Shown: one piece after another, positions 1 through 64,000 of the stretch
How the letters are laid out: the number at the start of each line of letters is the position of its first letter
How positions within the stretch are numbered: position 1 is the stretch's first letter
From: Sphingomonadales bacterium
Lineage (GTDB): Bacteria > Pseudomonadota > Alphaproteobacteria > Sphingomonadales > Sphingomonadaceae
Assembly: GCA_025356275.1 (NCBI GenBank)
Contig: JANXUK010000067.1
Coordinates: 4,526 to 68,525 of the forward strand
Reading direction: 5' to 3'
Length of the DNA stretch: 64,000 nt
Notes under the pieces: generated by a model
Database searches by the model: none
Told to the model about the DNA's origin: nothing
What the model saw: only the letters and a program-made list of their open reading frames with translations
Made by a program: the position numbers and the translations under genes

Positions 1-243
1 ATAGGCGGTCATCAGCGGGGTGAAGCCGGCTCCGCCAGCCCGGCCCTCTGTCGCGGTGATGATGCGCTGACGATAGGCGCGCGCCGCGTCGATGCTGGTA
101 ACCGGCGGCGACAGGTTGGGCATGATGATCGCGCGCGCGAATTGCCGCGCAGTATAGGGCGCCGCCACGCTCAGCATCGCGCCGTCGCGCAGGTGGACGT
201 GCCAATCGTCGGGGCGGCGGATGGTGATGTGATCGGCGGTCAT
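1..243 (-). CDS. pyrC: Dihydroorotase (type II), 5' part; runs off window start
   Basis: Manual translation from ATG at 243: [21 protein letters not shown]...ARAIIMPNL, the PyrC DxHxHLR metal-binding N-terminus. Confidence 0.93.
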
Positions 244-287
244 ACTTTCCCCTACCGCTTTTGGTCCGGGCGCACTACCTGCAAGCC

Positions 288-1043
288 ATGGCTGCCACCC
301 GACTTTTCACCCGCGCGGTGATCCGCCTTTCCGCCACCGAGCCGGACGAGGACGTTGCGGGGTTCCTGCAAGGCCTGGTGACGAACGATGTGGCGAGCGA
401 TGTGGCAGGCGTGCTCCCGGTGTGGGCCGGATTGCTGACACCGCAGGGCAAGGTTCTGTTCGATTTTCTGGTGTGGCGCGCCCAAACCGCGATTGGTGGC
501 GCGGATCTACTGATCGATTGCGAGGCCGAGGCGGCGGCGGCTTTGGTCCGGCGGCTGTCGATCTATCGGCTGCGGCGGCGGATTGCGATTGCCATCGATC
601 CGGCGATGGCGGTGCATTGGGGCTTGGTAGAAGCGGGGGGAGCAGTGCCGGACCCGCGCCTTGCCGCACTGGGTCAGCGCTGGCTGGCGCCGACGGATGA
701 CGGCGATGGCACCGCAGATGCCGCATGGCGCGCGCACCGGCTGGCGCTGGGCGTGGCCGAAGGGCGGGCCGAGCTGGGCGATGGCGAGCTGCTGTGGCTC
801 GAATGCAATGCCGCGGAATTGCACGGGGTCAGCTTCACCAAGGGCTGCTACGTCGGGCAGGAGAATACCGCGCGGATGAATTGGCGCCAGAAGGTCAATC
901 GCCGGCTGATCGTGCTGCCCGAGGCGCGGTCTGACTCGGCGCGGCGGCGGGCGGTATTCGCGGATCTCGGCCTGGCGCTCGACCATCGGCGGGTCGAGGA
1001 TATTGCGCCCGACCTGTGGCCGGCGTGGCTTGAATCTGCGTAG
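288..1043 (+). CDS. ygfZ: Folate-binding Fe-S cluster repair protein YgfZ
   Basis: [16 protein letters not shown] and KGCYVGQE signature; ATG at 288 preferred over TTG 261. Confidence 0.92.
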
Positions 1044-1094
1044 CCGCATCGTTCACGCGAAAAACCGGTTCCCACTTTTCCGCACGATGCTTCA
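1041..1094. repeat. CIR/RIME-like alphaproteobacterial palindromic repeat (half unit)
   Basis: tagccGCATCGTtcacgcgaaaaACCGGTtcccacttttccgcACGATGCttca; reverse complement contains AAAAGTGGGAACCGGTTTT core; touches stop codons of both convergent genes. Confidence 0.7.
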
Positions 1095-1682
1095 GGGCGC
1101 GGCCAGAGCCAGCCCCAGCCGCTGCGTCTCCTCTACCAGCAGCCGCTCCGCCACATCGCGCGCCGCACCGCGCGCGAGGCCCAGCGACGCCGCCAGCGGC
1201 GCCCCCATCAACGCATCGCCCAGCGCCAGCAGCACCAGCGCCTGCGTCACCGGACGCATCGAGGCATCGCCCAACTCGTGCAGCTCCTCGACCAGATCGT
1301 GGATCGCCTCAATAATCGGGTCCAGCGCATCGTCATTACCGGTCAGCCGCATCCAGCTGGCCAATTGTCCGCCGCCCTCCTTGTCGAACGCATCGAAGGT
1401 CAGGTCCACCACCGTCCGCGCGGTGCCGGCACCGGTCCGTCTGGCGATCACCGCCTGCGCGATCGTGGCACAGATCCGGCCTGCCAGATCGGCCGCCAGC
1501 GCCTTTTGCAGCTCTGCGGCGGAACCGAAATGGTGGAGCAGATTGGCGTGGGTGCGCCCAATTCGCGCCGCAACGGCCTTCAGCGTAACCCCCTGCGGCC
1601 CGCTCTCGATCAACAGCGCACGCGCCGCCTGCAACGCAGCGAGCCGGCTGTCATGCTGCGAAAGGCGCTTTCTTATTGACAT
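1092..1682 (-). CDS. TetR/AcrR family transcriptional regulator
   Basis: N-terminal HTH VTLKAVAARIGRTHANLLHHFGS; divergent from hydrolase. Confidence 0.9.
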   Translation of the reverse strand: MSIRKRLSQHDSRLAALQAARALLIESGPQGVTLKAVAARIGRTHANLLHHFGSAAELQKALAADLAGRICATIAQAVIARRTGAGTARTVVDLTFDAFDKEGGGQLASWMRLTGNDDALDPIIEAIHDLVEELHELGDASMRPVTQALVLLALGDALMGAPLAASLGLARGAARDVAERLLVEETQRLGLALAAP

Positions 1683-1691
1683 AGATGTAAG
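1676..1691. promoter_or_regulatory. Candidate TetR operator (imperfect palindrome)
   Basis: ttgACATagATGTaag overlapping TetR start codon in the 52-bp divergent gap. Confidence 0.45.
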
Positions 1692-1734
1692 TTGAACCTA
1701 TCTGCGTTTGCGTAAGAATTGCTAGAGTACCTCC

Positions 1735-2604
1735 ATGAATATGTCATCCGCTACCTCCCTGCGCTCGGCGCGCGGCTCTGTGCCAACACCGGACGATCTG
1801 GCGATCACCATCCGCGACCGGCGCTTTTTGCGCGATCGGGCGCCGCCGCGCTGGTGGCTGGCGGGTGATCCGGTCGGCTGTTGCTGGCACTTGGCGCTAT
1901 CGGCCACGTTCCCGCGCGGCGAGGCGTTCTTTGTCGAGGCGGTGAAGGCCCACCGCGACGGCGCCGATCCGCGTCTGGCCGAAGAAATCCGCCTATTTAT
2001 CCAGCAGGAGGTCAATCACAGCCGCGAGCATCTGACCTTTAACCGGCTGGCGGTCGATGCCGGCTATGATCTGGCGGCGATAGACGAGCGGCTGGTCGGT
2101 TTCATCAATATGACACGCGGCCGGCCGGTGATCGTCAATCTGGCCGCGACAATGGCGCTGGAGCATTTTACCGCGATGCTGGCGCATGACATTCTGGCGC
2201 GGCCCGACATCTATCGCGGCGCCGATGCCGAAGTGGCGGGGCTTTGGCGCTGGCACGCGGTGGAGGAGATCGAGCACAAGGGCGTCGCCTATGACACCTT
2301 TCTGCACGCCACGCGCGATTGGAGCCGGTGGCGGCGCTGGCGGTTGCAGGCGGTGATGATGCTGGTGGTCACGTCGAAATTCGTGCCGCATCGTATCGTC
2401 GATACCCTGGATTTGTTGGCGCAGGATGGCTTGCGTGGCTGGCGGGTGAAGGCGCGGCTGCTGTGGTATCTGTTCGGCAATCCCGGCCTGTTGCGGCGCG
2501 TGATCCCGGCGTGGCTCAGTTATTTCATGCCCGGCTTTCACCCGTGGAATCACGACGACCGCGCGCTGATCACGGCGGCCGACGCGGAGTTACGCGCAGC
2601 GTAA
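1735..2604 (+). CDS. Predicted metal-dependent hydrolase (Metal_hydrol family)
   Basis: FPRGEAFF, QEVNHSREH, ATMALEHFTA, WRWHAVEEIEHKGVAYD motifs. Confidence 0.85.
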   Translation: MNMSSATSLRSARGSVPTPDDLAITIRDRRFLRDRAPPRWWLAGDPVGCCWHLALSATFPRGEAFFVEAVKAHRDGADPRLAEEIRLFIQQEVNHSREHLTFNRLAVDAGYDLAAIDERLVGFINMTRGRPVIVNLAATMALEHFTAMLAHDILARPDIYRGADAEVAGLWRWHAVEEIEHKGVAYDTFLHATRDWSRWRRWRLQAVMMLVVTSKFVPHRIVDTLDLLAQDGLRGWRVKARLLWYLFGNPGLLRRVIPAWLSYFMPGFHPWNHDDRALITAADAELRAA

Positions 2605-2625
2605 ACCGCCAACAGAAACGCGGAA

Positions 2626-3234
2626 TTATGCGGCACGTAGCCCGCCCCCTCCGCCATCGTCCCGATAGTCGCTGTCGCTGGCTGCGCCGAGGTCGATGAC
2701 ATGTTGCTGCACCGGCAAGCGCACGCCGCGTAGCTCGAAATAGCTGTCGCCCGGCGCGCCCAGGGGCCGAAAGCCCAGCTTGGTCAGCACACGCCCCGCG
2801 CCCGGATCATTGATGATCTGCGCCGCACCGATCCGCCGGTGGCCCAGCACCCGCGCCAGAGTGAGCATTGCGCGCGCTGCCTCGGTGGCATAGCCATGCC
2901 GCTGATGCGCGGGCGCGATCCAATAACCGATGCGCACCGCCTCACCGCCCCGCACCAGCCCGACGCAGCCGATCGCCCTGCCCGATTCAGAGCCCCGCTC
3001 CAGGCCGGTCCCGCTCTCCGCCCCGGGCGCGATGCCGTCGGGCCGGGTGATCAGGAACCGGGGACAGCGCGGGTCCTCACGCGGCGGCGGGGCCGATTGC
3101 CAGTTGCGGCCCGTGGCGACGGACATGCCGGAGAGTTGCTGCGCCAGCGAATCATAATCCGCACCGGCTTTTAACTCACGCCAGTCTTCGGGCCAGATCG
3201 GGCGGAGGAACAGGCGCTGGCTGCGAATGAACAT
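2626..3234 (-). CDS. GNAT (RimJ/RimL-type) N-acetyltransferase
   Basis: RLFLRPIWPED, IGYWIAPAHQRHGYATEA, GRVLTKLGF. Confidence 0.88.
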   Translation of the reverse strand: MFIRSQRLFLRPIWPEDWRELKAGADYDSLAQQLSGMSVATGRNWQSAPPPREDPRCPRFLITRPDGIAPGAESGTGLERGSESGRAIGCVGLVRGGEAVRIGYWIAPAHQRHGYATEAARAMLTLARVLGHRRIGAAQIINDPGAGRVLTKLGFRPLGAPGDSYFELRGVRLPVQQHVIDLGAASDSDYRDDGGGGGLRAA

Positions 3235-3369
3235 CTTTGTGCTCCAATGATCTGGCCCACGCAGGCCCTATACACCCATTATGACAGGATTGTTCCGCCC
3301 ATCGGCGGCCTGCGCGGAAAATCGGACATGCCGCAGGACAATGACCGGCAAAGCCCCGGCGCGGGCACG

Positions 3370-3402
3370 AAAAAGGGGACGGGCTGGGCCCATCCCCCTT
3401 TT
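3370..3402 (-). terminator. Rho-independent terminator of rplU-rpmA (possibly bidirectional)
   Basis: aaaaaggggacgggc-tgg-gcccatccccctttt hairpin with A/T tracts on both sides. Confidence 0.7.
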
Positions 3403-3463
3403 GAGCCAGCGCACCAGCGCCAGCGGGGCCACCCGTCAGGATGACCCATGAACGGCCATCCGA

Positions 3464-3733
3464 TTATTCGGCGGCGACCGCCATCGCGTCCACCGAAACG
3501 TATTTGCGGCCCAGCTTGCCAGCATGGAAGCGCACCTTGCCGACCGCGAGCGAGAACAGCGTGTGGTCCTTGCCAATACCGACATTGGCGCCCGGATAGA
3601 CGCGGGTGCCGCGCTGGCGGATGATGATGTTGCCACCGATCACGTTCTCGCCGCCGAACTTCTTGACGCCGAGGCGGCGGCCTGCCGAATCGCGACCATT
3701 ACGCGAGGAGCCGCCTGCTTTCTTATGTGCCAT
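3464..3733 (-). CDS. rpmA: 50S ribosomal protein L27
   Basis: [16 protein letters not shown]...[10 protein letters not shown]. Confidence 0.99.
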
Positions 3734-3759
3734 GTCTTAGGTTTCCCGAATTCAGCGAA

Positions 3760-4128
3760 TTATTCAGCAGCCGCAGCGGCGGCGGGTGCATCGGCCTTGG
3801 CGGCTTTCTTGGCGGCGGGCTTCTTCTCTTCGCCGCCGACGGCCAGGATGCGCAGCAGGGTAAGCTGTTGGCGGTGGCCGTTCTTACGACGATAATTGTG
3901 CCGGCGGCGCTTTTTGAAGACGATGACCTTTTCGCTCTTGGCCTGCGCGATGATCTCTGCCGACACGACAACACCGGCGATATCCGCCACAGTGCCTTCG
4001 TCCCCGGCGAGCAGGATGTCGCCCAGCGTGATCTTGTCACCGGCTTCGCCAGCCAGCTTCTCGACCGCGATCTTGTCTCCGGCGGCGACCCGGTACTGTT
4101 TGCCGCCCGTGCGCACGATTGCGAACAT
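3760..4128 (-). CDS. rplU: 50S ribosomal protein L21
   Basis: [14 protein letters not shown]...[16 protein letters not shown]. Confidence 0.99.
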
Positions 4129-4334
4129 GTTCTATCCCATCAAACAGTCCGGCGTTCCCGGACCAAAACCCGCCGGAGCGAGCAAAACAATAGCCACCCC
4201 GCGCAAGGCAGGGTCGGCGAAATGAAGGCGAGCCCCTAGGCCAAGCCGCCCCCACTGTCAATCGGCGGCACGCGCCATTTGCCATCAGGCAAGCGGGCGC
4301 TGGCAAGTGTGGCGGCGCATGCTATGGCGCAACC

Positions 4335-4922
4335 ATGCGCCTCACCTGCCGCCCTGCCCCGCCGATCCGCCGCCTGTTTGGGCGATTGGGCGTTGTCGCG
4401 GCGCCGCTGGCTTTGGGCGCGTGCGGGATCGCCGATTATCCGTCGCTGCAAACCCCCGCCGCGCCGCAGCCAGCCGCCATCCCGTCCCCCGCCACACCCT
4501 CCCCGGGCCGCATCACCGGCAGCGCGGTTCCGGTGGTGGCGACGCCCGGCGCGATGCCCTCCGCTGCCGCCGATCCCGCCGCGCTGTTGGCCAGCGGCAC
4601 GGCAGCGTATGGCGCTTTCGTGGCCCGCCGCGCCGCCGCCGAGGCGCTGGTGGCCGCCGCCGCGCATGCCGCGCCGGGCAGCGAGGCCTGGGCCGTGGCC
4701 ACCGTGGCGCTGGGCGCGCTGACCGATTCGCATGGCCAGACCGCGGCGGCACTGGCCGGACTGGAGCGGCTGTACACCGACGATCAATTGGCGCGCGCCG
4801 ATGGAGACGCGACGCCCGAGGCCGACGCCCACACCGCCGCGATCGACGACGCGCGGGCGCAGGTGCAGGCAATGATGGACGACGAATCGGTGGTGCTGGA
4901 CCGTCTTGGCGAGTCGCTTTGA
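4335..4922 (+). CDS. Hypothetical lipoprotein
   Basis: Lipobox-like LALGAC, Pro/Ala linker, helical C-terminus; no family recognised. Confidence 0.7.
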   Translation: MRLTCRPAPPIRRLFGRLGVVAAPLALGACGIADYPSLQTPAAPQPAAIPSPATPSPGRITGSAVPVVATPGAMPSAAADPAALLASGTAAYGAFVARRAAAEALVAAAAHAAPGSEAWAVATVALGALTDSHGQTAAALAGLERLYTDDQLARADGDATPEADAHTAAIDDARAQVQAMMDDESVVLDRLGESL

Positions 4923-4952
4923 TCGCCTTAGGGGATCAGCCTGTGCTACGCT

Positions 4953-5090
4953 GAGTCTGTTTGATTGGCGGTCCTGGCGGCCCACAAGCCTGTGCTCCCG
5001 CTCCCCCTCCCGGCCTCCCGCAGCGTTTCATCCTGGATGGGAGGTTGGGAGGGGGATCGGGATGGCACAGGCTTGCATCAACAAAGACTC
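4953..5090. repeat. GC-rich palindromic repeat family A, complete copy
   Basis: Ends GAGTCtgtttga...tcaacaaaGACTC; inner stem aagcctgtgc..tccc/gggatggcacaggctt; homologue at 13643. Confidence 0.85.
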
Positions 5091-5140
5091 GGTGCGGGAT
5101 TGCACAGGCTGCGACCGTCAGGTCGCCAATCAGACAGACC
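5091..5140 (-). repeat. Family A left-arm half copy, inverted, overlapping moaE 3' end
   Basis: Reverse complement ggtctgtctgattggcgacctgacggtcgcagcctgtgcaatccc matches 13643-13690. Confidence 0.8.
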
Positions 5141-5585
5141 TGTCCCACCGCGCCAGATCGGCGTAATCCTGCGCGCGCGGTTCGATCCAGCGCCAGATGC
5201 CGGCAATTTTTTCGCGCTTCCAGAACCAGCTTTCGGATTTCAGGTGGTCCATCGCGTAATCGGCGGCGGCAAAGGCATCGCGGCGGTGGCGTGCGGCGGC
5301 CAGCACCAGCACGATCGGCTCGCCCGGCAGCATCACCCCGCTGCGGTGGATGATCGAGAGCCCGTCAAGCGCCCAGCGCGTGACAGTCGCCTCGGCCAGT
5401 GCGACCATACCGGGCAGGGTGAGCGGCGCGTAATGCCTGAGTTCCAGCGCCTCGACACCCTCGCCGACGCGGACTTGTCCGATGAAACTGACGATACCGC
5501 CCGCGAGCGCGTGTGCGGCGGTGAAGCGGGTGATCTCGGCGCTGGGGTCGAACGCCGATTCAGCGAGACTGGCTTCGCAGGCCAT
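5130..5585 (-). CDS. moaE: Molybdopterin synthase catalytic subunit
   Basis: LELRHY, HRSG, AARHRRDAF, MDHLKSESWFWKRE. Confidence 0.95.
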   Translation of the reverse strand: MACEASLAESAFDPSAEITRFTAAHALAGGIVSFIGQVRVGEGVEALELRHYAPLTLPGMVALAEATVTRWALDGLSIIHRSGVMLPGEPIVLVLAAARHRRDAFAAADYAMDHLKSESWFWKREKIAGIWRWIEPRAQDYADLARWDRSV

Positions 5586-5588
5586 CGC

Positions 5589-5837
5589 TTACCCGCCGCT
5601 GACCGGGGGCAGGAAGGCCAGTTCGTCGCCATCGGCCAACAGCGGCTTGGCATCGGCGGCCAGCAGCGCACCATTCACCGCCAGCCGCAGCCGGGGATCG
5701 GCCAAGGCGGCGGCCAACGCGGCGGGGAGCCGCGCCAGCACCTCGGGCAGCGTGGCCGGCGCCGGCAGGTCCAGCGCCGTCGCGCCCATGCCCGCCGCAT
5801 CCTCCAGCCGGCCGAGGAACACCAGCCTTAGCGGCAC
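5589..5837 (-). CDS. moaD: Molybdopterin synthase sulfur carrier
   Basis: C-terminal ELAFLPPVSGG. Confidence 0.95.
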   Translation of the reverse strand: MPLRLVFLGRLEDAAGMGATALDLPAPATLPEVLARLPAALAAALADPRLRLAVNGALLAADAKPLLADGDELAFLPPVSGG

Positions 5838-5840
5838 GCC

Positions 5841-6857
5841 TCAGCCACCCGTCATCGACATGTGGCGGGGCAGCGCGGGCGCCTCGCCGGCGCGACGAAT
5901 CGCGAAATGGTGCCGCTCGGGCTTGATCCGCATCGCGGTGTCCAGCGCCCCGGCCAGCGCCGCACCGGGGTCCGCCGAACGCAAGGCCGCGCGCAGATCG
6001 ACCTGCTCCACGCCCCCGAGGCAGGGGAACAGTTGGCCGGTTGCCGTGACCCGGATGCGGTTGCAGCCCTCGCAGAAATTGCCGGTCAGCGGCGTGATGA
6101 AGCCCAACCGCCCGCCGGTCTCGGCGACGCGGACGTAATGCGCCGGGCCGCCGCTGCGGTGGCTCTCCGGGGTCAGCGTGAAACGCTTTTCCAGCGCGGC
6201 ACGCACCGTCGTCAGCGGCAGGTAATGATCAAAACGGTCCCCATCGACCTCGCCCAGCGGCATCATCTCGATCAGCGTGATCTCGCAGGATTGCGCATGC
6301 GCCCAGCCGATCAGATCGGCGATCTCATCCTCATTCTCGCCGCGCAAAGCAACGGTGTTGAGCTTGACCGACAGCCCCGCCGCCTTGGCCGCCGCGATGC
6401 CCTCCAGCACCGCGGGCAGGCTGTCGCGCCGGGCGATGCGCGCGAAACGGTCGCGGTCCAGCGTATCGAGCGAGACATTGACCCGCCGCACCCCCGCCGC
6501 CGCCAAATCCCCGGCGAACTGCGCCAGACGCGTGCCATTGGTGGTGAGGGTCAGCTCCTCCAGCCCGTCGCCAACCTGCCGCCCCAAGGCGCGCACCAAC
6601 TCGATCATATCGCGCCGCACCAACGGCTCGCCCCCGGTCAGCCGGATTTTGGTGATGCCCCGCGCGATGAACCCCAGCGCCAGCTGGTGCAGCTCCTCAA
6701 GGCTGAGCACCTCGGATTTGGGCAGGAAGGTCTGCCGCTCGGGCATGCAATAGGTACAGCGCAGGTCGCAGCGATCGATCACCGACAGGCGCAGATAGCT
6801 GATGCGGCGATGGAATTGATCGACCAGCGGTTTGAAGGGCAATGCAGGGGCGTTCAT
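5841..6857 (-). CDS. moaA: GTP 3',8-cyclase (radical SAM)
   Basis: CDLRCTYC, TGGEPL, CEGCNRIR, C-terminal TGG; ATG 6857 preferred. Confidence 0.97.
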   Translation of the reverse strand: MNAPALPFKPLVDQFHRRISYLRLSVIDRCDLRCTYCMPERQTFLPKSEVLSLEELHQLALGFIARGITKIRLTGGEPLVRRDMIELVRALGRQVGDGLEELTLTTNGTRLAQFAGDLAAAGVRRVNVSLDTLDRDRFARIARRDSLPAVLEGIAAAKAAGLSVKLNTVALRGENEDEIADLIGWAHAQSCEITLIEMMPLGEVDGDRFDHYLPLTTVRAALEKRFTLTPESHRSGGPAHYVRVAETGGRLGFITPLTGNFCEGCNRIRVTATGQLFPCLGGVEQVDLRAALRSADPGAALAGALDTAMRIKPERHHFAIRRAGEAPALPRHMSMTGG

Positions 6858-7204
6858 CACCGCTGCTCTAGCACATCGCCGCCACCCTCGCCACCAAGCT
6901 GCAACAGCTGCCCGGTCACCCCCGGCGCGGCGGCGATATAGGCAGTGGCGGCGGCGATTTGCGCAGCGCCGCCGCCCGCCAGCGCATTGACCCGGCGCGG
7001 CGCCATCGCGCGGGCCAGCTCGGCCACGACAGCGGCGCGCCACGCGCGGTGCGTGTGATCGGCCGCGGCGAAATGGAGCGTGAGGGGGGCGGTCTGCGTG
7101 CCTCTCAGTAACCCCGGCAGCACATCGGCATGAAACACGGCGGCAGCGGCGAGCGGCGATGCCGGCAGGCCGCGCACGCTTATCATGGCCTCAGCGTCGC
7201 TCAC
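6857..7204 (-). CDS. Small protein resembling the C-terminal part of an SDR/Rossmann-fold enzyme
   Basis: LARAMAPRRVNALA...YIAAAPGVTGQLL resembles SDR C-termini; translationally coupled between folB and moaA. Confidence 0.6.
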   Translation of the reverse strand: MSDAEAMISVRGLPASPLAAAAVFHADVLPGLLRGTQTAPLTLHFAAADHTHRAWRAAVVAELARAMAPRRVNALAGGGAAQIAAATAYIAAAPGVTGQLLQLGGEGGGDVLEQR

Positions 7205-7562
7205 GCGTCAGCGTAATGCCGATCTTCTCATCACGCTCGGCAATGGCCAGCTTGATGATCTTGACGGTCACCGCCTGCACCCGCGCATCCTGGAGCAGCA
7301 GCGTGTCACAGATGTGGTCGGCCACCGCCTCGATCAGCTTGAAATGTACGCCCGGCGGCAACGCCCCGATCGCGGCGAATTTGAGGTCCATGTAATTCTT
7401 GGACGCGGCCAGCGGGGTTTCGGGCAGATAGCGCTCCGCAGGGCGCAGCGTAACGCTGAGCGATATGCGCAAAGGCTGGGGCTTGCCGGTCTCCTCCGAA
7501 TAGATGCCGGTCAGGACATCGGTTTCCAGGTCGGCCACTTCGAGGGTCAGACTGTCAGGCAC
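7191..7562 (-). CDS. folB: Dihydroneopterin aldolase
   Basis: GIYSEE...QPLRISLSV, MDLKF, KLIEAVADHI; GTG 7562 preferred start. Confidence 0.88.
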   Translation of the reverse strand: MPDSLTLEVADLETDVLTGIYSEETGKPQPLRISLSVTLRPAERYLPETPLAASKNYMDLKFAAIGALPPGVHFKLIEAVADHICDTLLLQDARVQAVTVKIIKLAIAERDEKIGITLTRERR

Positions 7563-7600
7563 GGCTTGGCTTTCTGGGATCGGGTGGAGGCTTGTAACCA

Positions 7601-8503
7601 TTATTCGCACCGCCAGCGCGCGAAAATCGCGGTCGGCAGCAGGCGGGCGCCTTCGCCCTCCTCGTGCACCGCCAGATCGCCATGCTCGATGCTGCCGGGC
7701 AGATGCGCGCAGACTTCGTGGAGCAACCCGGCCAGCGCCAGCGAACTCATCCGCACCGCATAGACGGTGAGAAACAGGAAGCGGCTGTTTTCATCCAGCA
7801 GCGCGGCGCAATCGGCTGTGAGCGCGGGCAGATGTTCCTCCAGCCGCCAGACCTCACCCTCTGGCCCACGCCCGAATTTGGGGGGATCGAGGATGATGCC
7901 ATCATAGCGCTTGCCGCGCCGCACCTCGCGCGCGGCGAATTTGCCGGCATCGTCGGTCAGCCAGCGGATCGGCCGATCCTCCATCCCGGACAGCGCGGCG
8001 TTGCTGCGCGCCTGGATCACCGATTTTTTCGAGGCATCAACATGGGTGACCGGGCCAAACCGCGACAGCGCAAGCGTGCCGACCCCGGTATAACCGAACA
8101 GGTTGAGGCAGGCGGCATCGCTGCGCCCGGCCAGCATTTCGCCCATCCAGCCCCATACCGGCGCCATATCGGGGAAGAAGCCCAGGTGGCGAAAGGGCGT
8201 GCAACTGGCAGTGAACCGGACCATCTCGCCGTCCGCATCGGCCCATTCGAGCGGCCAGCCGTCGCGCGACACGGGGCCATTGTACAGCCAGCGGCCGCCG
8301 CCATCCTCATCGGCGCCGGGCACGAATTCGGCGTCGGCGGTCCATTCGGGGATGCGCTGTTGCCACAGCGCCTGAGGCTCCGGGCGGATGAAATGATGCC
8401 GGCCATAACGTTCGAGCTTGCGGCCATTGCCGCTGTCGACCAGCGAATAATCGCCCCAGCCTTTGCCCGCCAGAATAATCGGTGAAGGATTGAGCGAGGC
8501 CAT
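7601..8503 (-). CDS. Class I SAM-dependent rRNA methyltransferase (RlmI/RlmK-like)
   Basis: HLGFFPD, LNLFGYTG, HVDASKK, IILDPPKFGRG. Confidence 0.88.
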   Translation of the reverse strand: MASLNPSPIILAGKGWGDYSLVDSGNGRKLERYGRHHFIRPEPQALWQQRIPEWTADAEFVPGADEDGGGRWLYNGPVSRDGWPLEWADADGEMVRFTASCTPFRHLGFFPDMAPVWGWMGEMLAGRSDAACLNLFGYTGVGTLALSRFGPVTHVDASKKSVIQARSNAALSGMEDRPIRWLTDDAGKFAAREVRRGKRYDGIILDPPKFGRGPEGEVWRLEEHLPALTADCAALLDENSRFLFLTVYAVRMSSLALAGLLHEVCAHLPGSIEHGDLAVHEEGEGARLLPTAIFARWRCE

Positions 8504-8510
8504 GGCGCGG

Positions 8511-9911
8511 TCAGCGCGGCGCCGCGCGGGCGGCGATGTAATCCGCCACTGCATCATATTCGCCCGGCAGTGCGGCGCAGCGCTCCTCCCGCTCGAACAG
8601 GTCGCCAATCCGCGCCGGCAGCGACGGGCGGTGGCCGGTCGCCCGCTCCACCGCCTCGGGGAATTTGGCTGGGTGCGCGGTGGCCAGCGTGACCACTGGG
8701 ATCGCGGGATCGATACCGGTGGCACGCGCGGCGTGCAGGCCGATCGCGGTGTGCGGATCGATCAGCTCGCCCGCGCCGTCCCACGCCCAGCGGATCGCGC
8801 GCGCCATATCGTCGGCATCGGCGCGGGCGCTGGTGAACAGTTTCGCTGCGCCATCGCGTTGAACGTTGCTCAGCTGCATCGCCTTGCTCGCCTCGAAGCC
8901 GGCCATCTGCGCTGCCATGGATTTGCCATCGCGCCCGCCCAGATCGAACAGCAGCCGCTCGAAATTCGACGAGACCTGGATGTCCATCGAAGGCGCGGCG
9001 GTCGGCGTAACGGTGCCGGCCGAGTAGTCGCCGCTGCCGAGCGCGCGGTGCAGAATGTCATTGACGTTGGTGGCGACGATCAGCCGCGCCACCGGCAGGC
9101 CCATCTGCGCCGCGACATACCCGGCGAACACATCTCCGAAATTGCCGGTCGGCACCGCGAAGGCCACTTGCCGGGCAGGCGCGCCCAGTTGCAACGCGGC
9201 GGCGAAATAATACACCACCTGCGCCATCAGCCGCGCCCAGTTGATCGAATTGACCGCGCCGATGGCGAAGCGCCCGATCATGCCGCGGTCGCCAAACATC
9301 CGCTTCACGATGGCCTGCGCATCGTCGAAGCTGGCGTGGTCGAGCGCGATATTGTGCACGTTCGCCGCCAGAACCGTGGTCATCTGGCGGCGCTGAACAT
9401 CGCTGACCCGGCCCTTGGGATGGAGCATGAAAATGTCGATCCCGGCGCGGCCCGCCACCGCGTCAATCGCCGCCGAGCCGGTATCGCCCGAAGTTGCACC
9501 CACAATGGTCAGATTGCCGCCGCGCTGGGTCAGGAACTCCTCAAACAACAGCCCCAGCAATTGCAGCGCCACATCCTTGAACGCCAGCGTCGGCCCATGG
9601 AACAATTCAAGCAGCCAATGCTGATGATCGAGCTGGATCAGCGGGGTCACGGCAGCATGCGCGAAGCGGCCATAGGCAGCGGTGGTCAGCTCCAGCAGGC
9701 GCTGCGGCGTCAGGCTGTCGCCGACGAAGGGCTGCATCACCCGCTGCGCCAGCTGGGCATAGGGCAGGCCAGCCATCGCCGCGATCTCGGCCTCGGTGAA
9801 GCGTGGCCAGTGGCGCGGCAAATACAGCCCCCCGTCGCCGGCAAGGCCCGCGAGGGTGGCGCCGGCGAAATCGAGCGCGGGGGCAGCGCCTCTGGTGGAG
9901 ATATAGTCCAT
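8511..9911 (-). CDS. thrC: Threonine synthase
   Basis: MDYISTRG, ELFHGPTLAFKD (PLP lysine), ATSGDTG, NSINWAR, TAHPAKF. Confidence 0.98.
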   Translation of the reverse strand: MDYISTRGAAPALDFAGATLAGLAGDGGLYLPRHWPRFTEAEIAAMAGLPYAQLAQRVMQPFVGDSLTPQRLLELTTAAYGRFAHAAVTPLIQLDHQHWLLELFHGPTLAFKDVALQLLGLLFEEFLTQRGGNLTIVGATSGDTGSAAIDAVAGRAGIDIFMLHPKGRVSDVQRRQMTTVLAANVHNIALDHASFDDAQAIVKRMFGDRGMIGRFAIGAVNSINWARLMAQVVYYFAAALQLGAPARQVAFAVPTGNFGDVFAGYVAAQMGLPVARLIVATNVNDILHRALGSGDYSAGTVTPTAAPSMDIQVSSNFERLLFDLGGRDGKSMAAQMAGFEASKAMQLSNVQRDGAAKLFTSARADADDMARAIRWAWDGAGELIDPHTAIGLHAARATGIDPAIPVVTLATAHPAKFPEAVERATGHRPSLPARIGDLFEREERCAALPGEYDAVADYIAARAAPR

Positions 9912-9976
9912 GCAGGCGCGGTTAGCGGGGCCGGCCCGTGCGGGCAAGCCGCTTGCGCTATTCCGGGGCGCTTGCG

Positions 9977-10600
9977 CTATTCGGGTTGGGTCGCGCCCAT
10001 CCGCCGCCACAGCGCGATGGCATAGATCACCAGCGCGGTGGCAGCGAACAGGAACCATTGCATCGCATAGGCGAAGTGGTTGTTGACGATGTCGCGCGGG
10101 TCGGGCCGGGCATTGGGGGCAAGCCCGGCCAGCGGCGGATCGGCGACGAGGCGCGGCCCCGGCGCGATCATGCCTTGCGCGCTGCCTCCCGCCCAGTCGC
10201 CACCCGGTAGATCGGGCGACCAGCCCAGCACGATGTCGGCCCGCGCGGTACGCATGCCGGCCTTTGCCGCCTGACCGTCACCCCACCGGAATTCGCAGGT
10301 AGCGATGTGGGCCCATCCGGCTTGCCCCCGCGCGTTGCGCCCGGACACCGCTTTGGTGGCGGTGATGCGGGTGCAATCGACGTGGCTGTGGTGGTAGAGC
10401 GCGGCCTCGGCGCCGGCTTTGTCATGCGGAAACTCGGTCTCGCCGGTCTGGGTGCTCGCCGCCGAATAGCGCGCGATCAGCGCCTCCTTCCAGGCCAGCC
10501 GGTGCAACTGCCACACGCCCAGCCAGATCATCGCCGTCACCGCCGCCGCGACGATCAGCGTGGCGAGCACCGGAATGCGCCTGATCATAGCGACGCTCAT
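9977..10600 (-). CDS. SURF1/Shy1 family cytochrome oxidase assembly protein
   Basis: LGVWQLHRLAWK and NNHFAYAMQWF. Confidence 0.93.
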   Translation of the reverse strand: MSVAMIRRIPVLATLIVAAAVTAMIWLGVWQLHRLAWKEALIARYSAASTQTGETEFPHDKAGAEAALYHHSHVDCTRITATKAVSGRNARGQAGWAHIATCEFRWGDGQAAKAGMRTARADIVLGWSPDLPGGDWAGGSAQGMIAPGPRLVADPPLAGLAPNARPDPRDIVNNHFAYAMQWFLFAATALVIYAIALWRRMGATQPE

Positions 10601-10977
10601 GGCAAATCGCTCCCCGAGCCGCGATACTCACCCGCCCGCCGGCGATATTCTGCCGCCAGCAACGCCGCCTTGCCCGCGCGCAGGCCCCAGGTCGTGACGC
10701 CCAGCCCCAGCGGGGTCAGCACCAGCACATAGACCCACCACGCCGGGTCCCAGCGCAGCGCCATCCACCCGGCAAGCCCCACCATCAGCGCGCCGACAAA
10801 GAAGGTCAGGAACGCCGCCGGGCCGTCGCCAACGTTGAAGCTGGCGAAATCAAGATCGCAGGTGCTGCAACGCGGTGCGAAATGGGCCAAGCCCGCAAAC
10901 AGATCACGCGCGCCGCACCGCGGGCACAGGCCAAGCAGCGCGGCAGGAACCAATCCAGGCTCTGCCATGTCAGGCAT
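10597..10977 (-). CDS. DUF983-type membrane protein
   Basis: CPRCG..LF...CSTC zinc-ribbon-like pair, GDGPA motif, two TM helices. Confidence 0.85.
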   Translation of the reverse strand: MPDMAEPGLVPAALLGLCPRCGARDLFAGLAHFAPRCSTCDLDFASFNVGDGPAAFLTFFVGALMVGLAGWMALRWDPAWWVYVLVLTPLGLGVTTWGLRAGKAALLAAEYRRRAGEYRGSGSDLP

Positions 10978-10992
10978 GGCCGACAACCCAGC

Positions 10993-11814
10993 TCAGTCTA
11001 CCGCAAAGCCCCAATTGCCCCACACATAGATGCACAGGAACAGGAACAGCCATACCACATCGACGAAATGCCAATACCACGCCGCCGCCTCGAAGCCGAA
11101 ATGCTGACGCGGGGTGAAATCGCCATTATACGTGCGCTTGAGGCAAATTGCGAGGAAGATGGTGCCGATGATGACGTGGAAGCCATGGAAACCCGTCGCC
11201 ATATAGAACGCCGAGCCATAGGTGTTCAGGCCGAATTTGAACGGCGCATGCGCATATTCAAACGCCTGCAGGCTGGTGAACAGCATGCCAAGCACGATCG
11301 TGCACCACAGCCCGGTCTTGAGCCCCTTGCGATCACCATGGATCAGGCAATGATGCGCCCAGGTCACGGTGGTGCCCGAGCACAACAGGATCAGCGTGTT
11401 GAGCAGCGGCAGGTCGAACGCGTTCAGCACCGCGTCGAGGCTCTTGGGCGGCCATTGCCCGCCGATTGCCGCGACCAGCGGGGTCGGGAACAGCGAGAAA
11501 TCGAAGAAGGCCCAGAACCAGCCGACGAAGAACATCACTTCCGATGCGATAAACAGGATCATGCCATAGCGCAGGTGCAGTTGCACCACCGGCGTATGAT
11601 CGCCGGCATGCGCCTCACGGATCACATTGCTCCACCAACTGTACATCGTCAGCAGCACCAGCGCGAAGCCGAGCGGCAGCAGCACCTTGCCCGCCGCGAT
11701 GCCATGCATCGACAGCGCGCCGCCAGTGGTCATGCACAGTGCCGAAGCAGCGCCGATCAGCGGCCAGATGTCGGGCGGCAGGATGTGGTAATCATGGTTC
11801 TTGGCGCCGGACAT
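10993..11814 (-). CDS. coxC: Cytochrome c oxidase subunit III
   Basis: GMILFIASEVMFF, TGFHGFHV, WYWHFVDVVWLFL. Confidence 0.98.
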   Translation of the reverse strand: MSGAKNHDYHILPPDIWPLIGAASALCMTTGGALSMHGIAAGKVLLPLGFALVLLTMYSWWSNVIREAHAGDHTPVVQLHLRYGMILFIASEVMFFVGWFWAFFDFSLFPTPLVAAIGGQWPPKSLDAVLNAFDLPLLNTLILLCSGTTVTWAHHCLIHGDRKGLKTGLWCTIVLGMLFTSLQAFEYAHAPFKFGLNTYGSAFYMATGFHGFHVIIGTIFLAICLKRTYNGDFTPRQHFGFEAAAWYWHFVDVVWLFLFLCIYVWGNWGFAVD

Positions 11815-11918
11815 GGTGCGTATACTCCCCGGGGGTAGGCTGATGGGGGGATGGTCCCCCCGGATTCATCCGACATGCGTTAACTGGGCCGTTGCGATTG
11901 GTCCAGAGGGTTCTGACC

Positions 11919-12512
11919 CTATACCGCCGGCTTTTGCCCGGAAGCGGACTGCGCGACCGGGTGGAACGTATAGCTCAGCGTGATCTGGCGGACATCGGCA
12001 AGGTCAGGGTCGTCGACGATCTTGGGATTGACGAAATAGATCACCGGCATCCGCACCGACTGATGCGCCGCCAGCGTCTGCTGGGTGAAGCAGAAGCACT
12101 GCACCTTGGTGAAGTAGCGGGCGGCCTCGTCCGGCTGGATGTTATAACTGGCCGAGCCAGTGATCGCATGGTCCGAAGTGTTCTCGGCATCGAACAGGGC
12201 CATGGCCCGCGCGCCGATGCGGACGGTGGCGGTGGTTGCCTCCGGGTGGAAGCGCCACGGCATGCCGGGATCGATATTGCTGTCGAAGCGGATCGACATC
12301 GTGCGGTCGAGCACCTTAATATGGCTGGCGGCCAGGGCGGTTGCGCGCTGGGGCGTGCCGTTGAACCCCGTCGCCTGACAGAACATCCGGTACAGCGGCA
12401 CCGCAATATAGCCCATGCCCAGCATCAGCACCGCAAAGCTCAATGCGATCAGCCCGACGCGGCGGTTGCGGCCATCGATGGGCGCGCGGGCCGAGGAAGC
12501 ATTGGGGGCCAT
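11919..12512 (-). CDS. ctaG: Cytochrome c oxidase Cu-assembly protein Cox11/CtaG
   Basis: VPLYRMFCQATG, YFTKVQCFCF. Confidence 0.96.
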   Translation of the reverse strand: MAPNASSARAPIDGRNRRVGLIALSFAVLMLGMGYIAVPLYRMFCQATGFNGTPQRATALAASHIKVLDRTMSIRFDSNIDPGMPWRFHPEATTATVRIGARAMALFDAENTSDHAITGSASYNIQPDEAARYFTKVQCFCFTQQTLAAHQSVRMPVIYFVNPKIVDDPDLADVRQITLSYTFHPVAQSASGQKPAV

Positions 12513-12643
12513 CAGACCTTCATCTTGACCACGGTGATCGCAAAGAACAGCGCCACCATCGCCAGCAGCGCCAGGGCGGTAATCCGGTTGCGCGCCGCGA
12601 TGATGCGGCGACGCTCGATCTCGGCAGGGTCGATGTCTTGCAT
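12512..12643 (-). CDS. Small single-TM protein (43 aa) of the cox operon
   Basis: Manual translation MQDIDPAEIERRRIIAARNRITALALLAMVALFFAITVVKMKV; stop overlaps ctaG ATG; below ORF-track cutoff. Confidence 0.75.
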   Translation of the reverse strand: MQDIDPAEIERRRIIAARNRITALALLAMVALFFAITVVKMKV

Positions 12644-12646
12644 GGG

Positions 12647-13552
12647 TCAGCCTTTCGCCAGCAGCAGATGATCGGCAACCAGCGCGCCGAACAGCACGAA
12701 CAGATAGAGGATCGAGAATTTGAACGCCTGCTTCTCGGGCTGCATCGCATCGTCCGGCCCGGTGCTGCGGCGCAGGCCCACCCTGAGCGTCAGCGCGAGG
12801 AACCCGGCCGAGAGCAGCAGCGCCGCGATGCCATAGATCGGGCCGGCCCCGCCGATCGCCCAGGGCACCACGCTGAGCGGCAGCAGCAGCGCGGCATAGA
12901 GCATGATCTGGCGCCGCGTCGCGGCCTCGCCTGCCACCACCGGCAACATCGGGATGCCGACCTTGGCGTAATCGCTCTCAACAAACAGCGCCAGGCTCCA
13001 GAAATGGGGCGGGGTCCAGATGAAGATGATCGCGAACAGCACGATCGGCATCAGCGTAATGTGCCCCGTCACCGCGACCCAGCCGATCAGCGGCGGAAAC
13101 GCACCCGCGCCGCCGCCAATCACGATGTTCTGCGGCGTGCGCGGCTTGAGCCAGATGGTATAGACCACAGCGTAATAGACGATCGAAATCGCCAGTATGA
13201 CCGCCGGGAGCCAGCCGACAAAATACATCACAAACACTGATGCCGCCGCCAGCAGGCCGCCAAAATCGCGCGCGCTGGTCCGGTCCATCCGTCCGGCAGG
13301 CAGAGGCCGCTGGGCAGTGCGCTTCATGCCGGCATCGAGATCGGCCTCCCACCACTGGTTGAGTGCCGCTGCGCCGCCCGCGCCCAAAGCGATGCACAAG
13401 ATCGCGGTGAAGCCCAGCACCGGGTTGATATGCCCCGGCGCTGTCAGCATGCCGCACAGTCCGGTGAAGATGACAAGGCTCATCACCCGCGGCTTGGTCA
13501 GCGCGAAGAAATCGCGCCAGTCGGTGGGCATGGGGGCAGCGGCGGTCGGCAT
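12647..13552 (-). CDS. ctaB: Protoheme IX farnesyltransferase (heme O synthase)
   Basis: [29 protein letters not shown]; ATG 13552 preferred. Confidence 0.96.
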
Positions 13553-13600
13553 GGCGGGCCTATAGAACGGCGGGGCCGCTTGCGATAGTGCTAGATGGCG

Positions 13601-13764
13601 GTTTGATTGGTCCTCTTGCGGCGGCAACGCCTGTGCCATCTTGAGTCTGTCTGACTGGCGACCTTGCGGTCGCAGCCCGTGCCATCCCGCGCCCCCTCGC
13701 GACCTCCCATTCAGGATGCGCGCTGTGGGAGGTCGGGAGGGGGCGCGGGATGGCACGGGCTGCA
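13601..13764. repeat. Family A repeat: degenerate partial arm (13601-13640) plus near-complete copy (13643-13764)
   Basis: gagtctgtctgactggcgacc...gcagcccgtgccatccc...gggatggcacgggctgc; matches 4953-5090. Confidence 0.82.
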
Positions 13765-13810
13765 CTTCACGAAAGCGCCCTTTCGCCCTTTTCGCCAAAC
13801 ACCCGCCACG

Positions 13811-13841
13811 AAAAACCCCGGAGGTTGCCCTCCGGGGTTTT
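13811..13841. terminator. Intrinsic terminator downstream of coxA, bidirectional form
   Basis: aaaaaccccggagg-ttg-ccctccggggtttt. Confidence 0.85.
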
Positions 13842-13869
13842 CGATTTAGCGCAACACGCCCAGATCAAT

Positions 13870-13975
13870 GGCTATGACCATCCGATCACGAACAATGACG
13901 GTGATCATCGCCATCACGCTTAATGAAGGTGATCGTCGCCGATCACGCTTAATGATGGTGATCGTCGCCGATCAC
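13870..13975. repeat. 29-bp tandem repeat made of the coxA 3' end including its stop codon
   Basis: 13947-13975 and 13918-13946 differ by 1 nt; 13890-13917 and 13870-13889 are progressively degenerate. Confidence 0.85.
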
Positions 13976-15637
13976 GGGCAGCGTCTCGAACTGATGATAG
14001 GGCGGCGGGCTCGACAGCGTCCATTCGAGCGTGGTCGCACCCTCGCCCCAATAATTGCCCTCGGCCTTTTTGCCGGCGATGAAAGCATAGGCGATGTTGA
14101 CGAAGAAGATCACCATCGAGGAGGCCATCACCAGATAGCCCATCGAGGCGAAGTGGTTCCAATGCTCAAACTGCGGCGCATAATTGGGCACGCGGCGCGG
14201 CATGCCTTGTGCGCCCAGGAAGTGCATCGGGAAGAAGATCAGGTTCACGCCGACGAAGAATACCCAGAAATGCGCGTGGGCCAGAAACTCCGAATGCATC
14301 TTGCCGCTCATCTTGGGGAACCAGTAATAGAAGCCCGCGAACAGCGACGTCACCGCACCCAGCGACAGCACGTAGTGGAAATGCGCCACGACGTAATACG
14401 TGTCCTGAAGGTTGTCGTCGATGCCGCCATTGGCCAGCACCACGCCGGTTACCCCGCCGACGGTGAACAGAAAGATGAAGCCCATCGCCCACACCATCGG
14501 CGATTTGAAGCTGATCGAACCGCCCCACATCGTCGCGACCCAGCTGAAGATCTTGATCCCGGTGGGCACCGCGATCACCATCGTGGCGGTGGTGAAGTAC
14601 ATCTTGACGTCTTCGGACAATCCAGTGGTGTACATATGGTGCGCCCACACGACAAAGCCGACCACGCCGATCGCGACCATGGCATAGGCCATGCCGAGAT
14701 AACCGAACACCGGCTTGCGGCTGAAGGTGCTGACGATCTGGCTGATCATCCCGAAGCCGGGCAGGATCATGATGTAAACTTCGGGATGACCGAAGAACCA
14801 GAACAGGTGCTGGAACAGGATCGGGTCGCCGCCGCCACTGGCATCGAAGAAGGTGGTGTGGAAATTACGGTCGGTAATCAGCATGGTGATCGCGGCGGCC
14901 AACACCGGCATCGCCAACAGCAGCAGGAACGCGGTGACCAGCATCGACCACACGAACAGCGGCATCTTGTGCAGCGTCATCCCCGGCGCGCGCATGTTGA
15001 AGATGGTGGTGATGAAATTGATCGCCCCCATGATCGAGCCCGCGCCAGCCAGATGCAGCGAGAAAATAGCGAAATCGACCGCCGGGCCCTGGCTGCCGCT
15101 GGTCGAGAGCGGGGCATAGGCGGTCCAGCCGATGCCGGCGCCATTGCCAACGCCGCCCGGCACGAAGGCCGAGATCATCAAGCTGCAAAAACCCGCCACG
15201 GTCAGCCAGAAGCTGATATTGTTCATCCGCGGGAACGCCATGTCGGGCGCGCCGATCATCAGCGGTACGAACCAGTTGCCAAAGCCGCCGATCATCGCCG
15301 GCATCACCATGAAAAAGACCATGATCAGGCCGTGTGCGGTGATCAGCACGTTCCAAAGATGCAATTGCTGATCGAAACTGGGGTTATGCACGCCCAGCCA
15401 GCCAGCAAAAGTCCCGAGATACTGGATACCCGGATGCGACAGTTCGGCGCGCATCATCCCCGAGATCGCGCCGCCGATGATCCCGGCGGTGATCGCGAAG
15501 ATCAGATAGAGCGTGCCGATGTCCTTGTGATTGGTGGACATGAACCAGCGGGCGAAAAACGCCGGCTTGTGGTCGCCGTCATGCGCGTGATCATGCGGAT
15601 CGCCGTGCGCCTGGAAGTGGTCAGCTGTGGTGGCCAT
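13949..15637 (-). CDS. coxA: Cytochrome c oxidase subunit I (aa3 type)
   Basis: [30 protein letters not shown]. Confidence 0.99.
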
Positions 15638-15670
15638 GGTTTGCTTTGCCTCGGGTATCTGTAAGGGGGC

Positions 15671-16846
15671 TCAGCCGGCGGGGGCCGGCGAGGGAGCGGA
15701 TGCAGCGGCATTCGCAGCGGGAGCTGGGGCAGTAGCTGGCGCGCCGTCGATCTTGCCGCCCGAATGCGTCATCACCCAGGCGTTGAACTGCGGACGGGGC
15801 AGCGCCTCGACCGCGATCGGCATATAGCCGTGACGCACGCCGCACAGCTCCGAACACTGACCATAATAGACGCCGGGCACCTTGATGAACAACATCTTCT
15901 CATTGATACGGCCCGGCACCGCGTCCAGCTTGAACCAAAGCGAGGGCACCGAGAACGAGTGGATCACATCGGCGCCGGTGGTCTGCAGCCGGATCGGCTC
16001 ACCCACGGGCACGACCATGCGATTGTCCGAGGCCAGCTGGCGCGGGCCGTCATCGTCGGTGCGGAAGCGCTCGCCCGGCTTGGCATCTTCCTTTTCCTTC
16101 AGGAAGTTCGAGGTAACCTCGATCCCGCCATTGTCGGGATAGGAATAGCTCCAGTACCACTGGTTGCCGGTTGCCTTCACGGTCAGCGCATTGGCCGGCA
16201 GCGCGGCATATTGCTTGGCCAGCAGCTTCATCGAGGGAACGAAGATCGCCACAAGGATAAAGATCGGGATCGCAACCCAGATCACCTCCAGCATGGTGTT
16301 ATGCGTGGTCTTGGAAGGCACCTTGTTGCGCGCGGAGCGGTAGGCGAATACCACCCACATCAACAGGCCCAGCACGAAGATGCTGATCGCAATGATCACC
16401 GGCATCAGGATCGTATTGTGCATCCACAGGGCATAGGTGCCATTGGGCGAATACTGGTCCTGAAAGCCGATGCCGCCATCGACCGGCATGCCCTTGCCCG
16501 CCGTGGGCTTCATCGGGGTATAGCCGCCGGTGGCGACGGTGAAATGATCGGCGCTGTAGGCAACCTTGGGGCCGGTGGCGGCAGCGCCCGGGCCGGTGTT
16601 GACCGGCGCGGCGACCGCCGGAGCAGCGGCGGCGGGTGCGGCGGGCGTAACCGCCGGGTCAGCTGTCGCAGGGACGGCGGGAGCGGCAGCGACCGAAGCG
16701 GCGGGTGCGGGCGCCAATGCCGCCGGGGCCTGACCCATCGCCAGTTGCGGCACCGCGAACAGCGCAAGCGCCAGCGGAAGCATCCGCAATTTGCGGCCGA
16801 TCGCCGCCAAATTCATACCCTGGTTGATCATTTCGGGGTCGATCAT
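15671..16846 (-). CDS. coxB: Cytochrome c oxidase subunit II with long Ala/Pro linker; start may be 16819
   Basis: GNQWYWSY, DVIHS, CSELCGVRHGYM CuA motif. Confidence 0.97.
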   Translation of the reverse strand: MIDPEMINQGMNLAAIGRKLRMLPLALALFAVPQLAMGQAPAALAPAPAASVAAAPAVPATADPAVTPAAPAAAAPAVAAPVNTGPGAAATGPKVAYSADHFTVATGGYTPMKPTAGKGMPVDGGIGFQDQYSPNGTYALWMHNTILMPVIIAISIFVLGLLMWVVFAYRSARNKVPSKTTHNTMLEVIWVAIPIFILVAIFVPSMKLLAKQYAALPANALTVKATGNQWYWSYSYPDNGGIEVTSNFLKEKEDAKPGERFRTDDDGPRQLASDNRMVVPVGEPIRLQTTGADVIHSFSVPSLWFKLDAVPGRINEKMLFIKVPGVYYGQCSELCGVRHGYMPIAVEALPRPQFNAWVMTHSGGKIDGAPATAPAPAANAAASAPSPAPAG

Positions 16847-17061
16847 TTCGGTCTACGCTTCCCACTGTTGGCGACCATACGCCATCCCGAATCCGGGCAA
16901 ATCCACAAGCGGCAGGGGCGCGCAAAGCTGCCCTCCTCCGCTTGCATAACTTGGCCTATACGCGGCCTTGCCGGCAGTCTCAAGCACCTCTAGGGGGTAT
17001 TTTTGTCGGCCGGGCGAAGCTTTTGCCCTGTGGCCGGCCCAGCGCGAAGGACTATCTGGCA

Positions 17062-17643
17062 ATGCAGGACGAAGACGTGCTGGCCGAGTTTCGCGGTGCG
17101 GCGGCCTTGCTGGAGGGGCATTTCCTGCTCTCCTCGGGCCGGCACAGCGGCTATTACCTGCAATGCGCCCGTGTTTTGATGGACCCGATGCGGGCTCAGC
17201 GGCTGGCCGTGGCCCTGGCCGCCAAGCTCCCGCGCGAGCTGCGGCGCGAGATCGATGTAGTGGTGTCGCCGGCCATGGGCGGCGTGATCATCGGGCACGA
17301 AATGGGCCGCGCGCTGGGGGTGGAGGCGCTGTTTGTCGAGCGCCCGACCGGGGTTTTCGAGCTGAGGCGCGGGTTCGCGCTGGCGCCGGGGGCCAGGGTG
17401 CTGCTGGTCGAGGACGTCGTGACCACCGGGCTGTCCTCGCGTGAGGCGATTGCGGCGGTCGCGGCGGCGGGCGGCAAAGTGATCGCGGCGGCGGCGCTGG
17501 TCGACCGTTCGGCGGGCTCCGCCGATCTGGGAGTACCGTTCTTTCCGCTGATCGCGCTCAATTTTCCGACCTATGCCGCAGGCGAGGTGCCCGCCGATCT
17601 GGCTGCCGTTCCGATCACCAAGCCGGGCAGCCGGGCGGCGTGA
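17062..17643 (+). CDS. pyrE: Orotate phosphoribosyltransferase
   Basis: [27 protein letters not shown] motif. Confidence 0.97.
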
Positions 17644-18365
17644 TGCGGCTGCGTCTCGGCGTCAACATTGATCATGTTGCCACCGTGCGCAACGCGCGGG
17701 GCGGCGATCATCCCGATCCGGTGCGCGCGGCGCAGATCGTCGCGGCGGTGGGCGGCGATGGCATCACCGCGCATCTGCGCGAGGATCGGCGGCATATCCG
17801 CGATGAGGATCTGGCGCGAATCCAGGCCTCGACCAACCTGCCACTCAATCTGGAGATGGCGGCGACCGACGAGATGGTGGAAATCGCGCTGCGTCATAGG
17901 CCACATGCCGCCTGCATCGTGCCCGAGCGGCGCGAGGAGCGCACCACAGAGGGCGGGCTGGACGCCGCCGGGCAGCACAACCGGCTGGCCCCGATCGTCA
18001 GTCGGCTGCGCGATGCCGGCATCCGCGTCAGCCTGTTCATCGCCCCGGAAGTGCGCCAGCTGGAGGCGGCTATGCGGCTGGGCGCGCCCGTCGTCGAGTT
18101 TCATACCGGCGAATATGCCCATGCCGATGCAGCCTCTGCCCCCGCGCAGCTGACGCGGCTGGCCGAGATGGCGGCGCTGGCGGTGAAGAACGGCATCGAG
18201 CCGCATGCCGGGCATGGGCTGACGTATGAGAACGTCCAGCCGGTCGCCGCGATCCCGCAACTGGCCGAGCTCAACATCGGGCACTACCTGATCGGCGAGG
18301 CGATCTTCACCGGGCTGGAGCATGCAGTGCGGCGGATGCGCGATTTGATGGATGCTGCGCGGTGA
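17640..18365 (+). CDS. pdxJ: Pyridoxine 5'-phosphate synthase
   Basis: [36 protein letters not shown]. Confidence 0.98.
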
Positions 18366-18372
18366 GGTACCC

Positions 18373-18774
18373 ATGATCCTCGCCATCGGTTCCGACCTCT
18401 GCAATATCGAGCGCATCGCCGCCTCGCTGGCCCGGTTCGGCGAGCGGTTCGAGAACCGGGTGTTCACCGAGGTTGAGCGCGCCAAGGCCGCGCGTCGCCC
18501 GTTCACCAAAGCGGGCACGCTGGCCAAGCGCTTTGCCGCCAAGGAGGCGTTTTCCAAGGCGGTCGGCACCGGCTTCAAGGCCGGGGTGTTTATGAAGGAC
18601 ATCGGCGTGGTCAATGCAAAGTCGGGCGCGCCGACCCTCGCGCTGACCGGCGGGGCGGCGGCACGGCTGGCGGCGATTACCCCGGCGGGGCATCAGGCGG
18701 TGGTGCATCTGACGCTGACCGATGATCACCCCTGGGCGCAGGCCTTCGTGGTGATCGAGGCCCGGCCGCTGTGA
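18373..18774 (+). CDS. acpS: Holo-ACP synthase
   Basis: [23 protein letters not shown]. Confidence 0.97.
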
Positions 18775-19730
18775 CTGACGCTGTGAACGAAATCGCAAAG
18801 GCCCCTGCGGCGGCCAAGCCCCGCTTCGACTGGCTGGGCGAAATACGCGGGCTGGCCTTCATGCTGCTGGCAGTGCTCGCGTTTCACAGCATCGTCGCCA
18901 AGCCATTCTATATCCCCTCGGCCTCGATGCTGCCCAATCTGTGGGTCGGCGACCGGCTGGTGGTCAGCAAATATCCGTATGGCTGGAACTGGTCCTCGGC
19001 CAGTTTCCACTTGTTGCCGCGCGGTGGCTGGCGGATCTGGCCGCGTGACCCCGACTATGGTGATATCGTCATCGTCGTGCCGCGAGGCAGCGATGCCGAT
19101 TACATCAAGCGGGTGGTGGCGCGGCCCGGTGACCGGATCGCGGTGGTGGCTGGCCAGATCGTGCTGAACGGGCAGAAGGTGCCGCAAGCCGTGGAGCCGC
19201 CGGCCATCATCCCGCTGGGCGCGATCATCTCGCCCGAGGACCCCGATCCCTGCACCAGCGCCAGCTATTTCGGGATGCTGGCGCGCCAGCCTTCGGGCGC
19301 GATGGCCTGTGAAATGCCGATCCTGCGCGAGACTATGCCTAATGGCGCGACCTATCTGGTGGCCGACACGCATAATGGCGAGGCCGACAACCAGCCCGAA
19401 ATTACCGTCCCGGCCGATCACGTATTCCTGATGGGCGACAATCGCGGCAATTCGGCGGACAGCCGCTTTGCGCTGGTCGAGCGCGGGCTGGGCGGGCCGG
19501 TGCCGATTTCCGACATTGGCGGACGGGCGGAGTTCACGACATTCTCGCTGGAGCCGGGCGCGGGGTGGAACCCGCTGCATTGGTGGGGCGTATTGCGCAA
19601 ACATCGCGCGGGGCGCAGCCTGCGTCCGGCGTTGGATCCGGCCGCCTGTCTCGGCAAAGCTTGTGGCCTTTCGCGCTTTTCGCAAACAGATCGCAAACAG
19701 ACTCTTGGGGGAATGCGCGATGAGCAATGA
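18771..19730 (+). CDS. lepB: Signal peptidase I, with unusual C-terminal tail
   Basis: [18 protein letters not shown] (Ser), YIKRVV (Lys), [13 protein letters not shown]. Confidence 0.95.
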
Positions 19731-20850
19731 GCCAGGATCGATGCCTCAGACCAGGTCCGACGCCAAGGTGGAGGCCGATCTGACCCACGCCCACGGCCCC
19801 ACCGACATCAATGACGCGCTGGTCACGCATGAGGCCAAGCGTGCGCTGGTGTGGTTTGGGCTGGCTGGCGGCATGGCGCTGGTGGTGGTGCTGGCCCAGC
19901 CGCTGCTGGTGGTGTTCGGCGGGATCGTGTTCGGGGGCCTGATCGATGGCGGCGCGCGGCTGCTGGGCCGGGTGGCGCCGTGGCCGCGCGGGGTGCGCGT
20001 TGCTCTAGTGCTGCTGGGCGCAGTGGTGTTCCTGCTGTCGACCTTCATCTATGCCGGCAACGAAATCGCCGATCAGGCCGCCGCGCTGCCCGCGATGATC
20101 CGCACCCAGACCCTGCATTTGCTGCAAATCGCGCGGCATCACGGCATCGCGGTCAATCCCGCCAGCATCCAGACCCTGACGGACAAGGCCTTGTCCAGCA
20201 TCGACCAGATCACCGGGGTGGTCGGCGGGCTGATCGGCGGGTTGACCACGCTTACCGCGATCATCGTGCTGGGCATCTATTTCGCGATCGATCCGGGGTC
20301 GTATCAGCGCGGCGTGGTGTGGCTGATGCCGCGCGCCAGCCGGCCGTTCTTCCTCGATACATTCGCGCATCTGGGGCACACGTTGCGGCGGCTGCTGGCA
20401 GGGCGGTTGCTGGGGATGACCGTCGAGGGGGTCAGCATCGGGTTGGCGCTGGGCATCTATGGCGTGCCGATGGCCAGCCTGCTGGGGCTGATCGCCGGAC
20501 TGCTGGCGTTTTTGCCCAATATTGGCGCGCCCATATCCGGCCTGCTGATGGTGCTGATCGGCTTTTCGGGTGGCAGCCATATGGGGCTGTATTGCATCGG
20601 CGTCTACGTCGTGGTGCAGGGGATCGACGGCAATATCATCGTGCCGATGGTCGCCAAAAAGAGCGCCGATCTGGCTCCGGCACTGGTGCTGGGGATGCAG
20701 CTGGTGATGGGGGTGCTGTTCGGCATTCTGGGGCTGGCGCTGGCCGATCCGCTGCTGGCGATGATCAAGGTGACGCTGGAGCAGATGGCGGTGCGGCGCA
20801 AGCGCAAGGCGCGCATCGTCGGCGGCCGCAGCGTGCCGGTCGGGGGATGA
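19720..20850 (+). CDS. AI-2E family transporter
   Basis: Multi-TM; AGLLAFLPNIGA, VVQGIDGNIIVP; ATG 19720. Confidence 0.88.
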   Translation: MSNEPGSMPQTRSDAKVEADLTHAHGPTDINDALVTHEAKRALVWFGLAGGMALVVVLAQPLLVVFGGIVFGGLIDGGARLLGRVAPWPRGVRVALVLLGAVVFLLSTFIYAGNEIADQAAALPAMIRTQTLHLLQIARHHGIAVNPASIQTLTDKALSSIDQITGVVGGLIGGLTTLTAIIVLGIYFAIDPGSYQRGVVWLMPRASRPFFLDTFAHLGHTLRRLLAGRLLGMTVEGVSIGLALGIYGVPMASLLGLIAGLLAFLPNIGAPISGLLMVLIGFSGGSHMGLYCIGVYVVVQGIDGNIIVPMVAKKSADLAPALVLGMQLVMGVLFGILGLALADPLLAMIKVTLEQMAVRRKRKARIVGGRSVPVGG

Positions 20851-20854
20851 GATT

Positions 20855-21970
20855 TTGGCGCGCAAGTTTCTTTATGGCATCGTCTGTGTGGTGGTGCTGG
20901 TGATTGCGGGGATGTTCGGGCTGAGGTTTTGGGCCAAGGAACTGTCGCAGCTGGCCTTTGTGCCGGGGTCGGCATTTTCGGCGGCGGCACCTGTTGCGAG
21001 CGGGGCCTATGCCGATCCGGCACTGTGGATCGCGCGCGGCAACAGCGACGCGCATGATCCCGCCCGTTGGCAGCCGCGCGGCGCCGGGCCCCCTGCCCCA
21101 GTCAAGGCAGCGGTATTCTTCGTCCACCCGACCAGCCATTACGACCGCAGCCACTGGAACGCCGCGTTAAGCGATGCCGCCGTCAACGCCCGCGCCGAAA
21201 CCTTCGTGCGCGGGCTCGCCAGCCCATTTGCTGGGGCGAGCGAGCTATGGGCGCCGCGCTATCGGCAGGCGACCTTCGGCGCATTCATCGCGAAGAAGGC
21301 GGACGGCCAGCGAGCGCTCGATCTGGCCTATGGCGATGTGCTGGCGGCGTTCGATGCGTTTGTGGCGGCGGTCGATCCGAAGGCGCCGCTGGTGCTGGTG
21401 GGGCACAGTCAGGGCGCGTTACACCTGCTGCGGCTGCTGCACGACCGGGCCTATGGCCAGCCTTTGGCGCGCCGGATCGCGGCAGCTTATGTGATCGGCT
21501 GGCCGGTCAGTATGACGCATGACCTGCCGCAGACGGGCTTGCACGCCTGCGCCGGGCCCGATGACAGCGGGTGCCTGCTGTCCTGGCAGAGCTATGCAGA
21601 GCCGGCCGACCCGTCGCTGATGCAGGAAGCCTATGCGCATTTCCCGGGGCTCGATGGGCAGGCGCGCGGCGGCAGCCCGATGCTGTGCACCAACCCGCTG
21701 ACCGGCGCGCCCGACAGCGCGGCACCGGCCAGCGCCAATCTCGGCACGCTTATGCCCGATGCCAACCTGTCGGGCGCGGCGCTGGTGGCGGGAATGGTGC
21801 CGGCGCGGTGCTCGCCGCAGGGGTTCCTGCTGATTGGGCCAGCGCCGGAGCTGGGGCCGTTCGTTCTGCCCGGCAACAATTACCATATCTATGACATCCC
21901 GCTGTTCTGGGGCAATATCCGCGCCGATTTTGCACGGCGCGTGACGGCGTGGAAGCCGGACAAACGGTGA
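20855..21970 (+). CDS. DUF3089-type alpha/beta hydrolase
   Basis: FFVHPTS, WAPRYRQA, nucleophile elbow GHSQG. Confidence 0.85.
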   Translation: MARKFLYGIVCVVVLVIAGMFGLRFWAKELSQLAFVPGSAFSAAAPVASGAYADPALWIARGNSDAHDPARWQPRGAGPPAPVKAAVFFVHPTSHYDRSHWNAALSDAAVNARAETFVRGLASPFAGASELWAPRYRQATFGAFIAKKADGQRALDLAYGDVLAAFDAFVAAVDPKAPLVLVGHSQGALHLLRLLHDRAYGQPLARRIAAAYVIGWPVSMTHDLPQTGLHACAGPDDSGCLLSWQSYAEPADPSLMQEAYAHFPGLDGQARGGSPMLCTNPLTGAPDSAAPASANLGTLMPDANLSGAALVAGMVPARCSPQGFLLIGPAPELGPFVLPGNNYHIYDIPLFWGNIRADFARRVTAWKPDKR

Positions 21971-22434
21971 TCACCACGCTGGCCGGGGAATTCGCGGCGA
22001 CCTTGCCCGGCGGCGGCGCGTTGATTGGGCTAGACCTTGGCACCCAGACCATCGGCACGGGCTTTTGCGACGCCGGCTGGCGCATCGCCTCGCCCGGCAA
22101 GACATTGCGGCGGGGCAAATTCGGCGCGGACCGCGCGTTGCTGGCGGCGTTGGTCGCGGAGCGGCAGGTGGCGGGCATCGTCATCGGTCTGCCGATCAAC
22201 ATGGACGGCAGTGAGGGGCCCCGGTCGCAATCGGCGCGTGCCTATGCGCGGAATCTGGCCACGCTGGATCTGCCGATCCTGCTGTGGGACGAACGCTGGT
22301 CCACCGCCAGCGCCGAACGCGGCCTGATCGCCCAGGACATCAGCCGGGCGCGCCGCGCCGCGCGCATCGACGCGGCAGCAGCGGCGGTGATCTTGCAGGC
22401 GGCGATAGATGCGCTGACGGGCGGCGTGTTTTAG
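21967..22434 (+). CDS. ruvX: Holliday junction resolvase-like / pre-16S rRNA nuclease
   Basis: IGLDLGTQTIG, GLPINMDG, WDERWST, IDAAAAAVILQ; GTG 21967. Confidence 0.95.
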   Translation: MITTLAGEFAATLPGGGALIGLDLGTQTIGTGFCDAGWRIASPGKTLRRGKFGADRALLAALVAERQVAGIVIGLPINMDGSEGPRSQSARAYARNLATLDLPILLWDERWSTASAERGLIAQDISRARRAARIDAAAAAVILQAAIDALTGGVF

Positions 22435-22488
22435 ACCGGACCGGCATTCAGCCCAGGCGACATCTGGACTGAATGTTGGTCCGGTCTA
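22432..22488. repeat. 53-bp TA-flanked hairpin element (family D)
   Basis: TA-GACCGGACCggcattcag...ctgaatgttGGTCCGGTC-TA; left TA+G is the ruvX stop, right TA is shared with the next element. Confidence 0.75.
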
Positions 22489-22654
22489 GTGGATTGATTT
22501 TGACATTCGAGTCCCGCTTGCGGCAAAGGGCGCTTTCGAATGTCAAAATCGTAAAATCCACTAGAATCAAAATCTTCTAGTGGTGCGAAAAGATTCTGAC
22601 ATTCGAGCGCGACTTGGCCTCAAGCGGTATCGAATGTCAGAATCGGACCACTAG
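22486..22654 (-). mobile_element. CTAG-bounded double-hairpin MITE-like element, copy 1 (reverse orientation)
   Basis: CTAGTGGattgattttgacattcg...cgaatgtcagaatcggaCCACTAG; homologous to 45881, 52100, 54634, 63455. Confidence 0.85.
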
Positions 22655-24033
22655 CTTCCCAAGGCCCGGTAACACGCCACAATCGCGCTCGCCTCATCGG
22701 CCCTGGCCGCCGCCGCCTGCCCATCCGCAGCGGCGGCGGTTTCGGTTGCGGCAAGCAGCGCGTCGCGGCTGATCCCCCCCGCCGCATAGGCCCGCGCGGC
22801 AATTGCGGCGGCATCGGCGGCGGCGTGCCCGGCGCGCAGCATCATCGCTGCCCGCACATGCGCGGCGGCCAGCGCGGCGAAGCTGGTCTCCACATCGCCC
22901 GCGGCACGCAACACGGCGGCGCGATAGGCGGCCAGCGCCTCGCCCTCCCGCCCATGCGCGGCGCGAACCTCGGCGTCGATCCGCGCAAAATCGAACAGGC
23001 GCCAGCGCAGCCCCAGCACCGCCTGCGCGGCCAAGGCGTCGCCGCTGACCAGACTGGCCAGATGCGTGCTATCCAGCCCCAGCATGCCCGAGAGCGACAG
23101 TTTGGGGTAATATTCGGCCAGCGCCGCGCCCACCCCGGCATGCGCCGCGATCAGCCGCGCCTCGGCAGCGGCAACATCGGGGCGGCGGCGCAATACGTCG
23201 GCGGGCAAACCCAGCGCTGGGTCGGGGGCTTCGGTGACGGTGACAGGCGCCGCCAGTGCCGCGATGGCCAGCGACGGGCTCTGCCCGATCAGCACCGCGA
23301 TCCGGGCACGCTGGCCCTCGCTGGCCGCATCCAGTGCCGCCGCCGCCGCCTCGGCCTGCGCCAGCGCCACGATGCCGGGATCGAGCGCCTCGCGCGGGGC
23401 AGCGCCCGTCCGCACCCGCACCGCCATGATCGCCTGCCGCCGGGTCAGCGCCGTGACCCGCGCTCGCGCCGCTGCACCCTCCGCCGTCAGCCCGCGCCAC
23501 TGCAAATAGCTATCGGCCAGTTCTGCCGAAACCGCCAGCCGCGCTGCCGCCACCCCGGCCTCAGCCCCGGCAAGCTGCGCGCGCGCAGCCTCCTGCTGAC
23601 GCCGGATACCGCCCGCGAAATCGAGATCCCAGCTAAGCCGCCCACCGATCTGCTCCTCGCCAAAGCTGCGCGGGAAGGACGGGACATAGCGCGACAATTG
23701 CCCTGTGCCGGCGTCCAGTGTCTGGGTAACGCGCGCCGCATAGCCGCCAACATCTCCGCCCGGATAGCGCGCCGCCGCCGCGCCGCGCGCCGCGCCGCGC
23801 GCCTGATCAACCCGGGCCAGTGCCTGCGCGATGTCCAGATTGGCGGCGCCCGCGCGCGTCTCCAGCGCATCGAGCGCCGCATCACCAAAACCGCGCCACC
23901 ATTCGGTAGGCGCCGGCATGGTTCCCCCGGCGGCGCGCCAAGCCGACGCGATCGGCAATTCGGGCGCGCGATAAGCCGTGCCAGCGGTGCATCCGGCCAG
24001 CAGCACGACCCCGAGGACACAAGCGCGCTTCAT
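22651..24033 (-). CDS. RND efflux outer-membrane factor lipoprotein (NodT/OprM type)
   Basis: Lipobox LLAGC, SWDLDF, LRRRPDVAAAE, YYPKLSLSG. Confidence 0.92.
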   Translation of the reverse strand: MKRACVLGVVLLAGCTAGTAYRAPELPIASAWRAAGGTMPAPTEWWRGFGDAALDALETRAGAANLDIAQALARVDQARGAARGAAAARYPGGDVGGYAARVTQTLDAGTGQLSRYVPSFPRSFGEEQIGGRLSWDLDFAGGIRRQQEAARAQLAGAEAGVAAARLAVSAELADSYLQWRGLTAEGAAARARVTALTRRQAIMAVRVRTGAAPREALDPGIVALAQAEAAAAALDAASEGQRARIAVLIGQSPSLAIAALAAPVTVTEAPDPALGLPADVLRRRPDVAAAEARLIAAHAGVGAALAEYYPKLSLSGMLGLDSTHLASLVSGDALAAQAVLGLRWRLFDFARIDAEVRAAHGREGEALAAYRAAVLRAAGDVETSFAALAAAHVRAAMMLRAGHAAADAAAIAARAYAAGGISRDALLAATETAAAADGQAAAARADEASAIVACYRALGS

Positions 24034-27000
24034 GCCGCCTCCTCATCGGGCTTGGCCAGCAGCAGATACATCACCGGCGTCGCGATCCGCGACAGCAGCG
24101 TCGAGGAAATCAGCCCACCGATCAGCACAATCGCTACCGGCGCATAAAGCCCGCTCTTGTCCACCGCCAGCGGGATCATCCCTCCAATCGCGGTCACCGA
24201 CGTCAGGAGGATCGGCAGGAACCGCGCTTCGCCCGCCGCCTCGATCGCGGCGCGGATCGGCATGCCTTGCCGGCGCAATTGCTCCGAGAAATCGACCAGC
24301 AGGATCGAATTCTTGATCTCGATCCCGATCAGCGCGACCAGCCCGATGGTGGCGGTAAAGGACAGGGAATTGCCGGTGATCCAAAGCCCGATCACCCCGC
24401 CCAGGATTCCGAAAGGCGCGATCCCCGCCACCACCGCGACCATGCGGAACCGCCCAAACTCCAGCACCAGCACCGCCAAAATACCGAACGCCGCCAGCAG
24501 CAGCGTCGGCAGCAACCCGCCCAGGCTGCGGCTCTGCGCCTCGGCCTCGCCGCCCAGCGTCAGGTTATACCCGGGGGGCAGCATCACCGCGCTGCGCACC
24601 CGCGCCTCGGCATCGGCGGTAGCGCGGCTGGTCAGCACGCCGGGCCCGACATCGGCGGTGAGCGTGACCGAACGCAGGCGGTTGATCCGGTCGATCTCGG
24701 GCGGCCCCGATTCCAGCACCGGGCGCGCGATGGCCGACAATGGCACCGCATGGCCCGCGCTGCTCGGCACCTCGATCCGGTCCAGCGCCGCCAGCCGGTT
24801 GGCCCCGTCCATCGCCATGCGGACCTTGACCGGGAACGTATCGCCGTCCCCATCGCGAAAACTCGCCACATCGGCGCCCGACAGCGCCAGCTGCATGGTC
24901 TGGCGCAGGGCGCCTGCCCCGACCCCCAGACCCGCCGCCGCCGGCTCGTTGACCGCGAAATGCAGGTCAGTGCGCGGCTGGCGCAGCGGGTTGGTGATGT
25001 CGGTCAGGCCGGGCACGCGCTGCATCGCCGCCTCGGCGCTGGCCGCCAGACGGGTCAGCGTGGCAATGTCGCTGCCCGCGATGCGCAGCGCCACCGGCGC
25101 CTCGACCTGGGGGCCCTGGACGAATTTAACGATGCTGATCCGCGCCGCCGGGTAATGCGAAAACTGATCTCTCAGGCGCAGGATCACCGGATCGCGCGCT
25201 GCCGCCGCTGCCGGCGTCAGCCCCACCGCGACCTCGCCGAATTCCATGTCGGTCTCGTGCTGGCCGGCATTATAGTAGATCTGCGGATTGCCGCGCCCGG
25301 TATTGCCGATGGTCCATGCCACAGCCGGGTCACCCGCCAGATGCTGCTCGACATAGCGCACGGTTATATCGGTGCGGGCCAACGAGGCACCGCGCCCGGC
25401 ATCGATGCGGATCAGGAATTGCGGGGTCTCGGCGGCGGGGAACAGGCTGGTGCCGATCACCCTGACCAGCGGGATCGACAGCATCGTCAGCAGCAACAGC
25501 ACGGCCAGCGCCTTGCTCGGCCGATCGAGCGCGCGATGGAGCAGCGGCGCGTAAAAGCGGTGGATCGCCGCCGTGATGCCGCGCAGCATGCGGTTGCCCT
25601 CGGGGTGGCTTTCGGGCCTGAGGAACAGGCTGGCAGCCAGCGGGATCACGGTCAGCGACACCACCAGCGACCCCGCCACCGTGGCCAGCACCGCCACCGG
25701 CATCGAGCGGATAAACTGACCCGAAACATCGGGCAGCGCCATCAGCGGCAGGAAAGCAAATATCAGGCACAAGGTGCAGCCCACCACCGCCAGCGCGATC
25801 TGGCCGCTGCCAGCCACCACCGCGCGGCTGACATCGGGCTCGGCGCGCATCCAGCGCACGATGTTTTCGGTGACCACGATGGCGTCATCGACCAGAATAC
25901 CGAGCGACAGCACAAACCCCGCAATCGACAGCTGATTCAACGTATAGCCCAGCGCCCCCACCACGCTGACCCCGATCAGCAGCGACAGCGGGATCGCCAC
26001 CATCACCACCAGCGCCGCCCGCCCGCCCAGCGGCAACAGCGTGATGCACACCAGCCCTAGCGCGATCAGGAAATCCCGGCGCAGCGCGCCCATCCGCGCC
26101 GCCACATTATCGGCCTGGGCAAAGGGCCGCACCAGCCGCACCCCGCCGGGCAACGTCCGCTCGAAGCTGTCAAACGCAGCGGTCAGCGCGGTGTTGAGCT
26201 GGGCCACGTCCACCCCATCGGTCTGGCGCGCAGTCAGCAACACCGCGCGTTTGCCATCGTAACGGGTGATATGGTCGGCCTCGCCCAGCGCCCAATCGAC
26301 GATGGCGACATCGCCGACATGGAGCACAGCGCCATCGTGCGCGCGCACGGCCAGATTGCGCACCGCCGCGATGTCGCGATAGGCGCCGCCATATTGCACG
26401 GTGAAGGCGCGGGCGCCGGACTGGATGTCGCCGATCGGCCCTTCGCCGCCGCCGGCGCGCAAGGCCTGTGCGACCTCCGCCGGGGTAACGCCCAGCGCGG
26501 CAAGCCGCCCGAAATCGAGCGACACGCGCATCTCGCTGGGGGTGGCACCCCAATATTGCGCCTCGCGGATGCCGGGGATAGTGCCGATCTGCTCGCGCAG
26601 TTTCTGGGCCAGCTTCTCCAGCCGGCGCATCGGCAATGTATCGCTGACCAATGCCACCTCGACCACGGCGGCCAAGGTTGGCCGGGCATGATCGACCTGT
26701 AGCCGGGTCAGCGCGGCGGGGAGCCGGAGGCGCAATTGCGCGATCTCCCGCTGAAGCGCATCCTCGTCGCGGGCACCGCTGGAATTGTAGCGGAAATCGA
26801 CGGTAGTGGTCGATATGCCGCCCCGGCTTTGCGAACGCACCTCGCGCACGGCGTCGAGGCCATAGATCGCATCCTCGATGGGTTTGGTGACCAGTTCCTC
26901 GACCTCACGCGGGTCGGCGCCGGGCAGGACGGCGGTAATGTGGAACAGCGGGCTGTCGATCTGGGGGTCTTCGGTGCGGGGGATGCCGCGGAACGCACTG

Positions 27001-27083
27001 AGCCCAACTGCGACCACTAGCAACACCGCCAGCAGCGCAAACCGCCAGCGGCGCAGCACGAATTCGGCCGGGTTGAAGTTCAT
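24030..27083 (-). CDS. RND efflux permease (AcrB/AcrD/AcrF family)
   Basis: 1017 aa; LGILVDDAIVVTENI, IGIEIKNSILLVD, RFLPILLTS. Confidence 0.95.
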   Translation of the reverse strand: MNFNPAEFVLRRWRFALLAVLLVVAVGLSAFRGIPRTEDPQIDSPLFHITAVLPGADPREVEELVTKPIEDAIYGLDAVREVRSQSRGGISTTTVDFRYNSSGARDEDALQREIAQLRLRLPAALTRLQVDHARPTLAAVVEVALVSDTLPMRRLEKLAQKLREQIGTIPGIREAQYWGATPSEMRVSLDFGRLAALGVTPAEVAQALRAGGGEGPIGDIQSGARAFTVQYGGAYRDIAAVRNLAVRAHDGAVLHVGDVAIVDWALGEADHITRYDGKRAVLLTARQTDGVDVAQLNTALTAAFDSFERTLPGGVRLVRPFAQADNVAARMGALRRDFLIALGLVCITLLPLGGRAALVVMVAIPLSLLIGVSVVGALGYTLNQLSIAGFVLSLGILVDDAIVVTENIVRWMRAEPDVSRAVVAGSGQIALAVVGCTLCLIFAFLPLMALPDVSGQFIRSMPVAVLATVAGSLVVSLTVIPLAASLFLRPESHPEGNRMLRGITAAIHRFYAPLLHRALDRPSKALAVLLLLTMLSIPLVRVIGTSLFPAAETPQFLIRIDAGRGASLARTDITVRYVEQHLAGDPAVAWTIGNTGRGNPQIYYNAGQHETDMEFGEVAVGLTPAAAAARDPVILRLRDQFSHYPAARISIVKFVQGPQVEAPVALRIAGSDIATLTRLAASAEAAMQRVPGLTDITNPLRQPRTDLHFAVNEPAAAGLGVGAGALRQTMQLALSGADVASFRDGDGDTFPVKVRMAMDGANRLAALDRIEVPSSAGHAVPLSAIARPVLESGPPEIDRINRLRSVTLTADVGPGVLTSRATADAEARVRSAVMLPPGYNLTLGGEAEAQSRSLGGLLPTLLLAAFGILAVLVLEFGRFRMVAVVAGIAPFGILGGVIGLWITGNSLSFTATIGLVALIGIEIKNSILLVDFSEQLRRQGMPIRAAIEAAGEARFLPILLTSVTAIGGMIPLAVDKSGLYAPVAIVLIGGLISSTLLSRIATPVMYLLLAKPDEEAA

Positions 27084-28156
27084 TTGGCAGCGATAGTCAC
27101 GCGCTGCCCCTCGGCCACGAAGCCCGCGCCTGCGGTGATGACGCGCGCTTCGGCGGGCAGGCCGGCAACCCGCACCAGATCGCCATCGATGCCGAGCACC
27201 CGGATGGCCAGCCGGCGCGCGCGATTATCCGCGCTGATCACGAAGACATGCCCGCCGCCACCGGCGGCATCGAGCAGCGCTTCGGCGGGGATGCGCTGGA
27301 CCGCTGGTGCGGCGCGGTTGGCGGCGAAGGTGACCGAGCCCAGCGCGCCGCTGGTGATGGCGCGCGGCGCCGACAGGGCGAGGTCGACCTCCACCGTCCC
27401 GGTCGCCGCCCCCGCCGCGCCGCCGATTCGCAGGATGCGCGCAGCCATGGACGGAGTGTCGCCCCATTGAACCTGGGCCGGCATGCCGGGCGACAGCGCG
27501 CGGGCCCCCGCCTCGGACACGGCGGCGCGGGCGATCAGCGGGCTGGCGGTGTCGGCGATGCTGACCAGCACCTGCCCTGGCGCCACGGTCTCGCCCTGTT
27601 CGGCCTCGCGGGTCAGGATGGTGCCGGCGAACGGCATGCGCAGCGTGCCCGAGGCATCGTCATAATGCGACGCCGAGGCGCCGGCGCGGGCTGCCGTCAA
27701 CGCGGCGCGGGTCGTATCGCGTTCGGCCTGAGAGATCGCACCTGCGGCCAACAATGCCTCGTTGCGCGCGGCATCGGCTGTGAGGCGGGTGACATCGGCA
27801 TCGCTGCGCGCGGCGGCGGCGTGCTGGGGCGTGGCATCGATCCGCGCCACCAGAGCACCGCGCGGCAAATGCTCGCCAATGCGCGCCGGCATCGCCGCCA
27901 GAACCCCGCCCAGCCGCAGGCTCAGCCGCGCCTCCCGGTCGCGGGCGAAGGTGGCCGGCCAGGTGCTGCTGCCCCCGCCCCCACCGTCGCCCTCGCTGGC
28001 CGCCGCAGTGGTGACCAGCGCGGCCTCGACCGGAAGCGGCGGTGCATCCTGGTTCTGTTCCGGCGCGGCGTGGCAACCGGCCAGCACGGCAAGGCCCAAC
28101 AGCCCCGCCGTCCCCCGCGCGCGCCATCGCCAGCGCAGATCGGTCCTGCTTTGCAT
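27080..28156 (-). CDS. RND efflux periplasmic adaptor (MFP)
   Basis: Lipoyl/hairpin domains, LRMPFAGTI...GETV; LAGC lipobox; RBS GGGAGG upstream. Confidence 0.92.
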   Translation of the reverse strand: MQSRTDLRWRWRARGTAGLLGLAVLAGCHAAPEQNQDAPPLPVEAALVTTAAASEGDGGGGGSSTWPATFARDREARLSLRLGGVLAAMPARIGEHLPRGALVARIDATPQHAAAARSDADVTRLTADAARNEALLAAGAISQAERDTTRAALTAARAGASASHYDDASGTLRMPFAGTILTREAEQGETVAPGQVLVSIADTASPLIARAAVSEAGARALSPGMPAQVQWGDTPSMAARILRIGGAAGAATGTVEVDLALSAPRAITSGALGSVTFAANRAAPAVQRIPAEALLDAAGGGGHVFVISADNRARRLAIRVLGIDGDLVRVAGLPAEARVITAGAGFVAEGQRVTIAAK

Positions 28157-28200
28157 ATGCCCGTCACCTCCCTCGCCCGCTGTGTTGTAAAGGGTATGGC

Positions 28201-28615
28201 ATGAGGCAGGTCAAGCGGCTGGGGCGGGACGATGTGAATCGCTGCTGCGTCCCAGCACCCCGATTCGCAGCCCTGCCCGGCGCAATTGCCCGTGATCGCG
28301 GCAGGCTGTCTGCACGAAATCCATGCCGATGCGGAGGATTGGGCCGCCGCCGCCTTCGCGCTGGCCGTGCCTGATACTGCAAGCGTGCGGTGCTGGTGCT
28401 GTGCAAGTCGCGGCAGGATGCGCCGCGCGGGCTGCTGTATGGCGCCGGGCTGGCGGAGTTAGGAATTACGCCGGGGCGGCTGCGGCTGGATAGGCGCGCG
28501 ATACGATGACACTGCTCCGTGCCGGGCTCCTGACGAAGCTGCCGCGCGGCGCTGTGGGTTAGCGCGGGCGAACGGCCGCGAACCTGCGGGTGCTGCTGCC
28601 CTCGCGGGGCTTCAT
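28201..28615 (+). pseudogene. Frameshifted, truncated imuA-like (RecA-like) relic
   Basis: Pieces in different frames: MRQVKRLGRDD..., LHEIHADAEDWAAAAFALAV, GLLYGAGLAELGITPGRL, ARDTMTLLRAGL; no imuB/dnaE2 follows. Confidence 0.65.
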
Positions 28616-28665
28616 TAGAGCATCGCGCCAAAAAAGTGGAAACCGGTTTTTGTCGATAAATCAGG
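28615..28665 (+). repeat. Degenerate CIR/RIME-like repeat
   Basis: ttagagcatcgcgccaaaaaagtggaaaccggtttttg matches reverse complement of 1041-1094. Confidence 0.7.
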
Positions 28666-28799
28666 CGACAGCACATGCCGGGAGCGAGACGGGTCAACCC
28701 GGCATCGCATCACATTCCGCTCCGCCTTGAGCGCTCCCGATAAAACCCTACTGCGAACTCCCCCCTTGCGCAGCTCTATGCCGCAGCGCACAATACCCC

Positions 28800-29426
28800 A
28801 TGCGCATTGCCATCGTCGATGAAAGCGCGCCGCGCGCTGCGGTGATCCGTGAGGGGCTGGCCCAGGTCGCCGAGTGCGAAATTTTCGTCGTAACCGAGCG
28901 GCGCGGCATGATTGCGCGCATCGCGGAGATCGCCCCCGACATCGTGCTGATGGACCTTGGCAATCCGTCGCGCGATGTTTTGGAGGAATATTTCGCGGTT
29001 AGCCGCGCGCTGGCTCGCCCCATCGCGATGTTCGTCGACGAATCGGACGAGGAGGCGATCGCCGCCTCGATCGACGCGGGGGTTTCGGCCTATATCGTCG
29101 CCGGGCTGGCGGCGCATCGCATTCGCCCGCTGCTCGATCTGGCGGTGCGGCGATTCAACGCGTTTGCCCGGCTTCAGGCCGACCTGAACGAGGCGCGCGG
29201 GCAATTGGCGGAGCGCGAAACCATCGACCGCGCCAAGCGCATCCTGATGGACAGCCGGCGCATCACCGAGCCGCAGGCCTATGCCGAAATGCGCGGGGCA
29301 GCGATGAGTCAGGGGCGCCGCATCGCCGATATTGCCGGCGCCGTGGTCACCGCGCATCGGCTGCTGGCCAATACCAGCGCCATCGCAGCCGCCGGCGAAA
29401 ATACGCCCGGAAAGGGACCGATATGA
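28800..29426 (+). CDS. nasT: ANTAR-domain antiterminator NasT
   Basis: REC-like N-terminus plus ANTAR IDRAKRILM...EPQAYAEMR..AMSQGRRI. Confidence 0.93.
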   Translation: MRIAIVDESAPRAAVIREGLAQVAECEIFVVTERRGMIARIAEIAPDIVLMDLGNPSRDVLEEYFAVSRALARPIAMFVDESDEEAIAASIDAGVSAYIVAGLAAHRIRPLLDLAVRRFNAFARLQADLNEARGQLAERETIDRAKRILMDSRRITEPQAYAEMRGAAMSQGRRIADIAGAVVTAHRLLANTSAIAAAGENTPGKGPI

Positions 29427-30640
29427 CGACCGAGCTTGCCATCGGCTTCCTGCCGCTGGTCGATGCCTGCCTGCCCATTCTGGCGCAGGAACATGGCTTT
29501 GCCGAGGCGGAAGGCCTCAGTCTGCGGCTCGTCAAGGACATGAGCTGGGCGACCGTGCTCGACCGGCTGCTGTATGGCCATACCGATGCCGCGCATCTGA
29601 TCGCGCCGCTGGCGATTGCCACCACGCTGGGGCGCGGTCGGCCCGCGCAGCCGCTGTCGGTGCCATTTGTGCTGGGGCTCAACGGCAATGCGATCACGAT
29701 GCGGCCCGATCTGGCGGCCGAGGTCAATCCAAGCGGCCGGTTGGGCGATCCGCGCGCGGTGGGTGCGGCTCTGGCGCAGGTCGTCGCAGCCCGAGCAGCA
29801 GCAGGTGGGGGTGCCGACCGGCTGCGGTTCGGTGTTGTTCAGCGCTATTCCAGCCATTCCTACATGCTGCGCTATTGGCTGGCCGCCTGCGGCATCCGGC
29901 CCGATATCGACGTTACCATCACCACCGTCGCGCCGCCGTTTTGTGCCGACGCGCTGGAGGCAGGCGAGGTCGATGCGATCTGCGTGGGTGAGCCGTGGAA
30001 CAGCGTCGCGGTCGGGCGCGGGGTGGGTGAGATCGTGCTGGCCACCGCGCAGATCTGGCGGCGCGGGGTGGAGAAGGTGCTGGCCCTGCGCGAGCCGGTG
30101 CTGGACGCACGGCGCGGCGATATCGAGGCGCTGATTCGCGCGCTGCGCCGGGCGGGTACGCATTTCGTCGATCCCGCCAATTGGGAGGCGAATGCGGCGA
30201 TCCTCGCCCGGTCGCACTATCTCGACGGAAATGAGGCGATGATTCGCAACGCGATCTCCGATCATCTGCTGCTGCGGAACGGCGGCGGCTTGGTGCATTA
30301 CCCTGATTTCATGTTCCAATACCGCGAGGCGGCGAACTTTCCCTGGGTCAGCCAGGCCGAGTGGCTGTATACCCAGATGGCCCGGTGGGAGGGCATGCCC
30401 TTCGACCCCGGCGATGCCGCGCGCGCCGCGCATGTGTTCCGCCCAGACGTATACCGCAGTGCACTCATCGGTGGCCCCGAGCCATTGCCCGGCGCCAGTT
30501 CCAAGGTCGAGGGCAGCGTGAGCCAACGCACCGCTGTGACCACCCAACAAGGCAATATCACCATGGAATCAAACAGCTTTTTCGACGGGCGCATATTCGA
30601 TCCGGTGGACCTGCGCGGATACATGGCAGCGATGCCATGA
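29423..30640 (+). CDS. nasS: Cytoplasmic nitrate sensor NasS (NrtA/CmpA-like, no signal peptide)
   Basis: IGFLPLVDA, SWATVLDRL, LGLNGNAIT, CVGEPWNS, ANFPW; overlaps nasT stop. Confidence 0.92.
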   Translation: MTTELAIGFLPLVDACLPILAQEHGFAEAEGLSLRLVKDMSWATVLDRLLYGHTDAAHLIAPLAIATTLGRGRPAQPLSVPFVLGLNGNAITMRPDLAAEVNPSGRLGDPRAVGAALAQVVAARAAAGGGADRLRFGVVQRYSSHSYMLRYWLAACGIRPDIDVTITTVAPPFCADALEAGEVDAICVGEPWNSVAVGRGVGEIVLATAQIWRRGVEKVLALREPVLDARRGDIEALIRALRRAGTHFVDPANWEANAAILARSHYLDGNEAMIRNAISDHLLLRNGGGLVHYPDFMFQYREAANFPWVSQAEWLYTQMARWEGMPFDPGDAARAAHVFRPDVYRSALIGGPEPLPGASSKVEGSVSQRTAVTTQQGNITMESNSFFDGRIFDPVDLRGYMAAMP

Positions 30641-30649
30641 GGTAAATTA

Positions 30650-30699
30650 TGCCGCAGTGCAAAAAACCGATTGCCACGAACGGGCGAATCACATAGTTT
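30650..30699 (+). promoter_or_regulatory. nas promoter 1: upstream TGCYGCAnYGCA box, TTGCC -35, GANTC in spacer, TAG-type -10
   Basis: Aligns element by element with 35334-35382 (ttgcc, gaatc 15 nt later, atag, ccagcg). Confidence 0.6.
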
Positions 30700-30720
30700 C
30701 GAACCAGCGAAAGTGATGCT

Positions 30721-30824
30721 GTCCAGCGTTGGGCGACGAAACATCCATCGCATTTTTGTTCAAATGAGTGGCAACGGCGCCGCCCGATCTGACCCTTGCC
30801 GGGTCTGTTCGTGGCGGTTTTTTT
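30721..30824 (+). promoter_or_regulatory. NasT antitermination leader 1 (two ANTAR hairpins plus overlapping terminator)
   Basis: P1 gtcc-AGCGTT-gggc (30721-34), P2 ggc-AACGGC-gcc (30770-81), both hexaloops A1/G4; P2 overlaps the 5' arm of terminator ending gttcgtggcggttttttt. Confidence 0.8.
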
Positions 30825-30885
30825 GCGTGCGTGGGGCACGCAGCCGGGGTCAGTTTCGGGGGGCCGAATTGTGCCGGAATGCGTA

Positions 30886-32577
30886 TCAGCGAAGGAGCAG
30901 CGCGGCGATCAGAGCCACGGCCAGTCCGGCGCTGATCAACTGCCACGCCAGCACCGGATTGCGCTCCACCAGCGCGGGGGCGCGGCGCGGGCGGACGGTC
31001 AGCGGCCCGCCGGCCTCCAGCGCGCGCAGCAACGCGATTACATCGCCGAAACGGGCATCGCGGGCCGGGGCCAGCGCGGTGGCGATGGCATCGTCGAGCC
31101 AGCTCGGGATCTCAGGGCGGTGGCTGGCCAGCGGGGGGGCGGCGGCGAATTTGGGCCGCTGAAACGCCTCCTGCTCACCGAACGGCATCCGGCCGGTGAA
31201 CCAACGGTACAGCGTGACGCCCAACGCGAATTGATCGGTCAGCGCGTCGCCGGCGTTACCGTGAAACTGCTCGGGCGCCATGTAGCCGGGGCTGCCGGGG
31301 ATCTCGTCGCCGGTGAAATCCTCGACGCGGGGCAATCGCGCCACCCCCAGATCGATCAGCCTGAGCCCGCCACCGCCGGTCAGCATCACGTTTTCGGGCT
31401 TGATATCGCGGTGGATTACCTCCAGCCGGTGCAGCGCCGCCACCGCCCGCGTCAGGCGGATCGCCTGCTCGATACCCATGCCCAAGGTCGGCAGGCGCCG
31501 CTCGATCCGCGCCGCCATCGTCTCACCATCGAGCAGCGGCTGCACCGCATAGAGCCCGGTCTGACGCTCGGGGCGCACCGGATACGCGGCGAGCACGAAG
31601 GGGCTGGTAACCCGCTGGGCGATCAGGATTTCGCGGGCGAAGGCCAGCCGCATCGCGCGGTCGCTGGCGGCGCGCGGGCGCGGGAATTTGAGCACTACCT
31701 CACCGCCGCCCTCGCGGTCGATGGCGACCAGCAGCACGGCGTAACGCCCCTCGCTCAGCACGCGGGTAACCGCAAACCCGTCGATGCTCTCGCCCGGCGC
31801 AGGCACCGCGATCACCGGCAGGCTGGACAGGCCGGTCAGGATACCATCGAGATCGGGCGCGGGCAGCCGGATCACATCGATGACCAGCGCGGTGGCATTG
31901 TCCTTGCCGCCCGCCGCCAAAGCCGCCTCGACCAGCTCCGCCGCCGTGGCCTCTGCCGAGGTTTGTCGCGCCAGAATTTGCGTGATGGCGCGCGCATTCA
32001 GGCTCCCATGCACCCCGTCGCTGGTCAGCAACAGCCGGTCACGCTCGGCCAGTTCGACCACGCCGTGATCGAGCCTCAGCTCCTCCTCCAGCCCCAGCGC
32101 GCGCAGCAAAACATGGCGCATATCGGGCTCCGGCCTGGTGTGATCATTGGTCAGGCAATGCAGCCGGCCACCGGCAAAGCGCCATGCGCGGCTGTCCCCC
32201 ACATGCACCACATGCGCTCGGCGCCCGCGCAGGGCCAGCCCGGTGAAGGTCGTGGCGCTACCGCCCTGGCCGTTGCCGCGCCCCTGCGCATGCAGCCAGC
32301 GGTTGTAGGCGGCAAGCGCGGTCTGCATCGCGCGGGCCGTGCCCAGCGTGTCGGGCATCTGGTAGAAGCCTTCGATCGCGGCACGCACCGCCAATTCGGC
32401 CGCCATCCGCCCCTCGCGCCCGCCGCTGACCCCATCGGCCACCGCCGCGATGATGCCGCGCGTGGCCCGCTGGTTGGCGGTGCCAAGATGGATCGCGCCG
32501 AAATCCTGATTGTCGGCGCGCGGGCCCACCGCGCTGGCAAAGCCCGCCGCCACCGCCAGTTCGCCCGCATCGCGCAT
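30886..32577 (-). CDS. Bifunctional PP2C-type phosphatase / Ser-Thr protein kinase with C-terminal TM
   Basis: PP2C: NQD, VADGVSG, HVGDSR, LLTSDG, KDN; kinase: VVLK, IHRDIKPEN, DLG, GSPGYMAPE; ATG 32577 with GAGGGG RBS. Confidence 0.92.
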   Translation of the reverse strand: MRDAGELAVAAGFASAVGPRADNQDFGAIHLGTANQRATRGIIAAVADGVSGGREGRMAAELAVRAAIEGFYQMPDTLGTARAMQTALAAYNRWLHAQGRGNGQGGSATTFTGLALRGRRAHVVHVGDSRAWRFAGGRLHCLTNDHTRPEPDMRHVLLRALGLEEELRLDHGVVELAERDRLLLTSDGVHGSLNARAITQILARQTSAEATAAELVEAALAAGGKDNATALVIDVIRLPAPDLDGILTGLSSLPVIAVPAPGESIDGFAVTRVLSEGRYAVLLVAIDREGGGEVVLKFPRPRAASDRAMRLAFAREILIAQRVTSPFVLAAYPVRPERQTGLYAVQPLLDGETMAARIERRLPTLGMGIEQAIRLTRAVAALHRLEVIHRDIKPENVMLTGGGGLRLIDLGVARLPRVEDFTGDEIPGSPGYMAPEQFHGNAGDALTDQFALGVTLYRWFTGRMPFGEQEAFQRPKFAAAPPLASHRPEIPSWLDDAIATALAPARDARFGDVIALLRALEAGGPLTVRPRRAPALVERNPVLAWQLISAGLAVALIAALLLR

Positions 32578-32678
32578 GGTCGCCGCCCCTCGAATTTCCC
32601 CGCGCCGCAACACCCGCGTCGCGCCCGCGTGAGGATCGCCCCTCAAATCATCCCGTCAAGTCTGAGAGGATTACTTCG

Positions 32679-33911
32679 ATGAATACTCCTTCCAAAGCCC
32701 CGCCGATGGCCGGTTTCTGGCAATCCGGCCATAGGCCCACATTGCTGGCGGCCTTTGCCTATTTCGACATTGCCTTCATGGTCTGGGTCATCCTCGGCCC
32801 GTTGGCGCCGATCATTTCCAAGCAGCTCCACCTCGATCCGGGCCAAAAGGGGCTGATGGTGGCGGTGCCCACCCTGGCCGGCGCGGTGCTGCGCATCGTC
32901 AACGGCCTGCTGGTCGACCGGATCGGCCCCAAGCTGACCGGCACGATCAGCCAGGTGGTGGTGATCTGCGGGCTTGCGACCGCTTGGCACTTCGGCATCA
33001 GCAGCTTTCAGGGCACATTGGCCCTGGGCGTGATCCTCGGCTTTGCCGGGGCGAGCTTTGCGGTGGCCCTGCCGCTGGCCAGCCGCTGGTACCCGCCCGA
33101 GCATCAGGGCAAGGCGATGGGCATCGCCGGCATGGGCAATTCGGGCACGGTGTTCGCATCGCTGTTCGCGGCCTTGCTGGCCAAGGCGTTCGGCTGGACC
33201 AATGTGCTGGGCCTTGCGCTGATCCCGTTGATCGCGGTGTTCATCATCTATCTGCTGGTCGCCAAGGACAGCCCGTCGCAGCCCGCGCCCAAGCCATTGT
33301 CGGCCTATGCCGCGGTGTTGAAGGAAGGCGATGCCTGGTGGTTCATGCTGTTCTATGGCGTGACGTTCGGGGGCTTTGTCGGCCTGTCCAGCTCGCTGCC
33401 GACGTTTTATGCCGATGGCTTCGGGGTCACCCCGGTGATCGCCGGTTATTGCACAGCCGCTGCCGTGTTCATGGGTTCGCTGCTGCGCCCGATGGGCGGC
33501 GCGCTGGCAGACCGGATGGGCGGCATAAAGACGCTGAGCTTCGTCTATATCGTGGCCGCCGCACTGCTGGCGGTGATTTCGATCGCGCCGCATGTGCTGC
33601 CGCTGATGGTGTTTCTGTTCATCCTGACGCTCGGCACGCTGGGGGTCGGCAATGGCGCGGTGTTTCAGCTGGTGCCGCAGCGGTTCCGCAGCGAGATCGG
33701 GGTGATGACCGGGCTGGTCGGCTTTGGCGGCGGGGTAGGGGGCTTCTACCTCGCCTTCTCGCTGGGCTATGCCAAGAAGCTGAGCGGCAGCGCTTCGCCA
33801 GGCTTCCTGATCTTTGCCGCGCTGGCGGCGCTGGCGCTGGTGGGGTTGACCTCGGTCAAGAGCCGGTGGCGGACCACATGGGGCGCTGCGCTGGTCGGCG
33901 CGCGGATCTGA
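32679..33911 (+). CDS. narK: MFS nitrate/nitrite transporter (NarK/NasA type)
   Basis: LGFAGASFAVALPLASRWY, AGMGNSG nitrate signatures; 12 TM. Confidence 0.93.
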   Translation: MNTPSKAPPMAGFWQSGHRPTLLAAFAYFDIAFMVWVILGPLAPIISKQLHLDPGQKGLMVAVPTLAGAVLRIVNGLLVDRIGPKLTGTISQVVVICGLATAWHFGISSFQGTLALGVILGFAGASFAVALPLASRWYPPEHQGKAMGIAGMGNSGTVFASLFAALLAKAFGWTNVLGLALIPLIAVFIIYLLVAKDSPSQPAPKPLSAYAAVLKEGDAWWFMLFYGVTFGGFVGLSSSLPTFYADGFGVTPVIAGYCTAAAVFMGSLLRPMGGALADRMGGIKTLSFVYIVAAALLAVISIAPHVLPLMVFLFILTLGTLGVGNGAVFQLVPQRFRSEIGVMTGLVGFGGGVGGFYLAFSLGYAKKLSGSASPGFLIFAALAALALVGLTSVKSRWRTTWGAALVGARI

Positions 33912-33917
33912 CGATCT

Positions 33918-33946
33918 GGCGGCCCCGGTAACACGCCGGGGCCGCC
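33918..33946. other. Perfect 11-bp GC hairpin without U-tract between narK and porin
   Basis: ggcggccccgg-taacacg-ccggggccgcc. Confidence 0.6.
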
Positions 33947-34024
33947 CCATGGCCGAGCCGAAAACGGCCGGGCTGGGCGGTCTCATCCAGAGCTTACAGA
34001 CTCCACTTCATGAGGGAATTTACG

Positions 34025-35302
34025 ATGATCACTCGCTTCACCGCGGCAGTGTTGCCGCTCGCCAGCCTGCTGCTAGCGCCAGCCGCGCATGCCGATACCA
34101 AGCCCGCCGCACCCGCTGGCATTTCCGTACTTATGGGCGATGGGCTGTTGTTCAGCCCGATCCTCGACGCCCGATTGCGTTGGGAGGATGTGCAGCAGCC
34201 GACCAAAAGCGCCGACGCCGTGACTATCCGCGCCCGCGCCGGTTTCGAGGTTCGCGACCCCGCCGCTCATCTGGCGCTGCTGGCCGAAATGTCCGGCGTG
34301 GTGGCGATCGATCAGGGTTACAACGCGCTGCCCTTCGCCGCAGCGACATCGCAATATCGCCCGGCCTATGCGGTGGTTGCCGATCCGGAGAATATCGCGC
34401 TCAACCGGCTGCAATTGCAGTACAGGACCAAGGCCATCGCGCTGACCGTCGGGCGTCAGCGGATCAATCTGGATGACGAACGCTGGGTCGGTTCGGCCGG
34501 GTGGCGCCAGAACGAGCAGACTTTCGATGCGGTGCGCGGCGAGGGCAAATTCGGCCCGCTGCTGGTGGATGGCACCTATTCGGACAGCCAGCGCACGATC
34601 TATGGCGGCGATGCTGACCCGCGCGTGCGCTATCGCGGGCGGTTCGTGTTCCTGGAGGCGGGGGTCAAATTCGGCACGTCGACGCTCAAGGGCTTCAGCT
34701 ATCTGCTCGACTACGATCCGACCGCTTTCAATTTCCAGACCAATTCGTCACAGACCTATGGCGCGCGCTTTGCCAGCACCGTGCCGGCCGGCAAAGTGCT
34801 GAGCCTCAGCCTGACCGCCAGCTATGCCCGCCAGACCAGCTATGCCAGCAACCCGTTCCACTATGGCGCCAGCTATCTCGCCGCCGAGACCGGGCTGGCC
34901 TATCGCGGGCTGACGTTCAAGGGCGGGTATGAACAGCTGGGCAGCGACCCCAATGCCACCGGCGGCGCGCGTGCGCTCCAGACCCCGATGGCCACGCTGC
35001 ACAAGTTCAACGGCTGGGCCGATCTGTTCCTCACCACCCCCGCCAAGGGCCTGCGCGACGCCTATCTGGGCGCAGGCTACAAATTCGCGCAGGTGAAGGC
35101 GCTTCCCGGGCTCAACGCGCAGGTGGTGTATCATCAGTTCAACAGCGACACGGGCGGGCTGAATTACGGGCACGAATGGGATGCCTCGGCCGGGTTCAAG
35201 CTGGGGCGCGTGACCTGGCTGATCAAATACGCCGATTACATCGCGCGGACCTTTGGCACCAACACCCGGAAGCTCTGGTTGCAGGCCGAATTCAGCCTGT
35301 GA
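34025..35302 (+). CDS. Alginate-export (AlgE-like) outer-membrane beta-barrel porin
   Basis: Signal peptide ending AAHA; ARLRWE, GRQRINLDDERWVG..GWRQNEQTFDA, HKFNGWAD; C-terminal aromatic barrel signature. Confidence 0.8.
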   Translation: MITRFTAAVLPLASLLLAPAAHADTKPAAPAGISVLMGDGLLFSPILDARLRWEDVQQPTKSADAVTIRARAGFEVRDPAAHLALLAEMSGVVAIDQGYNALPFAAATSQYRPAYAVVADPENIALNRLQLQYRTKAIALTVGRQRINLDDERWVGSAGWRQNEQTFDAVRGEGKFGPLLVDGTYSDSQRTIYGGDADPRVRYRGRFVFLEAGVKFGTSTLKGFSYLLDYDPTAFNFQTNSSQTYGARFASTVPAGKVLSLSLTASYARQTSYASNPFHYGASYLAAETGLAYRGLTFKGGYEQLGSDPNATGGARALQTPMATLHKFNGWADLFLTTPAKGLRDAYLGAGYKFAQVKALPGLNAQVVYHQFNSDTGGLNYGHEWDASAGFKLGRVTWLIKYADYIARTFGTNTRKLWLQAEFSL

Positions 35303-35333
35303 TCGCACGGTTCCCCGGCGCGCAGGCGCAAAT

Positions 35334-35382
35334 TGCTGCACCGCAATAGATGCTTGCCGTCGGGGCACGAATCGGATAGATA
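35334..35382 (+). promoter_or_regulatory. nas promoter 2 (paralogue of promoter 1)
   Basis: tgctgcaccgca...ttgccg...gaatc..atag; same spacing to leader as promoter 1. Confidence 0.6.
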
Positions 35383-35402
35383 TTCTGCCAGCGCGAACGG
35401 GC

Positions 35403-35510
35403 CATCCAACGCCGGATGTCCAACAGGTTTCACGCATATCGTAACATTGCGTGGCAAAGATGCCGCCCGGTTCGCGCCCCTTCTCCGGGGCCGGTTCGTG
35501 GCGGCTTTTT
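35403..35510 (+). promoter_or_regulatory. NasT antitermination leader 2 upstream of nirB
   Basis: P1 catcc-AACGCC-ggatg (35403-18), P2 ggc-AAAGAT-gcc (35453-64), terminator ending gttcgtggcggcttttt. Confidence 0.85.
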
Positions 35511-35534
35511 GTTGTGCGCGCTTGGAGAACCCTC

Positions 35535-38060
35535 GTGAACGCTCCCGCCACTTTTCCTGATAGTCGCATCCCCCGCCCCGATGGCACTTTGCCGCAGCGG
35601 CTGGTGGTGGTGGGCAATGGCATGGCCGGGTGCCGCGCGGTGGAGGAAATTCTGGCGCGCGATCCTGCGCGCTATGCCATCACAATTTTCGGCGCCGAAC
35701 CAAGGGTCAATTACAACCGGATCATGCTGTCGCCGGTGCTGGCCGGTGAGAAGACCTTCGACGAAATCGTGATAAATGATGCGGCGTGGTATGCTGATAA
35801 TGGCATCACGCTGCTCTCGGGCGATGCGGTGGTGGCGATCGATCGCGCCGCCAAAACCGTGATCGCGGCATCGGGGCGCGTCGAGGCGTATGATCTGCTG
35901 CTGCTGGCCACCGGGTCGGACCCGTTCATCATCCCGGTGCCGGGCAAGGATCTGGCCGGGATGGTCACGTTCCGCGATCTGGACGATGTCGACAAGATGG
36001 TCCGCGCGGCGGACAGCGGCGGCTCCGCCGTGGTGATCGGCGGCGGGCTGCTCGGGCTGGAAGCGGCCCATGGGCTCAGCTTGCGCGGCATGAAGGTGAC
36101 CGTTATCCACCTGATGCCCACGCTGATGGAGCGGCAGCTGGACGAGGCGGCGGGCTGGCTGCTCAAGGCCGAACTGGAGGCGCGCGGGCAATCCATCCTG
36201 ACCGGCGCCGATACCGCCGAGATCATCGGCAAGGACGGGCATGTCTCGGCGGTGCGCCTGAAGGACGGCCGGGTGATCGACGCCGATATCGTGGTGATGG
36301 CGGTCGGCATCCGCCCCGCCACCGCGCTGGCCAAACAGGCTGGGCTGGAGGTCGGGCGCGGCATTCTGGTTGATGATCACATGGTGACCTCGGACCCCGC
36401 CGTGCTGGCGGTGGGCGAATGTGTCGAGCATCGCGGCACCTGCTACGGGCTGGTCGCGCCGCTGTGGGATATGTGCCGCGCTTTGGCCGATCATGCCACC
36501 GGCGCGCCGACCGGCTACGAGGGCTCGGTCACCGCGACCAAGCTCAAGGTTTCGGGGATCGAGGTGTTCTCTGCGGGCGATTTCTCGGGCGGCGACGGGT
36601 GCGAGGATATCGTGATGCGCGATGCCGCGCGCGGGCTCTACAAGCGGGTGGTGGTCAAGGGTGACCGGCTGATCGGGGCGGTGCTCTATGGCGATACCGC
36701 CGATGGCGCGTGGTATTTCGACCTGCTGCGCAAAAGCGTGGACGTATCGGACATCCGCGAGGCGCTGATTTTCGGGCAGGCGTTCGCATCCGGCGGGGGC
36801 GCCCTGCTGGACCCTAATTCGGCCGTTGCCGCCCTCTCGGACGATGCCGAGATCTGCGGTTGCAACGGCGTTTCCAAGGGTAAGGTCGTCAGCTGCATTG
36901 CGCGCGGCGCCCACAGCATCGACGCGGTACGCGCCGGCTGCAAGGCCTCGGCCAGCTGCGGCAGCTGCACCGGCTTGGTCGAGAGCCTGCTGGCCGTCAC
37001 TTTGGGCGATCAATTCGCGGGGGAGCGCGGCGCGCGTACCGTCTGCAAATGCACCAGCTTCACCCACGACGACGTGCGCCGGCTGATCCTGGAAAAGCAC
37101 CTGAAAGCGATCCCCGCGGTGATGCAGGCGCTGCATTGGAGCACGCCGGATGGCTGTGCCTCGTGCCGACCGGCGCTGAATTACTACCTCGTCTGCGCAT
37201 GGCCCGGCGAATATGACGACGACCAGCAGAGCCGCTTCGTCAATGAACGGATGCACGCCAATATCCAGAAGGATGGGACCTATTCGGTGGTGCCCCGGAT
37301 GTGGGGGGGCCTCACCAATCCGCGCGAATTGCGCGCGATCGCCGATGTGGTGGAGAAATATAACGCGCCGATGGTCAAGGTCACGGGCGGCCAGCGGCTC
37401 GATATCTTTGGCATCAGGAAGGAGGACCTGCCCGCGGTCTGGGCCGATCTCAATGCGGCGGGGATGGTGTCGGGGCACGCCTATGGCAAGTCGCTGCGCA
37501 CCGTCAAAACCTGCGTCGGGTCCGAATGGTGCCGCTTCGGCACGCAGGATTCCACCGGGCTGGGCGTCCAGATCGAGCATATGACCTGGGGCAGCTGGAT
37601 GCCGCACAAGTTCAAGATCGCCGTCTCTGGCTGCCCGCGCAATTGCGCCGAGGCGACGATCAAGGACTTCGGCATCATCTGCGTCGACAGCGGTTATGAA
37701 CTGCACGTCGGCGGCAATGGCGGTATCAAGGTGCGGGTCACCGACCTGCTCGGCAAGGTCGCGACCGAGGCCGAGGCGATGGCGCTGTGTGCCGCCTTCA
37801 TCCAGCTCTACCGTGAGCAGGCCTGGTATCTGGAGCGTACCGCGCCGTGGATCGAGCGGGTCGGGCTGGAGCATGTCAAGGCCGGGTTGTTCGACGATCC
37901 GGGCGCGATTGCGGCATTGGCCGCGCGCTTCGCCCATTCGCAAAGCTTTATGCAGGATGATCCCTGGGCCAAACGCGCCGCCGGAGCCGATGCCGACTTG
38001 CACCAGCATCTGGCCGAAGTGCGCCCGCTGGAGTTGGCCCCGATGGAGTTGGTGCGATGA
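35535..38060 (+). CDS. nirB: Assimilatory nitrite reductase large subunit
   Basis: GNGMAG, GGGLLGLEAA, two BFD-like CxC..CxxC, siroheme KTCVGSEWC and SGCPRNC; GTG 35535 with GGAG RBS. Confidence 0.97.
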   Translation: MNAPATFPDSRIPRPDGTLPQRLVVVGNGMAGCRAVEEILARDPARYAITIFGAEPRVNYNRIMLSPVLAGEKTFDEIVINDAAWYADNGITLLSGDAVVAIDRAAKTVIAASGRVEAYDLLLLATGSDPFIIPVPGKDLAGMVTFRDLDDVDKMVRAADSGGSAVVIGGGLLGLEAAHGLSLRGMKVTVIHLMPTLMERQLDEAAGWLLKAELEARGQSILTGADTAEIIGKDGHVSAVRLKDGRVIDADIVVMAVGIRPATALAKQAGLEVGRGILVDDHMVTSDPAVLAVGECVEHRGTCYGLVAPLWDMCRALADHATGAPTGYEGSVTATKLKVSGIEVFSAGDFSGGDGCEDIVMRDAARGLYKRVVVKGDRLIGAVLYGDTADGAWYFDLLRKSVDVSDIREALIFGQAFASGGGALLDPNSAVAALSDDAEICGCNGVSKGKVVSCIARGAHSIDAVRAGCKASASCGSCTGLVESLLAVTLGDQFAGERGARTVCKCTSFTHDDVRRLILEKHLKAIPAVMQALHWSTPDGCASCRPALNYYLVCAWPGEYDDDQQSRFVNERMHANIQKDGTYSVVPRMWGGLTNPRELRAIADVVEKYNAPMVKVTGGQRLDIFGIRKEDLPAVWADLNAAGMVSGHAYGKSLRTVKTCVGSEWCRFGTQDSTGLGVQIEHMTWGSWMPHKFKIAVSGCPRNCAEATIKDFGIICVDSGYELHVGGNGGIKVRVTDLLGKVATEAEAMALCAAFIQLYREQAWYLERTAPWIERVGLEHVKAGLFDDPGAIAALAARFAHSQSFMQDDPWAKRAAGADADLHQHLAEVRPLELAPMELVR

Positions 38061-38401
38061 TCGGGGACTGGCTCGATATCGGCCCGGTCAGCCAGATCAG
38101 CCCGGGCAATGCGCGGACAATGCCGGTGCGGGGAGGTCGCGAGGTGGCGATTTTCCACACGCTGAACAATGAGTTCTATGCGCTGGTCAATGCCTGCCCG
38201 CACAAGGGCGGCCCGCTGAGCCAAGGGATCGTGCATGGCACGGTGGTCGCCTGCCCGCTGCACAATTGGAACATCTCGCTGAAGACCGGCGAGGCGCTGG
38301 GCGAGGACAAGGGATGCGTACCCACGATCCCGTTGCGCATCGATGCCGGGCGGATCTACCTGCTGCGCAGCGCGGTGATCGCGCCCGCGCCGGCCGGTTG
38401 A
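38057..38401 (+). CDS. nirD: Nitrite reductase small (Rieske) subunit
   Basis: CPHKGGPLSQG, CPLHNW. Confidence 0.96.
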   Translation: MIGDWLDIGPVSQISPGNARTMPVRGGREVAIFHTLNNEFYALVNACPHKGGPLSQGIVHGTVVACPLHNWNISLKTGEALGEDKGCVPTIPLRIDAGRIYLLRSAVIAPAPAG

Positions 38402-38408
38402 GGCAGCG

Positions 38409-41009
38409 ATGAACGCCATCCGCACAACTTGCGCCTATTGCGGGGTGGGCTGCGGCATTGCGGCGACAGTGACGGGAGCGCGCTCGGTCGCCATCGCCGG
38501 GGACAGCGCGCATCCCGCCAACCACGGCAAGCTCTGCTCCAAGGGCACGCATCTGGGTGAAACCGTAGGCCTCGAAGGCCGGTTGCTGCACCCGATGATC
38601 GGCGATACGCGCGCCAGTTGGGACGAAGCGCTGGGCGAAGTGGCGCGACGACTGGCCGAAACCATCACCGAACACGGCCCGGACAGCGCGGCCTTCTATG
38701 TCTCCGGGCAATTGCTGACCGAGGATTATTACGTCGCCAACAAGCTGATGAAGGGCTTCATCGGCAGCGGCAATATCGACACCAACAGCCGGCTGTGCAT
38801 GGCCAGCGCGGTGGCGGCGCATGTCCGGGCTTTCGGCGAAGACATCGTGCCATGCACCTATGACGACCTCGATGCCGCCGATCTGATCCTGCTGGTCGGC
38901 AGCAACACCGCCTGGTGCCACCCGGTGATCTGGCAGCGGATCGAGGCGGCGCGCAGCGTCCGAGGAACGAAGATTGTGGTGATCGACCCGCGCCGCACCG
39001 AAACCGCCGAGGGCGCCGACCTGCATATCCAGGTGGCGCCCGATGGCGATGTAGCGCTGTTTGGGGCTTTGCTGGCCGAAATGCACGCGCGGGGCCTGGT
39101 GGATCAGGCCTATCTGGCCGCCAGCGTTACGGTGCCGGCGGGGTTCTGGGACGCGGCAACGCCGGAACCAGCCGCGGCGGAGCCGGAACAGGACGTCGCG
39201 AATTTCGCCGCTCTGGCCGATCTGGTCGCGGCGCACCCGCGCATGATCACGCTGTTCAGCCAAGGCGCCAACCAGTCGGTCAGCGGCACCGACAAGGGCA
39301 ATGCGATCACCAACCTCCACCTCGCGATGGGCCGCATCGGCACGCCGGGCACCGGGCCGTTCAGCGTCACCGGCCAGCCCAATGCGATGGGCGGGCGCGA
39401 AGTGGGCGGGCTGGCCAATATGCTGGCGTGTCACCTTGGCTTTTCCGATGCCGAGCGCGCCGATGTCGCGGGTTTCTGGAACGCGCCGGGGCTGTGCGTC
39501 GGGCCGGGCTTGAAGGCGGTGGACATGTTCCGCGCGGTCGATGACGGGCGCATCAAATTCCTGTGGGTGATGGCGACCAATCCCGCCGTCTCGATGCCGG
39601 ACGCCGATTTCGTGCGCGCCGCGATGGCCAAATGCCTGACCGTCGTGGTGTCGGATTGCATCGCCGATACGGACAGCAGCCGGCTGGCGCATATCCGGCT
39701 GCCGGCGCTGGGCTGGGGCGAGAAGGACGGCACAGTCACCAATTCGGACCGCCTGATCAGCCGCCAGCGCGCGCTGTTCGCGCCGGCGGGCGAGGCGCGG
39801 GCGGATTGGCGGATCCTGTGCGACGTGGCGGAGCGGCTGGGGCATCGGGAGGCTTTCGACTTCACCTCGCCTGCCGATATTTTCCGTGAATATGCGGCGA
39901 TGACGCGGCTGGCGCGGCGGCATGGAAAGCTCCTCGATCTGTCGGACAAGGCCGGGATCAGCGACGCCTTGTATGACGCGATGCCGCCGTTCCGCTGGGG
40001 CGCGGCGCATCCTTTGCGTGATATTTTTCCGACGCCCGATGGCCGGGCCCGGCTGATCGCGCTGAGCGGGCCGGTGGCGGCGGCGAACCCCAGGTATCCG
40101 CTGCGACTCAACACCGGGCGCTACCGCGATCAGTGGCACACGATGACCCGCACCGGCCTCTCGCCCACGCTGTCACAGCACCGGCGCGAGGCCTTGCTGG
40201 AGATCTGCGCGGAGGATGCCTTGGCGCAGGGGCTGAGCGATGGCGGCCTTGCGCGCGTGGTGACGCCGCAGGGGATTGCGGTGTTCCGGGTGAGCGTGAC
40301 GGCCAATCAGCGGCGCGGCGACATCTTTGTGCCGATGCACTGGACCGATGTGATGGCCGGCGGGGCGCGCGCGAATATGCTGCCCGATCAGCGCTGCGAT
40401 CCGGTCTCAGGCCAGCCAGGATTCAAGAATTCGGCGGCGCGGGTCGAGCCGGTGTATCCCGAGTGGTACGGCTTTCTGGTCACGCAGGGTGAGCCTTGTC
40501 TCGACGGCCTGCTGTGGTGGAGCCGATCCCGCCTTCAGGGCGGGTGGCTTTACGAGCTGGCGGATTATGCGGCGGCGGACGTTGATGCGCTGTTGCCCGC
40601 GCCGCCGCCCCGCGCCGAACGTATCGAGATGGCCGACCGCGCCACCGGAACCCAGCGTATCGCGCTGCGCGCCGTCGATGGCATGTTGATCGCCGCGCTT
40701 TACATCGCGCGCGCAGGCCCGCTGCCCCGGCGCGAATGGGTGGCGGGGCTGCTCGGGGGCGAGGCGGCCAGCGCGGTCGAGTTGATGGCCGCCCGTGCCG
40801 CCACTCCCGAGCCCGATCGCGGCACGCTCGTCTGCCTGTGCCATGGAGTGGGAGCGCGCGCTATCGAGGCGGCGATGGGCGCGGGCGCGTGCAGCGTTGT
40901 CGCGGTGGGCGAGGCGACGCGCGCGGGCACCAATTGCGGATCGTGCCGCCCGGCGATCGCCCGGATGCTGGAGGCAGCGCGCGGCGCCCAAATGGAGGAT
41001 GCGGCATGA
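38409..41009 (+). CDS. nasA: Assimilatory nitrate reductase catalytic subunit (Mo-bisPGD)
   Basis: TTCAYCGVGC, NSRLCMAS, TGQPNAMGGRE, C-terminal CLC...CGSC. Confidence 0.96.
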   Translation: MNAIRTTCAYCGVGCGIAATVTGARSVAIAGDSAHPANHGKLCSKGTHLGETVGLEGRLLHPMIGDTRASWDEALGEVARRLAETITEHGPDSAAFYVSGQLLTEDYYVANKLMKGFIGSGNIDTNSRLCMASAVAAHVRAFGEDIVPCTYDDLDAADLILLVGSNTAWCHPVIWQRIEAARSVRGTKIVVIDPRRTETAEGADLHIQVAPDGDVALFGALLAEMHARGLVDQAYLAASVTVPAGFWDAATPEPAAAEPEQDVANFAALADLVAAHPRMITLFSQGANQSVSGTDKGNAITNLHLAMGRIGTPGTGPFSVTGQPNAMGGREVGGLANMLACHLGFSDAERADVAGFWNAPGLCVGPGLKAVDMFRAVDDGRIKFLWVMATNPAVSMPDADFVRAAMAKCLTVVVSDCIADTDSSRLAHIRLPALGWGEKDGTVTNSDRLISRQRALFAPAGEARADWRILCDVAERLGHREAFDFTSPADIFREYAAMTRLARRHGKLLDLSDKAGISDALYDAMPPFRWGAAHPLRDIFPTPDGRARLIALSGPVAAANPRYPLRLNTGRYRDQWHTMTRTGLSPTLSQHRREALLEICAEDALAQGLSDGGLARVVTPQGIAVFRVSVTANQRRGDIFVPMHWTDVMAGGARANMLPDQRCDPVSGQPGFKNSAARVEPVYPEWYGFLVTQGEPCLDGLLWWSRSRLQGGWLYELADYAAADVDALLPAPPPRAERIEMADRATGTQRIALRAVDGMLIAALYIARAGPLPRREWVAGLLGGEAASAVELMAARAATPEPDRGTLVCLCHGVGARAIEAAMGAGACSVVAVGEATRAGTNCGSCRPAIARMLEAARGAQMEDAA

Positions 41010-41788
41010 GCGACTTTCCAGCAGGCAGCGTGTGGCTGGTCGGCGCAGGGCCGGGTGATCCCGAATTGCTGACACGCAAAGCAGAGCGGCTGATCTCTTT
41101 GGCCAGCGTGGTGTTTCACGATGCGCTGGTCGGGCCGGGCGTGCTCGCTCTGGCATCAGGCGCGGCGCGGCTGGTGCATGTCGGCAAGCGGTCGGGGCGG
41201 CATTCGCTCGACCAGGCCAGCATCGATCGGATGATCGTCGCGGCTGCCTTGGCCGGCGAACGCGTGGTGCGGCTGAAGGGCGGCGATCCGGCGATTTTCG
41301 GGCGCGCCACCGAGGAGCTGACCGCCTGCCGCGCCGCCGGCATCACGGTGCGGATTTGCCCCGGAGTCACCGCCGCCAGCGCGGCTGCGGCGGCGCTTGG
41401 CGCATCGCTGACCCTGCGGGGAACTGCCCGCCGGCTGACGTTTGTGACTGCGCATGTGCGCGCCGGCGATACGCTCGATCTCGACTGGCGGGGCTTGGCC
41501 GACGGGCAAGCGACGCTGGCGGTCTATATGGGCAAGGCCTCGGCGGGAAGGCTCGCGGCGGAACTGATCGCGGCGGGCCTGCCGGGCGAGACGCCGGTGG
41601 CGATGGTCGAGAATGCCAGCCTGCCCGATGAGCGGGTGTTTGCAACCCGGCTCGATCTGTTGCCGCTGGCGGCGCGGACCGCGCTGGGCGACGGGCCGGC
41701 GCTGTTGCTGATCGGCGAGGCGATGAAAACTACAGGACCCGCGCCACATCGCAATGCGACACTTTGCCGACAATCGCACAGCGATTGA
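41006..41788 (+). CDS. cobA: Uroporphyrinogen-III C-methyltransferase (siroheme synthesis)
   Basis: LVGAGPGDPELLT, RLKGGDP, GVTAA. Confidence 0.95.
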   Translation: MSDFPAGSVWLVGAGPGDPELLTRKAERLISLASVVFHDALVGPGVLALASGAARLVHVGKRSGRHSLDQASIDRMIVAAALAGERVVRLKGGDPAIFGRATEELTACRAAGITVRICPGVTAASAAAAALGASLTLRGTARRLTFVTAHVRAGDTLDLDWRGLADGQATLAVYMGKASAGRLAAELIAAGLPGETPVAMVENASLPDERVFATRLDLLPLAARTALGDGPALLLIGEAMKTTGPAPHRNATLCRQSHSD

Positions 41789-43118
41789 CCGCGCGGCCCT
41801 GAACGTCCCGAACCACGACGTTCCAGCGGTCGGGGCCGGTGCGCTGCATCGTCATCCAGCCGAAGCCGCCGACCCACGAACTGAACGCCGCGACCACCGC
41901 GCCGGGGGCCGGGCTGGCGCCGGGGGGTAGCTTGGCCGGCAGTTGCACGGTGTCCTCCTGCGTCCCCGAAAAGCCGGTGATGAATTGCGAGGGGTGTCCC
42001 GATGAAAAGCTGACCTGCTCCCACACATGGACATGGCCGGACAGGAGCAATTGGACATTGGCGGGGGCCATCGCGGGGTCGATGCTGCCGAAAGTGGCCG
42101 CCATTACGCGGTTGCCGGGGTCGAGCGCGACGACGCCATCTTTGGCAGTGTCGGTAAAGCCGAGCAGCGGCTGGTGGTTGGCCGCTATGTTATAGGATGC
42201 GCGAGCGGCCAGGGCAGCGTAATCGCGGTACATCTGCTGGAATTTGGCAAACTTTGGCGCGGTGGGTGATATAGCTCCATTTCCGGCAATCGACGTGTCC
42301 AGCATCAGCAATTGCGCGCGGCGCCCCAGCGGGATGGCGTAGGGTTCAGAATAATCGCCCACGCCGTCGTCTGCGGCGGCGTTGCAATCGCGGCCGGCCA
42401 CCAGCGCGCGCGGATCAAGAAAGCGCCACCAGCCCTGCCCGGCGCGCGCGCAACTCTCGTGGTTGCCGCGCGTCACGGCCCATGGCGCGGCGGCCAGCAG
42501 CGCCGCGGCGGGCGTGAAGAAATCGGCGTTCCACGCGTCCCAGCCATAGCCCCAGGCCGAGCCGGCGCATTGCGGCTGATCGGCGGGGCAGGCATTCTCG
42601 CGATACTCATAATCGCCGACATGGACCACCAGGTCAGGCTTCCACGCCGCCGCCGCCGCCGCGATACGCGCGAAGGGATAGGCGGCCGGGTCGCCACAGG
42701 CCTGCCACGCCTGATCGGCGCGCTTGAGCCGGCAGCCAGTATCGCCGATCACGACGATGCGGCGCACGTCCCGCGCTGGCAAGGGCAGGGGCATGCCGGC
42801 GATGCTGACATGATGCGCCGAATGCGGCAGCACCCGCTCGCAGGTCAGTACCGGAAAGGCCGAGGGCTTCGATTCGGCGGGGTCCGACTGGGTCGGGCGC
42901 AGCGCGATGGTTTCGGGCACGGCGCGCGGATGCATGATACGGCGCGCGCCGTCGATCCGGATAGCGGGGCAAGCGGGAGCGTCGGTGATCGCGCGGGCCA
43001 TCGCCGCGCCGTCCGGGCCCAGCACCACATAGCGGGCGATATGCGCCGAGGCCGGCATCACCGGCATCACTGTCGCCTGAACCAGCATGGCCCACAGATG
43101 TATCGCGTGCATCCGCAT
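41730..43118 (-). CDS. Exported calcineurin-like metallophosphoesterase
   Basis: GDTGC, HVGDYEY, RGNHE, NH, LSGHVH motifs; signal-peptide-like start; ATG 43118 with GAGG RBS. Confidence 0.88.
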   Translation of the reverse strand: MRMHAIHLWAMLVQATVMPVMPASAHIARYVVLGPDGAAMARAITDAPACPAIRIDGARRIMHPRAVPETIALRPTQSDPAESKPSAFPVLTCERVLPHSAHHVSIAGMPLPLPARDVRRIVVIGDTGCRLKRADQAWQACGDPAAYPFARIAAAAAAWKPDLVVHVGDYEYRENACPADQPQCAGSAWGYGWDAWNADFFTPAAALLAAAPWAVTRGNHESCARAGQGWWRFLDPRALVAGRDCNAAADDGVGDYSEPYAIPLGRRAQLLMLDTSIAGNGAISPTAPKFAKFQQMYRDYAALAARASYNIAANHQPLLGFTDTAKDGVVALDPGNRVMAATFGSIDPAMAPANVQLLLSGHVHVWEQVSFSSGHPSQFITGFSGTQEDTVQLPAKLPPGASPAPGAVVAAFSSWVGGFGWMTMQRTGPDRWNVVVRDVQGRAVNRCAIVGKVSHCDVARVL

Positions 43119-43166
43119 ATCTCGTTCCTCGGCTATGATCGCCCGCGTATCGCGGCCCCGCGTCAA

Positions 43167-43257
43167 TTTTGTGACAGGTGCGGCCGGCCCGCTGCCTTCA
43201 TACTGTCACCGAAACGCCATGCAAATGTCGTCAAACCATCGTCAAACCGTCAAACCG
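43167..43257. promoter_or_regulatory. Candidate Pho boxes (11-bp periodic direct repeats)
   Basis: ctgtcaccgaa/acgccatgcaa/atgtcgtcaaa/ccatcgtcaaa at 43203-43246 (+) and ctgtcacaaaa on - at 43167-43177. Confidence 0.55.
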
Positions 43258-43326
43258 CTAGGCCAATGCGCCCGGAACGGCGAGCCGCACCAAAGGTTGG
43301 GCGGTGGCCGATTCGGGGTTTGTACT

Positions 43327-45870
43327 ATGAGGAATTTCGTTCTTTCCGTGCTGTTGGCGGGCGCCAGTGTTGCCGCCATGGCCGCACCGGCCTTTGCCTC
43401 CGACGCCGCCGGCAGGGCCTCCGACGCCGCCGGCAGGGCCTCCGACGCCGCCGGCAGGGCCTCCGACGCCGCCGGTAAGGCCTCCGACGCCGCCGCCGGC
43501 AGGGCAGACGCAGCAGATGGCCCGATCACCAACAAGGACGATATCGTCGTCACCGCCACCAGGGTCAACCGCCAGACCCCGATCACCGCCTCGCTCCACA
43601 CGTTCGAGCCGCAGGCGATCGTCAGCCGCGCGATCATCGAGAACTCGATCGCCCCCACCGCCGATTACAGCCAGGTGATCCTGCTGACCCCGGGTGCCAG
43701 CCTGGCGCCGGGCACCGGCAATGGCGTTGGCCTGACCGATGCCAAGATCACCCTGCGCGGCTTCAAGGATGGCCAGTACAACATCACATATGACGGCATT
43801 CCGTTCGGCGATTCGAACGATCCGACCCATCACTCGACCTCCTATTTCCCCAATGGCACCTATGAACGCATCATCGTCGATCGCGGCCCAGGCAGCGCCA
43901 CCGACCTTGGCCAGTCGAGCTACGGCGGCAACGTCCATATCATCAGCCGCGAGGCGACCGATAGATTCTTCATGGAAGGCGAAGGAGTCTATGGCAGCTT
44001 TGATACCCAGTTGGAGCGTCTGACCGTCAATTCAGGCAGCATTGAGCGGCTCGGCGGGTTGAAGATCGTCGCGGCGGGCGAATACAAATATACCAAGGGC
44101 GCGCTGAGCAACGGCAGCGGGTGGTGGGCCAATGGCTTCATCAAGGCCGAATTGCCGCTGGGCAGCGATGCCAAGTTCAGCATCCTGGGCAATTACAACC
44201 AGAGCCTGTTCCACCAGTCGGACACCGGCGGCGCCACCACCCTGGCGCAGCAGGCGCTGTTCGGTCAGAATTTCGGCTTGGTCGATCCCGCGAATGCCGC
44301 CACCTCGGGCGATGTCGCGGCGCGTGCCGACTGGAACTGGCAGAACAAGACCACCGACATGGAGTTGGCGCGGCTGCAATGGAATGTGAACAGCGCGATC
44401 AGCATCGACAACAAGGCCTATACCTATTTCTACAAGAACTTCACGCTGTCCACGATCAACGATCCGGGCCTGTGCTCGCCGGTAGGCGGCGTGCTGGTGG
44501 AGACCGCGACCAGTTGCAGCGGCGCGCCCAATGGGCTGAAATCGTCCAAGGTCGCGCAGGTCAACCCGCTGACCGGGGTCCAGAATGGGGCCGGCGCCAA
44601 GCCGGTGCTTGTCGGCACCGCGACCTATCTGTCACCCGGCACCTTTGCCAATGGCCCGATCCTTCAGCTTAACGCCAACGATGTCCCCGGCTATACCAAA
44701 CTCAACCAGTATCGCACCTCGGGCGACATTCTGGAAGTGGATGTCCGCACCCACATCGGCACCGCCAAGATCGGCGCGTGGTATGAGCATTCGCAGTCGC
44801 ATCGCTATGGCTATGGCTATGATTTCACCCAGGCCTATAATGCCGGGGCGATCGGCAATTATCATTTCGACTTTGCCCAGGCGGCCAATTATTTCGACTA
44901 CTCGGAATTCAAGTACAACACCGCCCAGACCGAGCTGGACGGCAGCGTCACACCGCAATATCTGCGCTATGACGAGATCACCAGCTGGAACCAGATCCAG
45001 GGCTTTGCCGAATTCGAGCTGAAGGCGATGGACGACCGGCTGACCGTCACGCCGGGCGTCAAGGTGCAGAATTTTACCCGCTACACCAACACGCCGCTGG
45101 CGTCGCAGAGCACGCGCATCGGCATCAAGGCGCAGGAATCCTACAAGCCGACGCTGCCCTATTTCAGCGTCAACTTCCTCGCACAGCCCGACGTGGCGTT
45201 TTATGCGCAATTCGCCAAGGGCTTCATCATCCCGTCGCTGAGCAACAGCCTTGAGACGTCGGGCGCGAACAATGCCTTTGTGCCGCTCAACCCGCTGCCC
45301 ACCAAGACCTCCAACTATCAGGCGGGGATGGTCTATTCGGGCGACCGGGTGAACGTCGATGTCGATGGTTATTATATCGAGGCCAGCAATTCGACGACGG
45401 TGGACCCGACCAACAGCAACAACGTGATCGTCAGCGGCAACCCCGCGCATTATCGCGGCTTTGAAGGTCAGGTCAGCTATGTGTTCCTTCCGGGCCTGAC
45501 CGGGATCGTCAACGGCACGCTGATGGAATCGAAGGATGCTTTGACTGGCCTGTGGTTGACCAACGCGCCCAATTACACCGCTCTGGCGGGCCTCGTATAC
45601 AACACCGGACCGCTCAAGATCAGCTATCTGCACAAGTTCACCGGCCGCCAATGGGCCGATGCCGCCAACACCGTGCTGGTCGCGCCCTACAGCTTTGGCG
45701 TGCTGTCGGGCAGCGTGACGCGCGGGCGGATCACCGCCGGGGTCACGATCAACAACCTGCTCGACGATCAGGCGGTGGTGTCGCAGTCCGGCCTGTTGTC
45801 CAACCCCGCGACGCTGGTGATTTACCAGACGCGGCGCAGCTATCAGGCGCAGCTGAAGGTGCGGTTCTAG
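43327..45870 (+). CDS. TonB-dependent receptor
   Basis: Signal peptide to AFA, TonB box DIVVTA, plug RGF...YDGIP...DRGPGS, C-terminal QLKVRF. Confidence 0.95.
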   Translation: MRNFVLSVLLAGASVAAMAAPAFASDAAGRASDAAGRASDAAGRASDAAGKASDAAAGRADAADGPITNKDDIVVTATRVNRQTPITASLHTFEPQAIVSRAIIENSIAPTADYSQVILLTPGASLAPGTGNGVGLTDAKITLRGFKDGQYNITYDGIPFGDSNDPTHHSTSYFPNGTYERIIVDRGPGSATDLGQSSYGGNVHIISREATDRFFMEGEGVYGSFDTQLERLTVNSGSIERLGGLKIVAAGEYKYTKGALSNGSGWWANGFIKAELPLGSDAKFSILGNYNQSLFHQSDTGGATTLAQQALFGQNFGLVDPANAATSGDVAARADWNWQNKTTDMELARLQWNVNSAISIDNKAYTYFYKNFTLSTINDPGLCSPVGGVLVETATSCSGAPNGLKSSKVAQVNPLTGVQNGAGAKPVLVGTATYLSPGTFANGPILQLNANDVPGYTKLNQYRTSGDILEVDVRTHIGTAKIGAWYEHSQSHRYGYGYDFTQAYNAGAIGNYHFDFAQAANYFDYSEFKYNTAQTELDGSVTPQYLRYDEITSWNQIQGFAEFELKAMDDRLTVTPGVKVQNFTRYTNTPLASQSTRIGIKAQESYKPTLPYFSVNFLAQPDVAFYAQFAKGFIIPSLSNSLETSGANNAFVPLNPLPTKTSNYQAGMVYSGDRVNVDVDGYYIEASNSTTVDPTNSNNVIVSGNPAHYRGFEGQVSYVFLPGLTGIVNGTLMESKDALTGLWLTNAPNYTALAGLVYNTGPLKISYLHKFTGRQWADAANTVLVAPYSFGVLSGSVTRGRITAGVTINNLLDDQAVVSQSGLLSNPATLVIYQTRRSYQAQLKVRF
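43396..43503 (+). repeat. 21-bp in-frame tandem repeat (ASDAAGR x5)
   Basis: gcctccgacgccgccggcagg x3 exact, 4th ends taag, 5th has an extra gcc. Confidence 0.95.
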
Positions 45871-45880
45871 TGGTGCGGTT

Positions 45881-46049
45881 CTAGCGGTTCGTTTCCGACA
45901 TTTGCATCCCTTTCGACAAGGGCAGAGGCAAATGTCGGAAACATAAGAACCACAAGATATTACATTGTTTTTAATGAATTTTATGATTTTGACATTCGAA
46001 AGCACCCTTTGCCGCAAGCGGGACTCGAATGTCAAAATCAATCCACCAG
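45881..46049 (+). mobile_element. CTAG-bounded MITE-like element, copy 2
   Basis: ctagcggttcgtttccgacatttgc...gaatgtcaaaatcaatccaccag; preceded by a 13-bp duplication. Confidence 0.85.
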
Positions 46050-46137
46050 GATGCGTTGATATCAGCCCATGCCGGACTGCAAATGACCTGCGGTCGTCTG
46101 CGGCTCGCTGCGCCTTGGCCCCAATCTCAACACATCC

Positions 46138-47064
46138 TCATACACTTCCCCGCCGCTCCCACATGTCCCAGCAGAACAGCGCGATCGCGCCCCAGATAAG
46201 CACGAAACTGCCGATTTGGGCCGGGTGCAGCGGCTCGTGGAATACGAAGACCCCCAGCAGGAAAATCAGCGTCGGCGCGAGGAACTGCATAAAGCCCAGC
46301 GTGCTGTAATCCATCCGCCGCGCCGCCTCGGCAAACAGCAGCAGCGGCACCGCGGTAAGCACCCCCGACAGCGCGATCAGCACGCTGAACTCAATCGAAT
46401 CGCCGAAGCCGTGGCTGCCTGCTGGCGCCGGCACGAAGGCGAGGAGCAGCACGGCGGGCACCGACAGGATCACCGCCTCGATGGTCAACCCAGGCAGCGA
46501 GCCCACCGGGACCAGCTTGCGCACCAGGCCATAGGCGGAAAAACTGAACGCCAGAGTCAACGCGATGGCCAGCGTGGCCACGCCATCGCCGGATCCCGCG
46601 AAACCCGACAGCGCCAGCACCGCCACCCCGCACCCGGCCAGCGCCACCGCCTGCCTCTGCCGCCGCCGCAACCGCTCGCCCAGAAACAGCGTGCCCAGCA
46701 GCACATTGACGAGTGGGTTGATGTAATAGCCAAGGCTGCCGGCGAAAAGATGCCCTGCCTGCACCGCGCTGATATAGATCGTCCAATTGGCACCGATCAA
46801 CAACGCGCTGATCGCCAACACGCCGACGATGCGCGGGTTCTTCGCTGCCTGCCACACCACGCGTCCCTGTCCACGCAACGCGATGATCACCGCGCAGACC
46901 GGCAGTGTGAAAACCGTCCGCCAGCCGACGAAATGCAGCGCCGGCACGCCATGCACCAGCCGCAGATACAGCGGCAACAGGCCCCATATCGTGTAGGCGC
47001 CCAGCGCCAGCGGTATGCCGTTCAGCGGCTTTGCGAGGGCAGGTTCGGGCGCGAGTTCCATCAT
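46138..47064 (-). CDS. rarD: EamA-family permease RarD
   Basis: YTIWGLLPLY, SLGYYINPLVNV, GFMQFLAPT; ATG 47064. Confidence 0.92.
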   Translation of the reverse strand: MMELAPEPALAKPLNGIPLALGAYTIWGLLPLYLRLVHGVPALHFVGWRTVFTLPVCAVIIALRGQGRVVWQAAKNPRIVGVLAISALLIGANWTIYISAVQAGHLFAGSLGYYINPLVNVLLGTLFLGERLRRRQRQAVALAGCGVAVLALSGFAGSGDGVATLAIALTLAFSFSAYGLVRKLVPVGSLPGLTIEAVILSVPAVLLLAFVPAPAGSHGFGDSIEFSVLIALSGVLTAVPLLLFAEAARRMDYSTLGFMQFLAPTLIFLLGVFVFHEPLHPAQIGSFVLIWGAIALFCWDMWERRGSV

Positions 47065-47105
47065 CGAGCGGGCCTTAGGGCAATTCACGCCCCACCGCCA
47101 GCCGC

Positions 47106-48521
47106 TCAGCCCGGCGCGCCGAACCCCGCACCGACGCTGGCGCGCGGCTGCTCCAGCTCCGCCGAGGCCACCGGATAGGCGCAATAATCGCCGGCAAAGC
47201 TGCCCCCCGGGCGGTGGTTGCCCGACAGGCCGATGCCGCCCAGCGGCGATCCTGGCATCGCGCTGCCCAATGGCCGGTTCCAGGTGATGATGCCGGCGCG
47301 CGACTGCGCCCAGAAGCGCGCGTAATCCTCCGGCCCGCCGCCGATCAGCCCTGCCGCAAGGCCGTAGCGCGTGGCATTGGCCTCGGCGATGGCGGCGTCC
47401 CAATCCTCGACCCGGATAACCTGAAGCAGCGGGCCGAACAGCTCGATATCCGGGCGCTCCGCCATGTCCGTGGTGTCGATAATCGCGGGCGAGACGAAGG
47501 GCAGTCCCTCACGCCGGACCATATGCCGGATAGGCTTGCCGCCATGGCTCATCAGCCAGATGAAGCTCTCGGTCAGGCCATCGGCTGCCTCCATGCTTAT
47601 CACTGGGCCGATATAGGGCGCGGGATCATCGAACGGCGCGCCGACCACCAGCCGCTCGGTCAGGCGCTTTACCGCCGCCATCAAAGGCTCGAACATCGCG
47701 GCTTTGACGATCAGCCGCCGCGCCGCCATGCACCGCTGTCCCGCGCCGGCGAACGCCGATTGCACCACCAGCACAGCGGCATCCTCGATCAGCGGCGTGT
47801 CCCAAACCACCAGCGGATTGTTGCCGCCCATCTCCAGCACCAACAGCCGGTCAGGCCGGCCCGCCAGTTTGCGCGCGATGCCGGTGCCAACGTGGCTGGA
47901 CCCGGCGAACAGCACGCCGGCCACGCTGCTCATCACCAGAGCCTGACCCTCGGCCGGGCCACCGATCACCGTCTGGAGCACGCCCTCCGGCACCCCGGCG
48001 CGCGCGAAACATGCGGCCAGCGCCGCGCCGGTGCCGGGCGCCTTCTCGCTGGGTTTGAACACCGCGCAATTGCCGCCGATCAATGCCGGGATGATCAGCC
48101 CGGCGGGGACCAGCGCCGGCTGGCTGAACGGGGTGATCACGGCCAGCACGCCATGCGGCTTGTGCCCCACCCGCAGCGTGCCGCTGAGCCCGTTGTCATG
48201 CTTGCGCGTGGCGGAGCGTTCGGCGGCGGCGCGGATCGCCGATTCGACGCGGGCGATCACCGCATCGACCTCGGCCTTGGCCTCCCACAGGGGCTGGCCC
48301 GTCTCGCGTGCGATCAGCAGCGCCAGATCATCATGGCTTTTCCGGGCCTGATTGGCAAAGCGCCGCATCAGCTCGATCCGCGTGGTCAGCGGCAGCGCGG
48401 CCCATGCCGGCCACGCCCCTTGCGCCGCCGCCACCGCCGCGTCGACATCGCCCGGGGGCCCGCGCCAAACCTCGGCGCCGGTAGCGGGCTCATGGGAGAT
48501 GATGTCGGAGGGCGCAGTCAT
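47106..48521 (-). CDS. Aldehyde dehydrogenase, AstD (succinylglutamate-semialdehyde DH)-like
   Basis: VFKPSEK, LEMGGNNP, AGQRC, ELFGPLLQ; no other ast genes adjacent. Confidence 0.85.
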   Translation of the reverse strand: MTAPSDIISHEPATGAEVWRGPPGDVDAAVAAAQGAWPAWAALPLTTRIELMRRFANQARKSHDDLALLIARETGQPLWEAKAEVDAVIARVESAIRAAAERSATRKHDNGLSGTLRVGHKPHGVLAVITPFSQPALVPAGLIIPALIGGNCAVFKPSEKAPGTGAALAACFARAGVPEGVLQTVIGGPAEGQALVMSSVAGVLFAGSSHVGTGIARKLAGRPDRLLVLEMGGNNPLVVWDTPLIEDAAVLVVQSAFAGAGQRCMAARRLIVKAAMFEPLMAAVKRLTERLVVGAPFDDPAPYIGPVISMEAADGLTESFIWLMSHGGKPIRHMVRREGLPFVSPAIIDTTDMAERPDIELFGPLLQVIRVEDWDAAIAEANATRYGLAAGLIGGGPEDYARFWAQSRAGIITWNRPLGSAMPGSPLGGIGLSGNHRPGGSFAGDYCAYPVASAELEQPRASVGAGFGAPG

Positions 48522-48582
48522 CGGATTGCGTCCCTCTATCACCGATCCGCCACGGTTTCGTCAACGATGCCTCGGAATTCGT

Positions 48583-50013
48583 TCAACCGGCGGGCGTGGG
48601 GCCTGCCCGGGCTGGCGCAGGGACTGGTGATGGCCCCAGCGCCTGGCCCAGCGCGCGGATGGCCGCGACCTTGGCATGGAGCGGCGCCCAATCGTTACGC
48701 GTGTCGATGGCCTCCCACACCGCCTCGACCTCCTCGATCACCAGCGACGGCGCCGCCTGCCAGATCGGGTCGGCGGCGGTTGCCTCGGCCTCGGGGGTGG
48801 GTATGTACCGGCCAAGCATGTCGCCGAATTCATCCGCCGGCGGATTGCGCCCACCGCGATGGCCTGCAAAAAAGCTGTCGGGCACCGCACCGCTCGCCTG
48901 CATATGCGCACCAGCGGCGGCGATCAGCGCCGCATCCTCGACCGCGCCGCGCGGCACAACCCCCAACCGCCACAGCACGCGCCGGGCGAGGGCCGCCCGG
49001 TACAGCGGCTCGAACCGTTCCAGCGCGGCGATCAGTGGCGGCGCCTCCACCAACAGCCGCAGCGCCACCGCCAGTTGCGCGCAATTCCACGCGATCGCCT
49101 CGCCCTGCCGGCCAAATGCATAGAGACCCTGATGGTCGAAATAGGCCGCCGTAAACCCCGCCTCCCAGCGCGGCAGCCAGCGCCACGGGCCGTAATCGAA
49201 GCTCTCGCCGGTGATATTCATATTGTCGGTATTGAGCACGCCATGGACGAAGCCGGTTGCGCCGTAGGAAGCCGCCATATCGGCCAGCCGCTCCACCGCC
49301 TGATGCAGCAGGATCACCGCCGGCTGGTCGCGCCCCGGTGCATCGACGGGGGGCGGGGTCCCGGGGAATTCATTCAGGCAATAACCGACCAGAGCGGCCA
49401 TGTGGCCCGCCTCCTCCAGCGCCAGCAGCCGCTGAAAACTGCCGATACGGATGTGGCCATGGCTCAGCCGCACCAGCACAGCCGAGCGCGTGGGCGAAGG
49501 CTCATCGCCGCGCCACAATTGCTCGCCGGTCTCCACCACCGAGAGCGTCTTGGACGTGTTCGCGCCCAGCGCCTCCAGCATCTCGGTGGCGAGAATCTCG
49601 CGCACCGCGCCTTTCAGCGTCAGCCGGCCGTCGCCCTGCCGGCTATGGGGGGTCCGGCCGGAGCCCTTGGTGCCCAAGTCGAGCAGGCGCCCGGCCCCGT
49701 CGCGCAACTGGGCAAACAGAAAGCCGCGCCCGTCGCCGATCTCCGGGTTATAATGCCGGAACTGATGCCCGTGATAGCGCAGCGCCAGCGGCTGGGGCAG
49801 ATTGCCGGGCAGCGGTTCGAAACGCCCCAAATGCGCGAGCCACTGTGCTTCGCTCAGCCCGCTCAGGCCGATCGCGGCGGCCCAACGCTGATTGCGCCAG
49901 CGCGTCTCAACCGAGGGGAACGCCGCCGCCGCCACCGGATCGCCCAGCCACGGCGCGAGGGCGGCGATGCGCGGATCGGGCAGATAGTCTGCGGCTTGCG
50001 GTTCGGGGCGCAT
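48583..50013 (-). CDS. ydiU: SelO/YdiU protein adenylyltransferase
   Basis: YHGHQF, GDGRG, KGSGRTPHSRQGDGR, HGVLNTDN; ATG 50013. Confidence 0.93.
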   Translation of the reverse strand: MRPEPQAADYLPDPRIAALAPWLGDPVAAAAFPSVETRWRNQRWAAAIGLSGLSEAQWLAHLGRFEPLPGNLPQPLALRYHGHQFRHYNPEIGDGRGFLFAQLRDGAGRLLDLGTKGSGRTPHSRQGDGRLTLKGAVREILATEMLEALGANTSKTLSVVETGEQLWRGDEPSPTRSAVLVRLSHGHIRIGSFQRLLALEEAGHMAALVGYCLNEFPGTPPPVDAPGRDQPAVILLHQAVERLADMAASYGATGFVHGVLNTDNMNITGESFDYGPWRWLPRWEAGFTAAYFDHQGLYAFGRQGEAIAWNCAQLAVALRLLVEAPPLIAALERFEPLYRAALARRVLWRLGVVPRGAVEDAALIAAAGAHMQASGAVPDSFFAGHRGGRNPPADEFGDMLGRYIPTPEAEATAADPIWQAAPSLVIEEVEAVWEAIDTRNDWAPLHAKVAAIRALGQALGPSPVPAPARAGPTPAG

Positions 50014-50067
50014 CGGGCGATAGTGGGGGCAAGCCCGCGACGGCGCAAGTTCGAAGCCCAAAGGAAG

Positions 50068-50979
50068 ATGATGCCGCCCGCGATCAGCGCTTATACCGAC
50101 CGCAGCTGGCGCAGTGCCGACGGGCTGTCGCTGCATTACCGTGAATATCCGGGCAGCGGCGGGGATGCGGCGCGACCCGTGGTGCTGTGCTTGCCGGGGC
50201 TGACCCGCAATGCCCGCGATTTTGCCGATCTGGCGGAGCATCTGGCCTCGCCTGTGGGTGGCGGGTGGCGGGTGCTGTGTGCCGAGATGCGCGGGCGCGG
50301 CAGCAGCGCCTGGGCAGCAGACCCGGCGACCTATACCCCGGCGCAGTATGTTGGCGATGTGCTGGCACTGATCGAACACGCGGGGCTGGCGCGGTTTGTC
50401 GCGGTCGGGACTTCGCTGGGCGGGTTGATGACTATGGCGCTGGCGATGATCTGCCCGGAGCGGCTGGTGGGGGCGGTGTTGAACGACATCGGCCCGGTGC
50501 TGGAGGCGGCGGGGCTGGCCAAGATCAGCGGCTATGTCGGGCGCGATCCGGTGTTTGCCGGGTGGGATGCAGCGGCGGCGGCTTTGGCCACCACGTTTGC
50601 GCCGGCCTTCCCGCGCTGGGGGCCGGCGGATTGGCTGGCGATGGCGCGGCGCGGCATGGATGAGCGCGCCGATGGCACCATCCGCTTTGCCTATGATCCG
50701 CGCATTGCCGAGCAACTGGCGGCGAGGGCCGCGACGGGGGCAGGGGCAGGGGCAGGGGTGCCCGATCTGTGGCCGGGGTTCGCGGCGGTGGGCCAAGTGC
50801 CGACGCTGCTACTGCGCGGCGCGCTGTCCGATCTGCTGTCGGCGGAGACGTTCGCGGCGATGCAGGCGCGGCTGCCGGACGCGGAGACGGTGACGATCGC
50901 GGATGTGGGCCACGCGCCCACCCTGGCCGAGCCCGAGGCGCTGGCCGCGATTGACCGCCTGTTGGCGCGGGTGAAATGA
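50068..50979 (+). CDS. Alpha/beta hydrolase
   Basis: PGLTRNARDF, GTSLGG nucleophile elbow, GHAP; ATG 50068 with AGGA RBS. Confidence 0.9.
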   Translation: MMPPAISAYTDRSWRSADGLSLHYREYPGSGGDAARPVVLCLPGLTRNARDFADLAEHLASPVGGGWRVLCAEMRGRGSSAWAADPATYTPAQYVGDVLALIEHAGLARFVAVGTSLGGLMTMALAMICPERLVGAVLNDIGPVLEAAGLAKISGYVGRDPVFAGWDAAAAALATTFAPAFPRWGPADWLAMARRGMDERADGTIRFAYDPRIAEQLAARAATGAGAGAGVPDLWPGFAAVGQVPTLLLRGALSDLLSAETFAAMQARLPDAETVTIADVGHAPTLAEPEALAAIDRLLARVK

Positions 50980-52103
50980 AGCTGCTCCACCTGCATTCGA
51001 GCTTTGCGCCCGGCGGCAAGGAGGTGCGCTGCGTCCAGCTGATCAACGCCTTCGGGCCGGGCGTGGAGCATAGTATCGTCTCTGCCATGTCCGGCGCGAT
51101 GGGCGCCGCCGCGCGGATCGACCCGACCATCACCTGCCATCTCGATACGCCCTTCCCCGCGATGCAGGGCCGCCCGACCCCGGCGCGGTTGCAGGCGATG
51201 GCGCAGGCGATGCGCGGCTTCGATCTGGTGCTGAGCTATAATTTCGGGGCGATGGACGGGGTGATGGCGCATACGGTGTTTGGCCGCGCGCTCGATCTGC
51301 CCCCGCTGGTCCACCATGAGGACGGGTTCAACGAGGATGAGGCCGAGCGGCTGAGCACGCGGCGCAACTGGTATCGCCGGCTGGGGCTGGGTCGGGCCTC
51401 CGCGCTGGTGGTGCCGTCGCGCCGGCTGGAGGCGATTGCGCTGGGGCCGTGGCATCAGCCGCCCGCGCGGGTGCACCGCATCGGCAATGGCATCGTCACT
51501 GGCGCCTATGCCGGGCGGCCGCGCCGCGATGCCCTGCCGCGCGTAATCAAGCGGCCGGGCGAGAAGTGGCTGGGCACGCTGGCTGGGTTGCGTGCCGTCA
51601 AGAACCTGCCCCGGCTGGTCCGCGCCTTTGCGCCGCTGCCGCCCGAGTGGCAGCTGGTGATCCTAGGCCAGGGGCCCGAGGCCGAGGCGATCCGCGCCGA
51701 GGCGCTGCGGCTGGGGGTGGCGCACCGGGTCCATTTGCCGGGCCATGTCGGCGATCCGGCCAAGGTCGTCGGCCTGTTCGACCTGTTCGCGCTATCGTCG
51801 GACAGCGAGCAATTCCCGATCTCGGTGGTGGAGGCCATGGCAGCGGGGCTCGCGGTAGCATCCACCGACGTCGGCGACGTGAGCGCGATGCTGGGGCCGG
51901 AGAATCGCGCATTTCTCGCCGCGCCCGGCGATGAGCCAGGGCTGACCGCGCATATCGCTGCACTGGCGGCAGACGAGGGCCTGCGGGCGCGGCTAGGCGG
52001 GGCCAACCGGGCGATCGCGCGCGCCGAATTCGACGAGGGGGCGATGGTGGCGGCCTATCGCGCGGTCTATGCCGGGGCGCTGGGGCTTAGCAGCTTTCCC
52101 TAG
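50976..52103 (+). CDS. Glycosyltransferase family 4
   Basis: KNLPRL, DLFALSSDSEQFPISVVEAMAAG. Confidence 0.93.
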   Translation: MKLLHLHSSFAPGGKEVRCVQLINAFGPGVEHSIVSAMSGAMGAAARIDPTITCHLDTPFPAMQGRPTPARLQAMAQAMRGFDLVLSYNFGAMDGVMAHTVFGRALDLPPLVHHEDGFNEDEAERLSTRRNWYRRLGLGRASALVVPSRRLEAIALGPWHQPPARVHRIGNGIVTGAYAGRPRRDALPRVIKRPGEKWLGTLAGLRAVKNLPRLVRAFAPLPPEWQLVILGQGPEAEAIRAEALRLGVAHRVHLPGHVGDPAKVVGLFDLFALSSDSEQFPISVVEAMAAGLAVASTDVGDVSAMLGPENRAFLAAPGDEPGLTAHIAALAADEGLRARLGGANRAIARAEFDEGAMVAAYRAVYAGALGLSSFP

Positions 52104-52271
52104 TGGTTCGTTTCCGACATTTGCGTCCATTTCGGCAAGGGCAGAGGCAAATGTCGGAAACATCAGAACCACTAGATATTATATTGTTTCTATTGGATTT
52201 TATGATTCTGACATTCGAAAGCCCCCCCCTTTGCCGCAAGCGGGACTCGAATGTCAAAATCAATCCACTAG
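52100..52271 (+). mobile_element. CTAG-bounded MITE-like element, copy 3
   Basis: CTAGTGGttcgtttccgacatttgc...atcaatCCACTAG. Confidence 0.88.
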
Positions 52272-52412
52272 GGTGTGTGGAGATTTGGCTCAGGCCGGAG
52301 CGAGAATAGCTGATTTGAGCGACCCGGAGCGCAGCGGGTTTCGGTACGTGAGCACCGGAAGCGCGCAATGCGGCTGTTCGGAGCCCGGCATCAGCCAAAT
52401 CACCACACACCC
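52271..52412. repeat. 142-bp element with ~20-bp terminal inverted repeats (family C), abutting copy 3
   Basis: GGGTGTGTGGagATTTGGCT...AGCCAAATcaCCACACACCC; core gacccggagcgcagc...tacgtgagcaccggaagcgc. Confidence 0.75.
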
Positions 52413-52505
52413 TGATGCGCGGTTGCAGTTGAAAACCCCGGCACTTGCGCTAAACAGCCCGGCGATGCCCGCCGCTTGCGCGCGCGATATTTGAAAGCTG
52501 ATAGT

Positions 52506-53282
52506 TTGGCCCTGCGTCCCGCCGCCCCCCGCTCCCAGGCCGACAAGCTCGCCCAGCGCGATGCCGCACAGCAGGATGTGTTCCTGCGCGAGGTCGACGA
52601 TGCGCTGCGCGAGGATGAGATGATGCGCGCCATCCGCCATTATGGCCGGGTGGCCGCGATTGTGGTCGCGGCGCTGTTGCTGGCGCTGGCAGGCTATCTG
52701 TGGTGGGGCAAGCACCGCGAGGATCAGGCAGCGACGCGGGCGGAGAATTTCACGCTGGCGCTCGATCAGCTGGACGCCGGCAATCTGGCGGCGGCCTCCA
52801 GCCAGCTTGCGCCAATCGCGGGCGACAGCGATGATGGCAGCCGGGCGGCAGCGAAGCTGCTCCAGGCCGATATCGCGCTGAAACAGGGCAGCAAGGATCA
52901 GGCGATCGCGCTCTATGCCGGCGTTGCGGCAGACAGCGCCGCGCCCCAGCCCTACCGCGATCTGGCGACCATCCGCGAAGTTGCCACCCGCTTCGACAGC
53001 ATGAAGCCCGAGGATGTGGTCGCCCGGCTGCGCCCGCTGGCGATACCCGGCGGCCCGTGGTTCGGTAGCGCCGGCGAGCTGCTCGGCATGGCCTATCTTC
53101 AGCAAGGCCACAAGGATCTGGCCGCGCCGTTGTTCGGCGCCATCGCCCGCGACAAGACCGTACCCGACAGTCTGCGCGCCCGTTGCCGCCAGATCGCCGG
53201 GCTGCTCGGCTTCGACGCGGTGGACGATGTCGCCCGTGACCATGCGGCTCCGGCTGGCACCCAAACCGATACACAAGGATAA
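52506..53282 (+). CDS. YfgM-like membrane-anchored TPR protein
   Basis: FLREVDDALREDEM..IRHYG, one TM, TPR-like helices; upstream of bamB-like gene; start uncertain (TTG 52506). Confidence 0.85.
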   Translation: MALRPAAPRSQADKLAQRDAAQQDVFLREVDDALREDEMMRAIRHYGRVAAIVVAALLLALAGYLWWGKHREDQAATRAENFTLALDQLDAGNLAAASSQLAPIAGDSDDGSRAAAKLLQADIALKQGSKDQAIALYAGVAADSAAPQPYRDLATIREVATRFDSMKPEDVVARLRPLAIPGGPWFGSAGELLGMAYLQQGHKDLAAPLFGAIARDKTVPDSLRARCRQIAGLLGFDAVDDVARDHAAPAGTQTDTQG

Positions 53283-54637
53283 TGCGCATGATGCGTCCCA
53301 CCTCCCCCCGGCTGCGCACCGCGCTGGCGGCTAGCCTTGCCCTGACGCTGGCGGGCTGTGCCGGGCACGGCATCGCGCGCAAGCCGCGCCCGACCACGCC
53401 GACGATCGGCAACCGTATCCCGATCCTCAGCCGGGTTGAGGGCGGCGCGCATGTCGATGCCGATCTGGCCAATGTCGCGGTGGTGCTGCCCCCCGCCGCG
53501 ATCAATGCCGATTGGGCCCAGCCCGGCGGCGGCGCCAACAAGAGCTATGGCAATCTGGCGCTCTCTGCCAAACCCGCAAAGCTGTGGACCGCGCAGATCG
53601 CCGGCGCCACCCCCCAGCGCCGGCTGGCCGCAGCCCCGGTGATCGGCGGCGGCGCGCTCTTCGTGATGGACACCAGCGGCGTGGTCCACGCGATGGACGC
53701 CGCCACCGGCAAGCCCAGATGGACGCACAGTTTTGCCCAGCCGGGCGAGGTGGAGGCAACCGTGTTCGGCGGCGGGGTCAGCTATGACAATGGCCAGATC
53801 TATGTGACCACCGGCTTTGGCGAGGTTGCCGCGCTCGATGCCACCACCGGCAAACAGGTATGGCGGGTGCGGCCGGCCGGGCCATTGCGCGGATCGCCCA
53901 CGGTGGCGTTCGGCGCGGTCTATGTGATGGCGCAGAATAATGAACTGCACGCGCTGAACACGCTGGACGGCGCCGAATTGTGGCAGGAAAGCGCATCGCT
54001 GGGCGAGGCCGGGGTGTTCGGCGTGGGCGCGCCTGCCGCCGGGCAGGGCACGGTGATCGCGGGCTATTCCACAGGCGAGCTGATCGCCTATCGCTATGAG
54101 AACGGGCGGCAATTGTGGTCGGATGCCCTGTCGCGCACGTCCCTCTCCACCACGGTGGGCGTGTTGACCGATATCGACGCCGATCCGATCATCGATCATG
54201 GCCGGGTCTATGCGCTGGGTCAGGGCGGGCGCATGGCCGCCTATGAGCTGGTCACCGGGCAGCGGATCTGGGAGCTGAACCTTGCCGGAATCTCGACGCC
54301 GGCGGTGGCGGGCGACTGGATATTCACGCTGACCGACGATGCCAAGCTGCTGTGCATCGCGCGCAGCACCGGCAAGGTGCGCTGGATCGCCCAGCTCGAT
54401 CAGTTCCACAATGCCCGCAAAAAGAAGGGCGCAGCGCTGTATTGGACCGGGCCGCTGCTGGCGGGCGACCGGCTGTGGGTCGGCAATTCCGAAGGCAATT
54501 TCTACGACGTCAGCGCGGCGGATGGCGCGGTGCACAGGTTCGCGGCGCTGGGCGGGGCAATGTCGCTGGCGCCGGTGGCGGCGGGCGGCATCCTGTATGT
54601 TCTGGACGACAATGGGCGGATCACCGCCTGGCGCTAG
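53282..54637 (+). CDS. bamB: BamB-like PQQ-repeat beta-propeller lipoprotein
   Basis: LAGC lipobox; repeated ALDA.TGK..W motifs. Confidence 0.85.
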   Translation: MRMMRPTSPRLRTALAASLALTLAGCAGHGIARKPRPTTPTIGNRIPILSRVEGGAHVDADLANVAVVLPPAAINADWAQPGGGANKSYGNLALSAKPAKLWTAQIAGATPQRRLAAAPVIGGGALFVMDTSGVVHAMDAATGKPRWTHSFAQPGEVEATVFGGGVSYDNGQIYVTTGFGEVAALDATTGKQVWRVRPAGPLRGSPTVAFGAVYVMAQNNELHALNTLDGAELWQESASLGEAGVFGVGAPAAGQGTVIAGYSTGELIAYRYENGRQLWSDALSRTSLSTTVGVLTDIDADPIIDHGRVYALGQGGRMAAYELVTGQRIWELNLAGISTPAVAGDWIFTLTDDAKLLCIARSTGKVRWIAQLDQFHNARKKKGAALYWTGPLLAGDRLWVGNSEGNFYDVSAADGAVHRFAALGGAMSLAPVAAGGILYVLDDNGRITAWR

Positions 54638-54801
54638 TGGTCCGATTCTGACATTTGGTGCCCTGTCCGATAGCGGGCATTCAAATGTCAGAATCTTTTC
54701 GGACCACTAGGAATATATGATTCTAGGGGATTTTACGATTTTGACATTTGCAGACCCATCCCATCCGCCGGGGGATGCAAATGTCAAAATCAATCCACTA
54801 G
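54634..54801 (+). mobile_element. CTAG-bounded MITE-like element, copy 4
   Basis: CTAGTGGtccgattctgacatttg...caaatgtcaaaatcaatCCACTAG. Confidence 0.88.
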
Positions 54802-54819
54802 GCGCCTGTCGCTGCCTGC

Positions 54820-55753
54820 CTATTTTTGGCCGGCTGCCATATACGCGGCCAGCGCGATAATATCGTCATCGCGTAGCGCGGCGGCCACCTGCCGCATCGG
54901 CGCGGCGGCGGGATCGTGGCGGGTTCCGCTGCGAAAAGCGAACAGCTGACGCGCGATATAGCTTGGCGATTTGCGTGAGATGCCGGGGATTGCCGCGGTG
55001 CCGCGATAGTCGCCGCCGTGGCATCCTGCGCAAGCCCATATCCGCGCCAGCCCGGCGGGACATAGGCGGTGTAGGCAGTGCGCGGGTCGCGCGCTTCGAA
55101 GCGGGCGAAATCGTCCGGGCCCTCGACGATCCGCTGGCCCAGCGTTTCGCTGCCCGCCGCCGGATCGAAGCGCCCGACAAAACCCGCCATATGCGCCTTG
55201 GGGATAGTGACGGCTTCGCGGACATGGATGTAGCAGGCAGCGGGAAGCGCCGCAAAATAGGCCGCTGCCGAGGCGATTTCGTCGGGGTTTAGCACTTTTG
55301 GCCACCGCGACCATCAGCGTTTCGGGGACCCGCGCCGGGCCGCTTTGCGCCGCGCACCATCGGCAAAGCCTTGCAATTGCGCGATAATATAGTCGCTCGA
55401 CAGGCCAGCGAGGGACGCATTTTCAGGGTGGCCATGGCCCGTCGTCAAATGGCAATAGCCGCAGGCCCATGGCTGCGGCTCCCGGCCCTGCGCCACACTG
55501 GCCGGCATAGGTGGGTGAGCGCCCGGCAGCCAGTCGGCGATGCGATGGCGCTGTCCACCTGCGCCCGGGTTAAGCGCGCCGCGACGCCGGGGATATGCTG
55601 CACGGTCTGCGGGTCCGCCGCGCTGTGCGGCCCTGCGCCCCGGCGCGATCCAGCCGGGCGGGGCCTGGCCGGATCGCGCCGGGGACCACGCGCCTCCGTC
55701 GCCATAGCCAGCAACGCCGCTATGCCCATCCTTTTCGCCCTGCCTGTGGTCAT
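54820..55753 (-). pseudogene. Frameshifted diheme c-type cytochrome (c4/c553-like)
   Basis: CGYCH and CAGCH, LAGLSSDYIIAQL and SPSYIARQL spread over at least four consecutive frame segments. Confidence 0.8.
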
Positions 55754-55830
55754 CGGCTGGAGATAACGGAGCATGGCCGTCAGGCAAGCGCGTTTGCGTT
55801 CACGCATTTCTGACATTTGCGCGCTATGGG

Positions 55831-57171
55831 TTGGCGATGGCCGATGCGTTCGTGTTCCCCTCCCCGCCCCCCGCGCCGCTGGCCCGGCCGCGCAGCGATG
55901 TGTCGGCACGCGTGGGCTTGGTCGGATTGTTCGGGCTTTTGGTGTGGGTGCTGGTGTGCCGCAATTGGGCCGGGATTGCCGAGGCTTTCGCCATTCCGGG
56001 GCCGCGCCAGCCGATGGCCGGGCCGTTCGCGGCGGTGGCGGCGCTGCTGTGTTCGGGCGGCCCAATGATCCTGTGGTCGCTGTTGGTGGACAAGGTTCAC
56101 CGCGATCCCGCCACCGGCCTCGACTGGGCGCGCCCGCGTTTATGGCGTGAGGGGCTGGATACCGGCCTCACCAAGCTGGCCGGCCTGTGGGCGACATGGG
56201 GGCTGATTGGGGTCGGGTATTGTCTGGCGCGGTGGTATTGGGCCGGGCAGTGGCGCTTTGCGATGGAGTTGATCGGCGCGGCGGCGGTGCCGATGGCAGT
56301 GCTGTCGGTGCCCTATGTCCTGTGGCTGGAGCGGGTGCTGTTGCGGCCCCGCGACGGCGCGTGGCATTTCGGCGCGCTGCTGATCGGGCGTACCGACGCC
56401 GAGATGCCGATGGTTTGGCACCATCTGCGGGTCTGGGCGGTGAAGGGGTTTTTCACGGCTTTCATGCTGTCGATCCTGCCGGGCGGCTTTGCCAGCATCG
56501 TCGGGTTTGACTGGCGCGCGGTGACCGGCGATCCGGCGCGGCTGGCCAACTGGCTGACCGAGCTGCTGTTCATGGTGGATGTGCAGATCGGAACGGTGGG
56601 CTATCTGCTGACGCTCCGGCCCCTCTGCGCCCAGATCCGCAGCGCCAATCCGTTTCTGGCCGGCTGGGTCGCGGCGCTGATCTGTTATCCGCCGTTTACC
56701 GCGATGGGGGCGGGCGGCCCCTTGGACTATCACCTGTTCACCGCCGATTGGTCGGTGTGGCTGGCCGGGCATCAGGTGATGCTGTGGCTCTGGGGCTGCT
56801 GGCTGGTGTTCCTGACCGGGGCTTATGCCTGGGCGACGATGGCGTTCGGCATCCGGTTTTCCAACCTCACCTATCGCGGCGTGCTGACCCATGGGCCGTA
56901 CCGGTTCACGCGGCACCCGGCCTATCTGTCGAAGAACCTGTTCTGGTGGTCGGCCAGCCTGCCGCTGCTCACCACCAACCATTCGTGGGTCGAGGGGGTG
57001 CGCAATTGCGCGATGCTGGGGCTGGTCAGCGCGATCTATTACTGGCGAGCGCGGACCGAGGAGGCACATCTGGCCGCCGAGGATCCCAAATATGTCGCCT
57101 ATTCCGCCTGGGCCCAGGCGCATGCGCCGGTCACGCGGGCGATTACAGGACTGCTTCGCCGCTTACATTGA
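55831..57171 (+). CDS. Membrane protein with C-terminal ICMT/PEMT-like methyltransferase domain
   Basis: Multi-TM; GPYRFTRHPAY and RARTEEAHL. Confidence 0.8.
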   Translation: MAMADAFVFPSPPPAPLARPRSDVSARVGLVGLFGLLVWVLVCRNWAGIAEAFAIPGPRQPMAGPFAAVAALLCSGGPMILWSLLVDKVHRDPATGLDWARPRLWREGLDTGLTKLAGLWATWGLIGVGYCLARWYWAGQWRFAMELIGAAAVPMAVLSVPYVLWLERVLLRPRDGAWHFGALLIGRTDAEMPMVWHHLRVWAVKGFFTAFMLSILPGGFASIVGFDWRAVTGDPARLANWLTELLFMVDVQIGTVGYLLTLRPLCAQIRSANPFLAGWVAALICYPPFTAMGAGGPLDYHLFTADWSVWLAGHQVMLWLWGCWLVFLTGAYAWATMAFGIRFSNLTYRGVLTHGPYRFTRHPAYLSKNLFWWSASLPLLTTNHSWVEGVRNCAMLGLVSAIYYWRARTEEAHLAAEDPKYVAYSAWAQAHAPVTRAITGLLRRLH

Positions 57172-57454
57172 AGATGGTGACAGCGCGCTCGGTCATGCCC
57201 ATTCTTGCCCGCTGCGCGCCCCATGTCGCCATATGCGCAGTTGCCAGATGCGCGGTCAGGTGGTCCCGGCTGGCCCAAAGCTCGCTGACGCGCAGCATGC
57301 CGGGATCGGTCACGTCCTCACCGACGTGATAGGCAAGACAGCCATCCTCGGCCTGGGTCGCGGCAATCAGGGCCGGCATCAACCCGCGCGCCTCGGCCAT
57401 ATGCTCACGCGGCAGGCGGAATTTCGCCAAGACCACGACCCGGGCATCGGCCAT
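57143..57454 (-). CDS. Antibiotic biosynthesis monooxygenase (putative quinol monooxygenase) family
   Basis: ATQAEDGCLAY, ELWASRDHLTAHLATAH; ATGA overlap with gshA stop. Confidence 0.85.
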   Translation of the reverse strand: MADARVVVLAKFRLPREHMAEARGLMPALIAATQAEDGCLAYHVGEDVTDPGMLRVSELWASRDHLTAHLATAHMATWGAQRARMGMTERAVTIFNVSGEAVL

Positions 57455-58824
57455 CAGAACGCCTCCCCATAGATGCGCGACAAATCGCCGCCCCATTCGC
57501 CGTGATACTTGTCGAGCAGGCGCTGCGCCGGGACCTTGCCGCTGCGGACGATCTCGGCCAGCGGTTCGAGGAAGCCGGTCTCGTCATCGCCGGCCCCGTT
57601 CAACCGGCGCCGCGACGCGAGGCCAGAGCGCGCGATGGCAAGAACCTCGGCGGCGATGTCGCCCAATTTGCCGCCGGTGGGCAGCGGAGCATCCAGCGCC
57701 AGCTTCGGCACGGCGGAGCGCAAGGCTTCGCGCCCGGCCATGTCCCAGCCTTTGACCAGATCCCACGCCGCGTCCAACGCGCCCTGATCATAGAGCAGCC
57801 CGACCCACAGCGCGGGCAACGCGCAGATTGTCGCGGTCGGCCCACCATCGGCGCCGCGCATCTCCAGAAAGCTTTTCAGCCGCACCTCGGGGAAGGCGGT
57901 CGACATATGGTCCACCCAGTCGGAAGCGCGGGGGCGCTCGCCCGGCAACGCGGGCAGCCGGCCATCGAGAAAATCGCGGAAACTCTGCCCGGCAGCGTCG
58001 ATATATTTGCCGTCGCGGAACACGAAATACATCGGCACATCGAGCATGTAATCGACATAGCGTTCGTACCCGAAGCCATCCTCGAACACGAAGGGCAGCA
58101 TGCCGGTGCGCGCCGGATCGGTGTCCGACCAGATGTGGCTGCGATAGGACAGGAAGCCGTTGGGCTTGCCCTCGGTAAACGGCGAATTGGCAAACAGCGC
58201 GGTGGCCAAAGGTTGCAGCGCGAGGGAAACGCGGAACTTCTTCACCATATCGGCCTCGCTCGCATAATCGAGGTTGGTCTGGATGGTGCAGGTGCGCAGC
58301 ATCATATCCAGGCCCATCGTGCCGACCCGCGGCATATGGCGCAACATGATCGCATAGCGCCCCTTGGGCATCACCGGCAATTCGGCACGGGTCTTGTCGG
58401 GCCACATGCCGAGGCCGAGGAAACCGGTGCCCGTCCCCGCGCCGATCGCCTTGACCTGAGCCACATGGCGGGCCGATTCGGCGCAGGTCTGGTGCAGGTT
58501 TTCGAGCGGTGCGCCCGACAGTTCGAGCTGACCCGCAGGCTCAAGGCTGATCGCGCCGTCGGCGCCCTTCATGGCTATGACATTGCCGTTTTCGGAGACC
58601 GGCTCCCAGCCGTATTCCTGTAGCGACAGCAGCAGGTCGCGGATGCCGCCGGGCTCGTCATAGCTGGGGGCGCGGTGGTCCGATTGGCGATAGACCAGCT
58701 TCTCATGCTCGGTGCCGATGCGCCATGCGGCGGCCGGCTTTTCGCCCGACGCCATCGGCGCCAGCAGAGCCTCGCGGCTCTCGATGATCGGATCTGTGTT
58801 GGCGGTGGCCTCGCGCGTGCTCAT
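57454..58824 (-). CDS. gshA: Glutamate-cysteine ligase
   Basis: IGTEHEK, SLEPAGQLELSG, PKGRY, FPEVRLK..LEMRGAD. Confidence 0.97.
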   Translation of the reverse strand: MSTREATANTDPIIESREALLAPMASGEKPAAAWRIGTEHEKLVYRQSDHRAPSYDEPGGIRDLLLSLQEYGWEPVSENGNVIAMKGADGAISLEPAGQLELSGAPLENLHQTCAESARHVAQVKAIGAGTGTGFLGLGMWPDKTRAELPVMPKGRYAIMLRHMPRVGTMGLDMMLRTCTIQTNLDYASEADMVKKFRVSLALQPLATALFANSPFTEGKPNGFLSYRSHIWSDTDPARTGMLPFVFEDGFGYERYVDYMLDVPMYFVFRDGKYIDAAGQSFRDFLDGRLPALPGERPRASDWVDHMSTAFPEVRLKSFLEMRGADGGPTATICALPALWVGLLYDQGALDAAWDLVKGWDMAGREALRSAVPKLALDAPLPTGGKLGDIAAEVLAIARSGLASRRRLNGAGDDETGFLEPLAEIVRSGKVPAQRLLDKYHGEWGGDLSRIYGEAF

Positions 58825-58863
58825 GGCGTGCCAGTTAGGCGAGGGGCGAGCATGGCGCCAGAG

Positions 58864-59628
58864 CTAAATCGACCAGTCACCCGCCAACCCCATCCACAGC
58901 GCGGTGCCGGCAATCGCCGCCGTCTCGCCGCGCAGGATGCGGGGGCCCAGGGTTATGGGGCGCGCCTCGGGCAGCGCACGGATCGCGGTGCGCTCAGCAT
59001 CGTCAAACCCGCCCTCGGGGCCGGTGAGCAGGGCGGCTGGGCCGGGGTTGGCGGTAAAGGTGGCCGCCGCCGAATCGCCCCCGGCCTCGTCGGCAAAGAA
59101 CAGCGCGCGGGTTCCCGGCCATGTGCGCAACAGCGCCGCCAGCGTCACCGGCTCTGCGATTTGGGGCAGCGCGGTGCGGGCGCATTGCTCCGCCGCCTCG
59201 GTCAGGATGGCGGCGGCACGCGCGAGGTTGAGCCTGTCGGCCACACACCGCCGGGTCAGCACCGGCTGGATCCGCGCGGCGCCCAGTTCGCAGGCCTTTT
59301 CCAGCACGAGATCGAAGCGATCCTTTTTCAGCAGCGCAGCGCAGAGCGTGAAATCGGGCATGGTCTCACGCGGGCGCAGCCGGTGCGTCACCTCCAGCAT
59401 CACCGCGCGCTTGCCCGCCTCGGTGACGCGCGCCGCCCATTCGCCGGTGGCATCATCGCACAGCACCACGCCATCGCCCGGCGCCACCCGCATCACCCGC
59501 GCCAGATAATGCGCCTGAGGCCCCGCGATCTCCACCGCCGCCCCCACGGCCAGCGTCAGGGGCACGAAAAGGCGCGGCGCGCTTTTCGGGGGCCAGGCGG
59601 GAGTGGCGGGGTTGTGGCTTGCAGTCAT
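58864..59628 (-). CDS. rsmE: 16S rRNA m3U1498 methyltransferase
   Basis: HYLARVMR, EKACELG, EAAEQC, GPEGGF, LGPRILRGETA; ATG 59628. Confidence 0.96.
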   Translation of the reverse strand: MTASHNPATPAWPPKSAPRLFVPLTLAVGAAVEIAGPQAHYLARVMRVAPGDGVVLCDDATGEWAARVTEAGKRAVMLEVTHRLRPRETMPDFTLCAALLKKDRFDLVLEKACELGAARIQPVLTRRCVADRLNLARAAAILTEAAEQCARTALPQIAEPVTLAALLRTWPGTRALFFADEAGGDSAAATFTANPGPAALLTGPEGGFDDAERTAIRALPEARPITLGPRILRGETAAIAGTALWMGLAGDWSI

Positions 59629-59700
59629 GGCTGGCCTTGATGCACGCAAACCCGTCGCCAGCCTACTTGTGATTGCGCGCGTCGGCGCTATCCCGGCAGC

Positions 59701-60633
59701 ATGGAACCAACCATCGTCCCCGACAGCCAGCATCGCGGGCTAATCGCGCGCCTGCCCGCGAGGGCACGCGATTATGCGCAGCTGGCGCGGTTTGATCGAC
59801 CGATTGGCTGGTGGCTGCTATATTGGCCCTGTGCGTGGGGAGTGCTGCTGGCCGGGGGGGGGCGGCCGGCGCGCGCGGGGTCGCACTGGAGCCTGCTGGC
59901 GTGGTTGCTGGTGGGGGCGATCGCGATGCGCGGCGCGGGCTGCGTCTATAATGACATCGTGGATGCCGACCTAGACCGGCAAGTCGCCCGCACCGCGGCG
60001 CGCCCCATCGCCAGCGGACGGGTGTCACCGCGCGCGGCCTGGGTGTGGCTGCTGGCGCTGTGCGGCGCCGGGCTGGTGGTGCTGACGCGGCTGCGCTGGC
60101 AGGCGGAGTTGACCGCGCTGGGCAGCCTTGCCTTGGTGGCGGCATATCCGTTTATGAAGCGGATCACCGGCTGGCCGCAGGCGTGGCTGGGGCTGGTGTT
60201 TACCTGGGGCGCGCCGGTGGGGTGGGTTGCGGTGCGCGGCGCCAGCGAGTTTTGGGGATGGGGCGTGCTGGCGGCGCTGTACGGCGGCAGCATCGCGTGG
60301 TGCATCGGATATGACACGATCTACGCCTGTCAGGACCGCGAGGACGATGCCAGCGTTGGCATCGGATCGAGCGCGCTGTCGCTGGGCCGGCATGTGCGCG
60401 GCGGGGTGGCGGGGTTCTATGCGGCGGCTGTAGGCCTGTGGGGCTGGGCGTTGTGGCTGGTCAGGCCTGATCCGCTGGCGCTGCTGGCGCTGGTCCCGCT
60501 GGCGCTGCATCTAGGCTGGCAGGTGGCGACGTTGCGGCCCGATGATGCCGATAACGCGCTGGCGAGGTTTCGCGCGAACCGCTTTGCCGGGCTGCTGATG
60601 GCACTGGCCTGCGGGGTGGTGGGGAGCGCGTGA
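59701..60633 (+). CDS. ubiA: 4-hydroxybenzoate polyprenyltransferase
   Basis: RFDRPIG, NDIVDADLDRQVARTAARP, YDTIYACQDREDD. Confidence 0.97.
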   Translation: MEPTIVPDSQHRGLIARLPARARDYAQLARFDRPIGWWLLYWPCAWGVLLAGGGRPARAGSHWSLLAWLLVGAIAMRGAGCVYNDIVDADLDRQVARTAARPIASGRVSPRAAWVWLLALCGAGLVVLTRLRWQAELTALGSLALVAAYPFMKRITGWPQAWLGLVFTWGAPVGWVAVRGASEFWGWGVLAALYGGSIAWCIGYDTIYACQDREDDASVGIGSSALSLGRHVRGGVAGFYAAAVGLWGWALWLVRPDPLALLALVPLALHLGWQVATLRPDDADNALARFRANRFAGLLMALACGVVGSA

Positions 60634-60654
60634 GCCGCTGATCAGCGTCCGCCG

Positions 60655-60910
60655 TTGCGGTGGCCCCGGATCGGGCCGCTACTTCTGACTGATGTGCGCG
60701 GCAAGCAGCGCGTGGATGATCACCGTGTGTTGAGCGGGATCGTTCATGTCCTTCGCAGCGGTGACCGGTGGACAGATTGTGCTGATGTGTAGGGGCCGAA
60801 GAAGAAGCTGTATAATCGGTTTGTCCGCTGGTCTGAACGTGCAAAAACTTTATGCGCGCCATCAGCCTCGCCGCTGCCGTCATCTGATGCTGTAATGAGT
60901 CCGGACCCTA
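60655..60910 (+). mobile_element. Internally deleted IS5-family (IS427-like) remnant
   Basis: Manual translation WPRIGPLL.TDVRGKQRVDDHRVLSGIVHVLRSGDRWTDC..V*GPKKKLYNRFVRWSER fused to C-terminal NFMRAISLAAAVI*; ends tgagtccggaccc-TA. Confidence 0.8.
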
Positions 60911-61012
60911 ATAAGGTGCGACATCTGCCTTCCAGTAAGCGAATTTGCCGGATACGCTGCTGCGGGAACAAGGCAGCGCGTTTGTGTGACCAGCTGATTA
61001 TCCGGGCCAGCG

Positions 61013-61572
61013 ATGGCTGAGCGTTCTGGAGGGGCATCGCCGCCAAGTGGCTACGATTGTGGGGACCGGGCGACCCCGGTGCGATCGACCGGGTGATGCC
61101 CGTAGTTTACAGCGATCTGCGCCGACTGGCGGCATATTATTTGAACGGCAGCGATGGTGAGCGAACATTGCAACCGACCGCGCTGGTCCACGACGCTTAT
61201 CTGCGGTTCGGCGCGGCCAGGAAATATGATTGGCAGGGGCACGGCCAGCTCATCGCGGTGGTGTCCCGCTTTATGCGGAATATCTTGATCGATAACGCGC
61301 GGGCGCGCCGGGCCGCGAAGCGGAATCCGGCCGAGCTCGAAGCTTCTGAGGCCATCGGTGAAGACCTGCTCGATCTTCTGTCATTGGACGCTGCGCTTCG
61401 GCAACTGGAGAGCCTGCATCCCCGTCGCGCGCGGGTGGTTGAACTGCGTTTCTTCGGCGATCGTGATCTGGCGGAAGTCGCGGCGGTGCTCGAGGTCTCT
61501 TTGAGCAGCGTCGAGCGCGATTGGCGATTTGCCCGTGCATGGCTGCATGATCCTATGAATCCGACGCCGTGA
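61013..61572 (+). CDS. ECF-type sigma factor (TIGR02999-like); 5' end apparently frameshifted, in-frame TTG at 61057
   Basis: VYSDLRRLA, TLQPTALVHDAYL, RARRAAKR, VVELRFFG, VERDWRFARAWL; ATG 61013 is out of frame across a GGGG run. Confidence 0.85.
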
Positions 61573-64000
61573 CCCTGAGCCGTCAGGACAGAATCGAGGC
61601 AATTTTCGATTCGGCGACGGGCATTGACGTGCCTGAACGCGCATCATTCCTGGACCAGGCTTGTGGCGGAGATCTCGCGCTCCGCCGGGAAATCGAGCGA
61701 CTCCTGATGGCGGATGCGGTTACCGGCCAGGTGGACGGCTGGCAACGATCCGCGCTTAACCAGGAAGTTTGCGCGGAGCGAACAACACCTGATCGCCGGA
61801 TAGGCGAAGTGTTGGGCCGCTATCGGCTGACGGCCATCGTCGGCGGCGGCGGCATGGGCCGGGTCTATCGCGCGGTTCGCGCCGATGCGCAGTTTGAAAA
61901 GTCCGTCGCGGTCAAGCTCATCCACTCCCCGCTTGCCAGCGACGACCTTCAGGCGCGGTTTAAGGCGGAACGCCAGATTTTGGCCACGCTGGAACATCCC
62001 AATATCGCGCGTCTGCTTGACGGGGGTTTGACGGATGACGGGCTACCCTATCTGGTCATGGAGTTTGTCGAGGGCGTCCTCCCCGCCGATTATTGTTGTC
62101 AGCACGGGTTGGGCATGCGCGCCAAGCTGGCCTTGTTCCAACAGATCTGTGCCGCAGTCCATTACGCGCATCAGCATATGGTCATTCATCGCGACCTCAA
62201 ACCGGCCAATATTCTGGTCACCGCCGGGGGGGAGCCAAAGCTGCTCGACTTCGGCATCGCCAAGGTTCTGACGCCGCAGACAACCTATGATCCCGCGATT
62301 ACAAGGATGGACAACCGGCTCCTGACGCCCCGCTATGCGAGCCCGGAACAGATTCGTGGCGAGGCCATCACGACAGGCTCCGATGTCTTTGCACTGGGGG
62401 TCTTGGGGCATGAGCTGTTGACGGGCGCGTCGCCGTACCGCTACCTCACGGGCCATCCTCTCGCGCTGTTGAATGAAATCTGCTAGGAGGAGCCGGCACG
62501 GCCAGGTCGGCTGGAACCTGCTCTGCGCGGCGATCTTGACCGCATACTCCTCAAAGCGCTGAGCAACGGCCGAGTGAGCGATACGCCTCCGCCGCCCAGC
62601 TCTCGGATGATATCGGGCGGCACCTTGACGGCCTGCCCGTCGAAGCCCGGGGTCATGGGGTCGGCTACGTCACCGCCAAATTCGTGCGTCGCAACAAGGC
62701 ATTCGCCGCAGCTACGGTGATGATTGCGGTCGTGCTGATCGGCAGTCTGATTATGGTTGACCATGCTCGGCGGGGTGCGGAAACCCGGTTCAGGCAGGTC
62801 CATCGGCTCGCGCATGCGGTAATCTTCGATTATCAGGATGCCATTGCCGGACTGCCCGGCTCGACCCCGGTGCGCGCCAGGCTCGTCCAGGATGCGCTCG
62901 GTTATCTCGAAAAACTGTCGGCGGAAGCCAACACGCCCGATCTCGAGCGCGAAATCGTGGAGGGGTATACCCGCATCAGCAAAGTTCAGGGCGATTCCTA
63001 CGGCTCGAACCTGGGTGACACCGCCGGTTCGCTCGCCAGCATTCATCGGGCGATTGCTGCCTCCCAGCATCTGCTGGGCGCCGACCAGACTCCTGCTTCG
63101 TTGAAAGCGGCTGCGGACGCATTTTCGGTGCAGGCCTCGTTATTTTTCTCCAGCGGAAAGCTCGAAGCCGCAGCAGCCGACTATCGGACCGCGCTGGACC
63201 TGCGCAACCGGGCGGCCAAACCATCGCCCGGAGATATCGAGAATGCCCTCGCTCTTGCGGACATCGACACCCATCTCGGCGACCTCGATGGCGCCACCGG
63301 GTTGCAGAACCTTGGCCGCAGCAGGCAGGCAGCCGTGATGTACGGCCAGGCGGATGCGATCCTCACCAGCTTGCAGCAGCGATTTCCTGCCAATCTTGAG
63401 GTGACCCGCCAGCGGTTCGAAGTGCTGCTCCAGCGGAGCGAGGCGATTGCCAGCCTAGTGGTTCGTTTCCGACATTTGCATCCCTTTCGGCAAAGGCAGA
63501 GGCAAATGTCGGAAACCATAACAACCACTAGATATTATATTGTTTCTAGTGGATTTTTTGATTTTGACATTCGAAAGCACCGCTTTGCCGAAAGCGGGAC
63601 TCGAATGTCAAAATCAATCCACCAGGTCAGCCACAATCTTCACAAATCATGCGTGAGCAGGCTCTGGCTCAGATAGAGCAGATCGTGGCGGTTTCTCCGG
63701 AGGATACGGCGTCGCAGTTTGAGCTGGCGAATACCGAAAATCGCCTGAGTCACAGCCTGATCGATGCGCGGCAGGGAGTGGAGGCCGGACGGCACCTTGC
63801 CCGCATGGTTGCGATCCTCGGCGAGTTGGCCCGTGCCGATCCGAAAAACGCGCTTTACGAACGATCGCTGGGCGTATCGCAGATCGATTGGGGCACGGCG
63901 CTGCGTGTTTCGGGCGACCCCAGCGGCGCCTTGGCGCATGACCGCAAGGCGCTCGACATTGCCGGACACTTGCACGCCGCCGATCCGGCCAACGCCGATT
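61569..64000 (+). pseudogene. Ser/Thr protein kinase with TM and TPR region; three lesions; runs off window end
   Basis: GGGGMGRVY, VAVK, HPNIA, HRDLKPAN, DFG, TPRYASPEQ; TAG at 62484, -1 frameshift near 62562, MITE insertion at 63455. Confidence 0.88.
63455..63625 (+). mobile_element. CTAG-bounded MITE-like element, copy 5, intragenic
   Basis: CTAGTGGttcgtttccgac...atcaatccaCCAG inside kinase TPR region. Confidence 0.9.

What the first reader, a model, noticed from the sequence alone, without database searches (positions are those of the whole stretch)
22486..63625. Five copies of a ~170-bp CTAG-bounded double-hairpin MITE-like element
Seen: copies at 22486-22654, 45881-46049, 52100-52271, 54634-54801 and 63455-63625 (168-172 bp). 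Each is two ~75-bp hairpins, each framed CTAGTGG...CCAC(T/C)AG or a degenerate version, joined by an AT-rich spacer. A core like GATTYTGACATTYG occurs four times in alternating orientation, giving ~24-bp imperfect TIRs. Stems are conserved while loops vary, and two left-arm subtypes exist (copies 2,3,5 versus 1,4). There is no coding capacity. Known: IS630 duplicates TA with a CTAG preference, and some IS5-family members also target TA/CTAG. Inference: a high-copy non-autonomous element (about one per 13 kb here) with modular, exchangeable arms. I cannot match it to a named family.
Basis: partly seen in the sequence, partly recalled or inferred. Interest (0 to 1): 0.8.

Follow-up and report, generated by a model that had tools for sequence, protein, structure and literature searches.

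The report
Double-hairpin miniature transposon at CTAG sites
The five repeats are real copies of a small non-coding mobile element made of two 75-bp hairpins that lands on rare CTAG sites, often on stop codons; it is an ordinary kind of bacterial "junk" transposon, though this family is widespread in Alphaproteobacteria and apparently unnamed.

Summary
All five 168-172-bp copies exist at the stated coordinates and fold as two ~75-bp hairpins (DNA fold z = -8.8).

The genome holds 131 such loci with about 238 hairpin units of four types. Most are inward-facing dimers (A+B' 43, C+D' 40), with some hybrids, monomers and tetramers.

The ends are CTA|GTGG...CCAC|TAG. Thirty-five percent of loci use a terminal CTAG as a gene's stop codon, against 11.5% of background CTAGs. 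Orthologous sites in 12 relatives are empty. Removing 167 bp of copy 5 reopens a 551-codon frame.

One intact IS630-family element (IS870-like, its stop codon made by the CTAG target) lies in the same genome. It shares the first 14 terminal bases, and the element's arms match its inverted repeats as well as those repeats match each other.

Best reading (0.7): an IS630-derived MITE that duplicates TA within CTAG.

The same architecture occurs across many alphaproteobacterial genera, with compensatory stem changes. However, five of seven other carriers examined lack a matching transposase.

It is not Bru-RS1 and has no Rfam match; CIR and RIME could not be checked. This scan had already noted the family on other DNA.

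The parts
22486..22654 (.). Copy 1, a hybrid dimer A + C'. Hairpin 1 is 22486-22564, the spacer AATCAAAATCTT is 22565-22576, and hairpin 2 is 22577-22654. The right-hand CTAG (22651-22654) supplies the stop codon of the minus-strand ORF 22651..24033.
45881..46049 (.). Copy 2, dimer B + A', with degenerate ends (CTAGCGG ... CCACCAG). It lies 11 bp after the stop of ORF 43087..45870. A 14-bp tandem duplication of the flank/element junction precedes it.
52100..52271 (.). Copy 3, dimer B + A'. Hairpin 1 is 52100-52175, the spacer is 52176-52189, and hairpin 2 is 52190-52271. The TAG at 52101-52103 is the stop codon of ORF 50976..52103.
54634..54801 (.). Copy 4, dimer C-variant + D'. Hairpin 1 is 54634-54710, the spacer is 54711-54722, and hairpin 2 is 54723-54801. 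The TAG at 54635-54637 is the stop codon of the bamB-like ORF 53282..54637.
63455..63625 (.). Copy 5, dimer B + A', inserted inside a coding frame. The right-hand CTAG has decayed to CCAG. Removing 167 bp (the element plus one TA) joins ORF 62684.. to the downstream frame, giving 551 codons.

Best explanation
The element is a non-autonomous DNA transposon (MITE) of the IS630/Tc1-mariner kind.

The basic module is a ~75-bp near-perfect palindrome, essentially two copies of a ~27-bp terminal inverted repeat back to back around a variable loop. The usual mobile unit is a pair of two different modules facing each other across a 12-14-nt AT-rich spacer, about 168 bp in all.

A transposase supplied in trans would recognise the termini GTGG-N3-GAT-N3-GAC. 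It would cut the element out and paste it into the TA of a CTAG site, duplicating TA. Every copy therefore ends up as CTA|GTGG...CCAC|TAG. The candidate transposase is the IS870-like IS630-family enzyme, of which this genome keeps one intact copy.

The element begins with G, so an insertion into a C-TAG stop codon leaves that stop codon intact. CTAG is about 7-fold depleted in this genome. Together these explain why surviving copies pile up at gene ends and abut each other and other elements through shared CTAGs.

Shown: structure, copy number, CTAG flanks, stop-codon bias, empty orthologous sites, the frame interrupted by copy 5, end similarity to a resident IS630 member, and class-wide distribution.

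Inferred: that this transposase family mobilises the element, that the duplication is TA rather than CTAG, and that the dimer moves as one unit.
For: - Census: 131 loci and ~238 units, with dimers dominant and always inward-facing.
- CTAG scarcity: 1524 observed against ~10,300 expected. About 27% of all CTAGs lie in these arrays, and 374 of 418 CTAGTGG/CCACTAG heptamers lie in them.
- Target: CTAG at both ends in 65 of 94 internal loci. A terminal CTAG is the stop of a GC3-validated ORF in 33 of 94 loci, against 129 of 1119 background CTAGs.
- Empty sites: in 11 relatives and one metagenome contig the orthologous genes stop at the same residue with no element. Three of these carry CGCTAG at the bamB-like stop.
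- Conserved downstream motif: TTGAAA...GCTAAACA follows the stop directly once the inserts are removed.
- Copy 5: deleting 167 bp, which is not a multiple of 3, extends the ORF from 330 to 551 codons.
- Shared CTAGs: tetramers and the IS itself abut neighbours as CCACTAGTGG.
- Resident IS at C31:21718-22869: 1152 bp with a 359-aa transposase. It matches NF033545 IS630 at 256 bits and has DDE_3 plus HTH domains. Its TIRs begin CTAGTGGATTGATT, and its stop codon is the TAG of CCAC|TAG.
- That design is documented for IS870, which needs a CTAG target (Fournier 1993, cited in PMC13630536).
- End similarity: the element's outer arms match the IS repeats at 17-24 of 30 positions. By hand count from the sequences, the IS's own two repeats match each other at 22 of 30.
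- Recent activity: the C+D' family has median pairwise identity 96.4%, with 38 pairs at or above 98%, and half its copies break contigs.
Against: - No transposition was observed.
- The link to IS630 rests on end similarity of 60-80% beyond the first 14 nt.
- Five other carrier genomes (G005, G011, G019, G213, G167) show no IS630 member with CTAGTGG ends. None of 80 loci from other taxa has the transposase within 8 kb.
- The resident IS is single-copy.
- A plain TIR model does not require the inner arms to complement the outer arms. Yet 97% of stem positions pair, with compensatory changes across taxa.
- A TA duplication cannot be told from a CTAG duplication by sequence.
- All empty sites come from relatives only ~70% identical, not from sister strains.
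Confidence: 0.7

Rival explanations
1. The same kind of element, but mobilised by a different DDE transposase that also targets TA within CTAG/YTAR. Candidates are an IS5/IS427-group enzyme (as IS711 does in Brucella) or the IS481-like IS present here.
For: - The genome has a multi-copy IS whose ends abut CTAG (CTAG|GTGTTTGGTCCCGGCATTTGG) and whose transposase N-terminus looks IS481-like by my recollection. It also has DDE_Tnp_1 hits.
- IS711 duplicates TA at YTAR and prefers palindromic repeats (PMC2266754).
- Most carriers lack the IS630 partner.
Against: - The IS481-like ends share only a loose TGGTCC..GCATTTG resemblance with the element. They lack the GTGG-N3-GAT-N3-GAC skeleton that the IS630 repeats share over 30 nt, including 14/14 at the tip.
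- No IS5-type element with CTAGTGG ends was seen among the heptamer occurrences.
Confidence: 0.12
2. A REP/REPIN-like or PATE-like element moved as single-stranded hairpin DNA by a Y1 (HUH) transposase of the RAYT or IS200/IS605 type. It would insert 3' of CTAG without any duplication.
For: - Each module is a hairpin, and modules occur as inverted doublets like REPINs.
- Stem pairing is maintained by compensatory change: 97% canonical, 16 covarying pairs.
- Insertion 3' of CTAG by an element ending in CTAG would give the same junctions.
- The genome encodes Y1_Tnp proteins.
Against: - The Y1_Tnp genes belong to an ordinary IS200/IS605 element with its own, unrelated end hairpins. That element inserts 3' of TTGATT, so it uses the hairpin modules as targets, not as its ends.
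- No single-copy RAYT flanked by the modules was found.
- Modules are 75 bp, against 20-40 bp for REPs.
- The element is two-fold symmetric, as expected for TIR-based rather than strand-specific transposition.
- The tips are identical to an IS630 member's.
Confidence: 0.08
3. The element is primarily a host-selected structural element, kept for its fold rather than as a parasite. Candidate roles are a 3'-end RNA hairpin or terminator, or a CcrM (GANTC)-linked or protein-binding site.
For: - The two-hairpin architecture and pairing are conserved class-wide.
- Copies sit at gene 3' ends.
- Copies from other taxa carry 2-4 GANTC sites each.
Against: - There is no orientation bias relative to the upstream gene: A+B' 6 against B+A' 5, D+C' 3 against C+D' 2.
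- There is no IHF consensus in the spacer: 0 of 62 in this genome and 6 of 52 across taxa.
- The A/B family here largely lacks GANTC.
- Distribution is patchy: 4 of 24 congeners and 4 of 121 Caulobacteraceae.
- One copy interrupts a reading frame, and sites are empty in relatives.
- Rfam gives no match.
Confidence: 0.1

Closest known systems
IS870-like members of the IS630 family and their MITEs
   Same: - The target is CTAG.
- The termini are CTA|GTGG...CCAC|TAG.
- The IS's transposase reading frame is closed by the TAG of the target.
- The element's arms share the first 14 nt with the IS repeats and 17-24 of 30 positions overall.
   Different: - The element has no coding capacity.
- Each end is a complete 75-bp palindrome rather than a single repeat.
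- Most carrier genomes examined lack the IS.
- ISfinder could not be consulted.
Correia repeat-enclosed elements (CREE/NEMIS) of Neisseria
   Same: - They are small (~100-155 bp), high-copy, non-coding elements with long terminal inverted repeats.
- They have TA-flanked ends.
- The published repeat TATAGTGGATTAAC... (PMC5039591) shares TAGTGGATT with CTAGTGGATTGA here.
- By my own recollection, they have no resident transposase identified.
   Different: - They occur in a different class of bacteria.
- Theirs is one pair of repeats, not two separate hairpins.
- The central IHF site reported for Correia (from my own knowledge) has no counterpart here.
- The target here is CTAG rather than any TA.
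BIME / REPIN mosaics (REP doublets) and rhizobial RIMEs
   Same: They are intergenic mosaics of two different palindromes in inverted orientation with a short linker. They are often found between convergent genes and serve as landing pads for other IS elements (PMC1525189).
   Different: - REPs are 20-40 bp and depend on a RAYT. No RAYT was found here.
- RIME1 is 108 bp by my memory of Osteras 1995. That paper is not held, so the sequence was not compared.
Bru-RS1/Bru-RS2 of Brucella
   Same: They are palindromic alphaproteobacterial intergenic repeats with YTAR ends, and they are hot spots for IS insertion.
   Different: This was tested. The 104-bp element next to lldP in a 3.3-Mb Brucella-genus genome reads TTAGAGCGC...GCGCTCTAA and has no similarity to the element studied here. 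Ochrobactrum-type Brucella species carry the double-hairpin element as a separate family.

Membership tests
MITE (generic) | Short (<300 bp), non-coding, many dispersed copies | tested here: met
   Elements are 168-172 bp with no ORF. There are 131 loci in 3.18 Mb.
MITE (generic) | Terminal inverted repeats | tested here: met
   The outer arms CTAGTGG..GACATT and AATGTC..CCACTAG are inverted copies of each other.
MITE (generic) | Target-site duplication, with filled and empty sites | tested here: inconclusive
   CTAG flanks both ends in 65 of 94 loci. Orthologous sites in 12 relatives are empty, and three of them carry CTAG at the stop. Copy 5 excises cleanly in silico. Whether TA or CTAG is duplicated cannot be told.
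MITE (generic) | An autonomous IS with matching ends | tested here: met
   The IS630-family IS at C31:21718-22869 matches 14/14 at the tips and 20-23 of 30 positions overall. By hand count, that IS's own IRL and IRR match each other at 22 of 30.
IS630/Tc1-mariner-derived element | Insertion at TA, with a CTAG preference in the IS630/IS870 group | tested here: met
   The flanks are CTA|...|TAG. The IS870 precedent is cited in PMC13630536.
IS630/Tc1-mariner-derived element | Co-occurrence with the cognate transposase in carrier genomes | tested here: not met
   Only G000 and G020, of the 7 carriers examined, have an IS630 member with CTAGTGG ends. None of 80 foreign loci has it within 8 kb.
IS630/Tc1-mariner-derived element | Mobilisation by the transposase in trans | not testable with these tools
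   This needs a binding or transposition assay.
REP/REPIN-RAYT | A RAYT (Y1 HUH) gene flanked by the repeats | tested here: not met
   The five PF01797 hits are IS200/IS605 copies with their own end hairpins. They insert into the modules at TTGATT.
REP/REPIN-RAYT | 20-40-bp palindromes with a conserved GTAG-type foot | tested here: not met
   Modules are ~75 bp with CTAGTGG feet on both sides.
Bru-RS1 | Sequence identity with the 103-bp repeat next to lldP in Brucella | tested here: not met
   L175 3148-3251 is an unrelated TTAGAGCGC...GCGCTCTAA element.
[quoted passage not shown] | Sequence match to CIR1-4, up to 21 copies in C. crescentus, and a central GANTC | not testable with these tools
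   The paper is not held. Only 4 of 121 sampled Caulobacteraceae genomes carry the element, each with 6 or fewer matches. That argues weakly against identity.
RIME1/RIME2 | Sequence match to the 108/109-bp rhizobial elements | not testable with these tools
   The paper is not held. The size differs, by my memory of the abstract.
Any Rfam RNA family | Score at or above the gathering threshold | tested here: not met
   There were 0 matches in the window.

The most novel reading that the evidence does not exclude
The palindromy itself, not just the outer repeats, may be what is selected. This would make it a class-wide two-hairpin element whose stems are kept paired by compensatory change. One reason could be that the extruded hairpin or cruciform is the transposition substrate. 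Another could be that the transcribed hairpins act on neighbouring genes. Either way it would be a REPIN-like long-lived replicator of Alphaproteobacteria that uses a DDE rather than an HUH enzyme.
Probability: 0.15. Interest if true: 0.6.

Novelty: new member of a known kind. Interest (0 to 1): 0.3.

Why it matters
- **Assembly.** The element explains about a quarter of all CTAG sites and many contig breaks in this genome.
- **Neutral landing site.** Because the element starts with G, landing on a C-TAG stop codon preserves the stop.
- **Nesting platform.** The element serves as a landing pad for other mobile DNA.
- **Annotation.** The family is spread over many alphaproteobacterial genera, including rhizobia, Ochrobactrum-type Brucella and sphingomonads. 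I found no name for it in what I could search. A model of it would clean up annotation, including false small-RNA and terminator calls, and give a strain-typing marker.
- **Not a new mechanism.** It does not open a new kind of biology.

Tried and rejected
- **Terminator or RNA-stabiliser role selected by orientation:** there is no orientation bias relative to the gene whose stop is used.
- **IHF site in the spacer:** 0 of 62 here and 6 of 52 across taxa.
- **RAYT/REP model:** the Y1 transposases belong to an IS200/IS605 element that targets the hairpins.
- **Bru-RS1 identity:** a different sequence.
- **Rfam:** nothing.
- **Literature search for the element's own sequence strings:** no relevant paper.
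- **IS870, CIR and RIME papers:** not held.
- **Exact-protein look-up of the bamB-like gene for sister strains:** not on record.
- **Homologues spanning the copy-5 junction:** only ~30% identical TPR proteins of another architecture, so not decisive.
- **Search for a full-length IS carrying GACATT-type repeats:** none in this genome, in 80 foreign loci or on plasmids.
Full report
**Observation**

BLAST E-values between copies are 1e-64 to 1e-85.

Each copy reads CTAGTGG, stem, variable loop, stem, CCACTAG. A 12-14-nt AT-rich spacer follows, then a second hairpin of the same design. As single-stranded DNA, copy 3 folds into exactly these two hairpins. Its energy is -41.7 kcal/mol against -16.4 +/- 2.9 for 200 shuffles, z = -8.8. 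Rfam has no match anywhere in the window.

**Census in the whole genome**

The assembly is 3.18 Mb in 143 contigs at 65% G+C. The window is C142:4526-68525.

A BLAST census with four hairpin consensus sequences (A, B, C, D) finds about 238 units in 131 loci.

| Arrangement | Loci |
|---|---|
| A+B' dimers | 43 |
| C+D' dimers | 40 |
| A+C' hybrids | 5 |
| B+D' hybrids | 3 |
| Single hairpins | about 33 |
| Trimers and tetramers | 6 |

- In every dimer the two units face each other, with their 4-5-nt bulges on the inner side.
- The spacer type goes with the arm type.
- Window copies 2, 3 and 5 are B+A'. Copy 4 is a C-variant plus D'. Copy 1 is the A+C' hybrid.
- The C+D' family is the younger. 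Its median pairwise identity is 96.4%, 38 pairs are at or above 98%, and half its copies sit at contig ends.
- The A+B' family averages 92.3% pairwise identity.

**Target and consequences**

CTAG is about 7-fold under-represented: 1524 occurrences against roughly 10,300 expected. About 27% of all CTAGs lie within these arrays. Of the 418 CTAGTGG/CCACTAG heptamers, 374 belong to them.

- Of 94 loci away from contig ends, 65 have CTAG at both ends.
- In 33 of the 94 (35%), a terminal CTAG provides the stop codon of an ORF validated by length and GC3. The same holds for only 129 of 1119 (11.5%) CTAGs elsewhere.
- In the window this applies to ORFs 50976..52103, 53282..54637 and 22651..24033(-).
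- Because the element starts with G, an insertion at C|TA|G keeps the stop codon.
- Tetramers, and the IS described below, abut their neighbours as CCACTAGTGG. That is, they insert into the CTAG regenerated by an earlier insertion.

**Evidence that copies are insertions**

- The closest genomes available are only ~70-77% identical in DNA.
- In 11 of them the orthologues of the two genes above end at the same residue, with TGA, TAA or TAG, and run straight into unrelated sequence. Two have CGCTAG at the bamB-like stop.
- A syntenic metagenome contig shows the same empty CGCTAG.
- A motif conserved downstream in the relatives (TTGAAA...GCTAAACA) follows the stop codon directly in this genome. 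This holds once copy 3 and an adjoining 142-bp element are removed in silico.
- Copy 5 lies inside a coding frame. Deleting 167 bp (element plus one TA, not a multiple of three) extends the ORF from 330 to 551 codons. Homologues were too distant to confirm the junction.

**Candidate transposase**

The genome has six DDE_3 (IS630-type) matches. One is a complete 1152-bp IS at C31:21718-22869.

- Its repeats are CTAGTGGATTGATCGAGACGG... and CTAGTGGATTGATTCCAACG....
- Its 359-aa protein scores 256 bits on the NCBIfam IS630 model and has HTH and DDE_3 domains.
- Its reading frame is closed by the TAG of the flanking CCAC|TAG. This is the design described for IS870, which needs a CTAG target to make its stop codon (Fournier et al. 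1993, as cited in PMC13630536).
- The same IS subgroup, with the same ends, occurs in Sinorhizobium, Sphingobium, Polymorphobacter and a congener.
- The element's outer arms share the first 14 bases with the IS and 17-24 of 30 positions overall.
- Counted by hand from the sequences, the IS's own two repeats match each other at 22 of 30.
- A different 100-bp MITE with still closer ends sits next to the IS.

The IS is single-copy here.

**Weak points of that link**

Five other genomes that carry several copies of the element have no IS630 member with such ends. None of 80 loci from other taxa has the transposase within 8 kb. MITEs often outlive their parents, but the mobiliser remains an inference.

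**Distribution**

The named carriers include:

- Hyphomicrobiales: Bosea, Ochrobactrum-type Brucella, Bradyrhizobium, Ensifer, Mesorhizobium, Phyllobacterium, Methylocystis.
- Caulobacterales and allies: Asticcacaulis, Hyphomonadaceae, Parvularculaceae.
- Sphingomonadales: Novosphingobium, Sphingobium, Erythrobacter.

Nearly all show the same two-hairpin, ~168-bp layout with differentiated left and right hairpins.

Within groups the distribution is patchy: 4 of 24 congeners and 4 of 121 Caulobacteraceae.

In an alignment of 52 dimers, 45 stem pairs are 97% canonical. Sixteen pairs show repeated double-sided changes, while the loops vary freely. This pairing constraint exceeds what outer repeats alone need, and it is the basis of the more novel reading.

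**Rivals**

- **REP/RAYT-like mechanism.** This is unlikely. The Y1 transposase hits belong to an IS200/IS605 element with unrelated end hairpins, and it uses the modules as targets.
- **A host function selected by orientation.** Not supported. A spacer IHF site is also not supported.
- **Another TA/CTAG-targeting DDE enzyme.** This cannot be excluded. An IS481-like IS with CTAG flanks is present.

**Comparison with known families**

- **Bru-RS1.** It was located next to lldP in a 3.3-Mb Brucella-genus genome and is a different sequence.
- **Correia repeats.** The published repeat shares TAGTGGATT at the tip, but the architecture and the host differ.
- **CIR and RIME.** They could not be compared because the papers are not held.
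- **Literature.** No paper in the library prints the element's sequence.
- **Earlier notes of this scan.** They had already recorded the same family on other genomes.

**Verdict**

This is a real, well-delimited MITE family of the IS630/CTAG kind. It is ordinary in mechanism, tidy in its stop-codon behaviour, widespread, and apparently unnamed.

Noticed in passing
G000 contigs, e.g. C120:4207-4495, C58:10094-10600, C78:1-330, C24:1-330 (none in the window): This is an IS200/IS605-family element with a Y1_Tnp gene, frameshifted in C58, plus ~255-bp tnpA-less derivatives. All 20 left ends follow TTGATT or TTTATT with no duplication. Twelve of the 20 sit inside an A/D hairpin arm (CTAGTGGATTGATT|IS|TTGACATT). 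The MITE is therefore its preferred landing pad.
   Followed up: yes
window 52272-52413: A 142-bp element with inverted ends GGGTGTGTGGAGATTTGGCT...AGCCAAATCACCACACACCC starts right after the CTAG that ends copy 3. The same junction (CCACTAGGGTGTGT) recurs elsewhere, for example on contig C51.
   Followed up: partly
window 22432-22489: A 53-bp hairpin, TAGACCGGACCGGCATTCAG...CTGAATGTTGGTCCGGTCTAG, shares its right-hand TA/CTAG with copy 1. Its arms resemble the ends of the IS481-like IS noted separately (GGTCCCGGCATTTGG).
   Followed up: partly
G000 contig ends C10, C82, C97, C114 (one end); C90, C91, C125 (other end): A multi-copy IS has ends that abut CTAG (CTAG|GTGTTTGGTCCCGGCATTTGGTGG). 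Its transposase N-terminus (MGQILHGSARTTEAV...) looks IS481-like by my recollection. It is a second CTAG-targeting element in this genome.
   Followed up: no
window 45855-45884: A 14-bp tandem duplication spans the flank/element junction of copy 2 (GGTGCGGTTCTAGT GGTGCGGTTCTAGC). It leaves an extra CTAG, and the gene's stop lies in the first repeat.
   Followed up: no
G000 C6:36916-36938 and C83:50727-50755: These are 23-bp and 29-bp remnants (CTAGTGGTTCGTTTCTCCACTAG and CTAGTGGTTCGTTTTATAAGAACCACTAG). They look like hairpin cores deleted from full units, either by palindrome instability or as excision footprints.
   Followed up: no
G000 flanks such as C1:4565, C20:31770, C143:190; L128; L175 3148-3251: Several copies are followed at the shared CTAG by AGAGCAAGATGCGATTC... 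This resembles the TTAGAGCGC...GCGCTCTAA element found next to lldP in Brucella, which is probably Bru-RS1, and in Novosphingobium. It is another widespread repeat family that uses the same sites.
   Followed up: partly
window 62484-62486: An in-frame TAG, inside a CTAG, interrupts the Ser/Thr-kinase reading frame (…NEIC*EEPARPG…). The frame continues open beyond it. The kinase-TPR gene hit by copy 5 may already be a pseudogene.
   Followed up: no

Follow-up and report, generated by a model that had tools for sequence, protein, structure and literature searches.

The nas locus described here raises the question of which gene its first NasT/ANTAR leader serves, as this leader faces the 3′ end of a kinase gene on the opposite strand and the nitrate transporter gene narK follows only behind that gene. 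The locus is part of a window of 64,000 nucleotides (the whole stretch of DNA that was analysed). Its features, with window positions, are the following:

28800..29426, + strand: nasT, receiver and ANTAR antiterminator (Pfam ANTAR 7.9e-15, Response_reg)
29423..30640, + strand: nasS, NMT1-like nitrate/nitrite sensor (Pfam NMT1_2 4.1e-60)
30650-30699, + strand: putative leader promoter ('promoter 1'), with a conserved TGCCGCAGTGCA box (30650-30661), a -35-like TTGCCA (30671-30676) and CGAATCACATAG (30685-30696)
30720-30824, + strand: complete ANTAR leader (leader 1), facing the kinase 3′ end
30720-30735, + strand: ANTAR hairpin P1, tgtcc-AGCGTT-gggcg, hexaloop AGCGTT
30768-30783, + strand: ANTAR hairpin P2, gtggc-AACGGC-gccgc, hexaloop AACGGC
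30780-30824, + strand: intrinsic terminator with T7 (stem 30780-30817, T7 30818-30824), its 5′ arm doubling as the 3′ arm of P2
30858..30873, + strand: GGGGGG ribosome-binding-like site and GTG start (30871), 15 nt upstream of the triplet complementary to the kinase stop codon
30871..32682, + strand: antisense 'conduit' ORF of 603 codons, GTG to TGA, codon-aligned opposite the kinase
30886..32577, - strand: PP2C phosphatase/Ser-Thr kinase fusion (translation; Pfam PP2C_2 4.4e-14, Pkinase 2.3e-27)
32611..32660, - strand: kinase-narK gap motifs, namely an imperfect palindrome, CGATCCTC and CTTGACG (minus-strand reading)
32679..33911, + strand: narK, MFS nitrate/nitrite transporter (translation; Pfam MFS_1 6.8e-44; SD GAGAGGA 32664-32670)
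34010..35302, + strand: outer-membrane porin-like gene (Pfam Alginate_exp 1.9e-07)
35390..35519, + strand: second ANTAR leader, before nirBD-nasA (sequence; covariance model 92.5 bits)

The first leader and its neighbours

Leader 1 is a genuine NasT/ANTAR leader. P1 and P2 are tandem hexaloop hairpins whose loops have A in the first and G in the fourth position, as in the 46 aligned leaders, and this arrangement is described as a feature of ANTAR/NasT leaders (PMC10783516). The genes for the cognate regulator NasT and the sensor NasS are found directly upstream. A covariance model trained on the 46 leaders of NasT/ANTAR type assigns 99.1 bits to leader 1 and 92.5 bits to the nirB leader (35390-35519); the same model detects no further copy in the Novosphingobium genome (3.18 Mb), which brings the total to two. 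Among the 46 leaders, 4 of 5 P1 pairs covary (42 cells altered on both sides; 0/500 shuffles as high), while P2 is invariant, but the leaders had been selected by a P2 pattern. The terminator folds with a dG of -25 kcal/mol (z -4.1), and none of 200 shuffles folds equally well. Its segment GCCGC(C) at 30779-30784 has two pairing alternatives, namely P2, or GGCGG at 30813-30817 followed by T7. Searches of Rfam at gathering threshold or E<=10 leave leader 1 unmatched. Rfam seems to have no fitting leader model, since the nirB leader is unmatched too.

The first-pass annotation had placed here a complete dual-hairpin leader, a PP2C-kinase gene in reverse orientation between this leader and narK, and a gap of about 100 bp before narK devoid of an ANTAR hairpin. 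All three descriptions hold: P1, P2 and the terminator are present in a leader of 99.1 bits, the gene at 30886-32577 (-) has the expected Pfam domains, and the gap of 101 bp displays no match to the leader covariance model, so that narK lacks a leader of its own. The accompanying claim of an intact 'promoter 1' is borne out in part. The elements TGCCGCAGTGCA, TTGCCA and CGAATCACATAG recur in the same order before other leaders in this genome and in related genomes; however, a generic sigma-70 scan of positions 28400-35600 returned no sigma-70-type promoter (it also missed the terminator of leader 1). We hence treat 'promoter 1' as a conserved motif and as a putative promoter only.

The idea that the PP2C-kinase gene itself is a shadow frame is ruled out by its Pfam domains and by a pN far below pS. 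A hydrophobic segment at the C-terminus of the protein is probably transmembrane. The motifs in the kinase-narK gap (palindrome, CGATCCTC and CTTGACG) are kept in all inverted-kinase loci and are candidates for the promoter and the 5′ UTR of the kinase gene. As an RNA hairpin the palindrome is not significant in this genome, and it stays a conserved DNA motif. A literature search yielded nothing useful on the nitrate-transporter kinase (PA1782-type). Downstream, the covariance model finds no leader in the narK-porin interval, and the porin-like gene is probably part of the same transcript as narK.

The frame opposite the kinase gene

The + strand ORF of 603 codons overlaps the kinase gene across all 1692 nt. 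Its GTG start (30871) is situated about 45 nt past the leader terminator, and its TGA stop (32680-32682) overlaps the ATG of narK in the form ATGA. In the start survey, which covered the 32 inverted-kinase genomes with a readable kinase 3′ end, an ATG or GTG is located 6-27 nt, usually 15-18 nt, before the kinase stop triplet, downstream of a GGAG-type ribosome site; in one locus outside these 32, L127 (flipped subclade), only TTG is present near the kinase stop, and GTG is distant. SD pairing at the ORF starts of 25 loci has a mean of -6.5 kcal/mol, compared to -3.0 kcal/mol in random windows. In L014 the porin stop overlaps the ORF start (TGATG). The ORF stop is positioned -5 to +26 nt from the narK ATG in every locus with an intact frame, and the frame is open in all related genomes but one, the MAG L031, where CTA breaks it. 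The flanking DNA is otherwise variable, yet the start codon, the ribosome site and the overlap of stop and ATG are preserved in it. Taken together, these comparisons indicate that the antisense stretch is a conserved ORF that possesses a start codon and a ribosome site of its own and is linked to narK by stop-start coupling.

Codons that create antisense stops are TTA, CTA and TCA in the reading of the kinase. These three codons are observed once in 27 inverted kinase genes, versus 53.4 occurrences expected from the Leu/Ser codon choice in neighbouring genes, and the kinase genes of a further five genomes, from a second subclade, have none. The neighbour genes themselves fit the expectation (observed/expected 25/37 for narK, 33/29 for nasS, 24/16 for nasT, 20/28 for the porin and 49/40 for nirB), and all other NNA codons of the kinase occur at fractions close to those in the neighbours (e.g. 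GCA.072/.073, GAA.454/.458, ATA.031/.030). A Fisher test against these other NNA codons gives 1.8e-19 without phylogenetic correction, and as the genomes are kin such P values overstate independence. Synonymous turnover in the kinase is heavy, with a median pS of 0.54 and different codons in 40-66% of shared Leu/Ser columns. In Brevundimonas, where the orthologous kinase genes run in the same direction as the genes next to them, 24 kinase genes contain 32 TTA/CTA/TCA codons. In this genome alone (GC3 0.85) the open antisense frame is unremarkable, and nirB and narK have zero antisense stops as well. The depletion signal is owed to relatives of lower GC: for genomes of GC3 0.66-0.78 the expectation is 4-6.5 such codons per gene. 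The codon counts indicate that the frame is kept stop-free by selection.

Proposed mechanism and alternatives

The order leader-kinase(-)-narK-porin is found in more than 30 genomes. Cultured strains with this arrangement include Novosphingobium capsulatum NBRC 12533 (L032), N. olei TW-4 (L033) and N. anseongense PS1R-30 (L018). Across three gene orders the regulatory region of narK is always located beyond the kinase 3′ end and never in the kinase-narK gap. Misassembly or a local inversion, a concern raised by the first-pass annotation, is excluded by the same orientation in more than 30 independent assemblies. Kinase-less relatives display the order nasS-leader-narK-porin, with the same leader type directly before narK; G011 has a leader dedicated to the porin plus another full leader in the interval that separates the porin from the kinase 3′ end. 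Because of these two arrangements the leader is seen to travel with the kinase(-)/narK module, and the comparison of gene orders assigns leader 1 to narK. A co-oriented kinase paralogue is present in other Novosphingobium genomes. In the second subclade (L037, L124-L128) the ORF is kept and a terminator-type leader is not recognisable, so that gating by NasT is not universal.

An earlier proposal was that read-through from the leader runs antisense across the kinase gene and carries narK. Leader placement provides strong comparative support for this proposal; however, the stretch is not bare RNA but a conserved ORF. We hypothesize, with a probability of roughly two in three, a noncontiguous, excludon-like, nitrate-gated operon that is composed of promoter, NasT/ANTAR leader, an antisense ORF kept translatable, narK and the porin gene. 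NasS would release NasT, NasT would bind P1 and P2, the terminator would not be formed, and RNA polymerase would enter the inverted kinase gene. The ribosome site and GTG 30871 would then start translation of the 603-codon frame, the exact complement of the kinase, which would end with ATGA on the narK start, where ribosomes are likely passed to narK by termination-reinitiation. The open and translated frame likely lets the 1.8-kb antisense stretch escape Rho-dependent termination, and the selected property would be openness and translation of the frame, not its product. As a probable side effect, once the + strand is induced, its transcription and translation would hinder the convergent kinase transcript from the candidate gap promoter, and expression of kinase and transporter would be anti-correlated. 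Rho is encoded in the genome (Rho_RNA_bind 108.9 bits, 419-aa frame, contig C34), and its involvement at the antisense stretch is assumed. Transcription, translation, Rho involvement and kinase repression are all steps that we infer from sequence. There may also be an extra narK promoter inside the kinase gene.

A translated, ribosome-protected and nitrate-induced antisense RNA might instead mainly silence the kinase, with narK expression as a secondary effect. The convergent-promoter geometry with an overlap of about 1.7 kb would suit such a role, and excludons and noncontiguous operons give reciprocal repression via overlap (PMC7154746). However, the exact stop-start overlap with narK points to narK as the selected output, and the kinase-less relatives put the same leader type directly before narK, for which reason we consider this alternative unlikely. 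The two roles are not exclusive.

The conserved start, the ribosome site, the stop depletion and the operon coupling would also fit a true antisense overlapping gene, the protein of which (about 600 residues) is functional in nitrate assimilation, and there are reports of long antisense genes that are translated from Pseudomonas aeruginosa (PMC8850804). What speaks against it is the absence of amino-acid constraint. In an OLGenie-like analysis the ORF has a dNN/dNS of 0.95 [0.77-1.13] (controls 0.52-0.89) and a dSN/dSS of 1.33, and both ratios are as in the antisense frames of control genes. The synonymous rate of the kinase is not reduced (pS close to the values of the neighbouring genes), and the ORF has an identity of 35-49%, compared to the 57-76% retained by the kinase. 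The predicted polypeptide is Arg/Ala/Gly/Gln-rich and has no match in Pfam, and its AlphaFold model (24-sequence alignment) has a pLDDT of 27.4 and no secondary structure. With Pfam, AlphaFold and the OLGenie-like analysis all negative, a functional protein was rejected; the polypeptide appears to be without function, and we give the overlapping gene slim odds.

Least probable, and already disfavoured, is the reading that the frame is a 'shadow ORF' produced by the composition of a GC-rich gene, with narK served by its own promoter and the leader either an orphan or attenuating nasTS read-through: many genes in this genome do have fully open antisense frames, but the depletion affects only the kinase gene, and in it only TTA, CTA and TCA (1 vs 53.4), and holds at GC3 0.66-0.78, the start, ribosome site and stop-ATG overlap are kept in variable flanking DNA, and the leader follows the module through gene-order changes.

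Related systems and implications

Forti et al. are said to have found in 1999 that translating the nested eta/kil frame in the immunity region of phage P4 prevents premature transcription termination. The operon proposed here is similar in that translation of a frame, rather than its product, would permit downstream transcription. It differs from the P4 case, which is a phage/satellite setting with small antisense RNA control and a frame that is not opposite a full-length cellular gene.

Noncontiguous operons and excludons are exemplified by menE-menC-MW1733-ytkD-MW1731 of Staphylococcus aureus and by the Listeria excludons, and conditional terminators (riboswitches) gating antisense RNAs have been described as well (reviewed in PMC7154746). 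As in excludons (PMC7154746), an opposite-strand gene is interspersed in the operon, the predicted transcript would overlap the full gene, and reciprocal interference is expected. The described excludons involve an internal untranslated region (PMC7154746), whereas the segment here is a 603-codon ORF that has its own start, is apparently selected to stay open and is coupled to the next gene.

Our ORF resembles olg1 and olg2, which Kreitmeier et al. (2022, PMC8850804) described in Pseudomonas aeruginosa, in two respects: it is a long ORF that runs antisense within an annotated gene in a GC-rich bacterium, and stop depletion serves as evidence for selection. The overlaps of olg1 and olg2 (957 and 1542 nt) were called the longest yet proposed, and these genes show reduced synonymous and nonsynonymous change and are supported by Ribo-seq and MS (PMC8850804). 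In contrast, the present ORF, predicted from sequence, has a full overlap of 1692 nt, no amino-acid constraint and an obvious role in the proposed operon. Antitermination by NasT/NasS at NalA-type leaders is established for nirBD in Pseudomonas putida (PMC10783516) and for nasA in Paracoccus denitrificans (PMC3795266). In these known leaders the regulated structural gene comes directly next, whereas the cistron that comes first after leader 1 is a frame running antisense through a different gene.

We are slightly inclined to regard such conduits as a class of frames that are selected only for openness and translation and that carry an operon through a full-length opposite gene. The present ORF would then be the longest bacterial antisense ORF with evidence for selection (about 1.8 kb, complete overlap), and the locus would be the first noncontiguous operon with a translated antisense segment coupled at both ends.

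It is disputed whether long antisense ORFs in GC-rich bacteria exceed statistical shadows. At this locus two kinds of selection separate cleanly: selection against stops is very strong and the surroundings of start and stop are preserved, but the protein sequence is unconstrained. For annotation, the lesson is that a functional overlapping protein is not proven by stop-codon depletion alone. The hypothesis is cleanly testable, because single kinase-synonymous changes create antisense stops. If it is true, an antisense frame is maintained for the act of translation itself, and the locus shows how an operon transcript survives Rho across 1.7 kb of an opposite-strand gene. The tie of narK to NasT in Novosphingobium would thereby be identified, and the transporter-associated phosphatase-kinase is predicted to be turned off as the transporter is turned on.

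The nitrate-assimilation locus and its first leader

Gene calls across the window delineate a Novosphingobium nitrate-assimilation cluster, in which a gene for a PP2C phosphatase/Ser-Thr kinase fusion (hereafter the kinase) lies on the opposite strand between a NasT/ANTAR antitermination leader and narK. Facing it, a plus-strand frame of 603 codons (hereafter the antisense ORF) runs from GTG 30871 to TGA 32682.

28800-29426: nasT
29423-30640: nasS
Between nasS and the kinase gene: first leader
30720-30735 (+): hairpin P1, tgtcc-AGCGTT-gggcg, hexaloop with A1 and G4
30768-30783 (+): hairpin P2, gtggc-AACGGC-gccgc, hexaloop with A1 and G4
30818-30824: T7 of a strong terminator (dG -25 kcal/mol, z -4.1), its 5' arm common with the 3' arm of P2
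30871 (+): GTG start of the antisense ORF; TCA opposite the kinase stop at 30886-30888
30886-32577 (minus): PP2C-phosphatase/Ser-Thr-kinase fusion
32679-33911: narK
34010-35302: porin-like gene
3' of the porin-like gene: second leader, then nirB, nirD, nasA and a cobA-like gene

The longest nirB ORF starts at 35451, inside the second leader; the true start is probably GTG 35535, 3' of the terminator and behind GGAGA (35524-35528). A TGCYGCANYGCA box followed by a GANTC-containing element, CGAATCAC, is repeated 5' of nasT and of both leaders (28779-28797, 30650-30661, 35333-35345), and probably serves as a common activator site. A strong GC hairpin without a T-run, GGCGGCCCCGG-N7-CCGGGGCCGCC (33918-33946), stands between narK and the porin gene and may be a processing or stabilising element; the related genome G021 displays a hairpin at the matching position.

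The first leader has all sequence features of a NasT/ANTAR target as set out for NalA, the described target used as reference (PMC10783516). Covariance model R1, built from 46 such leaders and run on the whole 3.18-Mb assembly, identifies exactly two, the first leader (99.1 bits) and the nirB leader (92.5 bits), and none in the 101-bp gap between kinase and narK. No Rfam family matches the leader. Among the 46 leaders, covariation in P1 is strong (42 cells with both sides changed, reached in 0/500 shuffles); the invariance of P2 says little, because the leaders were gathered by the P2 pattern. The first-pass annotation, which had placed a complete leader before the opposite-strand kinase gene and none in the gap upstream of narK, is borne out by these results.

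Depletion of antisense stop codons in the kinase gene

In all genomes except L031, the plus-strand frame in codon register with the kinase stays open all the way from leader to narK, and the other two plus-strand frames contain 8-17 stops across the kinase. A stop in the aligned frame would require a kinase TTA, CTA or TCA codon. In the window genome alone the open frame is unremarkable: GC3 is about 0.85, and nirB and narK also have zero antisense-stop codons. Among relatives with GC3 of 0.66-0.78, neighbouring genes have 5-16 such codons per 1000, the kinase 0. Pooling of 25 kinases yields one antisense-stop codon in 13,655 codons, compared to 156 in 42,906 codons of neighbouring genes. Every other NNA codon has the same within-family fraction in these kinases and their neighbours (GCA.072 and.073, GAA.454 and.458, ATA.031 and.030, ACA.040 and.043, GTA.034 and.036, respectively). 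Fisher's test for codon-specific depletion gives 1.8e-19; related genomes are treated as independent in this and the other depletion statistics, and true significance lies below the quoted values. The same depletion is seen gene by gene.

Antisense-stop codons observed and expected, the expectation taken for each gene from how the remaining genes at its locus encode Leu and Ser
Gene: observed; expected
Kinase: 1; 53.4
narK: 25; 37.2
nasS: 33; 29.3
nasT: 24; 16.0
Porin: 20; 27.6
nirB: 49; 39.9

Shared ancestry does not account for the depletion: kinases differ at synonymous sites by a median of 0.54 (0.42-0.57 in low-GC lineages), and 40-66% of the shared Leu/Ser columns in low-GC lineages have differing codons. 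Despite the kinship of the genomes, a chance origin appears unlikely, because the contrast is codon-specific and synonymous turnover is heavy. Five additional genomes of a subclade with a flipped kinase-narK pair likewise have zero antisense-stop codons in the kinase. Co-oriented kinase orthologues of Brevundimonas carry 32 in 24 genes, and more distant homologues carry them as well. The only frame break among 33 genomes is found in L031, a single MAG, where a kinase CTA (flipped coordinate 3229) places a TAG 209 codons into the antisense ORF; a sequencing error and a genuine loss are both conceivable.

Start, end and product of the antisense ORF

In the 32 inverted-kinase genomes with a readable end, an in-frame ATG or GTG lies 3' of the terminator, no more than 27 nt, and in most cases 15 or 18 nt, 5' of the triplet that complements the kinase stop. 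A GGAG-like motif is located 8-13 nt 5' of this start, and anti-SD pairing averages -6.5 kcal/mol over 25 loci versus -3.0 in random windows; the surrounding bases are not conserved. L127, of the flipped subclade, is an exception, with only a TTG at this position and a distant GTG. The order of T-run, GCGTGCGCG, GGAG, about 8 nt and start is repeated 3' of the nirB leader. Every locus except L031, where the frame is broken, has the ORF stop overlapping or adjoining the start of narK, as ATGA (32679-32682 in the window), as TAA-nn-ATG, or as ATG with a stop within the next 7-26 nt. In L014, a Porphyrobacter-labelled MAG, the porin stop also overlaps the antisense ORF start (TGATG, 5990-6000 flipped), so that porin, antisense ORF and narK would be chained as coupled cistrons under a single leader. 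Such placement of start and end would make sense only if the frame is translated.

The product itself does not resemble a protein under selection. Its 603 residues (Arg 14%, Ala 14%, Gly 13%, Gln 10%) have no Pfam match, and identity between genomes is 35-49% where kinase identity is 57-76%. Structure prediction from a 24-sequence alignment yields no secondary structure (mean pLDDT 27.4, pTM 0.13). An OLGenie-like partition gives dNN/dNS of 0.95 [0.77-1.13] and dSN/dSS of 1.33, with no difference from the antisense frames of narK, nasS, nirB and porin. At synonymous sites the kinase has diverged as much as neighbouring genes, and its pN is much lower than pS, as in ordinary purifying selection. 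Selection acts on openness, initiation site and stop-start junction, and not on the peptide.

Gene order among relatives and a possible mode of narK expression

The comparison covers 26 loci from the genome collection and further ones found by a narK search of 121 genomes. The kinase is patchily distributed in Novosphingobium (5/41 genomes in a first draw), and wherever it lies beside narK it is inverted relative to it. Misassembly is excluded because the arrangement repeats in many independent assemblies. Most loci read nasT-nasS-leader-kinase(-)-narK-porin-leader-nirBD. In G011, the porin gene lies between nasS and kinase together with a leader of its own, and another complete set of promoter and leader stands between porin and the kinase 3' end; in L014 the porin gene abuts the kinase 3' end without an intervening leader. 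Kinase-less Novosphingobium have the order nasS-leader-narK-porin, narK starting about 30 nt from the leader. In the kinase-less loci L115 and L117-L123, the leader in the nasS-narK gap, immediately 5' of narK, is of a divergent ANTAR type (P2 loop AAAGCC); model R1 barely detects this type (24 bits in L123).

The second subclade (L037, L124-L128; kinase identity 52-57%) has the kinase-narK pair turned around with respect to nasT-nasS: the kinase runs in the nasT-nasS direction, narK is divergent, and the sequence upstream of the narK-strand unit is located between nasT and the 3' end of the kinase. These genomes retain the antisense ORF as well as its coupling to narK. A single ANTAR-like hairpin, CGGC-AATGGC-GCCG, lies near GGAG/ATG (L037 7700-7900, minus; L124-L128) with no recognisable terminator, and may be a translational rather than transcriptional NasT target; coupling to NasT may be different here. 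In loci with the kinase, the narK control region is always located past the narK-distal end of the kinase gene and not in the short gap between the two genes, and gene orders with and without the kinase argue that this region belongs to narK.

On the simplest account, the NasT-gated promoter would drive narK, and probably the porin gene, by transcription across the inverted kinase gene, and translation of the antisense stretch would be required. Untranslated nascent RNA, antisense RNA especially, is described as a substrate of Rho, and a rho gene is present in the genome. We infer that translation would shield the 1.8-kb antisense stretch from Rho and bring ribosomes to narK, and that the plus-strand unit would depend on nitrate. 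This logic resembles the eta/kil frame of phage P4, in which the act of translation, rather than the product, reportedly sustains transcription.

Among described organisations the noncontiguous operon comes nearest, but the part of its polycistronic mRNA that overlaps the opposite gene is described as untranslated (PMC7154746); here that part holds a conserved ORF whose translation is suggested by sequence. The nearest sequence objects are the long antisense overlapping genes olg1 and olg2, whose overlaps (957 and 1542 nt) were described as the longest proposed to date (PMC8850804); they show amino-acid constraint, unlike the antisense ORF. Because it differs from both, the locus is a member of no single known kind among those compared.

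On the minus strand, the kinase-narK gap contains conserved motifs, CTTGACG and, after about 16 nt, CGATCCTC, that form a candidate kinase promoter, fitting a -35 element of alphaproteobacterial type and a weak -10. If real, the promoters would be convergent and about 1.8 kb apart, and induction of the plus-strand unit would interfere with kinase expression, as described for excludons and noncontiguous operons (PMC7154746). Kinase repression of this kind, as modelled in the first-pass annotation, is plausible. The closest kinase orthologues outside the genus, in Brevundimonas (47-52% identity; L046 4389-8674, others among L038-L062), belong to a co-oriented rhodanese-TauE (sulfite exporter)-kinase-OMP array. 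This phosphatase-kinase family may accompany anion transporters in general.

Follow-up and report, generated by a model that had tools for sequence, protein, structure and literature searches.

Positions 63455-63625 of the window (the whole 64,000-nucleotide stretch of DNA analysed here, from a Sphingomonadales bacterium) are very probably occupied by a 171-bp non-autonomous MITE of the IS630 family, inserted at a CTAG of a kinase gene that looks horizontally acquired and is now a pseudogene with three lesions. The window corresponds to C142:4526-68525 of a 3.18-Mb draft assembly in 143 contigs, and this genome was the one searched for further copies. Disruption of a gene by an IS630-type MITE is textbook behaviour. 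No new mechanism is involved, and the case is a clean but ordinary MITE insertion in a decaying, probably foreign gene. It provides a homology-verified target (one CTAG) and boundaries for a high-copy MITE, together with a candidate partner transposase. It is also useful for annotation: such elements fragment assemblies, provide stop codons and inactivate genes. The features of the region are the following.

61057-61572, plus strand: ECF sigma factor gene (TIGR02999 / PF07638); overlaps the kinase start by 4 nt and appears intact
61569-62483, plus strand: kinase pseudogene, first segment; codons 1-305, with the N-terminal region and the Pkinase domain
62484-62486, plus strand: premature in-frame TAG; homologues have E/D/N/Q
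62565-62566, plus strand: -1 frameshift within KAL(S)K-RPSERY, where a Lys/Asn codon is reduced to 'AA'
62567-63458, plus strand: kinase pseudogene, second segment; last part of the kinase domain, transmembrane helix and first TPR-like half; ends at the left CTAG
63455-63625, no strand: MITE copy; 171 bp with the terminal tetranucleotides (CTAG...CCAG) counted in; non-coding, two hairpin modules
63455-63458, no strand: left CTAG, the target site; its TA would be duplicated under the IS630 model
63455-63531, no strand: hairpin module 1, CTAGTGGTTCG...CAACCACTAG
63532-63545, no strand: AT-rich 14-bp linker, ATATTATATTGTTT
63546-63625, no strand: hairpin module 2, CTAGTGGATTTTTTGATTTTGACA...TGTCAAAATCAATCCACCAG; its outer arm bears the terminal 14-mer common to the resident IS630-family IS
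63622-63625, no strand: right target tetranucleotide, the mutated copy (CTAG to CCAG)
63626-64000, plus strand: kinase pseudogene, third segment; second TPR-like half, with a stop about 506 nt past the window end

The reading frame of the kinase is resumed on the far side of the element. The window reads GCCAGC CTAG, then the element, then CCAG G TCAGCC (across the whole copy, ...GAGGCGATTGCCAGC CTAG TGGTTCG ... AATCCAC CAG G TCAGCCACAATC...), and these flanks are identical in sequence to those described in the original prediction. Deletion of 167 bp (63459-63625), which retains one CTAG, gives ...EAIASLGQPQSSQIMREQALAQIEQIVAVSPEDTASQFELA... and, as had been claimed, opens a TPR-like frame to the window end; the frame remains open for 299 codons past the junction, and its stop lies on the same contig. 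When the deletion is 171 bp, so that no CTAG remains, or 163 bp, so that two remain, stops are encountered within 16-12 codons. A matching frame by itself is expected in one case out of three, and at 65% GC long ORFs arise easily; therefore, homology must decide. The rebuilt protein, in which X stands for the residues at the two other lesions, is a Ser/Thr kinase-TPR protein of 923 aa. It is 41-52% identical to 12 intact full-length homologues of 905-926 aa, and both of its halves are colinear with the same 12 proteins. The alignment of the 13 sequences has no gap around the junction in any of them, so that the rebuilt protein has neither extra nor missing residues at this point. Gly631, which is composed of the G of CTAG and the GT of the right flank, is invariant (13/13). 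Leu630 is read from the CTA codon, and the homologues have L, Q or M at this position. The element was sought at the homologue loci and is absent from them, which bears out a transposon insertion. The test rests on homologues of this degree of identity because no close kinase orthologue was found in 150 congeners, the best match there being 34% identical over part of the protein. Judged from these alignments, the rejoining through one CTAG is more than chance.

The junction also bears on the quality of the assembly. A repeat-induced misjoin could have placed two unrelated fragments around the element, as the assembly is a draft and many of its contigs end in the element repeat. The flanks, however, encode the two halves of a single protein, which follow each other directly, colinearly and in the same orientation. 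They rejoin this protein at the invariant Gly631, which makes a random misjoin unlikely, and we give this explanation next to no credence.

The excision of the element would rejoin the TPR-like domain and not restore the protein, because the TAG and the frameshift remain. Both of these lesions, as read in the draft assembly, fall within the C-lobe of the kinase. At the frameshift, KALS-AA, followed after the break by RPSERY, is aligned with KALRKxPxxRY of the homologues (motif KAL(R/S)KxPxxRY). The nonsense mutation has created a new CTAG at 62483-62486. On this reading of the frame, the kinase gene is a pseudogene with three lesions: the TAG, the -1 frameshift and the MITE. The claim that removal of the element restores the kinase frame is thus correct for the local frame and does not extend to the gene. 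Reassignment of TAG was considered and rejected, the internal TAG being a lone one beside a frameshift and neighbouring genes using TAG as their ordinary stop. A reading as an intron or an intein-like element was rejected as well, because the copies are dispersed and non-coding and are absent from homologues. The PF07638 sigma gene is located directly upstream of the Pkinase-TM-TPR gene and overlaps it; an overlap of 4 nt is likewise seen in P0002, the closest intact homologue.

A second copy, at C49:9421-9590, splits a 132-aa gene of the VOC/glyoxalase family. When one CTAG is kept, the product reads ...TARFYAELLELEERDTPAPL..., and its junction is gap-free in comparison with 11 intact congener orthologues (e.g. 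...TARFYARIFGLERRDAPPPL...). A -1 frameshift is present in this gene, too, eight codons before the insertion point. The two independent intragenic copies agree and therefore indicate that the target had exactly one CTAG. All the copies are flanked by CTAG, with a single CTAG before insertion, and in such a sequence a 2-bp duplication of TA and a 4-bp duplication of CTAG look the same. The original prediction had defined the target as CTAG with TA or CTAG duplicated: the single CTAG before insertion, seen twice, stands, and the sequence does not tell the two forms of duplication apart.

Inspection of ORFs spanning the copy junctions gave no true intragenic insertions other than those in the kinase and in the C49 VOC gene. 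In this genome of 65% GC the search was swamped by spurious long ORFs, and most of the candidates were rejected as a real gene that ends at the junction or starts near it, extended by antisense junk. Empty sites were searched for in congeners with the joined flanks of the copies, concatenated into a query of 11.9 kb, which yielded only two scored candidates per genome. In the one case that crosses the junction, the copy that follows etfA on C115, the relatives are element-free and have CTGA where the own genome has CTAG. Their flanks are 84-89% identical, and this empty site does not define the target because the relatives are too diverged. No exact empty allele, excision footprint or polymorphic copy was encountered in the comparisons with these relatives.

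The limits of the element, 63455 and 63625, were established by lining it up with about 50 other copies from the genome; they are fixed by the fact that these copies run from CTAGTGG to CCACTAG amid unrelated flanks. The element is small and non-coding: 171 bp with no ORF of its own, and frames that cross it are junk. Its predicted fold consists of two long hairpins (-79 kcal/mol, z = -11). Each hairpin module is itself framed by CTAGTGG/CCACTAG and is internally palindromic, and all four hairpin arms repeat the IS630-type terminal motif. The family-consensus TIRs are CTAGTGGTTCGTTTCCGACAT and, for the right end reverse-complemented, CTAGTGGATTGATTTTGACAT (CTGG... in the kinase copy). About 73 distinct full-length loci, which belong to two subfamilies, were found in the own genome by BLAST. 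About 50 further copies are 77-95% identical to the kinase copy, and the second subfamily is about 69% identical. The right end of the kinase copy has C at a position where T is found in 36 of the 38 copies aligned; hence the change from T to C is a later mutation, and the predicted decay of the right CTAG to CCAG is confirmed.

IS630-family elements insert at TA, classically within CTAG, and duplicate the TA. The genome has six DDE_3 matches. A complete IS of 1152 bp at C31:21718-22869 has an intact ORF of 360 aa with HTH and DDE_3 domains, and its transposase belongs to NF033545 (IS630-family, NCBIfam; 256 bits versus a cut-off of 100). The TIRs of this IS begin with CTAGTGGATTGAT. Their first 14 nt are identical to the family-consensus right end of the MITE, and 19 of 25 positions match the left end. 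The match of the TIRs to a resident IS630-family IS and the CTAG target identify the element as an IS630-type MITE. The likeness is to the IS630 family as a whole (IS630, ISY100, IS870; Tc1/mariner superfamily), with CTAG as the target and a duplication compatible with TA. The MITE differs from the IS elements of this family in its length of 171 bp, in having no transposase gene and in its four end-like arms, which are arranged as two hairpins. The transposase ORF of the C31 IS ends in ...ESIH and is stopped by the TAG within the CTAG that terminates the IS itself. The transposase ORF of IS870 from Agrobacterium vitis reportedly stops in the same way, at the TAG of the terminal CTAG, so the C31 IS resembles IS870 in this respect. 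A CTAG-bounded single-hairpin unit of about 100 bp adjoins the left end of the C31 IS (21621-21721), and a relative of this IS, 74-76% identical, is found on C125.

These findings suggest the following pathway, in which every arm of the element would copy one terminal inverted repeat of the IS630 type. Acting in trans, a transposase of the IS630 family would cut a copy elsewhere, one from the lineage's own burst of copies, and paste it into the TA of the CTAG in codons Leu630-Gly631. The TA would thereby be duplicated, leaving a CTAG on either side, the right one of which would later become CCAG. The cut-and-paste mechanism and the TA duplication we infer from what is known of the IS630 family. 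For ISY100, the transposase alone is reported to be required for excision (PMC2170065). Going by terminal sequence, the C31 transposase is a candidate partner in mobilisation. This IS is present as one full copy, its TIRs are not identical to those of the MITE, and a better-matching master IS may be located in the unassembled contig ends.

An alternative is that the element is moved by another transposase that targets TA or YTAR, such as IS711 of the IS5 group, and that its IS630-like ends are coincidental. IS711 of Brucella duplicates TA at YTAR and favours the palindromic Bru-RS repeats (PMC3163539), and just one full IS630-family copy with matching ends has been found here. Coincidence is nevertheless difficult to reconcile with 14/14 and 19/25 terminal nucleotides in common with the IS630-family IS and with a terminal motif that is repeated in all four hairpin arms. 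No other IS with such ends was seen, and we consider this alternative very improbable.

The element is not confined to the present genome. At least 114 stretches from named genomes across Alphaproteobacteria contain its terminal 25-mer, CTAGTGGTYCGWTTCYGACATTTGC, the carriers including Novosphingobium, Sphingobium, Sphingomonas, Sphingopyxis, Rhizobium, Ensifer, Phyllobacterium, Agrobacterium vitis, Brucella daejeonensis, Methylocystis, Nitrobacter, Caulobacterales and Rhodobacteraceae. The full-length two-module element of about 170 bp is found in 61 of the 114 matches listed. These 61 copies have mostly 69-80% identity, with up to 90% in Novosphingobium MAGs. The plasmid database gave four unannotated matches of 72-74% identity, and the element is thus rare on plasmids. 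A search of the literature on MITE, IS630 and CTAG in Alphaproteobacteria or sphingomonads found no description of the double-hairpin family.

Several known repeats are comparable. RUP, the repeat unit of pneumococcus, is, like other IS630-derived MITEs, a short, non-coding, high-copy and TIR-bounded element with TA duplication, for which an IS630-type transposase is presumed to act in trans. RUP and the Correia/NEMIS elements of Neisseria share these properties of size, coding content, copy number, termini and TA duplication with the MITE described here; they differ from it in sequence and in host phylum, and each is a single unit as opposed to a double hairpin. The Correia elements are not known to have a partner transposase. 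RIME1, the Rhizobium-specific intergenic mosaic element, contains two large palindromes. Bru-RS1 and Bru-RS2 of Brucella are palindromes of 103-106 bp that serve as TA (YTAR) targets for IS711 (PMC10800456, PMC3163539). RIME1 and the Bru-RS repeats are alphaproteobacterial intergenic palindromic repeats and resemble the element by description only; the Bru-RS repeats are about 60 bp shorter than the element. Full-length relatives of the element are found in Rhizobium, Ensifer, Agrobacterium vitis and Brucella daejeonensis. The element may be related to either of these repeats.

Compared with the consensus of the 38 aligned copies, the kinase copy has changes at 7 of 171 positions, 5 of which are private. 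The corresponding numbers are 1-2 for the youngest copies and 5-7 for the median copy, a scale on which the sequence of the kinase copy is that of a mid-aged fossil. The mutated terminal TA may hinder its re-mobilisation. Because of the seven differences and the mutated right end, the copy records a past insertion and not present mobility. What had been put forward as direct evidence of mobility is accordingly evidence of one past transposition and does not speak for current activity. In a tree of the 38 own and 61 foreign full-length copies, the kinase copy falls within a clade of 35 copies exclusively from its own genome (support 0.86). The nearest foreign copies among the matches listed are those of the Novosphingobium MAGs, which lie outside this clade, and the best foreign copies among the matches listed are 85-94% identical to the clade consensus.

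The surroundings of the insertion have a different composition. GC3 is 0.69-0.72 in the ECF-kinase pair versus 0.82-0.84 in gshA, rsmE and ubiA just upstream. The closest intact homologues of the kinase are metagenomic, about 50% identical, and lie in element-free loci of about 60% GC, the neighbours of which look Acidobacteria-like. The ECF-kinase pair looks horizontally acquired. The foreign segment may reach past the kinase, since the GC content is lower (0.61-0.64) up to about 66500. Downstream of the kinase, past the window end (64589-65389), there is a gene for a secreted protein with the look of a ricin-type lectin, followed by a TPR lipoprotein-like gene.

Which transposase acted and when the insertion took place relative to the acquisition are points that we infer. 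The element might have entered the kinase gene in a donor lineage before the ECF-kinase pair was transferred, in which case it would have no bearing on activity in the own genome; a donor could have carried the element, as the family occurs across Alphaproteobacteria. The kinase copy, however, with its 7/171 differences, sits inside the 35-copy own-genome clade, outside of which the best foreign copies listed are found, and the homologues closest to the kinase lie in loci that are element-free and, by the look of their neighbours, Acidobacteria-like. An insertion in the donor is therefore improbable in our estimate. The reverse order, insertion after acquisition, is favoured by the own-genome clade, by the GC3 contrast and by the lack of an orthologue in the 150 congeners, and on these sequence comparisons appears the better supported of the two. 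The original statement that the element was inserted after the island had been acquired is reasonable in this sense and falls short of a direct demonstration.

CTAG is strongly depleted in the genome, with 1,524 occurrences observed versus about 10,250 expected (o/e 0.15). After removal of the element, the kinase region within the window has two CTAGs only, the insertion site and the one due to the nonsense mutation. Every MITE copy brings four CTAGs, so a sizeable share of the CTAGs of the genome are found in MITEs. Many copies are located exactly on C-TAG stop codons of upstream genes, because CTAG is rare and contains TAG. The C-TAG of the element is the stop codon of the neighbouring gene at C80:1213-1382, C142:3556-3725, C108:25014-25183 and C115:8418-8588, and the genes stopped in this way are those of kynureninase, dihydroorotase, a membrane protein and etfA. 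In five congeners etfA ends in CTGA or GTGA (a TGA stop) and no element is present.

These positions raise the alternative that the element is mainly a structure selected by the host (for example as a terminator, as an RNA or as a source of stop codons), its location in the kinase gene being incidental. The double hairpin is very stable, many copies lie exactly on upstream TAG stops and the exact terminal 25-mer has been kept across orders. On the other hand, two copies destroy coding sequences, the stop-codon association follows from the rarity of CTAG and its TAG content, and the arms are repeats of transposase ends. The Rfam search of the element yielded no family, the only matches being sub-threshold chance ones to miRNA models, and a promoter and terminator scan of it detected neither promoter-like nor terminator-like signals. 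We regard host selection as highly improbable, and the element is taken here as an IS630-type MITE. A broader proposal would be a pan-alphaproteobacterial superfamily of CTAG-bounded double hairpins of about 170 bp, with 25-nt termini identical across Sphingomonadales, Hyphomicrobiales, Caulobacterales and Rhodobacterales, which might include the mechanistically unexplained RIME1 and Bru-RS repeats. All of its members would be serviced by IS870-like IS630 transposases, and the preference for the rare CTAG would lead the elements to accumulate on TAG stop codons, where they may have been co-opted as gene-end structures. This proposal is speculative and, in our view, rather unlikely to hold in full.

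The rarity of CTAG also accounts for tandem copies that share one. Two such pairs, each of one subfamily-A and one subfamily-B copy, are found at C92:21786-21954 with 21951-22118 and at C37:15614-15784 with 15781-15949. They are expected if new copies enter the CTAG that is regenerated at the end of an older copy. A different CTAG-bounded repeat family directly abuts MITE copies on C1, C108, C20, C59, C37 and C38. It has the forms CTAGAGCAAGATGCGAT...GCATCTTGCTCTAG and CTAGAGTCTTTGTTTTCGCATCG...GGCACGATGCTCTAG (e.g. C1:4566-4700), and CTAG is common to it and the MITE. Several repeat families seem to stack on the same rare CTAG target. A further repeat, with CTGAA(C/T)GACTA(C/A)C(C)GGCTGA... 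at its start, breaks three MITE copies at one and the same internal point, after ...GAATGTCAAA (C120:~4230-4631 and, at contig ends, C129:2000-2155 and C127:2174-2335). The nested insert on C120 is non-coding and about 240 bp long, and the right end of the MITE resumes beyond it.
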